A stretch of 63,385 nt of DNA, filler included, from Lenisia limosa (Eukaryota; Protista; Breviatea): assembly GCA_001655205.1 (NCBI GenBank). It is 14 parts of 14 records of this genome, joined end to end, with 100 filler letters (N's around TTAATTAATTAA, not from the genome) between each part and the next. Parts side by side here need not be neighbours in the genome. Positions count along the whole stretch, not along the records: positions 17,789 to 21,489 come from LPNZ01003323.1; positions 21,590 to 26,330 come from LPNZ01004588.1; positions 26,431 to 31,252 come from LPNZ01006046.1; positions 31,353 to 33,827 come from LPNZ01007536.1; positions 33,928 to 36,500 come from LPNZ01002678.1; positions 36,601 to 38,332 come from LPNZ01004683.1; positions 38,433 to 42,811 come from LPNZ01006192.1; positions 42,912 to 44,752 come from LPNZ01006544.1; 6 more parts are not named here. One strand, written 5' to 3'. Within the stretch, counting starts at the first letter, position 1, and each line of letters opens with the position of its first letter. The notes below the pieces were generated by a model, which saw only the letters and a program-made list of their open reading frames with translations, made no database searches and was not told the origin of the DNA. Shown piece by piece: positions 1-63,385 of the stretch. The position numbers and the translations under genes are program-made.

Positions 1-1
1 C

Positions 2-1325
2 CCCCAGCCCGTGAATTTGTTGGAACCATCAGCTCCCGGAAAGAAGGAACTGTCTGAGGAAGAAAAGGAGACTTTGGTCACGGACATGGCTAAAATGGTC
101 GAAAATGACGAGGAAGCCGAGCTGATCACTCGGAAGGAAGCTCTGAAGAAACGGGTAGAGGAGTCGACCGGCAGGAAGCACGGCAAGGGGAAGAAATACT
201 CGAAGAAGGCGGGTAAGAAGGAGGAAAAGAAAGAAGAAGAAAAGAAGGAGAAGGAAGAAGAAAAGGAGGAGGAAGAAAAGAAGGAGAAGGAAGAAAACAA
301 GGAGGAAGAAAAATACAAGAAGGAAGAGGTGGATAATGAAAAGGTAGAGGAAAAGACTGAAGAGAAGGAAGAGAAGGAAGGAGAAGAAGAAACGAACGAT
401 GAATTGGAAGAATCAAAGGAAGAAAACAGGCAGGAACAAGGAGGCAAGAAGAGACGCAAAAAGAACAAGAAGAAGACTATTGAAGCTGATGACCTGGATG
501 AACCCGGGACCAAGATGAAACAGTTCAACTCGCGGACAGACCATCTCATCAACAATATTGGTCATGGTGTTGTGGGCCCTTACGTTGTGGAGCTTTTCGA
601 TGCCAAGCGCAAGGGATGGGTCCAGGCCTTGACTGAGGAAGACAAGAAGCGCGCTGTTCTGGTGGAGCGTGAGCGCGAACTCGAGCGCATGGCTGAGGAC
701 GATAAGAGAATTGAGGCGGCTCGCAAGCAAGAGGAGAAGGAAATGGCCAAGTATATGCCGAAGAAGAAGGAAAAGAAGGAAGGAAGGAAGGAAGAGAAAG
801 AAAAGAAGGAAGAAAAGAAGGAAGCAGGAAAGGAAAATAAGGTAGAAGAGGAGCCTGAGAAAAAGGATGACGAGGAATTAAAGGTTGAAGATCTGAAGCT
901 GAAGAAAGACGGAGACAAGATTATTGAGAGCAACGGCTTCCAAGAATTTGTCCATGATGACCCAACTGACTTCTGCTACAAAATCCCCAAGGTTGGTGGG
1001 AGGGGGGGTGAATTCTATGAGAGTATAGGAATACGATCTACAAAACTCTTTGAATAGTTTTGTTTACAGAATTCTCGCTGAATTTCATCATTTTACATTT
1101 ATCCCGCATTAGGAAGTTGACAGCGCCGCCCTCATCCCCGGAGTCCACCGTTTGCAGCTAACCCGGCCCGTTCTCCTGTGGTACACCCGTCTTGGGGCAT
1201 CGTCACACTGGAACGCTCCAGGCCAAAAGGGGAACACTCGGGGCACTTTCGCCAACCCCAACTACAAGCCTCGCAAGCCCTGGAGCGGACGGACCTCTAA
1301 GGGAACCAGTCATGGCGGCCTTTAG
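2..1325 (+). CDS. Lys/Glu-rich coiled-coil protein, 5'-incomplete, function unknown
   Basis: Open frame from the window start to a donor at 992 (CCCAAG|GTTGGT). An in-frame acceptor at 1123 (TTGACAG|CGC) gives a last exon RRPHPRSPPF...KPRKPWSGRTSKGTSHGGL* ending at 1325. No family motif recognised. Confidence 0.7.
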
Positions 1326-2092
1326 ACTAATGGAAAATGGAAATTGAAGGATGTGTCGAAATGCTCAAATATTACCTTGATGTTGCAGGGGGGGGGGGGG
1401 NNNNNNNNNNNNNNNNNNNNNNNNNNNNNNNNNNNNNNNNNNNNNNNNNNNNNNNNNNNNNNNNNNNNNNNNNNNNNNNNNTGAAGTTAAATTTTCCATC
1501 ACTCTATTCTTGATATAGAAAACAATTGAATGGTTAATATGTGTGATAAAGAATAGACCATTGACCCAGTAGGCAGAATATAGCCCGAGTATTCTGAGAG
1601 TATCATGGAATTATATTCCCAGATCACCTCTGGATCTTTCCGCGATCTTTCTGTCGTACAGAAAACCGGTGTGGGACAGGAAGAATTATAGAATGATAAA
1701 TTGGTTACAAAAATTCCACAAATTGCCATGACGTCATATGTTTTTGACTGTCAACTAAACTCAAATACTATATATGTGTTATATTCATTAAAAGAAGAGA
1801 AAAGCGAAAAGCCGATAAACGCGAACCAGATTGCGACAACCTAACAAACATCCCAACAATTAGCTCCCTGGGGAGGCAGGGCAACTTGCCTTTTTGGGAA
1901 ACGTCCAACTAGGTTTCGGTTAGCATTTCGTATATCTTATCCACTTATGTTCCTCACTTAGCTGGCTTAAAATTTGATTCTGGGAAAGATTTTGTCAAGA
2001 TATAGCTGCTTTTGGGTGGATTTTCATGAGCCCAGGCAAAAACCGGTTAAAGGGAATTCCGTTTCCGGTAGATGGAGGAAAGCAAGGCTACC

Positions 2093-5000
2093 ATGGGCGT
2101 ACTGATCTCTTTGTGCATTCTACTATTCTGTTTGATGGGAAAATAGGAAGTGTGTATTAAATTTCAATGAGAAATGCAACAACTTTTCTGATTATTGCTG
2201 AAGCGGTTGGATACAGTAAATGTCCCTATACATATCATCACACACGCGCGCAACAATAATAGTACTCCCATTTGACAAAATAGGTGCGTATGCCCATGCA
2301 GCAGGAAGGTCAGAGTCATCGTTCTTCATTTCTGATGCCTCAAAACAGGCGGATCTTCCAATTTATGGCCTTCCTGACAATGAAAAGATCATGTACGTTA
2401 GGCAGGAGCTTAATAAAATATAGAGAACATCAAATAGAATATAGTTTATTTAATTGAGCTTGTTTGTGATTATTTAAATAAGGTAACACTCTAAGAACAA
2501 AGTGTATTGTATAATATCAAGAATCACACTACATCTAACATTTTAGAGCTGTTGTTGGGGGTTCTTTTGTAACCGGTATGTTGGAAATGTGACATTCACT
2601 CCATGTTTTTAATTAAGGCAATGTGACACTTTAGACCATGGACGGGTTTACTCCACAAATCTCCTGAGTGATTGGCAAACAAACACTACTACAAGAACCG
2701 AGTGGTTTCAGCCGCTCAATGACTATTTCGGAAGGTATATTTGGGTTGTCTTCAGGGAACATAGGGCCAGACTAATGTTGTGTAGTGGTCTGTACATTGC
2801 GGGAGGATGCCACTATCAATCCGAGTTTACTGAGTACTATGTTTACTTTGAAGGTATGATTTCCAATCCATCAATTTTTGCTGATTGATAAGTGTTCATC
2901 TTTTCAATTGGATTGTGATAGTAAAAAGCTCTCCACTCGGCTTGTATAAAACATTATTTTTGCAGTTCATGATGGAATAAAATTCTACATTGTGAAACTG
3001 GGAGATGAAAAAGAAAGTGCCAAATTCAGATACGTGAGTTGAGGCTTTGTTGTTATGCCTGTAATGTGTATTGTATTACGATTTATAAATCTTAGAATTA
3101 TGACCTGCCATATTCGTTCAGAAATTGTGATGCACATTTGCTCCACGAAGGAGTATTGCTTTTTACAGTTGGTATGTTCTGGTTTATAAAGACTATGAGG
3201 GTTAAATTTCGATACAATAGTGATATTTACGGTGAAGATAAGGGTTTTTTATTGTAATAATAGTTTAACTGTTTAGGGCACATTATATTATCTCTTATTT
3301 TGCTCTTGCACTCACCATTTAGATGGGATGATGGTCCACTTGAAAGAGCTGTTTATCAATTACTTCGATATGGATCAGGTGCCCTATCATAATAGGCATC
3401 TTCAAAATGTTGATGAGGCTGTTTTAATGACAGATTCAGTTGCTGTATTGAGATGTAAGTTGTAATGCTACATATTCAAAACACTCATTGTTTGGACTCT
3501 GCTATTCATAGTGCACAAAGTTAACTTCAGAAATAGTTAAATTTGTATATTGTGCAATAATTCTCGTCACTGACCACTGTAGATGAAAACGACATATACA
3601 AAGTGGCCTATTCTGGGATTACTACGGATATCTCCGTCCCATTCTCAAACCACCAGATGTATCTTTCCTATAACAGCCTGATCAGCATAGGTAAGTTGGA
3701 AATTTGAATACAATGAGGGTGAAATAGATTGAGTGTTTACCCTAAGACAAAGCAACTATACAATGTTATTTGGTTGTTTCAAGATACTGTTATTTTTGTT
3801 AATTCATAAACTAAGCCTGACCTAATATTGTAGAAAGGGAAAAATTGAGTGTCCATTTCCAAACAGGAGTATCCGTCACAGAATCTTCTGACATGTAGGA
3901 CTGGGATTTGGCGAGATCCCATTTGCTTTTTGGGATTAACACAAAATGACAATAATTGGTGGATGAATTTGTTTTTATTTTTCGAAATATGAAATATTAA
4001 CATGCAGATGAAGTATTATGCACAATAAAAAAATTATCAATTCTAGGACCAACCGTTATGGAGACAACCTTGACGACTATGTTCCCTTTTTAACAAGAGA
4101 AGAGCTTTCCTTTCACAATGAAAAGAGTTTGAAGATTATGAAATTCTCATGTATTTAGTTGATGTCTGTTTCAGAGCTCCGAACAACAATATTGACTTTT
4201 CAAACTCATATTTCGGCTCCTGTCATGAAGGATTAATTTTCACAAGGGGAGGTAAAGTTATTATCATATTAACTAAAACCGAGTAGAGAACTACTTTTCA
4301 GAGAATCCATTCCTTGAAGAGTTGGATTACTATGGCCCCGTGCACAGCAGCATGATGTCTACAGTGCAGTCACAGCAGCGTATGGAGGGGATACTCAGTT
4401 TTGTCTGCACTACTGCAATAGTATTTTTTATTACCAATCACATATTTTGATATTCTATTGGTGATCTAATTTTATATTATAATAATATTTTTTCTATCTC
4501 TATTTAAGAGGCCACGTTTCTTCATCATTTAGTTGAATGGCAATTTACTTGGAAGGGCTTGGAGTGGACAATAGATGGTTTGTTGACTGTGACAAATCTT
4601 GTTTGGTGCTTTTTGTTCTACAATAATCTGTAATATAATATATAATATATCGATATATATTTTTGATGCTCAATTAGAATACAAAGGGCACCAACTCAAA
4701 TCTACCCAAGTGTTTCCGTTTGACAATTTACCAGAGGAATTTAAGCAAAGGTAAGCGACAATACTTCTATGCACTGATTGTGTGCTAATGGTTTTTGCCA
4801 ATATATCATCCACACTTTTCGTTTATTCGACAAATATTCCCCCATCAGATGCAAAATATTATATGAAATATTATATAAAATATCTTTAAAAATTAGAGGC
4901 TGGAAGGTCGTTCACCTATCTTCTTCAAATAACCTCACCTTTTAGCTTTGTTGGTTGTTACACTCAGCAAGGTCCTCTCAATCTTATTCATTGTCTTTCG

Positions 5001-8000
5001 GGTTTGAATTGTGTTTGGAATTAACAATATTGTAGATGATGGGAGGATTTTGGTTGTTCCAAACTCAGATTGGAACCCAACCTTTGTCTGCAATTGTCTG
5101 AATGAAACACTCAAGGATCTATTGCCACTATACCAAATGGTCAGATTAAATTGAAGTTCTCCGGAAATACATGTTAATTAATGTAACAATTAGCGTATTC
5201 ACACACAAACATTTTTAATCAACGTACTTTAGCTTTATATAACCATGGGAATGTTATGAAATTAGCATATTTACTCTAATTAGCCCTTCTGGTTGGACGA
5301 CTATGTAACGGAGTTCAAAGATGTTTATTTTGATGGTATCTACTGTCAAGACCATTTTTCAGGCAAATCATGCCACTTTTTCATTGGTAAGAAATTATTA
5401 TTGCAAGGTTTTCTATTGTGTTATTCTTTGTTTAATACATGATGAATTAGTGTCTTCCTTTTTCATCTTTAGAAAACTGGTCTGATTCTTGGGTTTGCAA
5501 TCCTTCATTCCACAATTTCACCAATATGGTAAGTTACGTTAACTAAATAACCATTATTATTCATACAAATGATGAAATCACAATTAATATTATCATATCT
5601 GATAATATAACATGAGGCTTGTTCGTACGTAGCAATCTTGTTTCTGATAGTAACCACCCTCATTGATCAGCATGGTCCCGTTAAAACAAGCGACATGCTC
5701 CATTTATCGGCAAGTGAACGCAATGTTGTGTTTGTTAACAATGACAAGCTTTCATTTTACGAAGGTATTCATGAAATTTGGAGTAATATGAATCTATGCG
5801 CAAGTATTATGATACAAAAACCAGTAATTAATGCTCATAATTTAGCAATGTCAACTAAAAGTTTAGACGAATCGAAAACCGTTCAAATACACTCATTTCA
5901 AGGAATAAAAGTGAGCTGAGTTATTAACTATTAGTATTTATGATTAAATATGGAATTAGTGTATATTTTTACACAAATAGAATGTTTTATGGAGAAAACA
6001 CTTTAAATTCACATTTTAAGGTTGTTTTGACAGATTCACATGTCCTTTCTGCTGATCAACATCTCAACTTCTGTATAGGTAAGCACATTATATCAACTCA
6101 ACATGTCAAGGTTTTCTGGAGCAGCGGTTTTGTGTAACCCTCACTTTTTAGAAAGCAATAATGGAACGCATTCTCTTACTGACAACTGCATCATTATGAA
6201 AATTAATACAGTTTGTTATAGTAACTATATTACCATACAGTCTGGTGATAAACTGAACTGCACAAGCTATGCAGATATGAATGACGATTCCTGCTTCAGA
6301 GATACATTCCAGGTTTGCTATTGGCGAGGATTCTAATATGAGTTGAATAATATACAAAATAAAAACTTTACAAGATTGATTCTTAACTTGTTCTTATGAC
6401 TTAGATTGGAGGGCGTGTTCAGATATCATTACGTCAGGAGTGGTGTCGAAAACCGACATCCATCAAAATTGGATCATGGCAGTCCAGACTTGTTTATATA
6501 GCAGACAAGGATGTCTACCTATCTCTTCCAATTCCTGAACATCTCCCAGGAAGCCAAGTTTGCAATCAGATTCTTTACGATTCAGAATTTCACTGTTCTC
6601 TCATGTGACCACACAATGCACTCACAGCCAATTTTTGTAATGGAAATGGCACAGTTGTTCACTGTTGCCCCCATAATCAATGGCAATTACCTTAAGGTAG
6701 GGAAAATATTGAATGTTGATCTTCAGATAAGCGCAACTTCTATTCCAGAAGGGGCGAAAGTGGTTCAATGCATGTTCTATTGGACGGTAGTACTTGATGG
6801 ATAATATATAACTCGTTTAGGTCACTTCTGGAGAAACATTTGGATTTGTATCTTCAACTGAAATCCCAAAATCAAATGTGTTGAAAATTCCCTTCGATTT
6901 TGATGAAACTCTCACAAATCTCACATATCCTGAATTTGGAAGTAATGTGAATGTGGCTGTCAATTTCGGAGGCTCTATGAATCCAATTCAGAAATCTGTC
7001 ATCAAGGTAGATAATACCAGCATTTATCTCCCAGTATGAAAGAATTACCAAAGTTGTTGGACTGTATCCTTCCTCCATTATTGTGAGCAACGATGTCGGC
7101 GAGCTGGTCGACTTCTCCATATACGGTTCCGGATTCCAGCCAGAAGCCCCACCAGCAGTACAGATTAACGGCACAACCTGTTTGTTTCAATATACTAGTG
7201 ACAGTTTCTTATTATTCTGTTGAACTAACATGTATTCAATATCGTTAAAACTATTGTCATGATATCAAGTGTTGATTGAGATTATTGTCCTTTTCAAACA
7301 TTTTATAATCTATTTAGTTATCTGCGAAGATGTTCGAATACTGTCTGCAACATGTTTTATCAAGATTTTACCGCTGGGCGATTACCCTGTCACTGTGGGA
7401 ATGCAGTCAACTAACTGTAATGTAAACACTTCAATACCATTGTAGTATATTTTTGAGCTTGATTATTTGATCTTGATAGTGCTCAAGATTTAATACTAAT
7501 TTTAGGTACTTGTCAACAATGAAGTAATTAGCGGATTTACCATTCAGTTCAAAAGGAACATTTCATTAAAGGTGTGATTTGGAGGTTTTATATCATATGC
7601 ATATAGTAGTAGTAATTATATATATATATATATAATATTAAACGATAATAATTCTACTTTTTAACCAGCGTATAAGTAATAATTTGCTTTTAAAAAATGA
7701 TTCTTCAGATTATCGCAGGGTCATTCAATGAGCTAGGGGCAGGAGTGTTACCCACAGTTAACATTACGGTTGGTGGGAACGTTTATTTGATTATTTTCAG
7801 TTCTACATTTATCTATCATTAAAATCAGGATCTGGTCTTTGTTTATTTTGGTCTTATTTATCCTAGAGAGTTGCTTCAGATAGTAACAAAAAAATCAATG
7901 AGCCATTTGTTGTGTTTGTTTTCGTCACACCTGAACCCATGGAGTTTGATGGTTGGTATTGGGTTTCCATATACAATATGATGTTCAACAATTCAACTTT

Positions 8001-11000
8001 GTCATTTTCACTGGAGAAACTATGTTTTAAATTTTAATGAATAGGATCAAGTGCCATTAGCGACTCTGATGGAGTTGTCAGCTTTACAGAACTCAGGGTA
8101 TGACCGAAACGTAGTTATAGGCTTGTACAAATATGTTACTGAATTAAATTCCACAAAGATGTTAACGTTTCACAGATAGTCCCAAATATGGGGGTCCTGA
8201 CTACAGTGGAGTTTGTAGCTGATGACAGTCACTCTATCATAATGGTATGCAATAATTTAACAGACTGTAGAGTTGGTTCTAAGGATACTTATTTATTAAT
8301 ATATAAAAGTATTTTCCAGAGTTTATGATATATCTATCTTCAATAAGGAACATAACTTACAAATTCCTAGGAAGAGCTTCCCTCGGTTGTCACCTGCAAT
8401 GAATACAAAACCAACAGCATTCCTGGGTCGGAAGGCCTGTGCATTTGTCCTTCTGGCTCTGTTGAAACTGAAACGGACTGTAGCCTATGCCCCAAAGGAA
8501 AATACTTAAGTTTGCTGAAAGATTATGTCTCTGTGTTATTTAAACCTATTATTGTGGCTTTTTTATACTTCATTGTAGAAATACAATTCTTGGTATTTGC
8601 CTTTAATAATCACCTTTTCATTTTATTAGACCAAAAGGGAACATACTGCATCGAATGTGAGGGCCTGAAAACGACAAATGGCTCCGGGGGCGTTTCACAG
8701 CTTGACTGCCAATGCCCAATGAATCTCATTGAAGGTCTGCACTTACACGAACAGATTTAATGCTTGCTTTTTAGAATATATTTTACTTGTTTTCAGTGGA
8801 AAATGAGTGCATTTGCCCCGATCAGATGTATTTGACCAGTAACGAGACGGACATCTTCTGTGACATCTGTCGGCCTGGAAGCTACCTTCCAAAGGTTTGA
8901 CACATATAATCAAAAGGTATAATATTTTATAATGATTATTTCAGGGAGGCAGCTTTTGTGTTTGCGAAGCAGGGCGAGGGTGGAACGATTTGGAAGTACG
9001 TTGGGAAAAGTCAAACTAGTTAATCAGAATATTGACAATAAAATTTTACATTGGTTGCATTTTACAACATTTCATATATACTGGGTTCAGTATAATAGTG
9101 GATCAACAGTAAAATTCACCTAGGAAATATGTACTCCATGTATTGAAGGCTACTCTGAAGGAGGTTCAAGAGATTTATGCACGTTTTGTCCCATTGGGCT
9201 GGAGTCTAATCAGGTAGGTTTTGGAACCATAACTCTCCCATTGAATTCTGGGTTTAAATCATGTTTGAGAATTGAAGCGCTATATTTTCATACTCCAACA
9301 ATGCTCTTCTCTTTGATTACAACTTAGACTGGGTCAGCTTCCATCCATGACTGCCAATGCTCAGCAAACGGTTTCACTAAGTTCAACAATTCCGGGACGT
9401 TGGATTGTCAATGTCTCCCTCCAAACCTCATCATTGAATACGAAAACGGTTTGCTTGAAAGTGATCCAAACTTGCTTTGATTGACATTTCCCATCAAGTC
9501 ACATGCTATTTATGAGCATGTCCAATTGATTCTGATTCAGTGATATTAAATTTTGAAGCAGTGTGTATTATTTCTGTTTGTCTTCAATCACAAATTCAGA
9601 GTTAATTTGCACCCAATGTGACGAAACTGCCATTACTGCCGTAAGTAAAAAAATCTGTGTTGTTATTTCTATACATATTCCGCTTTATTACCAGTTCCTC
9701 AGTGAATCGTTACAAGAAATTGTTTTCATCATAACCAAACATCAACAGGCTACAAACAACTCCCATTACGAGTGCAAGTGCCAGGCTGGCTACCGACAAC
9801 TTGACTACAGGTCTTGCACACTATGTGGAGAACACACATATAAGCCTACCATTGGAAACACTGTCGGTTTTGAAGGATATCAAAAACATTCCTCTTATTG
9901 AGCCTGATGTTTCTCAAGTTTTAGGGATGTATAGCGTGTCCACCCTACAGTACTTCGGATATCACGCACACATCTTGCGAGTGTTTTACTTCTTTTGTGG
10001 TATGTTAGATGGGTTGAGATAGCTAGCTTGACACACACCAAATCTATGATCAACTTCTTTTGATATCTTTTTTTCAATCTCAAATCACAAATTACAACTA
10101 GAATTTCCTCTTCGCTTTTATTGTTGCATGTTTTTAAGATATTAAGTATAATATTAGGGGTATACTAACGCTCTTTGTGTATTCTCACAAAGGTGTTATT
10201 TAATAAATTCGCGAATTTACATTGTTAGGCTTGATAAAATAACAAACGGTTTCATATGACTGCATGTTAACAGAATTAGAAAACCACGACAAGCTTAAAT
10301 GAAACTCTATGTGAATGCCCAGCAGGGTCGGAGTTTACCCTTTTTGGTGCGCCCTGGTGATGTGATGCATTGAACATATTATGACCAAGTTGATATAAAA
10401 TAGTTAAAATCTGTACCTTTCAGGAGCGAATGTTGGTTCCTATATATCTACACATTAGTGCTTCCTCTTGGTTATTTTTTGTCTTAATAACCAATAAAGA
10501 TGGGCATGAAGTCTGCACACTGTGTAGCATGTCCTATTTCAGCTCCACGAAAGGCTCTACATGTTCCAAGTGTCCTGTGTCAATGACAACAAGAGGTCTT
10601 GGCTCAAAGTCAAGTGACGACTGTGAATGTCGCCCGGGGTATTACCTTCAGCAGTTGAATGATGACAAGTGTATACCGTGCCCCCACGGTGGGCTTTCGG
10701 GAGTAAAATTAATCGTGGACTTGAAATCTTTTGTTGAAATACATGTATTACCTGCCTTATAAGAGATTAACCTTTTCATATATGTATATGATATGTGCAG
10801 TGTTTTATGTGATTGTTCCGAAATATTCAAGTTTAGTTATTGTAAAATCACTTCCCCAGGCGGAACATGTACAGGTGGCTCCTCAAGCCCAGTAGCCCAA
10901 TCAGGATTCTACAAGGTTGAAGGCTTATTTGAAGCGTGTCCTAGTGACGCAATTGGGTGTATCGGTCGCAACCAGTGTTCTGAGGGCTACACCGGCAGCT

Positions 11001-14000
11001 TGTGTAGCGAATGCGAAAATGGCTATTACAAGTATGTTCCATTTAATATATTCGCTCTACTATCAATATCTGTAGAAAATGCGTTTGTACCCTTTGCGTC
11101 TCATATACATACTATATGTACGTGGCTTTGTGACATAGTTACGGTGATTTATGGCAAGTGTAAACTGTTTCACCAATAGCACTACAACTCTAAAGCACTG
11201 CACTAACAACATTAGATCCGGAACAAGCTGTATCATTTGCAACAACTGGTCTCAGTATATTCTCCCAGCAGTGGTGTTTTTCATGATTTGCTTTGTAGTA
11301 ATTGTCTACATCTTAGGCTGGAAGGTAGGAAAATAGTATTCTTGGGTGAAAAGATATAGTATATATAGCTATATGTATGATATATATATGATATGTGTGT
11401 ATTAGGGTACTGGGTGAACAGAAGATTACAAAACTGAATATTATAATATCATATTATGTATAATGTTATACAATATCATATTATATTATATATCGATATA
11501 TCATACTATTTATAGGATATACTTGATGTATAATATCGTGTAATTTGGTAAAACTTAATATCCCATACAGTAATATAATATTGTATGTATTATAATACAT
11601 AGCGTACTAGTTGACTATACAGAAATTAGCATTTGGTGAAGTAATAACATGGTAATTATGAATAAGAATAGATACTAAAGCGTTGAAATTTAAGCAAAAG
11701 TACTCATTATAATGTTTAGCATGCATAGTCATTATTTACTTTGCAGTCATTGGGTCACAGCTCTCGATTTGCCGCCTTCAGAATTTTGATCGCATTTCTA
11801 CAAGTTGGTTACATTTTGAAATTAAACACTCCATGATGATATAACTAACTCAGTTTATAAAACCGACTCACAATCCAGGTTCTTGCGCTGAGTGGAGAGT
11901 ATGAACTGAACTGGCCTCCTGAAATTGTTAAGGTAAATTGTGATGAATACCTTGGAGTCATTGAAATGACCCTACTTATTTGATTTTTTCTCATTTGTTT
12001 TGACCAGGATTGAATTTATGATTTACTTGGTTTAACAGGCTTTAGTTCCTCAATGTAATTTCGGCTATCAATCTGAAAATAGAGGTCAGAAGGAAAATTC
12101 AAGTTATAATTTATAGATAATTGAGGTGCTGTATACAATATGAAGTTGGGTAAAAGTGCAAATAAATATCCTTGAACCATTATTGGTACCAATACAACCA
12201 TCTCATCTTCTAGATCACGCAGCCAGAATGCGGAGTTGATGTGACGTTAAATTTCTTCTGGGTTGGTTTTTTGAGGATGCTTGGATCCAAGCTTCCCTTT
12301 GAAAGAAACAACACCCAATAATGGAATGACTTTCTAGTTGTACGTAATTAAGCTTATGCTCCTTCCGGTTCTCCTCTTCATAGCAGTGGTAACGTCATAC
12401 TTCAGCCGATGTGTCACAAAAAACAGAAAACAGAGCAAGTAAGAATCTGTAGATATGATAAACAATCTGATATGCTCACCATCTGACACCTATTACATAA
12501 TTTTGATCAGAAACCTCAATTTACTACATAGTTACATTTCAAAGTAAAGCTCTGAGGATATCATAATCTATTCATACTGCAGATACCTGCCCAGGTGTTT
12601 AACTTTCAGAATTACTCTCATCCGAACACTACTTGTGTTACCTCTTTTGCTATACTTGCCAGTATCACTGGTAAGTGTCAATAAGAGTTCTGATAGTCAA
12701 TAAAGAGTTCTGATAGTCAATAAAAGTGTGCAAAAACACGTCTTTCTCTTTTACAGTGTAACAATAAACTGAATAGTTTTAAAAATGTACCATGTTCTCT
12801 AACTGCTAGAACCTGTTGGAGTACCACGATTGTATTGAGTCAAATGACCGTTTTGTGTTGCGCTCAGGTGAGTGGAATTGACGCCGAAGCAGATGGAAGA
12901 AATTGGTTGATGATGACAATATTTCTATATTTCAGTAAATCTTATTTATTCATGATGTAATATACTATTCGATATTAATCCAGTAGCCCAATCAATTGAG
13001 TGCTACACTGGTGAGCATCAACGCTTCTTCATACCGGCTCTGGCTATTACGGGTTTGTGTTTTTGGGATAAATAGACTCCTGAATTTTGTTACATATTAC
13101 ATTAAACCTGACCAATTGCAAAAGACTATGAATTTGAGTTATTAATATACTCACTCACAATTTTAGTATTCGTAGTATTGGGTATCTTCATGACTATGGG
13201 ACTTGTTCTTTGGCGAATCAGAGAGGAACATACTCGTCAGTTCCCCCATTCAATACAGAGGTTTGTAGAGAAATGATGTAAACGATTACTGTCATACTCT
13301 CATACTCTCGAACCCAACCAAATCAACAGACTTCTATCAACAGTTTTTTGTTGATTGCAACATATATATTAAACTTCATTGTCTTGCAAAACGCTTTAGT
13401 ACTCAAGAAACACTCATACGCAGTCAATTCTCTGTTACTGATGATCTAGATATGGTTTCTTGTACTCTCGATTTGTCGAAGAGTCGTTCTACTGGGAAGT
13501 TGTCATAATGAGTCGCTCTCTTGTCTTGGTGCTCCTATTACGACTTGTTAATAACCCTGTAACACAGGTTAGCTGCCATGGAAATTCAAGTAGACTGATT
13601 TCATAATTTTGGTGTTAAGAATACCAGGTGCATTGATTTGGAATTTCTATGTAGCTTTTAGAAATCCCATAGATATCTTCATATTTACATACATTGCATG
13701 AGATTCCCATGATTGAGGCCCAGGTCGATGCACCATATCGAAACACCCTGAAATTATAATCCATGGATTAATAATTGATTGAATCTACCAGATTAATTAT
13801 TTATACATCATAACAAGTTACATTCAAACGCATTCAGGTATTAACCTTTATGTTTTACTGACCAACATAGGCCCAAATAATGTGCGGAGCTTTAATAGTA
13901 ATGGTGTCAGCGCAAGCCATTGTAAAGCCATTTGTCGATCACCAGTTGAACATTGGGGAAATGATTGGTCTGTGTGTCAATGCCGCTTTCATGATGATTG

Positions 14001-15579
14001 GTATGGTGGTTCATGTTAGTGGACATAAGATCTTAGTTTCTACTCACAAAATTCGAACTACTTTATCTTTGTTGTAACAACGACACATTTTACATGTCCA
14101 GTATATAAAACCCCTTCTACAGTAGTCATCTTTATGTAATTGAAACCTCAATAAATTACCTCTGACATTTCAGGCCTAGTGTTCCATTCCGATCAATTGA
14201 GAGCTGCAAGCAGGTTGGATGATCTTGATTTCCCGTTTTTTCAAAAGCAGTATCATATGTTTGTCCTAGAGATTGGGGCTTAGTAGAGGAGTGGTTTGTG
14301 CTGACAGTTGGTTGCAATATTTGTTTCATAATGCAAATAAATCGCACTGACATGTTACAGAACAACAGTAACTATTATGGCTTTGACGTCGATCTGCATG
14401 GCCTTGATACTCATGGTGTATCTTGTTGGAATGGAAACAAGCAAATTGGTGAAAGAGGTATGGTGTGCTGATAAATTGTATTAACGACAGTTCTGTTTTT
14501 ATCAGACTCTCGAAGAGATTTTGACGACTTACATCCATTTTAGGAAAACATTGGTGATACATATGCCATCAAGGATATGGCTGTAGTCGAAATGGGGCCA
14601 TTAGATACAGGGTGTCGTCATAATCTGCACCACATTCAAGTTCCACAAAGACAACCTCAATTTGGCCGCTCACCAAGTTGGAGATGCTTTTCATTTCATT
14701 TCATTTCAAAGTAATATGATATATTGTATCATAAATATGATGACATGTGATATGAGATAATGATATTCTAATATTTTCTGTTGATCTGCTTTTATATATT
14801 CCTGAAACACACGGTTGGATCATACTTGAATAGTTTTGATCCTTGAACTTGATATAAATTAACAATGGTCTCTCTTGATTATCTAGCGTTGGACCCTTCA
14901 GCTGCTTTGAGTACAGGTAGGTCCTTGTGACGGTTACGTTTCATGAAATACCAAAAAGTAGTTTTTGGTAATCTATCGACTTGGGATTCCCATGTATTAT
15001 TTGGAAATCACATAAAAATCGTTAAATTGCTTTAAATTAGTTACCTTTTCAGAAAATAAAAAGGATGATTTCACGATGACCTTAAACATGACCGGTATGA
15101 GGAGAGATTGACAGTTGCTTTGTATGTAAAATACACTTTGACAGTCCAAATATTCAATTGTAATAATCATTCAAAATTATGTGTATGACCATTGTAGAAC
15201 TCCCAAAAACGCCTCTTCTTTGTAAGCCAGTTTTAGGTCAATATGCCAACTGAAAGTGTCGATTGTACTGATACTGAATACTAGCTTGTATAGTATAGTA
15301 TATCAATTAATACAAAGGCTATTATGAAAATTCAGCATAACCTGTTTATGAATATGTTTCAAGTTGCGTGCCCTTACCATTTAGCTCCACTTGGTCTTGG
15401 TGGTATTTCAACTCCGTAAGATGGGGCAAGTACTCTGAAACAAACATCATATCTGTGCAATTTTCTACATTGTGGCCACAGAACCCGTTGCAAAAAGCGT
15501 TTATTTGCACTTAATACTCATATTCCTATTTCCTCATACAATAGACATCGCAGACGTAAGGATTTTTGAAGCAGCATAG
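2093..15579 (+). CDS. Very large secreted-ectodomain, Cys-rich (GCC2/GCC3, ephrin-receptor-like repeats) multi-pass membrane protein
   Basis: Dozens of short exons with GT-AG introns mostly 60-100 nt. Signal-peptide-like start MGVLISLCILLF at 2093. EGF-like YCQDHFSGKSC (~5340). Repeats such as CIECEGLKTTNGSGGVSQLDCQC (~8647) and CSKCPVSMTTRGLGSKSSDDCECRPGYY (~10560). Juxtamembrane CSEGYTGSLCSECENGYY (~10975). TM-region motifs RILIAFLQ..ELNWPP (11790-11920), YGFLYSRFVEESFYWE (~13451), KPFVDHQLNIGEMIGL (~13925). Phase-consistent tail exons end ...HIADVRIFEAA* at 15579. Not all internal exon boundaries were resolved. Confidence 0.85.
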
Positions 15580-15853
15580 GATCATGCATGACAGGGCCCT
15601 CAGGATCTGTTTCCCCATATGTCATGTGTCGCTGTAGAATTGTTTATTATTGTAATATCTGTCAAATATTTCCAATGTAGAACACTCCACCTCTTAGTAG
15701 CATCTGGAAGCTACGATTATCCTGCTAACAATGCGAAGAAATTTAAATCCCCCAGTTGATAAATTAATACATAAGCTTTTATTCAAAATTCGAAACACAC
15801 AATCTAATAATACAAAATAAAAACACCTACTATAATACACCCACTGCCAACAC

Positions 15854-18800
15854 CTACTGCCAACGAGGCTTGGCATCCTTCCTTAAATAGTCAGATGGAG
15901 TTGGAATGGGGGTCTGTGAGATGGTTGCAGATGTAATTAATGTAAGAGAGATGGTTGTAGATGTAATTAATGTAAGATAGATGGTTGTAGATGTAGTTAA
16001 TGTAAGAGAGATGGTTGCAGATTAATGTAAGAGAGATGGTTGTAGATGTAGTTAATGTAAGAGAGATGGTTGCAGATGTAATTAATGTAAGAGAGATGGG
16101 CAATATTAAGTTGCTGTTCTAGTACATTATCATTGAGTGAAAAAAGCCCCAGCCGATAAAGATAAACATACGTTTGCTTGTCACCCCGTCGAATTGGTTT
16201 CGCAATATTACTTCTTTTCGGCGCGACTTTGGATGAAGCTGGCTCAGACGTAGCTCTAATCAATCATAAAGAAGAATACTCTTGATTTCAAATAATTCAG
16301 TGATAAGCGTCTGAATCATGATCAAATTCAACCATACTTATGAAGACGAATAAAGAGGACATTGATTTGCTAAAAAAACAAAGTTGAAGAGGGTGAAAGA
16401 GAAGAAATGGAAGATGATCGTAGAGGTTAATAATTACTTTCAAACCTTGAAGCGGCCGGCTTCGGAGTTGTTCGTCTTGAGAAATGCACGTACTCTGAAG
16501 AACTGTCCGAATCGGCCCCGTCATCTGAATTGTAAATGGGGAATTGAGGGGGAATGCTCTTTATTGTAATGATTACAATTCAACAGTGTGGGGATACATA
16601 TGAAACACTAAAACAGTATTCATATCAAAACATTGTATCTGGTAAAAAAACAGTATCAGTGTGAATACAGGAAATTGAGAGGAAAGCGATGTCCTGAATA
16701 CCATTGTCCTCACTGGTCGGCTTTCGAGTCTGTTTTGAGACCTGTTCCGTGTGGCTGGTTCTGCTGGGAGGCTTCTTTACCTGGAATGTTCAGAACTATA
16801 TCAAATCAAGAATAAAAACAAAAAGCTGACATCTATATCATAATTCCAAAAGGATGTGATTTAAAGTAAAAAATGAAGGGATTACAACATCTTCTTGAAT
16901 TTCTTTTAAATGAAACTTGCTCCCACCACCGACCTGCGTTTTGGAATTTCTCGGTGGTGATGTAACAGAACTATTTGACGTGCTAAACTGGTAAATGGAG
17001 ATGTAGTTCAATTCAATGAAAGTGACATTGCAATTCATCAGTAACCTGGGTAAGAAACCATCAATACGCTTGTTTTCAATTACATACCTTGGGGGTGGGC
17101 TGGCCAAGAGGGAACTTCGCGGAACTGGCAATCGTGACGCTGCTAGAATGTCAAGAGGCTATCTGGTTTAGGGTTTCCTTGTGTATTTGACATACTTGGA
17201 GGGGACGTTTTTCGAGGGGGGATGCGGTTGACATTGGGTTTTGGCAAGCTGAAAACATTAATATGAGTTACATAATACTAAACTAATGATGTTCCAGAAA
17301 AGCGAAATTTGGAAATAGAGTAACGGGTAATATTTGGCCGAAGCTGCCCTCACAATCAGGATTGATAAACAGTGAAAAACAACGTCAATTAGAATTAACG
17401 TTATGTCCACCAGACCTTTGCTGTGAGGCTGGAGGATCGGAGAGAGACGAAGCGGACTTTGAATGTTGTTTTGAGACTATTTGGGACTGGGGGTGGCGAG
17501 ATGGGCTTTGAGGAACTTCTTTGGTTGATGGGAGGGGAGGGGAGATAGGGCCTTTTTCGTTGGCTTTTGATTGAGACTGAGCTGCGAGTGTGAGAGAAGT
17601 TATAAGATCAAGCTTTGCAATAGTTATAAGATCAAGCTTTGTTATATATGTATATAGCAATGAGAATAAAAATAAAGATGTATTTGGCNNNNNNNNNNNN
17701 NNNNNNNNNNNNNNNNNNNNNNNNNNNNNNNNTTAATTAATTAANNNNNNNNNNNNNNNNNNNNNNNNNNNNNNNNNNNNNNNNNNNNATTTTTGATTAA
17801 CACGACAGTTGTATGAAGGTTATAGAGGAGAAACAGGATAAAACATCATATCATGTCTTTGAACATGTGTTTACAATCACTTTCCACTAGGGCTTCACTT
17901 AAAAAGACTGAATTTCTCGATAAATCGTCGAACACTATCGATATTTTCCTGGTCTATTTTGAATCGAAGTGATTCATCCCGAGTGTATCAGAGTATCATT
18001 GAGACTTTTGGTTAATTATCATACGAGTGGATATTAGGCATCAGCGAGGAAAATGACAGTTCACATGTGTGAAAATGAACCAAAAAGTGAAATGATACCT
18101 CATGTCCACTTATGTGATCCGTATATACATGTAGTATATGATATGTACATATGATATGAACATGAATATAATGTATAGAATTGATAAATATACATATATG
18201 TGTTTCAAATTATTAGCAAACATATAACATATCATATATATACCGGTATATATATATATATATAGCTACATAGATATAAATATGTTTATGCGTTGGAGTA
18301 TACAAATAAAATACGATTTATTATATTTTTTTTTATAATAATAACGTTAAAAGCCCTACAATCAAACAATATTAATATTTCATCAGATAGAAATATGACA
18401 TCTATTATTTACCAAATTCAACAAACTCTAATAGATCAATACACTATAGCATTCACACAAAATCATCCACAAGAACTGCGTGGATATTTAAAAGAGGTTG
18501 TATGTGGCTGAAGCCGTCCACACCATCACGCTTACAAGAGATATTGAATGAGTTAGTTTTACACACAAAACTAACATTCCATAAAAGAAAAAATAGACAT
18601 TTATGGGGTTTTCTGCTAAATTGACCTCAGTAAAACTTCAAATATAAACAATTTCAATATTGATGAACACAAAGAATATTGTAAGATCAAACAAAGATGT
18701 ATCACTTAGCCCACCGTTGGGGCGAGAGGAGGCAGCAAGGCGATTAGCTGTCCGCATTCGAGCGTCCCTTTTGACTTTTGTTTCGTTTAGCGTTGAGGCT

Positions 18801-18959
18801 AAAGCGGCTCCACAGGTGAACGCGTCTGTGGGGCCAACTTTCCTGAAAACAACGTCAAACGCCGCTCTTCTCCGGTGAATGATCTTACTTTATTCTATTG
18901 TTGACAGAAGCCATTGGGATGTCGGCAAGAAGCCGTTCTTCGTCGTCAGAACTGCTCAT
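15854..18959 (-). CDS. Ser/Pro/Lys/Arg-rich, probably disordered protein ending KDAKPRWQ*
   Basis: Phase-consistent exons: MSSSDDEERLLADIPMASVNNRIK (ATG 18959), a 46-nt intron, KVGPTDAF...SSRPN, then exons near 17580-17415, 17140-17088, 16990-16935, 16780-16700, 16524-16447, 16255-16172 and a last exon with stop at 15854. Crosses the spacer at 17689-17788 with compatible phase. Confidence 0.7.
15918..16099. repeat. 30-bp minisatellite, about 6 copies, in the last intron of the minus-strand gene
   Basis: Unit AGAGATGGTTGYAGATGTARTTAATGTAAG repeated in tandem; one copy carries a short deletion. Confidence 0.95.
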
Positions 18960-19184
18960 TTCGAACACCTTTCACCTCCACGGTGTTTTACTCCCGATAT
19001 TTATAATACTATCTACGATATTTACTTGTGTTGAAAGTGGGATTTCGTCAAGGAACTGTCAAGGAACAAAAATCAATAAAAATATATAAATAATGGGAGT
19101 TAGAACATCCATAAATAGAGTATTTAACTGCCCGAAATGAGAAGAATCGCGAGGGGATCTTAGCTAATAGGTAAAACGGACACC

Positions 19185-21301
19185 ATGGGTTACGTTGGTA
19201 ACTTTACCAACCATCTCAGCTGTCTGCTAACTAAAGACCTTTCTTTAGCTCTGCGTCTCTACGTTAAAACCCTTATTTCTGTACTCTTACCTGTGATTCT
19301 TATAATATGCGGATTCTACAGTATCAAATATACGGAATCAACACAGAATGCCCCTTCAAGCTTCACGGCGTCCTCAAAACCCTTCGAGTGTGAGCCCTAT
19401 CGTAACCTCTTCAATGATACAGCAGGTAGGGTAGTGTGGGGGCGTGATATAACTATATTGAGACTGATAATTTTGCTCTCTGTTTTGTGATTCCCTGTTC
19501 GATCTTGTTTTGTTCATTCTGTTTTCTGGGAAAGTGTTAATCCTCCAAATATAAATGAATGCACTTCATTTTATTGAAGGAATAAGATGTTTTAAGTGGT
19601 TGATATGGCAGAAAGCAACTACCTGTTGGACTGTGTCCCTCTGCTTGTGTCACAAAAAACGGACCAATCAGTTGGAATTGTCAAGGTGGGTGGGTAGAGA
19701 GTTGGATGGTGATATTCACGTGTATATATACACTGATACTGGCCTATTTATATATGTATAGTGACTGTGATAAGTCTTGTTTCGTTAGGAAACCACATTA
19801 CAAGTTGGTCACAATGTTTATGTAAACTTGGAAAATTTATGGAACAAAAAATAAAAACATTTATTGCTTTCAGATATAATCTTGTGTTTCTCATATAATC
19901 AAGTAGAGGCGACCTTATTGTCCATTTCTCAATGCTAAATTTATAGGCGGCAGCAAAGATGGGCGGCTTCAGCGAGGAGGCAGCGGTTTATCTTGATAGT
20001 GAAGATCAATTTCTTGATGAGGTTGGTCTAGGAGTGGGTGACACGCATATTGGAAATATTAAAGCTTGGAGTTGTTTTCCTGTTTTTATTCTCTCTAATG
20101 CATGCTTTACCCTCTATTTGGAAGGCTCAAAAGAATCTGAGCCTTCTTTTGATAATAATAACGAGCATTTTTAGCTTCTTTAAATGCCTTACCAGTAACT
20201 CACGATAGTCCCCTCCTTTATATTGCTGGCAATTATGCTCCTTTTTGACCAATATAGATAAAGTCAACTTAACCATCCCCAGATTGGGAATCGAATGTAT
20301 AGCATTGACCTCTTTTTGTTATGATTGAGAAGAATGCCCTCAAACAGCTTTAACTCCCTTTAGATTGGGAAGCGAATGGGAAACATTGCCGCCGGACTAA
20401 GGCTCGGTGTCACGCATACCATTTTTGTGGCTAATCAGCAGTTTGATGACAGCCAGGTTGGAGGAAGGGCAAGGGTGATTTCTTGAATGCAAAACCTGCG
20501 CTTTCGCTGTCTTGAAAATTGAACACAAAACAGCAATATTCTATGAAAAGTGTTTGCATATCTTTTTTCACGACAGCGAATACACGATTACCGTGGTGGA
20601 TGGTATAGATCAAAGATCATAATTATATGATATATTTCCTTCATCGGTCAAATTAGCGACCATATAACTTGATTACCTGTATAATCCCCTCATCTTATAT
20701 TGTTTTTTTTGGATTCATGTGTATCATATATGTTATCTCCATTTTCTCCCACCCAACGTAGATGATTATTTTTCTGTCAGGTCATCCATTTTCAACTGAG
20801 TTGATTTGGACTTTTTTGTTGCGTAACTTTTCCAATTTCACCCNNNNNNNNNNNNNNNNNNNNNNNNNNNNNNNNNNNNNNNNNNNNNNNNNNNNNNNNN
20901 NNNNNNNNNNNNNNNNNNNNNNNNNNNNNNNNNNNNNNNNNNNNNNNNNNNNNNNNNNNNNNNNNNNNNNNNNNNNNNNNNNNNNNNNNNNNNNNNNNNN
21001 NNNNNNNNNNNNNNNNNNNNNNNNNNNNNNNNNNNNNNAATCGCTATCGCCAGTGAGGCTTCTAAGGACTTCGATGTTGGGGGTGGTGGTATTGTTTTGT
21101 GTTTAAGTGTTGTGCAGAGTTGAATTTGGGCTTTTATTTTTGTTTCGTAGAGTTTTCAATTTTCGTGATTATTTTCTTTGAGCCATTTCGTCACGAAATT
21201 CCTTGTTAATCCCCCATGATAAAATTTCACCCCATAGTCGAGCAACCTGGAAGTTGAAGTTGAGTATCTTTCAACAGCTTTCACCAAACTGGGCGATTCT
21301 G
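19185..21301 (+). CDS. ABCA-transporter-like N-terminus (TM1 plus first ectodomain), 3'-truncated at a spacer
   Basis: Exon 1 NHLSCLLTKDLSLALRLYVKTLISVLLPVILII resembles the ABCA N-terminal pattern LLxKNxxLxxRxxxxTLxExLxP. In-frame exons follow (VVDMAESNYLLDCVP..., AAAKMGGFSEEAAVYLDSEDQFLDE, IGKRMGNIAAGLRL). No nucleotide-binding domain is present in the window. Confidence 0.5.
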
Positions 21302-21334
21302 GTGAGTGTCTGGGAATGTGTATTGGGGTATACC

Positions 21335-21433
21335 CAGGGCTTCACACGGTTTGAAGAAAGACTGAATTTCTCGATAAATCCTCGAAAACTATCGATATTT
21401 TACAAGTCTTTTTCGAACAGAAGTGAAGCACTA
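21335..21433 (+). mobile_element. hAT-type MITE copy
   Basis: CAGGG...CACTA ends; flanks GGTATACC / GGTATAGT (6 of 8 identical). Confidence 0.85.
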
Positions 21434-21642
21434 GGTATAGTGGTTGTTGTGGGTTTTCAGGTGAGCTTCAATATATCCTATTATTCAGTNNNNNNNNNNN
21501 NNNNNNNNNNNNNNNNNNNNNNNNNNNNNNNNNTTAATTAATTAANNNNNNNNNNNNNNNNNNNNNNNNNNNNNNNNNNNNNNNNNNNNATTTCTTGAGG
21601 GACTATTTTTCTCTTGAATCCCCCCCCCCATCACCAGTGCAG

Positions 21643-24600
21643 GGTTCGGAGACAAGCGATCGTCTTCAACACTCGCGAAATGAAGTTCATACCCGTCAAC
21701 ATCTTTGTGCTTCGCCGCTACCTGCCCGAGTTTTCGTCGCTATCGTTCTGCATTCCTCGAGTGCCGCGATGCCGCTTTTTCGCCCACAATGTTGGCACAA
21801 CAGGTAAGCATCGGGTGTTGAGCTTTCTAGGGGGACGCTCTGTGGCTGTAATTATAATAAACCGTGCAATTGTGAAAGTGTAAAGCCAATAAAGTCGTTT
21901 ATTTTTTTGGATTTTATATTTCTATTTTACCTTTATTTTATCCCTTATGAACCGCCAGAGCCTGAGGTTTTACATTATACATTAACTTGTTGTGATGACT
22001 CTGAAGAATATTACATTTGATAAAATACACTAATGGTTAATGGTGTTACCTGTGTCATGATTCAGGGTTTTGTTTTGTTCCAACTTTACCCCCCCCCCCC
22101 CNNNNNNNNNNNNNNNNNNNNNNNNNNNNNNNNNNNNNNNNNNNNNNNNNNNNNNNNNNNNNNNNNNNNNNNNNNNNNNNNNNNNNNNNNNNNNNNNNNN
22201 NGAGACGCCAATCTTGTCGCTTCTAGGAATAAACTACGCTACACTTCCTTGGTGGGGACGATATATTCTGAAAGCTGCGTATTGTTGTGCTAATCAGATT
22301 AGCTTTCTTTTTTTCTTACCGTCTTGGCGCTATTCACCCCTCCCCCCTCTTCTATTCTTGCCTTCAGTGCTGCTAAGTCTGAAGTATTATTATATTGGTG
22401 ATGTATTCTTTCCTTTTCTTATCAGTTTATAACTCACAAACTCCGGATGACGGTGTGTAGGAAGTCATGAAGAAGGTAACTGACAATGTGCTCAGTGTTC
22501 AATTCAGAGAAAGCCTCATGAAAAGGAAGATCATTGACCTGGTCTTCTCCATCCCTTGCCCTTATTTCACGGTTTGCTACACCTCAAGCTCTGACTGTCG
22601 CTTTCAAAACACTGTGAAGTTGAACTTGAACTTAAAGCATCTTGTTTTGTTTTATACTACTACTATCTGATAGAACAACATTGTTGTATATTTTTAGCAA
22701 TATTGATTCCAGGCTTTTTCTGATGATTTAGATGCTATACAGTACGGTCTCTGATCCTGGTACTGTAATGTAAGTGGGGCACTTAATTGTTTATTGAGTT
22801 TATAATCATAGAGTAGTAGTAATACATTGGGGTAACATAAACCAACAAATACCCCTTACGTCGCAGTCCAAGTGGACGCAACTGGCGAATTGAAGACATT
22901 CAAGCTTCTTCTTTCGAGATCGTCGTGGGTTGGGAAGGAAAACGGGCTGAAGATGTGTTTGTTTTATTCGTATATTAAAGGATTTTGATTATATAGCATC
23001 AAATAGGATTATCCATGATGATACATTTTGCTTGTATTGTAACCATTATTTATTGTATGTTTGCACTATCATAACCTTCCAGCAATCGGATGACATTGAT
23101 ATGGCAAACCTTCCTCCCGGTATGCGAAGTTTTGAAGAGTGGATCCATATATCTATTATGTTACCAAGGGGCTTCAATGTTTTATTATCAAACATCTTGC
23201 ATGAATGTTTCTGACGTTGAAGCCGAGGAATCTGCGCAACTTCGCTACGGTTCAGTTCACGCTGGTGTTTCACAGATCCTTGCCGAACATCACTTCATTT
23301 CTCTGGGGGTACGGCGGGAACAACTACAATACCCCTGTTCATGTGGTAGCATTATCTCCATTGTTCCTGTATTCCTAATGATCCAGCTTCTGAACAAAAA
23401 GTTCTCAATGAGCACCAATCGTCTCAACAGAATCATTGCCTATATGTGCTACAAATGGGGCTATGGTGAGTGGATGTTTATCTTGACTAAACACCAATAA
23501 ATGTTTGTTTCTCTCTCGTTACACTGTGTGTACATCCCTGACACAACTTTTAGGAGTATTTGATCGGATCAACTCCACACCTGTCTACCTTCGGCCGACT
23601 GAAAAATTGCCCCATCTTCCCTTCAAAGAAAAGCCGCCAGAGAATACTGTGAGCTCAACCATGGACTGTAACATTGACAAGATATGATAATTCGTTGTAT
23701 TCATTGATCGTTTCGCCCTTTGAGTTGATTTGGGCTTTTTGTTTCTTATTTTACCCCCCCCCCCCNNNNNNNNNNNNNNNNNNNNNNNNNNNNNNNNNNN
23801 NNNNNNNNNNNNNNNNNNNNNNNNNNNNNNNNNNNNNNNNNNNNNNNNNNNNNNNNNNNNNNNNNNNNTACAAGGCAACTCAACCCACAACTCTTCGATC
23901 AAAAACAGTTGGTGGATCAAACATAGCTATTCTTCATCTGTCTTACTTCATTTTCTGTGACCCTCTCAATTCATAAATAGATAGCTTTATAATAGTGAGT
24001 CTTTCCTGTGGTACCAATTACATATCAGTTGTTTTTATTTGGTTTATAATCACGATCTTTACGTTCATATACAGGTATGTATCTTAGAATTTTCTTGTGA
24101 CTTACCCCGTTAGGGTGGAGGTAATCAACAAAGAGAATGAGGAACCTGGTGAAAGCAGTCAGCGTTTGCCCCGTCCAACACCAGTACGCTAGAAGATGGG
24201 GCTCACCTTAATCGGGAATAAAACTGGATTCAGAAACACTAATCGATATCTTTGTTTGTCTTTGTTGGACATGAGAAAGCCTCAAATCTTTCAATTTTTG
24301 TAACATAATATTGCTTCGTGATTTCCATTTTTCTTACCTCCCAGTTCTATCAACGGACAATGATGCTCCGAGGAAGCGGTGTTTTTGACGAGTAAGAGGC
24401 GGTTTATCGCAAATTACAATTATGGACTCTTTTTTTGAATGGATTTCACCCAATAGCCCTTCAAAGTTCCTGCCATCCCTGCTGCGCGCTCCCATCATCA
24501 TGCTTCCCAACTCCGACATCCAAACCCTTGTCAACCGGAACTTCTCACCCACACCGTGTTCTAATCAGGCTGCCATTTTGCCCATTCGAAGTGGGGGGAG

Positions 24601-26296
24601 GGTGAATGTCGTGAAGGGTAATCACAACATACCGATCACGTCAAATAAGTAGTTTGTGCCAATAGTGAATAAAAATATTCAAATGTAGTACTGTGTTAAG
24701 GTAACAAATGACAGTATTATAAGCTCACTATGACAATAATAACCATTGTATTTATGTGACGTTGTTCAAAAATACGTGGGATTCACTGATTCTCACCACT
24801 CACTAGGAGCTGTTCTTGTCTCCGAAACAGTTGAGAGCACCGCAGCAATTGGAAGAAGTAGGCATTTGAATGAAGGCATTGTATTAGTTTGACGACTTAC
24901 TGTGAACCTGGCCATGGGTTCTGAGATTTACTTTAACCTAAGGACTCTTGAGCATTATTCAATGTTTTTCAGACGGTGGTTAGCTGTAGTGGTCAGTCTC
25001 TATATACAAGTAGACATCTATTTTGGCGAATTTTGGCAAGTCTGTTTACCCCCCATGGGATGCGGNNNNNNNNNNNNNNNNNNNNNNNNNNNNNNNNNNN
25101 NNNNNNNNNNNNNNNNNNNNNNNNNNNNNNNNNNNNNNNNNNNNNNNNNNNNNNNGGCTACATGATCTACGTCATGGCTAATAACGAAATTGACTACGTC
25201 AAAATAAAAACAGACTTCAAAGGTACGTCTCTTCTTGTTCTCTTTTTTATTTCTTCTTTTCATTTTGGGACTTACTTTGCTTCTTTTTGAGAGACAAAAT
25301 TGAATCTTTGATCATTAGATGGTATTATAAGATTGTTGAATTTTCCATCTCTTTTGGCTTTTCAATTCACTCTTTTCTCTTTGCCTCCATCGATTGATCG
25401 TTATGATATTGTAGACAAAGTCATCACCCCCTTGGAGCTACTGAAGGGCCTGTCTTTTGGTGAGTTTGGAAGCTGTCATCAGTGGGTGTATCTTATCCAT
25501 CATGATATGATATATTGGCTCCATTAATGTGGGGGTACGCAATAGTGTATAATTCGATTTGACCAGAAGTATTATTAAAAACAGGAAGCATAATTCTGAT
25601 GTACTATGGGTGTGGGGGTTCACTTTTCTTTGTTGTTATTAATGTGACATTTTTTATCCATTTCTAGCCAAAATTGAAGCCTTGATCCAGCTGATTGAAA
25701 ACGAAGGCGCTACGTACATCAGGAAGTGGTGAGTCATTTTTTTTTATATATATACTATATATATATATATACTTGGGAGTAGTACATAGGAACTAACTTC
25801 ACTAATAAAAACACCAAAAGGATTTAGCTTTTATGACACTACTTTCTGCCAGACACAATCTTGTTTTATTTTCTCAAGCACACAATATATCTCCCTTTCA
25901 GCCCAATTTACACCCCCAGTATTCCGCTGCGAAACAAACGCAACTTAAAGTCACTGAGCGGTTGGTTGCATTCAATTGACTCTTATGCACACTTTACTCA
26001 TCTCAGTCTATGCTGATGTAATAGTGATAAAAACTGCATAATCAACTCCTTAATCGTTATTGCCTTCAAGAGGGTTATGGAGCATGATGATCAAGAGGGT
26101 TATGGACATCATGATCAAGAGGGTTATGGACATCATTATGATCACCAATAACTGTTCTCTGTTATTTTGCCCTCAGCTTACACCATTCAGACCTGTGCGT
26201 GGACGATGATACTGATGGAGACAGCTGCAGTGAGACCAGCGAGTCGGATTCTGGGGAGGAAATGCGCAAGCCAAAGAGGAAGCCCAAAAGGAAAAA
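21643..26296 (+). CDS. Multi-exon gene, possibly a divergent TFIIIC tau95 (GTF3C5/Tfc1-like) subunit, both ends incomplete
   Basis: Phase-consistent exons give ...VFSIPCPYFTAFSDD...SDDIDMANLPPAEE...VSQILAEHHFISLGLLNKKFSMSTNRLNRIIAYMCYKWGYGVFDR...SDIQTLVNRNFSPTPCSNQAAILP... and an acidic/basic segment DDDTDGDSCSETSESDSGEEMRKPKRKPKRK. Motif order recalls GTF3C5 (PPPxFS, winged helix LxxxxxxxxYxxxxGPW, Cys-containing C-terminal segment, acidic tail), but identity is low. Confidence 0.45.
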
Positions 26297-26500
26297 GTTG
26301 GGTTCTCAGCACTTTTGATACCTTTTTTCANNNNNNNNNNNNNNNNNNNNNNNNNNNNNNNNNNNNNNNNNNNNTTAATTAATTAANNNNNNNNNNNNNN
26401 NNNNNNNNNNNNNNNNNNNNNNNNNNNNNNCTTGCTAAGCAAACGTTTTGACTAATTCCCTTGTTAAGCCATTGCACCGTCCTTACTAATTCCAATGTAG

Positions 26501-27911
26501 AACTCATCGCCGAACAACAGTCAAGGAAGCAGAGGCGAGGCGGCCTTCCCCTCAATGGGCATGTCAATGCAGTCAGTGCAGGTATGTTGAGAGCAAGAGA
26601 AATATCTAGGCTTCGTGCAATTAATTGAAAAATAATTGCAAAATATGAAGTGAGACATAGAAATAACCCATATCCACAAGTGATAACTGTTTCTTTTATT
26701 TATAAAATAATATATTTACGGTAGGATGTGGTGGGCTTGGTTTTGTTTGTTTTGTTGTTCAACCCTTGTATGTTTCTCAAATGTTGTTATTTTGTATATT
26801 CTTCATCGAAATTTCCTTCGTTTTCAATCAATTTTACTTCGTTTTATCTCAATTTCNNNNNNNNNNNNNNNNNNNNNNNNNNNNNNNNNNNNNNNNNNNN
26901 NNNNNNNNNNNNNNNNNNNNNNNNNNNNNNNNNNNNNNNNNNNNNNNNNNNNNNNNNNNNNNNNNNNNNNNCAGAGCCCCACTGCCAACTTCCAAAGTGG
27001 ACAACAGCAGCAAATGAGCCCTCAAATGCAACAGCAGCAGATGAACCCTCAAATGCAACAGCAAATGAGCCCCCAAATGCAGCAGCAGGTGGGGGTAGAT
27101 GGGAAGGATTTTATTATAATTAGGGCTTCACTTCGGTTCAATAAAAGACTGAATTTCCCGATAAATCCTCGAAAACTATCGATTTTACCGGTCTTTTCGG
27201 ACGATAGGGAAGGGAGGGGCACTATTATCCAATATTCCGCCGTTTTGACCGTTTTAGAGTGCAGTGGCCCAGAAGGTGAACGACTTGCCCCCCAACAAAC
27301 GCCAGCAGCTCTTTGCGCAACTCAGCCAATTGGTTGGTGAATACTTCTTGAAAAAGAGAAGTAATACATTAAAAATCTTGGGAAACAAATAAATACATAG
27401 GGATACCATAAACACATTAGGTGAATATGTCGTGATTGGTGCTTTTGCAAAAATTCTTCATTCATCAAAATTTCCTTCGTTTTGCCTCTTTTTTCCATTC
27501 AATATAACTTACACCAACAATATAATATCTCTAATTTTCTATCCCCNNNNNNNNNNNNNNNNNNNNNNNNNNNNNNNNNNNNNNNNNNNNNNNNNNNNNN
27601 NNNNNNNNNNNNNNNNNNNNNNNNNNNNNNNNNNATTCATAAGTTTCCTTTTTTTTACTGGTGTATTTGGTTGTTATCAACCCTCGTGTGTCATCAGCCA
27701 ACTGAGTTGATTCATATGTTTCCTTTTTTTTACTGGTGTATTTGGTTGTTATCAACCCTCGCGTGTCATCAGCCAACAGAGTTGATTTTGGGCTCCTCTC
27801 CCCCCCTTTGTTTTACCCCCTTTTCAGATGACCCAAGGCAAGCCGCTGAACCCTCAGCAACAGGCGTTTTACCAGTACCTCTCACAGCTCCAAAGAGCTG
27901 GCCAGCTTTAG
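26501..27911 (+). CDS. 3' part of a Gln/Met-rich low-complexity protein
   Basis: Exons NSSPNNSQGSRGEAAFPSMGMSMQSVQ; QSPTANFQSGQQQQMSPQMQQQQMNPQMQQQMSPQMQQQ; SAVAQKVNDLPPNKRQQLFAQLSQL; MTQGKPLNPQQQAFYQYLSQLQRAGQL* (stop 27909-27911), with GT-AG boundaries where visible. Confidence 0.75.
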
Positions 27912-28224
27912 GCAGATGTGTGTGTGTGTATCCCTCCGCTTTCTTTCTATATAGTTCCCTTTTTTGAAGAGATGCTTTATCATTGCGCCCAAGCCGTGTT
28001 TCTAACTAGACGAACAGTACCCTAGCAAATCTTGTAGTTTGGATAGGTCGCTATATAGTATAAAAAATTATAATTACTAATACTATGTGTACTTTAAAAA
28101 CGTACAAGAGGAACAACCATTGGAGTTGTCATCAGGTATAAATCGACTTGATACATGTTGAAAAACAAAATTAGATATCATATCGATATATCAAAAAAAA
28201 AACACTGTCAATAAGGGAAATAAT

Positions 28225-31047
28225 TTAGCAAAGCTTGTAGTTTGGATAGGTGTCATCGGCCCCGTCGTTTTCATCGGTGAAGTTCAGAATTTGGCTAAAA
28301 ATTGAACTCAATTATGTATTTTTCTGTAAATCATGTAATTAATTTTTGAGGATATTACTTGACAAAATTTGAAATGTAAGATCTTAAATATGTCTCACTT
28401 CAAAATTTCAAAGTTGTTTCAATTAACTGCACGGAGAATGGATTTTTTCATATCCCTAGATTGTTTATTCTTCTTATTCTCGAAAATCATTTATTTTAAC
28501 CCCCGACTACAATATACGGCGCATCGACTTGGGATTCTTGTGAAAATGTTGATTTTGAATGGGAATTAAATTTAAACATTAAAACCCCCCGGCCCCTCAT
28601 ACTTTAGTAAGTCAGTGAAGGTGTCGAAGGCAGGACAATACGCCCACCCGTCTCTCATCTAATCAATCAAATCTTAGACTACGTCCAATGAATTAAAAAA
28701 TTAATTTCAAAAGAAGTGGGCATATTAGAACGAGAACCCTATTCCACACTTTAATTCCTATTTGTGTCAATTGATTTTCTCAAAAAACTAAGTGCAAGTA
28801 AATTGTAAGTTTTCACTAGTTGGCTCCAGAAAATTTTTTATTTTTAAAAGTTAAAATGATTTTTAAACAGTTCTTAAGAGTATTTCAGCATTTTTAGGTT
28901 TTTGATTTATCGCAATATGAATTTCTTTTCAAACACTTTAGTTTCAAATTCCGTCAATAAATTGCCTCATCAATTGCCCGTGGAAAAGAACAGTTAAAGG
29001 TCCTGAAAAACTGATTATTTTAGATAAATTTTAGATAAATAGCTGACCTCATTTACTACAATCTAATATTTCTAATATGTGAATGGCTTCGTTCAGATAC
29101 TATAATCTAATATCTCTCATAAGCATAAGCGTGATGGTGTGGCTTGTTTTATTTCTCATCTCTAGTACAGCAGATGTAATGTACTGCCATTGGGGCTTCA
29201 TTTCGCTTCGAAAAAAGACTGAATGTCTCGATAAATATCGATATTTCCCCGTTTATTTTTCGAACCGAAGTGAAGCCCTAGCTACAACCCAATATCGGCT
29301 GACTTGCACCGAGTCTACCCCAACCTTTTCTTGGTCGAGGGTGACGATGGTAGGCTTCTTTTTATTGCGGAAGTCAACAGCAAACCTACCAGGGGCGTAA
29401 AATTGATGAAATGAAGGGTCATAGGGGGGGGGGGGGGNNNNNNNNNNNNNNNNNNNNNNNNNNNNNNNNNNNNNNNNNNNNNNNNNNNNNNNNNNNNNNN
29501 NNNNNNNNNNNNNNNNNNNNNNNNNNNNNNNNNNNNNNNNNNNNNNNNNNNNNNNNNNNNNNNNNNNNNNNNNNNNNNNNNNNNNNNNNNNNNNNNNNNN
29601 NNNNNNNNNNNNTCCATTCCTCAACCATGTCCTTGAGGTCTTCAATTGTTTCATCACTGAAAGGATCAGAAGGCCATCATTGCAAGGTACATGTATTATA
29701 TAGCGAAATATGATGGAACTAGTACTTCACCTCGGTTCAAAAGAAGACTGAATGACTCGATATACTATCGACATTTCCAGGAGTTTTTTTCGAACCGAAG
29801 TGAAGCCCTAACACTTATGTCCGATACCTTACTTTGGCAATTAATCTTGTCAAGACCTTATTTAAAAGTAGCAATTCAATCAAGATACTACCGACCTTCA
29901 TAAAAGAACAAAAAAAAAAAAAAAATTTTGGGTACGTATGTGAGAATTAGGGCTTCCCTACGGTCCCAAAAAAGACGGAAATTCTCGATAAAACCTCGAT
30001 AAATATCGATATTTTAACGGTCTTTTTCGGACCGTATGGAATCCCTAGTGATATAAGGGCATTCAAGTCTGGATGAATATTGGTACTTCAACAGTGTGTA
30101 TGGGTTCTAGTCCCCCAAGCACCGGTATTTTTCGAACTGAAGTGAAGCCCTAGTTACATAAATTCGGTCATTTCAGGAACCGAAAACGAAGTCCTAATTA
30201 GCGCCTCACTTCGGTTCGAAAATATTAGTAAAATATCAATAATTTTCGAGGATTAATCGAGAAATTCAGTCTTTTTTCGAACCGAAGTGAAGACCCAGCC
30301 CTAATACTGGGTATCGCCAAAGGACGCGATTCCGTGGATTTCGCAGTCCGCAACCCATCCTCCGTTCTTGAGATTTCCTGGGGGGGGGGGGGGGGNNNNN
30401 NNNNNNNNNNNNNNNNNNNNNNNNNNNNNNNNNNNNNNNNNNNNNNNNNNNNNNNNNNNNNNNNNNNNNNNNNNNNNNNNNNNNNNNNNNNNNCACCACA
30501 TCCCATCACTCGGGGAGTGAGTGAAACGATGGGAATTTCGAAGATGAATATTGGCTTAAAGGTACAAAACTCCAAACAAACAACAACAGATACGAGCAAC
30601 CAACGAACACGACAAAAAGAAGATAGACAAAAATACAAAACAAGCCCAAGCCAGCTTAAATTTCCATGTTCAAATCAATACGGTTGGCTAGAAACACACT
30701 AGAGTTGAAAACACCCACCAACCTCCATCCTGGATTTCCATTGCGAAATTTTTCATGTCCTCAGGAATCTCAAATCCGTATAAATCTTCAATTTTCTGGC
30801 GGTGGGGGGGGGGGGGTAAATTGGAAAATTTCGAAANNNNNNNNNNNNNNNNNNNNNNNNNNNNNNNNNNNNNNNNNNNNNNNNNNNNNNNNNNNNNNNN
30901 NNNNNNNNNNNNNNNNNAAATTTTTTTCGTTTCATCAAATTTCATTTCATTAACAAATTGAGTCTTTATCACCACCCAAACCTTGATGTCATCGGCAGTG
31001 GCACGATGCTCGGTCACTTCTTCAAAAATGTCTTCCGCGTAAAATGT
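28225..31047 (-). CDS. SUKH / SMI1-KNR4 family protein, spliced, 5' end uncertain
   Basis: Exons 31047-30982, 30795-30723, 30377-30308, 29656-gap, ~29385-29325, 28658-28603 and 28294-28225 translate as ...HRATADDIKKIEDLYGFEIPEDMKNFAMEIQDGG...IHGIASFGDTHDETIEDLKDMVEEW...FAVDFRNKKKPTIVTLDQEKMRDGWAYCPAFDTFTDLLNQIL...YKLC*. This fits the SUKH pattern AT..I...E..LG..LP.DY..F....NGG ... D.......P.V...D.E ... F.EFL. Confidence 0.8.
30199..30297 (-). mobile_element. hAT-type MITE copy beside a splice donor of the SUKH gene
   Basis: Flanks GTCCTAAT / GCCCTAAT (7 of 8 identical). Confidence 0.85.
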
Positions 31048-31493
31048 CTGTAAAAAAAAAAATGTCATCACAGGATATTAAAAGAAAAAAAATGACAAAA
31101 TTTGAAATTAAAGTGTTTGAAAGAGCGTTCTGGTTACAGTATGTCCCTCGTCAAATTTAATTCCACGTAGCCAATGTTAAATATCTGTATAAATGGGCGC
31201 GAGATCATGATAGTATGTTTATGTTATCTGTGGATATTATCAGGGAAGAGGANNNNNNNNNNNNNNNNNNNNNNNNNNNNNNNNNNNNNNNNNNNNTTAA
31301 TTAATTAANNNNNNNNNNNNNNNNNNNNNNNNNNNNNNNNNNNNNNNNNNNNAGACTGCAAGGCTTCAATGCTTGTTAAATCGAGATTATTCAGCATAAT
31401 TTTTAATAGGTGGAGGACGAAGCAATCCATGTTGCCGCTGTATAAAGAACAAGCTAACTTTTGATAAAATACACAATTTCAAATAATGCCTAC

Positions 31494-33375
31494 ACGTTGC
31501 CTCCAATTAAGAAACCCGTCTCAGGTACACAGACTGAACGGTCTGTCTGTCCCATAAGAAAATGTCCAGTGTTTTCCGGACATAGAATGCACGAAAGTCC
31601 GTCAACACCGTATTCGTCTGTGACGTTAAAAACATATACTCACCAATCATTTTAAGATGGGGGCCTTAGTCTAGTTAAAGCCAATCAAGATACAAACTAG
31701 AAGAAACTATGTCATCCTTTGTGGAATTCAAAAGATTACCCCCCGACCCCCACCCTCCAACAGAAATATCAGATACCTAAAGCTTCACTTCGACCCAAAA
31801 ACAGACTGAATTTCTTGAAAAATCCTCGAAAACTATCGATTTGGTTTTTTTGAACCAAATTGAAGCCCTGCAACTACCCCCACCCCCCAACTATTTCCGC
31901 AATTTTGACATGAATTGGCAATATTGAACTGGCCTGCAGGACAATTACCGCACATAACNNNNNNNNNNNNNNNNNNNNNNNNNNNNNNNNNNNNNNNNNN
32001 NNNNNNNNNNNNNNAAAAAAAAAAGGAAAATTTGTGAAAAAAACACCAAAATTTACTCTGCTGGTTGACAACAACACAAACAAAGACAAGTCCAACCCGA
32101 GGCCAATCACAAATCTATCCGTAATTCTCCCCACCCTCCAAAACCAACCTAAACTTGACAACATAGAGTTGGGACACTCGGTCAGGGAGTTAATCAGTCC
32201 CCTAGAAGGAAGATTCCACGGGACTTCCACGCAGCCCACAGCAGGATGTACATAGTAGTTTTCAGGGCATTGAATACAGGACGTTTGGTTGTTATTGGGC
32301 ATTGACCCTGATGTGTCAGAACACGAATATGTTGAAATTAGATTAACACAACATACAGCATAATCCAGTAAAATATCGATAGTTTTCGAGGATTTATCGA
32401 GGTTGTATCTTCACGAATACGACAACAACACCAAGAGATACTAGTGAAAATAAGAATAGCTAAGAAGCAAAAAAAAATGGGGCAGGTTTATGAACAGTTT
32501 TTGTATTGAGCCTTCAAACATAGGTAATCATTCACAAAACAGAAAAACAATCAAACCAATCACCTCGATTTAATAGAGCCAAAACCACGCCAACCTGACG
32601 CGCAAGGCGTGCACGTGTTTCCTGAAACTGCCGAATTCGGCGGACAAAGCATACAGCGTCCCGGGTAGAGGGAATGATCCGCCACTGTACCGTCTGAAGA
32701 AGGTTAAACAAAATATGGTTCTAAAAGATCGAGAGTAAGAGAGTTATAATGGGTGCTAGGCAATAGTCATAATTGGGTGTCAGGAAATAGTCATAATCGG
32801 TTGTCAGGAAATCCATTCAGAGAGCTGCATCTTTTTATGAAGACAAAGAATGTGACTGAAATAAAAAATGAACTTTGATCGATACAAATAAATACAAAAC
32901 TATTTCTCATGTTTAAGGCTTCCCGACAGTCAGAAAAAGACCAGTAAAATATCGATAGTTTTTGAGTATTTATCGGAAATTTCAGTTTTTTGGGACCGTA
33001 GGTAAGCTCTACTTGTGTTAACAACCGCGACCAGACGAACCATTTAGATCAATTTTCAGTGATCGGAATGTAAGTCTTGACCGATTTTTCTTGTGAAATC
33101 ACATTGCAAATCGGTCAAGACTTATCCCAGTCACTGTATATATTCACAGTCTGTCAAAATTGAAGACCTTATATAACCGAAACCTATTTAGCGTAATCGA
33201 TAACTTATGGTATTTGTTTATGCTATCCCTATGTATTTATTCGTTTCTGTTTTTCTCTAATATTTACTGTTGAAACAACGAAGGAAATATGTACCAAGAG
33301 AAAGCAAAAGTCATTCCTGAATACATACCAGGGCAGTCCGCTTTGGCAGTGGACGAATCGCTGATGTAATACTTT
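31494..33375 (-). CDS. Fragment of a second Cys-rich (GCC2/GCC3- or furin-like repeat) extracellular protein
   Basis: Exons translate GRCMLCPPNSAVSGNTCTPCASGW (32693-~32570), TSCIQCPENYYVHPAVGCVEVP (~32300-32150), CGNCPAGQFNIANSCQNCGN (~31955-31895) and NEYGVDGLSCILCPENTGHFLMGQTDRSVCVPETGF (31617-31494). Confidence 0.75.
31778..31870 (+). mobile_element. hAT-type MITE copy
   Basis: Flanks CAGATACC / CAACTACC (6 of 8 identical). Confidence 0.8.
32914..33011 (-). mobile_element. hAT-type MITE copy (TIR variant B)
   Basis: TAAGGCTTCCCGACAGTC left end; flanks CTCATGTT / CTTGTGTT (6 of 8 identical). Confidence 0.8.
33057..33136. mobile_element. Tc1/mariner-type MITE (family 3)
   Basis: CAGTG...CACTG termini with TA on the right flank; perfect 17-bp inner inverted arms TAAGTCTTGACCGATTT (33071-33087) / AAATCGGTCAAGACTTA (33108-33124). 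Confidence 0.75.
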
Positions 33376-34091
33376 CTGAACTAAAAAGGTGAAAATGATT
33401 TCGTCAAGTCTACCCATCAGTAAGGGTTCACCTCGGTTCCAAAAAATTCTGATTCTCCACAAATCCTCGATAGGTTTTGATATTTTGTCAGTTCTTTGGA
33501 ACCGAAAGTGAAGCTCTAGTCAATAGCCTTAAGTACTTCGGAATATTATGATTACTAAGATGGCTATCTATTCCAATGTAAAATGTACTTTCAAACTCGT
33601 GGGCGCGGAAGTATGGTAATTTGCTTCAGGTATCCCTATCTGTTTATTGATTCCCCCTAGATTTTTAATGTATATTATATCTCTTGTTCAAACAATTACT
33701 CTCAAAACAAAAGAATTCTGCGATATTTGTAACTAAAAATCATATCATAAAATGATACAATAACAATAAAATGCATGCCATCATCCACACTGCTTCCCTT
33801 CTTTCCTGCTGTCCGTAATCTCTGATCNNNNNNNNNNNNNNNNNNNNNNNNNNNNNNNNNNNNNNNNNNNNTTAATTAATTAANNNNNNNNNNNNNNNNN
33901 NNNNNNNNNNNNNNNNNNNNNNNNNNNGACCGGGGGGAACCGATTTAATCTAAATACTTCAAGTTATTAATGCTAATGATTCACCCGTAGGACTTCCCCA
34001 CGGTTCTGAACAAACCGATAAAATGTAGATATTTTGCATTTATCGAGAGCACCATTCTTTTTTGGGACCGTAGGCACTTATCCTTTCCTAG

Positions 34092-35850
34092 GCCGAAGGT
34101 CGTATAAGCCGATGAACATTTTCGAAACAGGCCGGAGGGTTTTAGACTTCAGTGGCAATCTCCTAGGGTTCCAAAGTGCTAGCGGTGGGGGGGGGGGTTT
34201 AGACTAGTGTGGGGTTTTTATCGTGGTGGTGGTGGNNNNNNNNNNNNNNNNNNNNNNNNNNNNNNNNNNNNNNNNNNNNNNNNNNNNNNNNNNNNNNNNN
34301 NNNNNNNNNNNNNNNNNNNNNNNNNNNNNNNNNNNNNNNNNNNNNNNNNNNNNNNNNNNNNCGTTTATAATTGACTCTTTCAAGAGGATGAATTTATTGA
34401 ATTTTTGACATTTTTTTCGTGGAAGAATGTTGAAAAATCCTTGGTTATCAGCAAAATATGTTTTAACACATTTCCAGTTGGAAAAGTCTCCCCCCGGGCG
34501 CCAACTTCGCGCTCTGCCCCCAAGCCCAAAGCATCAAAAACCAAAAAGACTCCCGTCCCGGCTAAACCCTCGAAATCCGCTGCAAGCAAAGCTAAGAAGC
34601 CTCCAACCTCAAAATCATCATCCTCAGCTCAACGAATAGCTAAAATGACGAAAGCCACTCCTTCAACAAGATCCACAAGATCTACAAGAAGCACATCAGC
34701 ATCACCTCCATCGAAGTCTTCTCGAACTTCACGAAGTGCCAAAAGTGCACCCGCCCCGAAGCCTTCAAGAAGCACGAAGGCTTCCCCAACATCATCTAAA
34801 GCCACCACCAAATCACCCAAAACCACCAAGACGACACACTCAGTTAAATCGAAGACTGCTCCCCCCACACGAACCTCCCGATCAGCTAAAAACACAAAGC
34901 CAGCCCCTCTCCCTAAAGCATCATCATCCAGAAACACTAAACCTGTTCCCCCACCAAAGCCCTCAGTCAGCAAATTCCAGCCGAGAGCAAGAAAGCCCGC
35001 CCCGGTCAAACCCCCTCCGAAACCCTCACTTATCAAAACCGTCAAGTCCGTGCCGCCCTCCCCTGTGGTTCCCCAACTAAAAACCACCCCGCGACCGGAA
35101 GTGCCTATCATCAAGCCGACTCATGTCGTGGCAGGGTCTGATGGTGATGATTTTGATGACGATTATGATGCAGAGGACGAGGAGGAAGAGGAGAGTGATA
35201 GTGAGAGTGATGGGGAAAATGACTACGAAAGTGATAGTACGTTGCAGGGAAGGAATGCGAAGACTCCAACTCAGAGTGAAGATGACTGGACTGAAAATGT
35301 GGGATGGCGTAAGCATGTCTTCCTCTTATATGGTCGTATTTGGATCAGTAATTAGAGAGATGGATATGAGAGATGTATGAAAAAAAATCGTTCCTTTCTC
35401 CCGCCTTGCATAACTTCTCGTTTCTCTTCGCCGTTTTTTACCCTCAAGGAAATTCAGGCTCTTCTCAAAGCGCGTGAAGAAGTCGCAGCAGATGTCAGAA
35501 ACTATTGGGAGTTAATTGCTATGGTGGGGGGGTGGGGGGATTATTGGGAGCAAGTAAGAATATGCTATGATGAAAAAAAGCTACTTTCTATGGTGAGAAC
35601 TTATTGGGCTGTGTGTACAGAGTTGTTAGGTAAATGATTGTTTGAATAAATATTAATCTTTAATCCAGTACTATAGAGATAGCGATAAGTCCGGGCACGG
35701 ATATTAAGCTTTATCTTTAGTCAATCATGTCAAGACGTATCGTGGTCACTGTAATGGAGAGATGAAATATGGTTCCACTGGACATATGATATAGGTGTCA
35801 CTCTGTTCATATAACTGGAGACTTTTCTCTGACCACTCAGCGCGTGCCGG
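34092..35850 (+). CDS. Probable chromatin protein: long basic Ser/Thr/Pro/Lys tract, acidic tract and a DDT-like helix
   Basis: Large exon 34468-35309 inside ORF 34405-35355 (KSPKTTK/PAP repeats, then DDDFDDDYDAEDEEEEESD). Following exons give EIQALLKAREEVAADVRNYWELIAM|VSLCSYNWRLF, recalling the RxWWEVPAIAHFCSLF helix of CECR2/RSF1-type DDT domains. Coding status is clear; the family call is weak. Confidence 0.55.
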
Positions 35851-36719
35851 GTAAATCTGCCACGGCGTGTTTCGATGCAACCCGGAAGTGGACTGGTTTG
35901 GGGGGACGGAATATTCTGGAATTTGGAATATTGGAATTTTATTTTTTTTGGTTGGGGGAGTATTCAAGTTTTTTTTCAATGAGGATTCGCAAGAGTCTGG
36001 AATGCTGATCGAATGATATTTTTGTTATATGCTCTTTTTTTTATCATTTGACCGCGGAAGTCAGTTATATGATCGTATTGCTAGTGGATAGGGCACACCA
36101 TTTCGAGATATCACAAGTTGATACATCATTAGTGGATGTGGACATTATTTTACTTCAACAGCAGCTCCAATGAAGGAGCGAACAGTGAAGTCCCCATCAA
36201 CAATCCTGAGTGGTATGCAGGGGGACTGTGACACGTAATTATTTGTACCATATTTTGTCATAGTTGGATTTGGGGTGCTATTTCTAAAACTTCATCCCAC
36301 TTCGGGTGACCAGGTGGGACTCTGCTCGTATTTGTATTTATATCATATGCCCATGTGTGTTTTTGCTTGTTTTTGACAATTACCCTGGAGTAATGGGATA
36401 GGGTGTTGCAGAAGCGACTGGCCAGGGCTTTGTTTGTTGTTGTCAACTCTCGTGTACTGCGAGCCAACATATATATATACATATACAGTGTATATATATA
36501 NNNNNNNNNNNNNNNNNNNNNNNNNNNNNNNNNNNNNNNNNNNNTTAATTAATTAANNNNNNNNNNNNNNNNNNNNNNNNNNNNNNNNNNNNNNNNNNNN
36601 TTTTCATTTTTTTGCAAGAACACTCTGAAAAACTCCTTTGGTCTCAGGGATTCGACGTGTTGTGGAATTATGTCACATTTTATTCAGTTGCGAAATGACG
36701 TCGGGGGGACCGATGTATG

Positions 36720-37930
36720 GTTAGGGCTACCATTCAGAGCAAATGACGTTAATGCGAGTTCTTGGTAAGCGTTTCCTTGACAAAGAAATGTGACGCAAAT
36801 TACCTGCATCGACGCAAGAGCCCAAAGTACTAGAGGGACGTAAAATATTTTTACACACTTCACCACACTTCGTGTGGATGGGATCATGGTGGGCATGTCC
36901 TTGATGCCAATATATCGACACCATCAATGGCCAAGGTCTCGACCTCGTCATCATCTGAGGGGATGGTAGCCATGAGGGAACTTTTGAGATCATCAACGCA
37001 CAAATGCAAGAAAAAATGGTGGCAATCCTGAAGGGTCAAAACCATCAGTAGAAATAATATACCAACGCTGAGGGAGGTCCTGGGCCGTGGGTCTTGGTCG
37101 AGGCGCAGTAAATGGAAGTAAGCCGTGACATGCCTCAGCAAATGGGCGGGTAAAGGCTTTTGAAGGCCTGACCCTCCGAATACCACGACTTTTGCCAGAT
37201 AAATGATTTCACATTCTGTAGGAGGAACAAACTTGATTCAGAGCTAAAGCGTTATTTCAGGAGGATAAAAAGAATGGCGCACTCCGAACTGCCTTTGGTT
37301 GCACAATATTGAATCCCAACACGTCAACATACTCCTCTTCCCTGCATCGGTGCAATCTTGAAATATTAATATTATCTTAAATAGAATTGAACACAAATGA
37401 ATATTCTTTTTAACTAATCTTACCTTTGGTGATTGAAACTTGAACGGACTGACATGACCTGGGAATAAAATTAACTGGTTGGAATATTTATCATTTAAAA
37501 TGTAATTGGTTCTCTCTGCATTCGTGCAGAGATTAATACTAATGCATGAAGACAATCAAGGAAGACCAAAGATACCCACTCTTTTTGTGACTTTTGCTTC
37601 AGCAAGATACTTATTTCGGTAAATGATAACCCTGATCGATAAGATTGTTCTGCAATTGTCTCATTTTAACAAAATAACTACAATAATATGAGACCACTGA
37701 AATCAACAGTCTTCAGAACACGACATAGCTCCCCACTCACTCTTTGTGACACTCTCTGTCGTTTTCTTTTGTGAGTGAGTGGGTAGAGCTTGCGAAGATG
37801 CTCACTGCGGAGTGAAAAATAAAACTGTTGTTTGAATAGAGGCTACCTTTATGACAGAAACATAAAATTCAGAATACACTTCAAACCGGGTTTAAACTAG
37901 AATACCAGCAGAGTTTACGCTGTTCAGAAA
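36720..37930 (-). CDS. Possible multi-exon gene fragment, product unknown
   Basis: GC-richer blocks flanked by AG/GT on the minus strand (e.g. FLNSVNSA; VSIFASSTHSLTKENDRECHK; EEEYVDVLGFNIVQPK). A consistent model could not be built. Confidence 0.3.
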
Positions 37931-38432
37931 CTCAAAAACAAGTACGAACATGTATGACAATGATATAATGATGAGGTTTTGATATTTAAGCATTAGAATA
38001 TGCACCCCCGCATTGCTATTGCGTATCACTCTACGTCCTTAAATTTACTCCTCACTCATTCCCTTTCACCATTATTGTCCTGTGAAAATTCTTTTTTTTA
38101 CCCTCCTGGGTTGATTTTGGGCTTTTTGTTTCATAAGTTGTTCTCTTTTATTTTCGCAGTGTTGGAAAAACGCATCCCTGCGAGCAGCATTTGCCACCTG
38201 GAAGGACACCATCAAAGGCTACATTGAGGCTAAGGTGGGGGTTGAATTGGTAGTGCGAATTTTCTTCATGGAAGATGCTTCATGTCGAAATAAAGAATCC
38301 CTCTCTCTCTCTCTCTCTCTCTCTCCCCCCCCNNNNNNNNNNNNNNNNNNNNNNNNNNNNNNNNNNNNNNNNNNNNTTAATTAATTAANNNNNNNNNNNN
38401 NNNNNNNNNNNNNNNNNNNNNNNNNNNNNNNN

Positions 38433-41400
38433 AGGAAAGTGACGGTAGTGAAGCCTCTAGAGGAAACGCTCATGACTTTCACTGTGCATGTCGGCGTCAA
38501 TCCCACTTCCAGGATCGAAGGTGTGCTTCTGCTATGTTGTTTTTTTGACGACGTTTTAAATTAAATTGTAATTGCAATTGCATACCATTATTGTGCAATA
38601 AGAAATAATAAGGTTGTATCTGGCCAAAGCCGGAAAATGATATTTCACATTATCTTGTACTGACCGCGGAAGTCCTGACATGACGACTGAAAGAGTGTGC
38701 ACTGAGTTGTAAAGCAAATGATTGGGTGAATTAATATTATATTATTATCCAATATCTCTTACAAGCATGATGGTGCGGACGGCTTCGGCCAGATCTATAC
38801 ATCTTTGTCGTTATTTCGACTCAAAAATCGGTCTATGCTCATATCACAAGTGGATATGATTTGCGCTATATACTGTTTGCAGCAAAGACTCTTTTGAAAC
38901 AGGAATATCTGACTTAGGGCTTCACTTCGGTTCAAAAAAAAGACGGACTTTCTCGATAAATCCTCGAAAATTATCGATATTTTCCCAGTATTTTTCGAAC
39001 AGGAGTGAAGCCCTAATCTGAATGTTCGTCATCCTTGACATTTGTAGATATGAACACCGCGATGACCTCCAAAAATCCCTTTGTAAGCGGAAGAGGGGGG
39101 GGGGGGGNNNNNNNNNNNNNNNNNNNNNNNNNNNNNNNNNNNNNNNNNNNNNNNNNNNNNNNNNNNNNNNNNNNNNNNNNNNNNNNNNNNNNNNNNNNNN
39201 NNNNNNNNNNNNNNNNNNNNNNNNNNNNNNNNNNNNNNNNNNNNNNNNNNNNNNNNNNNNNNNNNNNNNNNNNNNNNNNNNNNNNNNNNNNNNNNNNNNN
39301 NNNNNNNNNNNNNNNGTCTTCCTGGGAACCATCAGAGATGCAGCTCCTAATTCTGGCGCCTTTCCTCAAAAAAGCCCTTGATGATAGTGATCCAAACGTC
39401 AGAAACTCAGCACTTGCCTCTTTAGGTAAGTAGTACAGGTTTTTTTGAAAGGAAAACTTGCCTCTTTAGATAAGTAGTAAGTTTTTGCTAATAATTTTTA
39501 ATACTTTCTTTTTAAGGCATGTGTGTCAACAAAATGTCGGAAGCAAGTGAGGAAGTCTTCCTTTCAGAAGTGGTTTGTAGGGTAACTAATCAATTTTAGT
39601 TTTCTTTTTGTTTTGTTCTGAGTTGTTTTTGGGTTTCCTAAGCCATTTACCCCCCCCCCCATAAATTGTCCATGCTGAAGAAGCGACGGGCCTCGGCTTT
39701 GTTTTGTTGTTTTCAACCCTCGTGTGTTGTTAGCCAACAGAGTTGATTTTGGGCTTTTTTGTTTCATAAGTTTTCCGACTTTACTCCCCTCCCCCAGGCC
39801 GAACCGAAGCTCACACAAGTACTCAACGCCAAGGCTGGCAANNNNNNNNNNNNNNNNNNNNNNNNNNNNNNNNNNNNNNNNNNNNNNNNNNNNNNNNNNN
39901 NNNNNNNNNNNNNNNNNNNNNNNNNNNNNNNNNNNNNAAGCTTTTTTGTTTTTTTAGAAATTTCGATTTTTTTTTTTTCGAAATTGGTTTCATAACCCCC
40001 TCTCCCATTATCATTGTTCAGAAGCAAACCTCGCGCATCAACAACGGACCGGGCGGGGCTGCAAAAGCCCGAGTCGTAGCCAAGCCAAAAATGGTCAAGA
40101 AGGCAAGTGAACATTCTGAGTCGGAGGAACAACAACTATTTTCTGTTTTAAGATTTTTTGGCAATTAGGACATAATTTGATACAATTTGTAACCACTTTA
40201 ATCGTGAAAATTGTAGCTATTTTTTAATCAACTCAGGGAGCTAACCCCCGAACTTGGCGCTGCAACTATCTCAGAAATGTCAAGTCCTGCAGTGTGGGAA
40301 CAGCTGAAGAGCAACAACTGGCAAATCCGACTTGAGGGTGGGGGGGGTGCTGAAGGAAGGGGCTGTGGGTGTATTACAATTAGGGCTTCTCCACGGTCCA
40401 AAAAGTTCCAGTAAAAGTCATAAGTTCGAGGATTTATCGACACATTTTCTTCCCTTATGTTGTCTTTGCTCAATATTTCGGCTCGAAAATCGGTCATATG
40501 ACCAACATCCTCATAGCAAAAGTCGTGCGCTGCGAAAGCGACTGGCCTGAGCTTTGTTTGTTTTGTTGTTCTCAACCCTTGTGTGTTGATAAATTTTCCA
40601 TTTTTACCCCCCCCCCTCAGGCATGACAGCACTGGAGACGGCTCTGATGGACGACGACTCAGCGGTAACGTCAGCATCAGTCCTGCGGGCGGTGGAGGGA
40701 CTCAAGGCCAGGCCAGGCTTCAAGGAAGTCAACTTTCAGGTTTTTGGAAAGGTGGGGGGGGGGGGGNNNNNNNNNNNNNNNNNNNNNNNNNNNNNNNNNN
40801 NNNNNNNNNNNNNNNNNNNNNNNNNNNNNNNNNNNNNTTTGCTATGTCATGTACAGTCTGCATACATACACAAATATCGCCAAAATTATTTTCAATCTAA
40901 TCCTTCCTCCAGATTCTCTCCTCTCTGGAGTGTTTGATAGTTAGATGCTCCGCCGCCGGTGCTCAGCTGGTCCAAACCGTGGTCCCAATTCTGGCTGAAA
41001 AGTGGGGGGTGTTGGCTAACAGTATGGTGAAAACAGGAGAGTGGATTGAGTGTACAATGATGATTGGATGAATTAATATGTGAATACAATGTCTTTGTTT
41101 CATAAAATGTTTCATTGAAACGCTGGAGTGATGGGATACGGTGCTGCAGACGTTTTGTTGTTTTCAACTTTCGTGTGTTGCTAGCCAACAGAGTTGATGT
41201 TCAGCTTTTTTTGTTGTTTTTGTTGTTTAATAAATTGTGCAATTATACCCCCCCCCCCCGTTATCGCAGGGTTTTGGTTGCTCTTGTCAATTAATGCAAA
41301 AACAGAACTTTACCAATTTGGGCTTTTTTGTTTCATAATCTGTCCAATTTTACTCCCCTAGGATATCTGACGCGAAACTGAAGGCCCAAGCTACAAGCAC

Positions 41401-42371
41401 GTTCTTTGCCCTGGTCGAGTCTTCAACCCTCGCGACCGTACTACCCATTGTGTTCTCTGTGGGGGTGGTATTGTGTTCTTCGATTGTAGCAGGTATTACC
41501 AAAAAAAGCCGAAAGTGGGTAAGTGCAAGAACAAAATGCCTCTGTTGACTGACAATTACAACACATGAGGGTTGATAACAACATAACAACTAAATCGCTT
41601 CTGCAGCACCACATCCCATCGATCTTGTCTATCGTATCATATCATGATACTGGGGGAGGGGGCTATCAAATTTTCTACGTAATTTCCCTTGAAAAAATCG
41701 GTCAAAACTTATCCCAGTCTTTGTGTGAGTTGATTTAATCCTAACAGGAGATATATGAGTTGGTCTAATCCAAATAGGTCGCGCAGTCAAATAAAAACCC
41801 GAAGGTCTATGCCGAGCTTGTGAACTGGGTTTGGGGNNNNNNNNNNNNNNNNNNNNNNNNNNNNNNNNNNNNNNNNNNNNNNNNNNNNNNNNNNNNNNNN
41901 NNNNNNNNNNNNNNNNNNNNNNNNNNNNNNNNNNNNNNNNNNNNNNNNNGAAAAAGACCAGAAAAATATCGATAGTTTTCCAGGATTTATCGAGAAATTC
42001 AGTCTTTTTTGAACCGAAGTGAAGCCTTAGATGGGGGGAGGTATGCTGAATGTGCTAGTAACAACTTAGACAACCTCGGGAGTAATTTTGGGCCATAATC
42101 CCATCCAAAGGCATCCTTTCGCTATCACCATCATCATTATTCACTCACACACACTAAACTTCTGATTATCACCACTATTATTCACATACTACACTCTCAT
42201 CATACCCGGAGTTGAACTAAGGCTTTTTTTTTGTTTCATAACTTTTCCATATTCACCCCTCCCCTAGACCACCTCGGCTGTTGGTGACTTTGGGCCGAAA
42301 TCCTATCCCAAGGGCACTGTAGCATCCTTCGCTAAGTCCGCCATACAGCATAACGCTGCCCGTGAGAAGGG
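38433..42371 (+). CDS. CKAP5: Dis1/XMAP215 (ch-TOG) microtubule polymerase, TOG2-TOG3 fragment
   Basis: Exons encode DMNTAMTSKNPF, FLKKALDDSDPNVRNSALASLG, VWEQLKSNNWQIRLEG, RPGFKEVNFQ, VPILAEKISDAKLK and AVGDFG. These match the TOG hallmarks KNP, DSxPxVR, SxNWKER, PGWKExNFQV, DKIGDxK and EFG. Bounded by spacers on both sides. Confidence 0.9.
38915..39015 (+). mobile_element. hAT-type MITE copy in a CKAP5 intron
   Basis: TAGGG...CCCTA; flanks ATCTGACT / ATCTGAAT (7 of 8 identical). Confidence 0.9.
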
Positions 42372-43757
42372 GTATATAGAAGTATATACATACATGTAGT
42401 ACATATCAATGTAAATGAGTGTGTATTAGTCTACCACTTGTTATGTTATCGAGCTATATCCATATCTAGTTATATTGAAGAATTGCCAAGCAGGTTTAAT
42501 ATAATAGTAGCTATATGATATATTATTACGCTGGGTTATTCATGCATATAAATATGGCGCAAAATAGTTTGGAGGGGGGGGGGTTCTACCTAATCATTTC
42601 AAAAAAAGACTGAATTTCTCGATAAATCATCGAACACTATCGATAATTACCAGTATTTTTTGAACCGAATTGAAGCACTAGATATAATACATTGTGTGGA
42701 GGAATTGGAGTATTGGAAGTTTGAGAGGGGGTGGAGGGGGGCACAGAAAGCAGTGAAATGATTTGTTGTGTTGAATATTTACTATAATCGGCTTCGGCCA
42801 GATACAACCTTNNNNNNNNNNNNNNNNNNNNNNNNNNNNNNNNNNNNNNNNNNNNTTAATTAATTAANNNNNNNNNNNNNNNNNNNNNNNNNNNNNNNNN
42901 NNNNNNNNNNNAACTAGAACGGGAAGGTCGGCAACACCAGGGTTGGCTCGGTCGACTCGCAATGATACGGCCTGGTTGTGAGGGTGGGGGTAACATTTGA
43001 ATTTAGCAACAAAAAGCCCAAATCAACTTTGTTGGCTGACAACACACAAGGGATGATAACAACAAAACAAACAACGCCCGTTCATGAATCAAAAAAGAAG
43101 TCTGTGTAAGGTCTTAAAAATATAACATGGTATTAAGGGGAATTACTCATGTAAAGGGCTTCACTTCGGTTCAAAAAAGACCGGTACAATATCGAGGATT
43201 TATCAAGAAATTCAGTCTTTTTCGAACCGAAGTGAAAAAGATGTATGATCGCATGAATACTAAACATACGAGGGTTCACCCTATCCAATCCCCTCCCCCC
43301 CCCATCCAACCTTTCCTTCCGGTTTTGTCCACTTCAAGTAAAACTCATCAGAAAGAAACTCGAACGATCGTGGCGTGTGATGGTCGCTGCTGGTTTCGAC
43401 GTCTGAGACCAGTACAGCCTTGTGACTGCACTTCACTTCCGTCATCCCAAGATGTAAACTATGTCTTTCTTTTCGGCAATTTAAGAGGAAGAAAGATGAA
43501 GAAGAGGCCCAGAGAGAGGCCTTGGATTTGGAGAATGAAAGCTTATAAGCTGCGCCTGCGCCACCGTAAAACACTTTTGAACCACAATTTTAAAATTTCA
43601 GAGGTCTTTCGGAATATAAGTATAGGTACAACAGCTTATTAACTTTTCTAATCACTGATCTTTTGTTTTAATAAATGTGGTCTTGTGGAGGTGGATTTTA
43701 AGTTATTAACCCACTCTTTGCTCTTTCCAATAGTTTTAACAACCTTATATTATCAAA

Positions 43758-44752
43758 ATGGTACAAGTTATGCAGCCTAAGCTCCAGCTGGAGCAGGAAT
43801 ACGATTCCGATCTTCTCTTTTTTGTGAATGGCAAGAAGGTGAGACAATGGTCGTAATGTCGCTGTTCTTCTCGTATACCATCGTAGTACAGTTCCCAGGG
43901 GGTTAATTCCTCTCAATTTTGATTCTCTTATTATCTTTAGCACGTTGTTCGCGATGCTGACCCCGAAATGACTCTCCTGACCTACCTTCGCACTAAGGCC
44001 GGCCTTACTGGAGCCAAACTCGTCTGCGGCGAGGGAGGATGCGGTGCTTGTGCCGTTGTGCTGAGCCGCTTCAACCACCAGACCAAGAAAGTGGAGTTAG
44101 TGGGGGTGTTAGCGTGAATTATGGGCTAGGAGAAGGCCTCAGGCGCTTTCCCTGCGATGTATCATCTGAGTGCATCATTCAATCTTCTGGATCAAATCTT
44201 CTGCCTTTCCCTCTCTGGGCTGGATGGAGGAAAGTGTCCTGGATTTTGACAGAAATGAGTAGGAATTATATAGGGTGAAGCTCGGTTGTGAACAAAAACA
44301 AGATATGTCAAATATACAATCATCACATATCAATTGATATTTCTTACAAGTGTGAATCCAGTATCTCTTACAAGTGTGATGGTATGGATGACTTCGCTCA
44401 GATACTAGAAATCAAAATCTCTTATAAGCTTGTAACCACTGTTACTTTCATAAAATACACTGCAGCTTGACTTGTCTAAATATGGGGTAGACTTATGGAA
44501 AACGCCTGTGCGAAAATTGGCCTTTTTTATTTTCAGATGTGGGTGATTAAAGGGTTTTTTTGGAGGTTGGACGGTTTATTAATTTTGATGATGTGGACGG
44601 CTTCGGCCAGATAAACCCTTTTAAAATGTGATGGTGAAAGTTCCTTCGTTTTGCTCTTTGCTGTGTTTTGTTGTTCTCAACCCTTGTGTCCCCTTGAATA
44701 TCTTCCAGGATCCGAACTTGCAATGCATGCCTGCCCCCTCCCCCTTGTCTTG
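43758..44752 (+). CDS. XDH: Xanthine dehydrogenase / aldehyde oxidase N-terminal 2Fe-2S domain, 3'-truncated at a spacer
   Basis: Exons 43758-43838, 43941-44095 and 44709-gap give [53 protein letters not shown]...IRTCNACL, the classic XDH/AOX Fe-S motif. Confidence 0.93.
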
Positions 44753-45199
44753 NNNNNNNNNNNNNNNNNNNNNNNNNNNNNNNNNNNNNNNNNNNNTTAA
44801 TTAATTAANNNNNNNNNNNNNNNNNNNNNNNNNNNNNNNNNNNNNNNNNNNNCTTGGCCTTCACTCCGAAATACCGCGCCCACATATTCCTTCCCCCTTC
44901 CCCCAAGAAAGAAGATCGTGTTCATGTTACCTTAGAATGTGTTACAGAACGACATTGACTGCGATTATATTCCTTGTATCCCAAATGTATACAATAATAT
45001 CACATGCCCCATTTTTTTTTTCTCTTATTGCTTGCTATCTGAAGGGCTTTCATAAAGGCTGAATTTCTTTGTAAACTCTTGATAAATATCGTTATTTTAT
45101 CGGCTCACCTTATTCACCAAAACTCGTCATCGTAGTGTCTTCGTTTTACTTCCCCCTTCTCTACCTTCTTTAGGATTTCTGTATTCCTAATACCCCTAG

Positions 45200-46559
45200 G
45201 ATGGTGAAGAACGACATTGACTATGATTACGGCCGCCGTTGCTCCTTCGCCTCTTCCAGCGAGCTCCTGGTCGCCACTGAAATGGGCAAAGTGGGGCCCG
45301 GGGAGGAGGGTGTTGTTTGGAGTTTTGATTTTGTACCTTAAGCCAGTTTCATCGAAATTTCGTTTTACCCCCCCCCCCCNNNNNNNNNNNNNNNNNNNNN
45401 NNNNNNNNNNNNNNNNNNNNNNNNNNNNNNNNNNNNNNNNNNNNNNNNNNNNNNNNNNNNNNNNNNNNNNNNNNNNNNNNNNNNNNNNNNNNNNNNNNGG
45501 TTTTTTTGTTTAATCATTGTCCCCTCGCATTTCCATTTTCACCCTTTCCCCAGATGTTGATCTACTCTGTGGCTGTTGAAAAGGACAAATTGGCTGTGAC
45601 AGTCAAGACTTCCAAGCCTAATCTCCTACCTCTCGAGACCAATGTAAGCGTCCTCCTCTTTTCCAGTGTAAATCATTGGAGGAGTCATATAAATGATGAA
45701 TACAAAATAACAAAAATGAAAAAAAAAAGTGCGTAAATAGATCCTTCAGATAATCAATTTACCCCCTTACTACTACATACTCCCTCTTACACGTCCTTCT
45801 CATCTAAGGTCCTGCTGTTTTCACCTTCTCTTTTTTCCCCATTTTCACCCAATCCAGACCCTGAATGTTGAGTTTCGCACCAACGCTAAAGGCGCTTCTG
45901 TTATTATGGCGTGGGGGGGGGGGGNNNNNNNNNNNNNNNNNNNNNNNNNNNNNNNNNNNNNNNNNNNNNNNNNNNNNNNNNNNNNNNNNNNNNNNNNNNN
46001 NNNNNNNNNACTAAATTTCTTAATCAATCCTCGAAAAATATCGATATTTTATCGGTCTTTTTTGGACCGTAGGGAAGCCCAAGTTATTGCATAGCAGAAG
46101 GGGGTGGGTGTTAAATTGGCGTAATGTGATGGAGTAGACGGCTTCGGTCAGATACTCTCTATTATTATTTTGTCCACTGACCGCGATAAGTCCTGGCACT
46201 CTAAGCTTAATATGAATGTTCATCCAGGGAAATGACTTCCTCATTCTCCTCTTGGGGTTCGCTTGCATAATGTTAATTTAAAGGTCAACAACCCATTAAT
46301 AAGAGATATCAAATGACCAAAGATTGTAACTGTTGTCCGTGTTAGGACTTATTGGTCAGTGTACTTTTACACCGAATAATGTTTCATTTGTCTTTTTACT
46401 CCTCTCTCCTCCTCCTCAAAAACAGTATTTTTCTCTCCGCTTCCAATTTCACTCTCTCTCTCCAGAGTCAACGACAAGACTGAAATTCGCCTTATGAACG
46501 GGGGATTGGAGTCAGCCTGCAAAATCAACACTGCTGCAATTGCTAACAACTACGCTACC
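45200..46559 (+). CDS. TBL2: TBL2-like WD40 protein, internal fragment
   Basis: Exons give KNDIDYDYGRRCSFASSSELLVATEMGKMLIYSV...SVIMAVNDKTEIRLMNGGLESACKINTAAIANNYAT, aligning by eye with TBL2 segments RANVELDHATLVRF... and FIMTAS.DTT.LIW..KG..L..INTNQMNN..A. Confidence 0.7.
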
Positions 46560-49136
46560 NNNNNNNNNNNNNNNNNNNNNNNNNNNNNNNNNNNNNNNNN
46601 NNNTTAATTAATTAANNNNNNNNNNNNNNNNNNNNNNNNNNNNNNNNNNNNNNNNNNNNCCAAATAATGTGAGGGGGTGGAGAGTAAAATTGAAAAATCT
46701 ATGAAACAAAACTATAATAAGAAGACATGGGGGAATTAACTAGGGCTTGCTGAAATCCCAAAACAAAAAATACAAAATTCTCGATATATATCGATATTGT
46801 ACCTGTCTTTTTCGGACCGTAGGGAAGCCTAAGTGAAAGTATTCATTTTGGTAGGAGTTGATTTTGAAGTTTAACAAGAATTCTCTTATGTCCCATATTA
46901 ATTTCCGTCCTTCCCCCCCCCCCCNNNNNNNNNNNNNNNNNNNNNNNNNNNNNNNNNNNNNNNNNNNNNNNNNNNNNNNNNNNNNNNNNNNNNNNNNNNN
47001 NNNNNNNNNNNNNNNNNNNNNNNNNNNNNNNNNNNNNNNNNNNAAAAAGACTGTTTAAATATCGATGTTTATCGAGGGTTTATCAGGAGATTCGGTCTTT
47101 TTGGGGACCGAAGGGAAGTCCTAGTTCGGTCATCCGAACCTAACCGAAATGAAACACTATCCTCCAGCTGTTGGAATTACCGCTTTCGTTTTTTATTAAT
47201 TTATTAATTTTCTATTTTTTTTTTATTATTGTTTTTTTTTCATATTTGTCATTTTCCTTACCCCCGCAGCTATCAAGGCGCTCTCATGTCCCAGCGAAAG
47301 AGGTCAAGGTAGATTCACGGTGTAATATGGTGGAAGAATGTGAATGTAACGCGAAAGATTCCGAGGTAGATTCCTAGTGAAATGGGTGATGGGAATGTAA
47401 GACAGATTCAATATAATATGGTTTATTATGAATATGAATGTTACGTACGTTTCATTGTAGATTCCGAGATTGGGTGTAATATGGTGGAAGTGAATACCAG
47501 TCCCACCGCCACGTGTTTTTTATTATTCTCTACCCCACAACACCTTCATCTCTTCATCATCACTGCTAATTTCAAACTTGTTTTTATCCTTCTTATTTTC
47601 TTATCTGGCAACTTATTATGTTCTAAGAAATCAATTATTGGGTTTAACTCTTCATTCCTCTGCGTTTTTACTACAGATATGTCCACAACCGTTTTTATCT
47701 TCCTTCTTCTCCCTTTCCTTTCCTCCATCCCTATTATACAGATCCAAAAGCGGCCGGAAATAAAAAAAAACCACACTCACGGGGCATTGAACTGAGGTAG
47801 GTCCGGGAATGGAAGTGTCAACCAACTGGACTAGGAACAGACCAGAATCGGACTTAAGGATCCCGGAATTCCATTTCAAAACTCAGAACTCCGACTTCAG
47901 GATTTTGAAAGGGGTCTGGATTTTCTAAAAATAAGGATGTCTGTCACGTTGATCTTCCTAATATGGCAAAATAGGGTGTTTTTAAAAAAACAGGATGGTA
48001 ATTCACAAAATCGGCTCGGATTTTCTTTCAATTTTCTCTAAGATTGGCACAAATTGAACGTGATTAAAACCAAAACTTGGGGTCTTTCAAACTGATGTAA
48101 TGGAAGATGAACAAAAATGTAATTCGTTTCAAAGAAGGCGTCTGAGAAATTTTCACAGCATCCGTGACAATTTTCTGAATTACCACCCTGCTTTATAACA
48201 CTAAAAGAATTTCGAAAAAAAAATTCCCGTGAAAAAGCAAAAAGAACCCCCCCGGGTGACCAAATTCACGGATTTTTTCACCTTTGCTCAAAATTTTAAA
48301 AAACAAGTAGTGAAATATTTGCTATATGTGTGAGAACCTGCCCTCACTCATTTAGAAGGCAATGGATTCCTAACTATCCCAGTCTCCTCACCCCTAAGGA
48401 GTTTAGCCCTTCACTCTACTTATTATGTATTCCTTAATCCAGTCTATATACGACGTACACTAGCCTGAAAACTATTCACAACGGGTGGTTCCTTTGAGGC
48501 TGTGGTTGGCTTCTCCCTCTTGTTGAGCCCGCGGGGCCTGTTGACATATGGTCGAAATATATTTCTAAAATAACGCAAACATACAAAAAAGGGCTTACTT
48601 CAAGCTGTTCGGTGATTTTGAATGTTGTCCAAAGCTTTGAGGACCTCATATATTGTCAGTGGTCATGGATTTCTTTAAAAGATGGCCAGAAGCTTCGAAT
48701 CTGGTTAGGAAGAAGATGGAGGTGGTGTTGCAGCTTCTTGAGGCAACGCATAAGACCACAGCACCATATTATGCGAGGGGAATGAGTTGGTGGATCGTCA
48801 CCACATTCTTTGTTGGGCCCTCCCCCCATCACCCCCGGCAAGTGGAAGTTCCTGTTTGTTAAACAAAACACGGACTGGTACCCGTAACCTTATTGTTGGA
48901 ACATCTCTAGGCCCTAAGCATGCATCCAGATGACAATCCCACTCTCTTTCGTCTCTAATATAGCCAACAGCACTCAATATGATATCGTATCAAACATATT
49001 CACAATAAACATACATCTTCTACATGATATCATATATTTGTATACAATGATTATTATTGAATATTGAATATTGAAGGTAAATATGATAGTGTGTGGATGA
49101 CATAAAACGGTAACTACTGTAAAGATGCAAAATAAC

Positions 49137-51285
49137 CACAGTAAGTCCTGACACGTTCACTAAAGAAGATGAAGCTAAAATTCCTATTCTGAAAATGTCC
49201 TGAAAACGCGCCACATCAGGGGGAGGGGTCAGAGCATTTGTAGCAAGGCTTGGGGACGAGCGTTTGACCTGAGTTCATGGCAAAAACATGGGAAATGTCT
49301 TCTTCAGGCACTGGAGTTTCCTTTTTCTACAACATCAAGTAGGGCTTCACTTCAGTTCGAAAAAAGACCGGTAAATATTGATAGTTTTCTAGGATTGATC
49401 GAGAAATTCGGTCTTTTTTCGAAACGAAGTGAAGATGATTTTTGAAAGTCATGACTTTTGGACTTCTGAAAGGTTCTCTATTGTCACAATTTTTTAACTG
49501 TAGTGAATGCCATTGTGAATCGTGCTGGTGGAGGCTCAGGGTCAAGACCAAGAGGGATTGATCAAAACAAAGAGAAGTCTACAACTTAAAAAAGAGGAGT
49601 CAATATTGGTAGGGAGAAGGAGGAATTGGTCCTATAGTTGACTCAAAGTGGTGAGGGTCCGGAAGAATATATTAACAACAAATCCCAGCCCATCACTAAC
49701 ACTCTACATACAACCTACACCATACTTTCGCTCCGTCGCGTCTCTGTAATGTCAAATACTACAAAGAAAGCAGATTAATCAGGATAAAAGATATCAATTT
49801 ATGAGACACAGAAAGGACATTTTGAAGAGAATAATACGAGAAATATCAATACGCCGGACAATCTCATCTATTTGTTCTTGTACCCAGCTCAAACAATTGA
49901 TGCCACCAGGTCAACCCTCTAAAGAAGTCAACTGGTGCAAGAGGTGTAAGAGGTCCAGGGCCTGTGCTTGCCACAGAGGTGGTTATTAGTTCGTATGATT
50001 TTTGTTCTTCCAGTCAGGACTTGTAATGCAGAAGGACTCCATCTTAAAGGGTAGTTTTGATAAGAGTGTTCGTATCGGGGGCAAATGAGCTGGCGGCAAC
50101 AACATCAATCAATATTTCAACAGAATATTAATCTAAGATGCTACAATTCTACATTGTTAGTTCCAGAAATTATTCAGAAAATCCAAAAAAAAATAACCAT
50201 CCATCCATTGGGAGCTGAAGGGTACTTGTCCGTTCAATTTTTCCAAAACCGCAGCTTCTTTTGTTATGTTTTATTGAGGAAGAAGTACCACACATTGTGG
50301 ATACGGATTCCATCAGTGCTAGAAAATGAGAGGCTTATACTGAAGACTATCCGTGACAAGAGTCATATGCTTGATTTGCTCGGTAGCTGATTTCCCCACA
50401 ACTTCTTTTGTCTCTTTCAACAGGACAACCTTAAACTTGCCTCGGGTAACTTTAAGCATTGTTTCATCCAGTAAACAAAAATAAGTGAATCGATAGCCAA
50501 AACAGTTAAATATTAATAATTCATACCATTATGACAATATTGCTGACCATATTTGACAATGTGGACATAAACTTAAGTGTCTGAGTGATGGGCGGTTTGT
50601 CCTCCTGGCTTTAAGACATTTTGCCAACCCATATTTCACGAAGAATCAAATATTGTATTATTGCAGCGTTTATAATCGTCATTTTTTCAAGCTTTCATAA
50701 AGGGCCAAATACAACAAACTTACATTCAAAAGAGAAATAGTGTCCAATATTCAGAGCGTAGAGAATTTTTGGTTTATCACGTGTATGTTAGGTTGGACAA
50801 GTATGGCCTGGTATGAAATTTGGTAGTACGTCAATGGCGAAACATCAACGGCCAACGGGTCAACACGCAGACTTTCCATTACTAACATAGTTTGTGGTCG
50901 GTCTGGTCTTTGGACATCGTTACGAAGTAGGGACTCCGAGCCCAAAAGCGTGTCAAACAAGAGGATATTTGGGGTCAATAGTGGTTGTAATTATGCAGCT
51001 GCTGCAGAATCCCGTGAAGCAACACAACATATCTACTTGCGATTCCCTTATTGGAAATCCCATAATTTTGTGAATTTCCATATTAATTACATGGGATTCC
51101 CATTTTTTACTGAAATTCCAACTTATTCAAAAGAACCCCAAGTTGCGCCATGTACATTTCCTCTCCAATTTTTGTTTTTACAGTCATTGAAAAGCGTGCG
51201 CAGCAACTCGTCGTTTTACCTTTGTCCCTCCTGCCAAGGTATCCCTGTTCTATTGGTTGAAGAAGACGGTGAACAAAGAAGCTGT
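49137..51285 (-). CDS. Probable multi-exon gene, product unknown
   Basis: Minus-strand exon-like blocks with GT donors: FFVHRLLQPIEQGYLGRRDK (~51285-51222), LKVTRGKFKVVLLKETKEVVGK (~50460-50342), TDGIRIHNVW, ETPVPEEDISHVFAMNS, GHFQNRNFSFIFFSERVRTYC. The full model is unresolved. Confidence 0.4.
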
Positions 51286-52647
51286 AGATAAATATCAACA
51301 GTTACTTGTCACAGAATTAAGGTGGTAGTTCAAAGCTGACATTGGATCATAGGGTGAACTACATATTATGGTATATTATATGTACATCTAGCTAGAACGA
51401 TAATATGAACTTTGGAAAGTTGATATAGCCCACGTCACTCAAAAACAGAATACATTGAAATGGAATACCATACTACGAAATCAATAGATTAGACTAAGAA
51501 AGGAGCTGAAACACGAGGTGAGGGGGGGGGGGAGGNNNNNNNNNNNNNNNNNNNNNNNNNNNNNNNNNNNNNNNNNNNNNNNNNNNNNNNNNNNNNNNNN
51601 NNNNNNNNCTATGTATTAATACGTGTTTCCCTAGATTTTATTAATATGTGTTCTTGATCTCAAAAATTCCCCAAAAACAAAACAAGTATTATCCGAGCCA
51701 CAAATCCAAGAAATTTGTCAATATGAGCAAAAATTCTGTAAAATATAGAGAAGAAGTAAAAATTCCAACAAAAACAATGTCTACGAAAAATAATTTGTTG
51801 TGAGAAAGTAATTACAGAAATCCCTCCTACACGTGATGATCAATTTTGTTTCGATCATCTCTTTTTTCGTCTGCCAGACGTTTTGCTATTCCTCGAGGGG
51901 GGTGGCGGCGGAGAGGGGTCTGGAAGTAGTTAGGAGGAGTTGACGGGGGTAAGTAGTCAAACGAAAAAATTATTGACGCTGTGACCTGAACGGGCTATTT
52001 GGGTCCAATCGTTCACTAAATTATACGATTGCAGTGACAACATCCCAAAAAATGTCTCGATAAATCCTTGAAAAATATCTGTATTTAAACGGTCTTTTTC
52101 GGACCATAGGGAAGCCCTAGCAATAAGCAAAACAAAAGGTTATATCTGGTCGAAGCCGTCCACACCATNNNNNNNNNNNNNNNNNNNNNNNNNNNNNNNN
52201 NNNNNNNNNNNNNNNNNNNNNNNNNNNNNNNNNNNNNNNNNNNNNNNNNNNNNNNNNNNNNNNNNNNNNNNNNNNNNNNNNNNNNNNNNNNNNNNNNNNN
52301 NNNNNNNNNNNNNNNGTGCAATATCAATAATTAGAATATCAATAATTCGAATATAATTAGAATATCAAAAACTATACATAAAGTAGACCCCTCACTTTCA
52401 AATTAAGGTGGTCCCCCCCCTCTCCGTCCCTCCCTTCTTCTCTCTCCCTCCTCACTTGGTACATATAGGTGGTCAAGATCAAGCTCAGTCATGGCTGCTT
52501 CGATACCTCCTAGGGAAGGGGGGGGGGGGGNNNNNNNNNNNNNNNNNNNNNNNNNNNNNNNNNNNNNNNNNNNNTTAATTAATTAANNNNNNNNNNNNNN
52601 NNNNNNNNNNNNNNNNNNNNNNNNNNNNNNCCCCCCCCCCCCCTCAG

Positions 52648-53870
52648 AAGTCTCACAAGAAAACAATTTTGCGCTAGCGCCCTCCCCTGAGCTCCTCCAC
52701 CCCAACATGGACACCCAAAGTGCGGTCAGCGCTGTCTCGGCGGTTTCGGCTGTTTCGTCAAGGTCCTCGCACTACTCGGATGCCAGCTCGTTCATGCCCA
52801 AGGTGGACTGGATTAGATGTCTATTATGGGGAGGCACGCAGAAATCTGTGCACACAGAGTTGTCAGGCAAATGATTGGGTGAATTAATATTATACTATAG
52901 TCCAATATCTCTTGGCTTCGGCCAGATAGATATAAGCATAATGTGTGTGTTTGATGGTACATGTTATACTAAATGAAGTCTCCATAATAGCTACTTCGTT
53001 TTTTCTATGTTATATCATAATATTGTATTAATTATCATTGATAAATATTTTTCTGGGGTAGCTTACCGTTGTAGCACGTTGCCCCGATTCCACAGCCAAT
53101 GCTGATGCAGCAGAGATCTGGTGGGGGTTCTTGTTACCATATGTCACACTTTCAAATTCAAAATTCATTAAATTATAACACTTTAAAATTCAAAATTAAT
53201 TTCTCAATTAACTGCTCGGTCCACGTTTTAGCTGTATATTAATCTTGTTTTTTGACATTAAAGACGCAAAATAACTTAAAATGTTTCACACATTCCAGGA
53301 GTAAAACGCCCCCCTATGCCCCCGGGTGCTAACTGGCCCACATCCCCTGCAGTAACCGAGCCACGTCCGAGAAAATCCCTGCATTTCCAGAGTTCCGACA
53401 TTCAGATGATTCCGAAGCATAGCAGCGTTCATTCACAGTGGGGGTATTTATTGCTCTCGTTATTAGGGCTTCACTTCGGTTCAAAAAAATGGCCGGTAAA
53501 GTATCGATAGTTTTCGAGGATTTATCGAGAAATCAGTCTTTTTTCGAACCGAAGTGAAGATCTAATCGTCATATTATACAGTGACTGGGATAAGTCTATG
53601 ATTTCCCAAGGAAATTCGGTCAAGACTTATCCCGGTCACGGTGTGCTGGGCAGGCACGCAAAAAGCTATGTGAAGGTTAAAGCAAATGATTGGGTGAATA
53701 AATAAATCCAATATCTCTGTGGTGGTGTGTACGGCTTCGGCCAGATACNNNNNNNNNNNNNNNNNNNNTTTTTGTTTCATAAATTTTCCAATCTTGCCCC
53801 CCCCCCCCATTTCCTCACGGCATTTCAGGGCGTCATCAGTAGAGAGCGCTTCCAATGCGGACAGTCACAT
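52648..53870 (+). CDS. Ser-rich low-complexity protein, internal fragment
   Basis: Phase-consistent exons: EVSQENNFALAPSPELLHPNMDTQSAVSAVSAVSAVSSRSSHYSDASSFMPK; HVAPIPQPMLMQQRS; VTEPRPRKSLHFQSSDIQMIPKHSSVHS; ASSVESASNADSH. Confidence 0.65.
53464..53564 (-). mobile_element. hAT-type MITE copy
   Basis: Flanks CTCGTTAT / ATCGTCAT (6 of 8 identical). Confidence 0.85.
53579..53641. mobile_element. Tc1/mariner-type MITE (family 3)
   Basis: TA|CAGTGACTGGGATAAGTCT ... AGACTTATCCCGGTCACGG; arms match at 17 of 19 positions. Partial relatives near 19759, 41694, 54001 and 54895. Confidence 0.75.
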
Positions 53871-53894
53871 GTGGGGGGAGGGGGGGGTTATATG

Positions 53895-53993
53895 TAGGGC
53901 TTCACTTAGGTTTGAAAAAGATCGATAAAATAGCGATAGTTTTCGGGGATTTATCGAGAAATTCAGTCTTTTTTAACCCGAAGTGAAGCCCTA
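53895..53993 (-). mobile_element. hAT-type MITE copy with a perfect 8-bp TSD
   Basis: GTTATATG|TAGGG...CCCTA|GTTATATG (53887-53894 and 53994-54001). Confidence 0.95.
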
Positions 53994-54463
53994 GTTATAT
54001 GGTCACTGTATAATAGAAATAAAATCCAAAGGTAGCTAATCTAGTACATACTAGGGTTTCACTTCGGTTCGAAAAAAAGACTGAATTCCTCGATAATTCC
54101 TCGAAAACTATTCCTATCATCACGTCCAAAGTCTCCCAAGTCTCCTATCATCAAGTCCAAATACTCCTATCATCACCCCTACCACTATTCAATCATTTTT
54201 GAAAAGGGAAGCTCTCGTGAATATTAAGGTCTTGGGCTTCACTTCGGTTTGAAAATTTATTGATAAATCCTCGAAAACTATCGAGATTTTACCAGTCTTT
54301 TTTGAACCAAACTGAAGTNNNNNNNNNNNNNNNNNNNNNNNNNNNNNNNNNNNNNNNNNNNNTTAATTAATTAANNNNNNNNNNNNNNNNNNNNNNNNNN
54401 NNNNNNNNNNNNNNNNNNTTTGTGTGTTTCATAAATTCCAATTTTACTCCTCCCCCCCCCCAC

Positions 54464-55560
54464 GGTAAATTCGTACTGTCCGGGCCGGAGCAAGGAAACG
54501 TCCGGGACATGCAGAACCGGAGCCGAGAGGACGAGAACGGAGCCGTTTTGGTACTTGCATTCCTCGTCAAGTCCTGGGTTACCGCAGCACTGGTTGGCCT
54601 TAAACTGTTCGAAGAGGGAGTCGTTGTCGCTTAAGTAGGAGCACCTCATCCTGGAATACGTGAATTTAATAAAGCTAGCCCCTCTGTTTGATTTTATGTG
54701 TTATCTCAGGGTTTTGTTTCAACTTTGTTTTTCTATTAATTAAAACAGTATTCAACCCCTCCCCCCCACGAAAGCGATCCGAGTTCACCAAGCCAGTCCG
54801 AGCCAGTTACATTCACAAAAATGGGTCCTTCCGACATTTCGGAGGCAACCTCCCCTGTGACCTGGGGGTGGGGTAAAATGGAACTTATGAAATTGTCATT
54901 TCCCAAGGAAAATTGGTCAAGACTTATCCTGGTCACTTAGCCCTGTAATTCTACACCCCCCCCCCNNNNNNNNNNNNNNNNNNNNNNNNNNNNNNNNNNN
55001 NNNNNNNNNNNNNNNNNNNNNNNNNNNNNNNNNNNNNNNNNNNNNNNNNNNNNNNNNNNNNNNNNNNNNNNNNNNNNNNNNNNNNNNNNNNNNNNNNNNN
55101 NNNNNNNNNNNNNNNNNNNNNNNNNNNNNTACAGAAGAAACCGGGAAAGTGGAAGAAACAGAAAAAAACGGAAAACGGAGTAACATATTTTTTTCAAAAA
55201 CTGTTCTTACAAAATCAACTAACAATAAAAAATATGATATAATATATATTTATATACTATAAATATATGAAAATATTAATACTAATACACACACACATAT
55301 ATTAATAATATTGATAAGAATATCAAATAATATCAAATGCCCGTAGCTCTATTAAAAACAACAAAAAAACAAAGCCAGGCCAGTTGCTTCTGTGAGTCTC
55401 AATAATACCTCCCACGCACCCTTTGGAAGTTGACGACCGCGTCGGAAAGATGCTTAGACTTGGCGACAACACCGGTTCCGGAATAGGAGAATGTGAGAGG
55501 ACGGGCCGGGTCAGTGGCGCAAGTTGAGGCAACCGTGAGGGGTTCAAGGGCTGCCAGGCC
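54464..55560 (-). CDS. Fragment of a probable extracellular beta-rich protein
   Basis: Exons 55560-~55420 (LTVASTCATDPARPLTFSYSGTGVVAKSKHLSDAVVNFQR), ~54860-54770 (VTGEVASEMSEGPIFVNVTGSDWLGELGSL) and ~54632-54464 (DNDSLFEQFKANQCCGNPGLDEECKYQNGSVLVLSAPVLHVPDVSLLRPGQYEFT), with GT-AG boundaries. Confidence 0.7.
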
Positions 55561-56417
55561 CTGGGGGGGGGGTTATATAATAACAAATTATATATTATAC
55601 ACTTGTACTCCCGTAACCCCCACCCCCAATAATAATCACAATAAAGACCCCACCTCCCAAATAATATTAATAATGAATAATGAATAATAAATCAGAAATA
55701 ATAAATCAGAAATAATAAAAATAATAAATTATAAGGAATAAATCATAAATAATAAATAATAACTAATAATAAAATAATAAAATAATAAAAACTACAACAC
55801 CCCCCCCCCCNNNNNNNNNNNNNNNNNNNNNNNNNNNNNNNNNNNNNNNNNNNNNNNNNNNNNNNNNNNNNNNNNNNNNNNNNNNNNNNNNNNNNNNNNN
55901 NNNNNNNNNNNNNNNNNNNNNNNNNNNNNNNNNNNNNNNNNNNNNTGAGCAAAACAAACAAAGCCCTGGGGGGGAGGGGGGTTAAAAAGAGCCTCAACCA
56001 AAATCCAATAACCAAAGAGAGCCTCAAAACATCAACCATTGGAGCTCCAATTTTCGTTCCAAAAAAGACTCAATTCTCCAAAAATCCTTGACAAAATATC
56101 GATATTGTATCAGTAAAATAGTGAAACTCTATCGACCCACCTGATCGCCATGATAGGACCATGTTATCACGGCTGTGACCGTAAGTGAAGAGCCGGATGT
56201 GACGGTGTCGTCAATTTTGACCGAAAGCTGAGGGGAAATGAAAAAGCAAATGCACAGGGTCTCAATAATATGCAAAGACACAACCTTGTTATTTTAATAA
56301 TCTACACCACTCCCACAATTAAAATAGAAGAATAAGTACAATATTAAGAAATAAAAGCCCACACCCCTGGTTTATATATTGTACCATATAGTATCTAATA
56401 TATGCACAGTATATAGC

Positions 56418-56506
56418 TAGGGCTACCCCTACGGTCCCAAAAAAGACTGAATCCAAGATAAATATCGATATTTTGACGGACTTTTTCGGACTGTAGAGAA
56501 GCCTTT
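56418..56506 (+). mobile_element. hAT-type MITE copy (variant B) with a perfect 8-bp TSD
   Basis: TATATAGC|TAGGGCTACCCCTACGGTCC...GAAGCCTTT|TATATAGC (56410-56417 and 56507-56514). Confidence 0.9.
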
Positions 56507-57120
56507 TATATAGCAATGATAAATAAAAAAAACAAGGTTGTATCTGGATGAAGCCGTCCACACCATCACTCTTATAAGAGATATTGGATTATAGTAAAAT
56601 ATTCATTCAGCCAATTTGCCTTACAACTCTGTGCACACAGCATATCACATAATGTATAATTAGAGTTTAAAGTACACAATTATTTGCATTCCCCAAAACA
56701 CCACCACCACCAATGACAAATGTTAGCTAAACATGTTATGTTGACGGAACAACCTTTNNNNNNNNNNNNNNNNNNNNNNNNNNNNNNNNNNNNNNNNNNN
56801 NTTAATTAATTAANNNNNNNNNNNNNNNNNNNNNNNNNNNNNNNNNNNNNNNNNNNNGCAACACTTTGGCAACGGGTAAAAGGAATCGGGCAGTCCATGC
56901 GGCCGCAGTCGAATTTTTTATGAATGTAATTGAGTATATATTTGCACATTTACAAAGCCTTGAGAGCCTCCCCGATTGAGGAATCTCGACATCTGGCTGA
57001 TCTCAACTTTTTATCTTCTTTTTTATCGAAAGAGTGCAATGAACAGTCATTTGTACAACATACTCTTAGTGCATTAATTACAACCCCTCTTGTTTACCTG
57101 TACCCATATTAACTGTGCAG

Positions 57121-57405
57121 GGTTCTGCATAGGGCGAAAGAGAGCCCGGGTCGAATTGACGATAACGTCAAATCGGTCCGGAACCGCATCCAAATCTACT
57201 GCTCGCGTTCCGAGCCAATCATGCTGTATTACAAGGTGAGGGAATGTATGTTCCGTTTTGTGTTTTATTTTCATTCTCTAAATACTTAGTCATAATACTG
57301 TATTGAACTGTTGATGCCGCACAAGGGTCTTGAACAGTTTTTGATAAGCGTATGTTACCATCTTAGGGACTTCAAAAGTACCAAGAAATTTCTTCAGAAG
57401 GCTCT
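57121..57405 (+). CDS. Adenylate kinase / UMP-CMP kinase-like C-terminal fragment
   Basis: Exon 57121-57235 VLHRAKESPGRIDDNVKSVRNRIQIYCSRSEPIMLYYK plus exon 57367-57405 GLQKYQEISSEGS fit the pattern RxxxxGRxDDNxExxxxRxxxYxxxTxPxxxYY. P-loop and GFPR motifs are not seen. Confidence 0.7.
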
Positions 57406-58030
57406 GTAAGCTTTGAATTTACGTTTTTTTTTAAAATAATTAAAATAATTAGTCGTTCAATTCGTAACCCCCCNNNNNNNNNNNNNNNNNNNNNNNNNNN
57501 NNNNNNNNNNNNNNNNNNNNNNNNNNNNNNNNNNNNNNNNNNNNNNNNNNNNNNNNNNNNNNNNNNNNNATTAAGGGCCTTTTGCCTATTAGACATGTGG
57601 GTATCTCCTTTATGGAGTCGATGTTTTCGTCTTGCGTAATCGAATATTCTGTTACGAATCCTCTTCATCATCTTATAATTATTGGTATATTTCACTTTTT
57701 TTGTTGTAGAACGCCAATTTTCTCCTTTCACTCTTTAGAAACTCTAAAAGTAATTATGGTGCCATTTTTTCCTCGTGTTTTTTCTATCTTGGAATGTAGT
57801 GCTGTTCCAATCAGATTGGAAGGCAGGATATAGTGATTTCTCTATGGTAGCAGGAAATGGAAAAGGTATTCTACACACGTGAGTGGTTGACTTTCGGAGG
57901 AAGGGAGGGGGTATAACAACCGATTTTTGAAGTGACTCACAAAGTTTGCTCATAAACAGTCATACACAGTTCATTGGTCTTCCAAATTGATGAATAACAA
58001 TTACTCAGATTTGATATATATTTCAAAAAT

Positions 58031-60836
58031 CTAATAGTGCATGGTTTCAAGGAAGGAGTCTTCTTCAGGATCCCATCCTAGCTTGGCAGGGTCAACTTTC
58101 GAGGCTGCCAGACACTACAATGAATAAGCAGTGTATTTGGAAGGGTGTGCGTTGGGTGCATATTACTAAGATCTACATACTAATGCCTGTAATATAAATA
58201 AAAAACCCAATATACCCAACACAGCTATGAAAAGGTAAGTGTTAGTGAACTGTGAAGCCCAACACACACACACCTGAACCATAGTCGGAACCCCCACACA
58301 CCTGAACCATTGTCAGCGGTGGCCCCTTCTGTCCAAGAAACTCCTGCATGTCATAGAGGCACTGGACCGCCGCCCCTCGCCACCTCTCAATCTTCAACGA
58401 CATGTTCGAAATGTCTGCCTGGTTGGGAGAGTGGAATGAGCTAAAAGGAAAAATCCTTTGTGTTCGCCCAGTGTAACTAGGATTGTGGGGGTGAGTGAAG
58501 GCTTTGCTCTCAGTAAAGAAGCAATAAGCACAATAAGAAGGGTACATTCTTCTTATGGTATAACACAAGTGAGAGAAATTTCATGCACAGACCAACCTCA
58601 GATGTGACTTTTGAGAGGAGTTTGGTTTTTCTCAATTCCGTTTTGAGCTGTGTGATGCGTGATCTAAACCATAAGAACTTTAACCAAGGTACCCCCCCCC
58701 CCCCNNNNNNNNNNNNNNNNNNNNNNNNNNNNNNNNNNNNNNNNNNNNNNNNNNNNNNNNNNNNNNNNNNNNNNATTTTGGCAGCCGTTAGCCTTATGAA
58801 GAGGCTGTAGGGGAAAGAGGTTAAGTCCAACAAATAAGTCGTGGAATAGTGGAGTGAATGGATGGATGTCAATTACTACTAGCAATGAGGCACCTTCAGA
58901 AAGCTGTGTACACAGGGTTGTAAAGCAAATGATGGGGTGAATTATATTTTACAATAATCCAATATCTCTTATAAGCGATGCTGGCTTCGATCATATTTCA
59001 CCTTGTTCTCTCATCTCTACATATCATATACAGAACCAGAAATTCAGTGAGCGAACTTTTCTTTGAGGTGTGCGCATGACTGGGGCGGTGCGTGAAGGTG
59101 TTGAAACAAGAGAGGACTAACATAGTTATTCGTTTGACTCCAAAAAGAGCGGCATTTTCAACAGAGAGTTGTATTATCTACTCATTGACATTAACCATAC
59201 TGCCTCTGGTGGTAAACGAATGAGTTCACTATATTTTCAACTATCAAAGCATCATATATAGAAGCCTGTGAGCTCTTAACCTCCATTAATACTACAAGGA
59301 GGAGAACATCAACTAGACTTCAAAACAACTCTATAACTCACCTGTGGAGGCTCAATGGTGTTCTGTTCAGTTTGAGGCTGAGCCAAAGGTTGGGGTCCTT
59401 TGAAAGGCGACCTGCAGTGAAATAAGAGAGTGTTTACAATACTCATCGAAATTGACGTCTAAAACGCTTTCCAAACGACCATCAAAATAAGAACATTCCT
59501 ATGATGTCTCAAGGAATTCTTCAAGTATTATATGTAGCAATGAGAAATAAAAACTAAGGTTGTATCTGGCCAAAGCCGTCCACACATTGTATAATATTAA
59601 TTCACCCAATCATTTGTCTTGCAACTGTGAACACAGCTTCTGTGTGCCTAGTATTAATAAAGCCCACATGAATTTGCGTCTTCGCAGGCCTAGTCCACCC
59701 TTTCGAGGGGTAACAATTGGGGTGGTGGATCCTGAGACAGGTTAGTTTATGGTAAGGAGATTGACTTGGTTGAAGGGAGAGTGTGACGCGGTTTGGAAGG
59801 AAATTCTCAATATCACTTCAGTTTGCTTCTCGATTGGGCTAAAACGTATCTAGGTACATATATACATATATTCTCTCAATATTTTGTTTTTCCCCACATA
59901 AATATACCAATAAAATTTAACAATAGATTTCAACTCAGAAAACAAAGTTGCTCTTTCAATATTGTTTAATGATGTTTTACCATTTTATTATCTTTCCATT
60001 CCCACCTGCAAGCGGCGTAGATGGTGTTGATGGCATTGAGTGGAGCTGTTTTCTAGGTGTCTACAAAGTCATTGAAACAAGAAAATATAATAAACAAGAA
60101 AACAACCAACCTGGATTGGGGTGGAAGGTGGAGAGGTTTTGGATGAGGATTGCTGCATTTGTGGGAGTGGAGGGGCCTGGGAAATGTTATCAAATATAAC
60201 CAAGGAGGGGATACTATCAGATATAAAAGCAATACGATTAGACTCTTTCATTAAAAGCATAAAAGACGGGTAGACATAAAAGGCCGGACTTCTTTTCACT
60301 CAAAGATTGGTAGTCATATTACCTTTATCGTAAAATATCATACAAACATGTTATAGATTATCCAACCTACCTGAGTCAGGGGGACATATTCATCATCGCC
60401 TTTTGGAAGCCACATAATGTCAAGGAACGATGATTTTGGGGCCGGAATGCTGCGCCATTCAAGTACCGCTTGGGACGGAAGCGACGCATCATCCTGATGG
60501 GGACTTAGCTCGCTTTGTGAACATTATCAGCATATTTGTCCATACTCCTAACCAACACATTCTCATTGTCCAATTCAAAACACAAATATATTTGAAACAC
60601 CTTACAACACCCTTAACAGTACTGTTATTCTTCCTTGTCCCTTTTTGCCTTAAAAGGGATTATTTATCATGAGAGGATCCCGAACTAACTGGAGAGCAGA
60701 TCTCGTCCTGACTTGCAAGGCAATCCTGGATAGCTTGCGGGGAACAGCCGCTTATATTGACGGCGTCTCGAAGTTGCACAGGAACATCAGAAAGAGATTC
60801 GTAGAGCTTCCTAAGAGTGTCTTCGATGCTGGTCAT
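58031..60836 (-). CDS. SFR1: SFR1/Mei5 recombination mediator subunit with a low-complexity N-terminus
   Basis: Exons 58663-58597, 58418-58302 and 58114-58031 give SRITQLKTELRKTKLLSKVTSEADISNMSLKIERWRGAAVQCLYDMQEFLGQKGPPLTMVQCLAASKVDPAKLGWDPEEDSF, matching Sfr1/Mei5 LxxLIxKWRxxSQxxLYxL...LxxLxxxxxxDxxLLxYxxxExxF. The upstream Ser/Thr/Pro-rich exons and the start at 60836 are less certain. Confidence 0.8.
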
Positions 60837-61293
60837 CCTTGTTGATGGAAGAATGTCTGATAGAAATGTGACGTTTAAGCGAAGTTGAAAGTGTGGCTTC
60901 TCCTTCCGTCTACTTATGTATGCTTCTAGATTATATTTCTTTTTAAAGAAGTGGCAAAGAGGCTTTAATTTTTTTCTAAGAAGCAAGTAAAAGCAATCTC
61001 TTGGTGTTTATATATATTCTCTTTTCAAGAAAAGAATGCGTCAATAACAGCCTCTTTAGAACGGTTTTAATCAGTTAAGTATGTTAAATAAGGATATGAA
61101 GCGGCAGGGGCGATATATGCATTCCCCTATTTTTTCGCCCAGCGCCCGTCCTCAGAAGCAAGAATCTATTTAAGTGAGAATGGTGTTTTTAATTTTTCAT
61201 CCTTTCAAATAACAAAAAAACTAATCAATAAAAATCTGAATACCTTTTCATTTTTATCTTCATCAATACCCAAAACAGAACTATCATCTCAAG

Positions 61294-62274
61294 ATGACCG
61301 TCTCATCATCCCCCCGTCGTCGTCGTTCTTCGTCTGACAAACCCTTAGTCCCTGCTGACCAGCATTGTATTGTTGTTGTCGGCGATGGTGGTGTCGGCAA
61401 GTCTTCCATCACTATCCAATACATTCGTGGCGCTGAGAACGTTTTCTTTGACGACTATGACCCGACCATTGAGGACTTCTACCGTCGCCAAGTTGTGGTA
61501 TGAATGGCTTCATCATCATCATTTGCTCTATGTCTCTCTTTTCTATGCGTTCACATTTTTGATTGTTCTGACATTTTCAGATTGACGAGCAAACAAGCCG
61601 TCTTGAGATTGTCGACACTGCCGGCCAAGAGGAGTTCCGTGTCATGGCTGACGACTGGTACCGTCAAGGTGGGATAAAGGGATTGCTGGTTCTCTCTTTT
61701 CACAATAATCTTTTCTATTTTTCTGACCTTCCCAGGAGACGCATTCCTCATTGTCTTCTCCGTCACTTCTCGTCGTTCCTTCGAAGAGGCTGACAACATG
61801 CGCGCCAAGATCGTTCAGTGCCACGAAGGCTACGTCCCCCCTATCGTTCTCGTCGGTAAGCCCAAGCCTCTTTGTTCGTCATCTTGGTGATCTATTTCTT
61901 TCTTTTCAGTTCTATTGTATTGTTTGATCTCACGTTCCAGGCAACAAGGTTGATCTTGTTGACGATCGTAAGGTTTCCTACTCCGAGGCCTCTGCTCTTG
62001 CTCGCCAATGGGGTTCATCATACTGCGAAACTTCTGCCAAGCTCGACGAAGGCATTGATGAATGGTGAGCTTCCACGAAATATACAGGTCTAGATCTCAA
62101 ATATTATGTTGTTTTTTTCATGATGATTTGGGCCTTGTTTGTTGTGATTGAGCCTTTTCTGACTTTGTTAGCTTCTCAACGATCGTGCGCAAGTCCAGAA
62201 CTAGCCGAGTCCCTAAGCCTGCGAAGCGCTCAATATGGTCTCGTATCTTCTCTTGTTGTAGAAAGCAGAAGTGA
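61294..62274 (+). CDS. Ras-family small GTPase, 5 exons
   Basis: Exons 61294-61497, 61581-61668, 61736-61855, 61941-62064 and 62172-62274. Motifs [28 protein letters not shown] and ETSAK; ends ...[10 protein letters not shown]. Confidence 0.95.
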
Positions 62275-62637
62275 CTTTGTTTTGTTTTGCATCATGGTGT
62301 TTAGTGTTGTATTTTAGCCTATTTAATTCTGCTTGTATTGCTGTTTCTTCGGCTTGAGTGAAGCCTTTTTCTTAATAATGTATTATTTGGTTTACCTTTT
62401 TTTTCTGGGTTGTCAAGTGAATTGAACTGCCATATAAAAAGACTCGATAGACGAGACTGAAAAGGTAAGCTCAAGGAAACAATTTTAGAAACACATTAGC
62501 ACATCGCACACAACAACACTGCTTCTGAAATAGTGAAAAAGATACCTCAGCACGATCCCAAGTAGAAAAAAGAAACATAAATTACAACGTACACACAGAG
62601 TACGACCTAGAATCCTAGAAACAAAAACCGCATAATA

Positions 62638-63385
62638 TTAGTCGTAAATCGAATCATCGTCTTCGTCTGACACGATTGGCGCCACCGCATCTGAAAGCTG
62701 CGAAGTGAAAAGGAATAATGAGAGAGCAAGAGCATAACAACATGAAATAAAACCAAGGGATACATGAATGTGGATATTGATTTGATACGGGATTCCTTGA
62801 AATTCCACTGAAAAATCATAGTACTATTAGCTGTGACTCAATTATCACTTATTACAATTATGTGCATGAAACATAAACGCAAATTTCTTTAACTTTATTT
62901 TTAAACTAAATATAGATTAATTTACGTCTATCCACTTATGATGAAATATGTCTCATAATATTACATACATAGCAGTATCACTTACTTTTGAACGAGTCTT
63001 ATTTGACAGAAGCGTTTGCTGAAGAACACCAATTCTCAAATCCATTTGTTTCAACTCGGTCTAATAGGTGAGGTGGGACAACTTTTGAAATTGAATTTGT
63101 GAAAAAAGAAAATAAAAAAAAATAAAAAAGTAGCACAGTCCAGCACAGCTCAACAATCCATCTGACCCACTCTTAAGTGAATACAAATAGTACATAAATA
63201 TCCCTATGATTGTAGATAAATTGTTCCTTCATAAGCAAAAATAAACAATTAACAATAATAAAAAAAACACCCATCGCCCAGCAGATTCAATCAGCAAAAA
63301 TATCATATGAGTGGGGTGGTGGTGGCGGGGTAATAACTGACCTTGACCTTCTGCAGGGACTGCTTTATGCTGACCAGAGGGGTTG
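62638..63385 (-). CDS. IFT57: Intraflagellar transport protein 57, C-terminal fragment
   Basis: Exons 63385-63342 and 63060-62986 give TPLVSIKQSLQKVKTELKQMDLRIGVLQQTLLSNK, matching the IFT57 C-terminus PLVKIKQSLTKLKQE..EMDIRIGIVEHTLL. The terminal exon (stop 62638) is tentative. Confidence 0.85.

Follow-up and report, generated by a model that had tools for sequence, protein, structure and literature searches.

Genes and repeats in the window

The window, which is the whole analysed stretch of 63,385 nucleotides, filler included, from the intron-rich eukaryote Lenisia limosa, carries XDH and other intron-containing genes in which a short repeat, hereafter family A, recurs (Table 1). Among the host genes named in an earlier, sequence-only reading, XDH was recovered, while the gene called CKAP5 gave weak HEAT-repeat matches only, for one exon, and homologue searches with its exon 40623-40751 found nothing. 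TBL2, SUKH and ABCA-like are putative labels, as is galactokinase for a further host gene; none of the four had a match in Pfam. The introns hosting A are full of other small elements.

The repeat unit is about 145 nt long rather than the 110 bp first given, its 5' end extending to a G-rich head. A profile was built from 12 seeds, 8 from the window and 4 from a second assembly (G001), so that the E-values of the seeds themselves are circular. It gave 23 matches in the window at E ≤ 0.5 and 22 at E ≤ 0.1. One window copy used as the query retrieved 12 further copies at E < 0.004. No match was obtained with the same profile in reversed sequences (E ≤ 0.5) or in 80 unrelated XDH loci (210 kb). 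About nine additional pieces in the window, short or hidden by gaps, lie beyond the profile matches. The A sequence is present at all six places quoted in the sequence-only reading. Two of them, on the minus strand (30797-30836 and 54861-54895), fall below the length that the profile can detect and were supported by tail scores of 38 and 33, against a background maximum of 22 (27 acceptors). At 39731, the majority base is C, which corrects the earlier reading.

Outside the window, copies of A were found on the stray eukaryotic contigs of G001 and in none of 49 further small contigs of that assembly (183 kb). Pattern scans gave no match in viral or metagenome contigs and one in genome contigs, located in G001. 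Summed read depth suggests a copy number of about 10^4. Two sequencing runs, both of a single study, contain the stretch. Independent unitigs of run X1, at a depth of about 20, cross the junctions between A and its flanks with 0 differences, so these junctions did not arise in scaffolding, although the assembly may derive from the X1 sample. The tail of A is rich in T and C and the assembly breaks at G/C runs, as would suit convergence of low-complexity polypyrimidine sequence or an assembly artefact. Such an origin is very improbable, since the alignments span 100-140 nt with complex sequence included, the controls gave no match and the same family occurs in independent unitigs and in G001. 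We consider it refuted for the core of A; convergence may account for no more than the shortest pieces made of tail alone.

No terminal inverted repeats were found in A, the consensus scoring 15 against its own inverse and shuffled sequences 15.2. No strong fold was detected either (z -0.8). The ends of the copy at 41123-41270 pair (z -2.6, one of four folds), a pairing absent from the youngest copies. Homology between A and C was not significant (score 20, reached by 91 of 500 shuffles). A second module, E (45311-45379), has a tail of TTTTAC followed by a C-run, as in A.

Table 1. Family A copies and introns discussed in the text, by position in the window.
Position	Strand	Feature	Basis
20793-20843	+	A 3' third running into assembly gap, exon beyond gap	profile
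21100-21150	+	Decayed A-like stretch straight after G-run donor (21076)	weak, E about 1; by eye
22058-22101	+	A tail into gap, starting just after older AG	profile
23722-23765	+	A 3' third, C-run into gap	profile
25056-25065	+	A head directly after C-run; remainder presumably in 90-N gap, then exon	by eye
26726-26774	+	A 5'/middle piece, then E module	profile
27659-27712	+	A middle, unit 1 of 75-nt tandem duplication	profile
27734-27827	+	A at predicted acceptor 27827	profile
30378-30512	-	A head, 98-N gap, C-run and AG; probably full gap-hidden copy right after older C-rich end	by eye
30668-30713	-	A middle, beginning 9 nt past donor 30722	curated introns
30796-30836	-	A tail at predicted acceptor 30796	tail score
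32015-32129	-	Diverged A filling the bulk of intron 32148-~31960, whose acceptor falls in a gap	sequence match
36384-36469	+	A 5' 60%, interrupted by TA repeat and contig end	profile
38108-38159	+	A 3' part without C-run, 15 nt ahead of acceptor	profile, E 0.44
39620-39661	+	Older 3' half of A, head-to-tail, directly upstream of 39672 copy	profile
39672-39797	+	5'-shortened A; C-run and AG form predicted acceptor of intron 39570-39797	profile; reading frame resumes in next exon
40120-40236	+	Ordinary GT-AG intron without A	sole junction in RNA run X2
40525-40620	+	Internally deleted A at predicted acceptor 40620	profile
41120-41270	+	Near full-length A, G-rich head, C-run and spare AG at end	profile
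41271-41361	+	Second tandem A at predicted acceptor 41361, decayed in its 5' half	profile
41515-41627	-	Antisense A, 56 nt inside donor of intron 41459-42267	profile
42207-42267	+	A 3' third at predicted acceptor 42267	profile
42972-43080	-	A at predicted acceptor of minus-strand gene	profile
43839-43940	+	XDH intron 1, phase 0, without A	position common to L101
44096-44708	+	XDH intron 2, phase 2; holds A piece, two C copies, one E module	position common to L097, L103, L108
44660-44689	+	A middle piece, 28-30 nt, stopping 19 nt before XDH intron 2 acceptor	profile
46669-46707	-	Antisense A tail; C-run read on + is G-rich predicted donor 46669	tail score
46855-46924	+	Decayed A 3' part, C-run into gap	profile
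47225-47269	+	A-like tail at predicted acceptor 47269	tail score
53769-53828	+	A tail, 20 nt, then predicted acceptor 53828	profile
54419-54463	+	A tail antisense to minus-strand gene, on whose strand the C-run reads as G-run predicted donor 54463	tail score
54862-54897	-	A tail; predicted acceptor 54862 closes a ~105-nt intron made up of G-run donor, D fragment and this tail	tail score
55352-55396	-	A 5' piece, 22 nt past donor 55415	profile
55946-55966	-	5'-truncated A start right after older C-run and AG; remainder in gap	by eye

Family A at acceptors and donors

Among 75 curated introns, 20 hold a sense copy of A and 12 end in one by profile, the U-rich tract and C-run of the repeat running into the predicted acceptor. 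Not every copy reaches an acceptor. In the repeat-rich genes, 17 of the 40 visible acceptors trace to A, compared with 0 of 27 in two other genes. From the reading frames, we infer that the terminal AGs of A are used as acceptors. In RNA run X2, 24 contigs lie on 38433-42811 (share 0.08, sparse cover) with no junction at an A acceptor, and those that match A may stem from DNA or from unspliced RNA. Between C-run and AG lies a spacer of variable length, 0 to 20 nt, which would be expected if the AG is often host-owned. A near branch motif (YTRAY) is present in 1 of 12 A-ended introns versus 25 of 53 (p 0.02).

At the other end of the intron, G-rich donors were associated with A (14/24 versus 6/47, p 1.5e-4). 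An association of such donors with C-rich acceptors was likewise seen (p 8e-5); in both tests the introns are clustered by gene. Two antisense tails are clear as G-run donors (46669 and 54463), scoring 48 and 43 against a background maximum of 22-25. A terminal-inverted-repeat model with an antisense arm at every donor was rejected, as only these two were clear and four or five more scored 23-29, near background. Intron-specific pairing of donor and acceptor was also discarded (p 0.02 overall, 0.11 when the first gene is left out and 0.5 when C-rich acceptors alone are considered). The frequency of an exonic AG ahead of donors did not differ (6/20 and 20/51).

Orientation, truncation and stacking

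The strand check bore out the sense bias previously claimed: 29 in-gene matches are sense and 2 antisense (n=31; p 5e-7). Gene strands were set manually, and for a few short pieces the repeat itself was part of the evidence used. A control element in the same genes, MITE B, is balanced (20:17). Coverage climbs along the unit: 5 copies cover the head, whereas 26 cover the region near the tail. The end positions of A were drawn from 33 local copies, in which some truncations are assembly gaps; 24 of them extend to the 3' end, 10 to the 5' end and 7 to both. Such 5'-truncation with an intact 3' tail is a feature of SINEs, and selection keeping a functional tail could equally yield the 3' bias.

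Copies often lie head-to-tail, placed behind an older C-run. An A-like tail or C-run precedes 7 of the 14 copies that have a 5' part, the C-run criterion having a background of 4.4%. In X1 contigs from elsewhere in the genome, an A tail leads to an A head in 6 and a T-run to an A head in 5, possibly with further letters in between.

These patterns bear on the idea that A is an ordinary SINE or MITE inserting anywhere in introns, selection alone leaving sense copies at acceptors in an Alu-like manner. The exaptation of Alu copies as splice sites is established, the introns concerned are crowded with other small elements, and some A copies lie in the middle of introns, run antisense or fall outside genes (2 antisense and 2 outside, n=33). 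Random insertion, however, predicts many harmless antisense mid-intron copies; antisense copies of A are 2 of 31, while MITE B in the same genes is balanced. Head-to-tail stacking, moreover, needs targeting. We regard selection acting alone as an unlikely explanation.

Age of the introns relative to A

The sequence-only reading proposed a mobile family that creates introns or rebuilds their 3' ends. Rebuilding fits the data: the 3' parts of A-ended introns have a mean local score of 23.0, while their 5' parts score 11.0 versus 11.4 in other introns. Creation mostly does not fit, and a search for direct repeats of at least 4 nt at the junctions, indicative of target duplication, gave 0 in 12 A-ended introns. 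Around the few near full-length copies, which are 6-17% diverged, none was convincing by eye. The position of XDH intron 2, the one host intron compared, also carries an intron in 3 other eukaryotic contigs among 80 metagenome loci, and this intron holds a partial copy only, a tail-less A piece of 28 nt (E 9e-4). Judged by this shared position, the intron would be older than the A piece inside it. Sharing of this kind is what the sequence-only reading had named as evidence against intron creation, and here it concerns one intron with a partial copy. An alternative acceptor at 44640 aligned about equally well (248 versus 244), but the conserved NACL motif would be lost. Human XDH exon 3 starts at c.101 (PMC8301430); its end was not found in the literature searched.

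A could still be a true introner of an older burst, whose G-rich head gave or recruited the donor and whose tail gave the acceptor, the introns growing afterwards through MITE insertions, deletions and nesting, so that the tail alone can still be recognised. In five introns (32148-, 30722-, 21076+, 55415- and L010 2086-), A or an A-like sequence lies within about 50 nt of the donor. The first three are short and nearly all A, as the sequence-only reading had noticed of some introns, so an older intron-creating phase is possible. The enrichment of G-rich donors in A-containing introns and the identity of copies to the consensus (74-100%, mostly 80-94%) are in keeping with this history, N gaps could conceal young introns made of A alone, and many published introner families lack target-site duplications and terminal inverted repeats (PMC9860276). 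On the other hand, the least diverged copies all end introns of 225-410 nt with unrelated 5' parts, a match to the A head after the donor was significant in 1 of 71 donors, junction repeats are lacking in all 12 introns and XDH intron 2 appears older than its A piece. We hold an older introner to be unlikely.

A candidate mechanism of spread

The reading we favour, tentatively, is that A is SINE-like and non-autonomous, that its C-rich tail primes insertion where C-runs lie at intron ends, and that it thereby takes the place of the acceptor region in introns already present. Copying would begin at the tail, through target-primed reverse transcription by some LINE. A C-run before an acceptor would receive a sense copy, and the C-run opposite a G-run donor a rare antisense copy. 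Each insertion would lay down a new C-run target, giving head-to-tail stacks, and copies landing off the acceptor would be removed by selection. The U-rich tract and C-run tail, in sense at intron 3' ends, would serve as the acceptor region, and A would rebuild existing introns rather than make new ones.

LINE-mediated insertions usually leave a target-site duplication, and the absence of a visible one around A copies counts against this reading. No reverse transcriptase was seen in the window; one match read in G001 is of the bacterial group II intron type, and a second lies on C21. No tRNA was found, nor any Rfam match to tRNA, 7SL or 5S at E ≤ 5 in 36300-43200, where a decayed head could be missed. 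C-tailed SINEs are absent from the literature searched.

The same lack of duplication, with a fixed 3' anchor and variable 5' ends, would suit a spread of A as DNA without a transposon enzyme, in which breaks at G-quadruplex-prone G/C runs of intron ends are repaired by ectopic copying from the end of another intron, with the C-run as anchor. The patchwork make-up of the junctions points the same way, as do numerous short duplications in tandem at splice sites (39412/39458, 27659/27734 and three units at the L008 donor). However, a defined head recurs in at least 7 copies, suggesting a discrete unit, and some 10^4 copies from one source are hard to reach by conversion alone. We hold this route to be distinctly improbable.

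Returning to the SINE-like element, its widest form is possible but doubtful: A would be a retroelement targeting splice-site C/G runs and feeding its own target, and would have rewritten the acceptors in thousands of pre-existing introns and the donors in some. This would have produced a second intron class with a G-run donor, a U-rich tract and a C-run acceptor, without a near branch motif.

Discussion

Like introners, A is a short non-coding repeat found in one orientation in introns of unrelated genes (PMC12130899; bioRxiv 10.1101/2020.10.14.339549; PMC9860276), and like the ILEs of Symbiodinium it carries the (predicted) 3' splice site. Introner screens require similarity up to both boundaries and filter out secondary insertions (Gozashti 2022, PMC9860276; Gozashti 2025, PMC12130899; Roy 2020, bioRxiv 10.1101/2020.10.14.339549). 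In contrast, the similarity of A extends to the 3' boundary only, and A is 5'-truncated and tandem-stacked, without the GHNN/CT..AG duplication pattern (0/12). It differs from MITEs, which are TIR DNA transposons, in lacking terminal inverted repeats and a target-site duplication of fixed length. Helitrons have a 5' TC, a 3' hairpin with CTRR and an A|T target; in A, T is the first base in none of the 12 downstream flanks, no strong fold is present and the variable end is the 5' one.

Alu elements are mobilised by target-primed reverse transcription, insert into A-tails and give splice acceptors. A shares with SINEs such as Alu the 5' truncation, a simple-sequence tail, same-direction head-to-tail stacks and the tail as polypyrimidine tract. 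Unlike them, its tail is C-rich and lies in sense at constitutive (predicted) acceptors, and no tRNA, 7SL or 5S head, target-site duplication or partner LINE was found. TRAS/SART elements target telomere repeats, and Waldo/Mino elements AC repeats. With these, A would share a simple-repeat target that sets insertion polarity, its proposed target being the splice-site C-run; no coding element was found for A. In fish, as Lin et al. reportedly described in 2016, intron ends are paired by repeats (AC/GT). Introns with A likewise have ends of complementary composition, but the pairing is not intron-specific beyond composition. As in stwintrons, new sequence is nested at a splice signal, with no sign in A of a nested spliced intron.

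The usual view is that splice signals change gradually, one base at a time. If mobile DNA can replace the 3' splice sequences of old introns across the genome, the turnover of splice signals can be saltatory, and similarity between intron sequences does not imply intron gain. A would then be a "splice-site replacer", of a kind that introner screens exclude by design, and its colonisation of pre-existing introns an undescribed route for mobile DNA to rewrite splice signals. The presence of both intron types in one genome would allow a direct test of how the spliceosome (U2AF, SF1/BBP) copes with a new acceptor architecture.

Repeat A is a high-copy repeat that forms predicted splice acceptors

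Searching with a single window copy of repeat A, a unit of about 145 nt at intron 3' ends, recovered 12 further copies (E<0.004). A profile built from 12 seeds gave 33 matches at E<=0.1, 22 in the window and 11 in the bacterial genome bin G001, with none in the reversed sequence. The repeat described by the sequence-only reading is therefore real. An exact 25-nt pattern of A hit one contig, also in G001. The unit runs from a G-rich head through GCAGAAGCGAC, a TTG-rich stretch, the core that this reading had quoted, GAGTTGATTTGGG, a T-run and TTTTAC to a C-run. Individual copies match the consensus at 74-100% identity. Summed depth in sequencing run X1 reached 469,497 at position 39731, within A, versus ~20 in single-copy flanks; this ratio of ~2x10^4 is not itself a copy number and is of the same magnitude as the local density of one match per ~3 kb. 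No copies were found in the first 20.7 kb of the window. Repeat A is a real high-copy repeat that forms predicted splice acceptors, working like an acceptor cassette.

Intron calling was manual and used reading frames together with junction motifs: 91 introns were listed, 16 were dropped for unclear ends or cuts by contig joins, and 75 were kept, 63 with both ends visible. By profile, 12 of the 75 end in A and 20 contain a sense copy. Adding a tail score, with a threshold set by 27 acceptors of two background genes (none of which matched the profile), gave A-type acceptors in 17 of the 40 visible acceptors outside those genes. The A-terminal AGs are predicted to be used, because reading frames continue, for example across 39797, 40620, 41361 and 42267, and likewise in the exons flanking the copy in locus L008. 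The sole RNA junction (40119-40237) belongs to an intron without A. In one G001 locus, L007, the first ~14 nt of the exon after a full copy resemble A's own head, which may be chance or a clue to the origin of the unit.

Other repeats and assembly context

The window is eukaryotic and intron-dense (GC 39%, 52 N runs) and is present in two runs of one study. Spacers of 100 nt (N44-TTAATTAATTAA-N44, with stops in all six frames) occur at 15 places, e.g. 38333-38432, and link pieces with cut genes: XDH ends at 44752 and a different gene picks up at 44853. Pieces on either side are therefore probably unrelated, and neighbourhood across spacers is untrustworthy. The remaining gaps mostly adjoin G or C runs. 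G001 contigs C39, C43, C46, C56, C67 and C69 (loci L007-L012) are eukaryotic, bear introns and carry the window's repeat families; their presence in a bacterial bin is contamination.

Family B occupies 42 window loci as well as G001 contigs, with a depth ratio of ~2x10^4 and no strand bias. An 8-nt target duplication around its L008 copy suggests the hAT superfamily. Family C (20 matches, depth ratio ~4x10^3) is sense-biased (12:2, p 0.013) and often lies in the intron 5' half; alignment showed no significant homology to A. At least one copy of family E shares A's TTTTAC and C-run tail; its six window matches are all profile seeds, so its extent lacks independent support. The 2.3-kb inverted-repeat element is inserted midway along an A copy, which makes that copy older than the element. 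The Cys-rich and Ras-like genes have short AT-rich introns and carry no A, B or C copies, so repeat load is patchy from gene to gene.

Positions of repeat families and other features
Feature	Positions	Description
Family B (examples)	29944-30048; 38914-39016; 53465-53565; L008:354-453	~100-nt palindromic MITE, TAGGGCTTC ends
Family C (examples; others exist)	38691-38822; 52839-52947; 56520-56643 (-); 59540-59641 (-)	~130-nt repeat, small GGC-TTCG-GCC hairpin, T-run end
Family D	33060-33140; 53580-53640; 54895-54940	MITE with CAGTGACTGGGATAAG ends, in introns
Family E	45311-45379; 30505-30581 (-); 26770-26838; 27425-27497; 44613-44659	Second 3'-end module
Short, mostly-A introns	32148 (-); 30722 (-); 21076 (+); L010:2086 (-)	
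Short tandem duplications	39402-39434 / 39448-39480; 20263-20300 / 20345-20380; L008:279-345	Copy exon end + donor, or acceptor + exon start; in L008, exon end + donor three times
DDE_1 transposase remnant with related element; 2.3-kb inverted-repeat element	among L009:150-1170; L008:840-2640; L007:1420-3750	Former inside an intron
Cys-rich membrane-protein gene	1500-14700	Long gene
Ras-like gene	61295-62280	

Repeat A is not an introner by the features tested

Two introner screens, PMC9860276 (Gozashti 2022) and PMC12130899 (Gozashti 2025), demand similarity to both intron boundaries and discard secondary insertions. The 5' parts of the 12 A-ended introns are unrelated to one another. Junction repeats in these introns measure 0-3 nt, the Symbiodinium pattern given by Roy (2020) is absent from them, and A has no inverted termini. 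Of the two earlier proposals, an introner-like element or an acceptor cassette, the second fits and the first fails on these features.

XDH, whose identity was confirmed by homology, bears on the age of the host introns. In a spliced alignment, 80 XDH loci from metagenomes, chosen for best continuous match and hence biased against introns, were compared; 19 of them gave a candidate intron, several of these being spurious. Window intron 2 has a counterpart at the same codon and phase in L097, L103 and L108, and L101 has one for intron 1. Fish gene models are interrupted at roughly those two places, which is indirect. For the intron 2 acceptor, a script ranked 44640 top; 44708 was preferred as the only choice that retains the NACL motif. 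A 28-nt piece of A lies 19 nt upstream of the acceptor. This one case shows, through a tail-less piece, what appears to be an old intron colonised by A. The intron position common to 3 of 80 loci thus speaks for colonisation and against the intron creation also proposed earlier, for one intron and a partial copy. The short introns consisting mostly of A, and the enrichment of G-rich donors in A-containing introns, count against colonisation.

A possible mode of spread

In-gene A matches are 29/31 sense (strands assigned by hand), against 20:17 for MITE family B oriented by its asymmetric core, which bears out the strand bias noted earlier. Selection sorting randomly inserted copies is insufficient by itself, as it leaves the scarcity of antisense mid-intron copies unexplained. 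Coverage over A copies rises from head to tail. Among copies retaining the 5' part, 7/14 have an older tail or C-run immediately before them; by eye, truncated copies begin just after an older AG at 22058, 41271 and 55966, and X1 contigs contain tail-to-head joints at other genome places. In two cases an antisense tail itself forms a predicted G-run donor, and the spacing between C-run and AG is variable. A single rule, in which A would insert at C-runs and the strand bearing the C-run would set polarity, accounts for the coverage gradient, stacking, donor tails and variable distance. Copying would be tail-anchored, by target-primed reverse transcription. This process gives Alu in A-tails its tail-anchored, 5'-truncated, same-direction stacking, and the likeness underlies a SINE-like reading. 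No target site duplication was seen around A copies, and neither a Pol III head in A nor a partner enzyme was found. Alternatively, A may have spread by DNA-level repair at G/C runs. We tentatively regard a SINE-like coloniser targeting C-runs as the likeliest of these readings, while giving it somewhat less than even chances.

In the mostly non-subscription sources covered, on introners, breviate introns, Lenisia limosa introns, Paramoeba genome repeats, XDH variants and intron positions (PMC5746545, PMC8301430) and G-rich or C-rich intron ends, such an acceptor-forming family is undescribed, as it is in the accessible supplements of PMC9860276 and PMC12130899 (12 of 14 for the latter). There was no literature match for a SINE with a poly C tail, a repeat family located at the acceptors of introns that already existed, or introners with Paramoeba. 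The 2022 screen drew on annotated genomes from GenBank and on partial aquatic ones, and a protist assembly that lacks annotation may therefore have fallen outside it.

Two apparent types of intron end

Introns ending in A have the greater median length, 350 vs 137 nt. Few of them carry a near YTRAY branch motif, and they tend towards G-rich donors; the pairing of donor and acceptor ends is compositional and not intron-specific. From their length, scarce YTRAY motifs and donors, two acceptor architectures thus appear to operate side by side in this genome.
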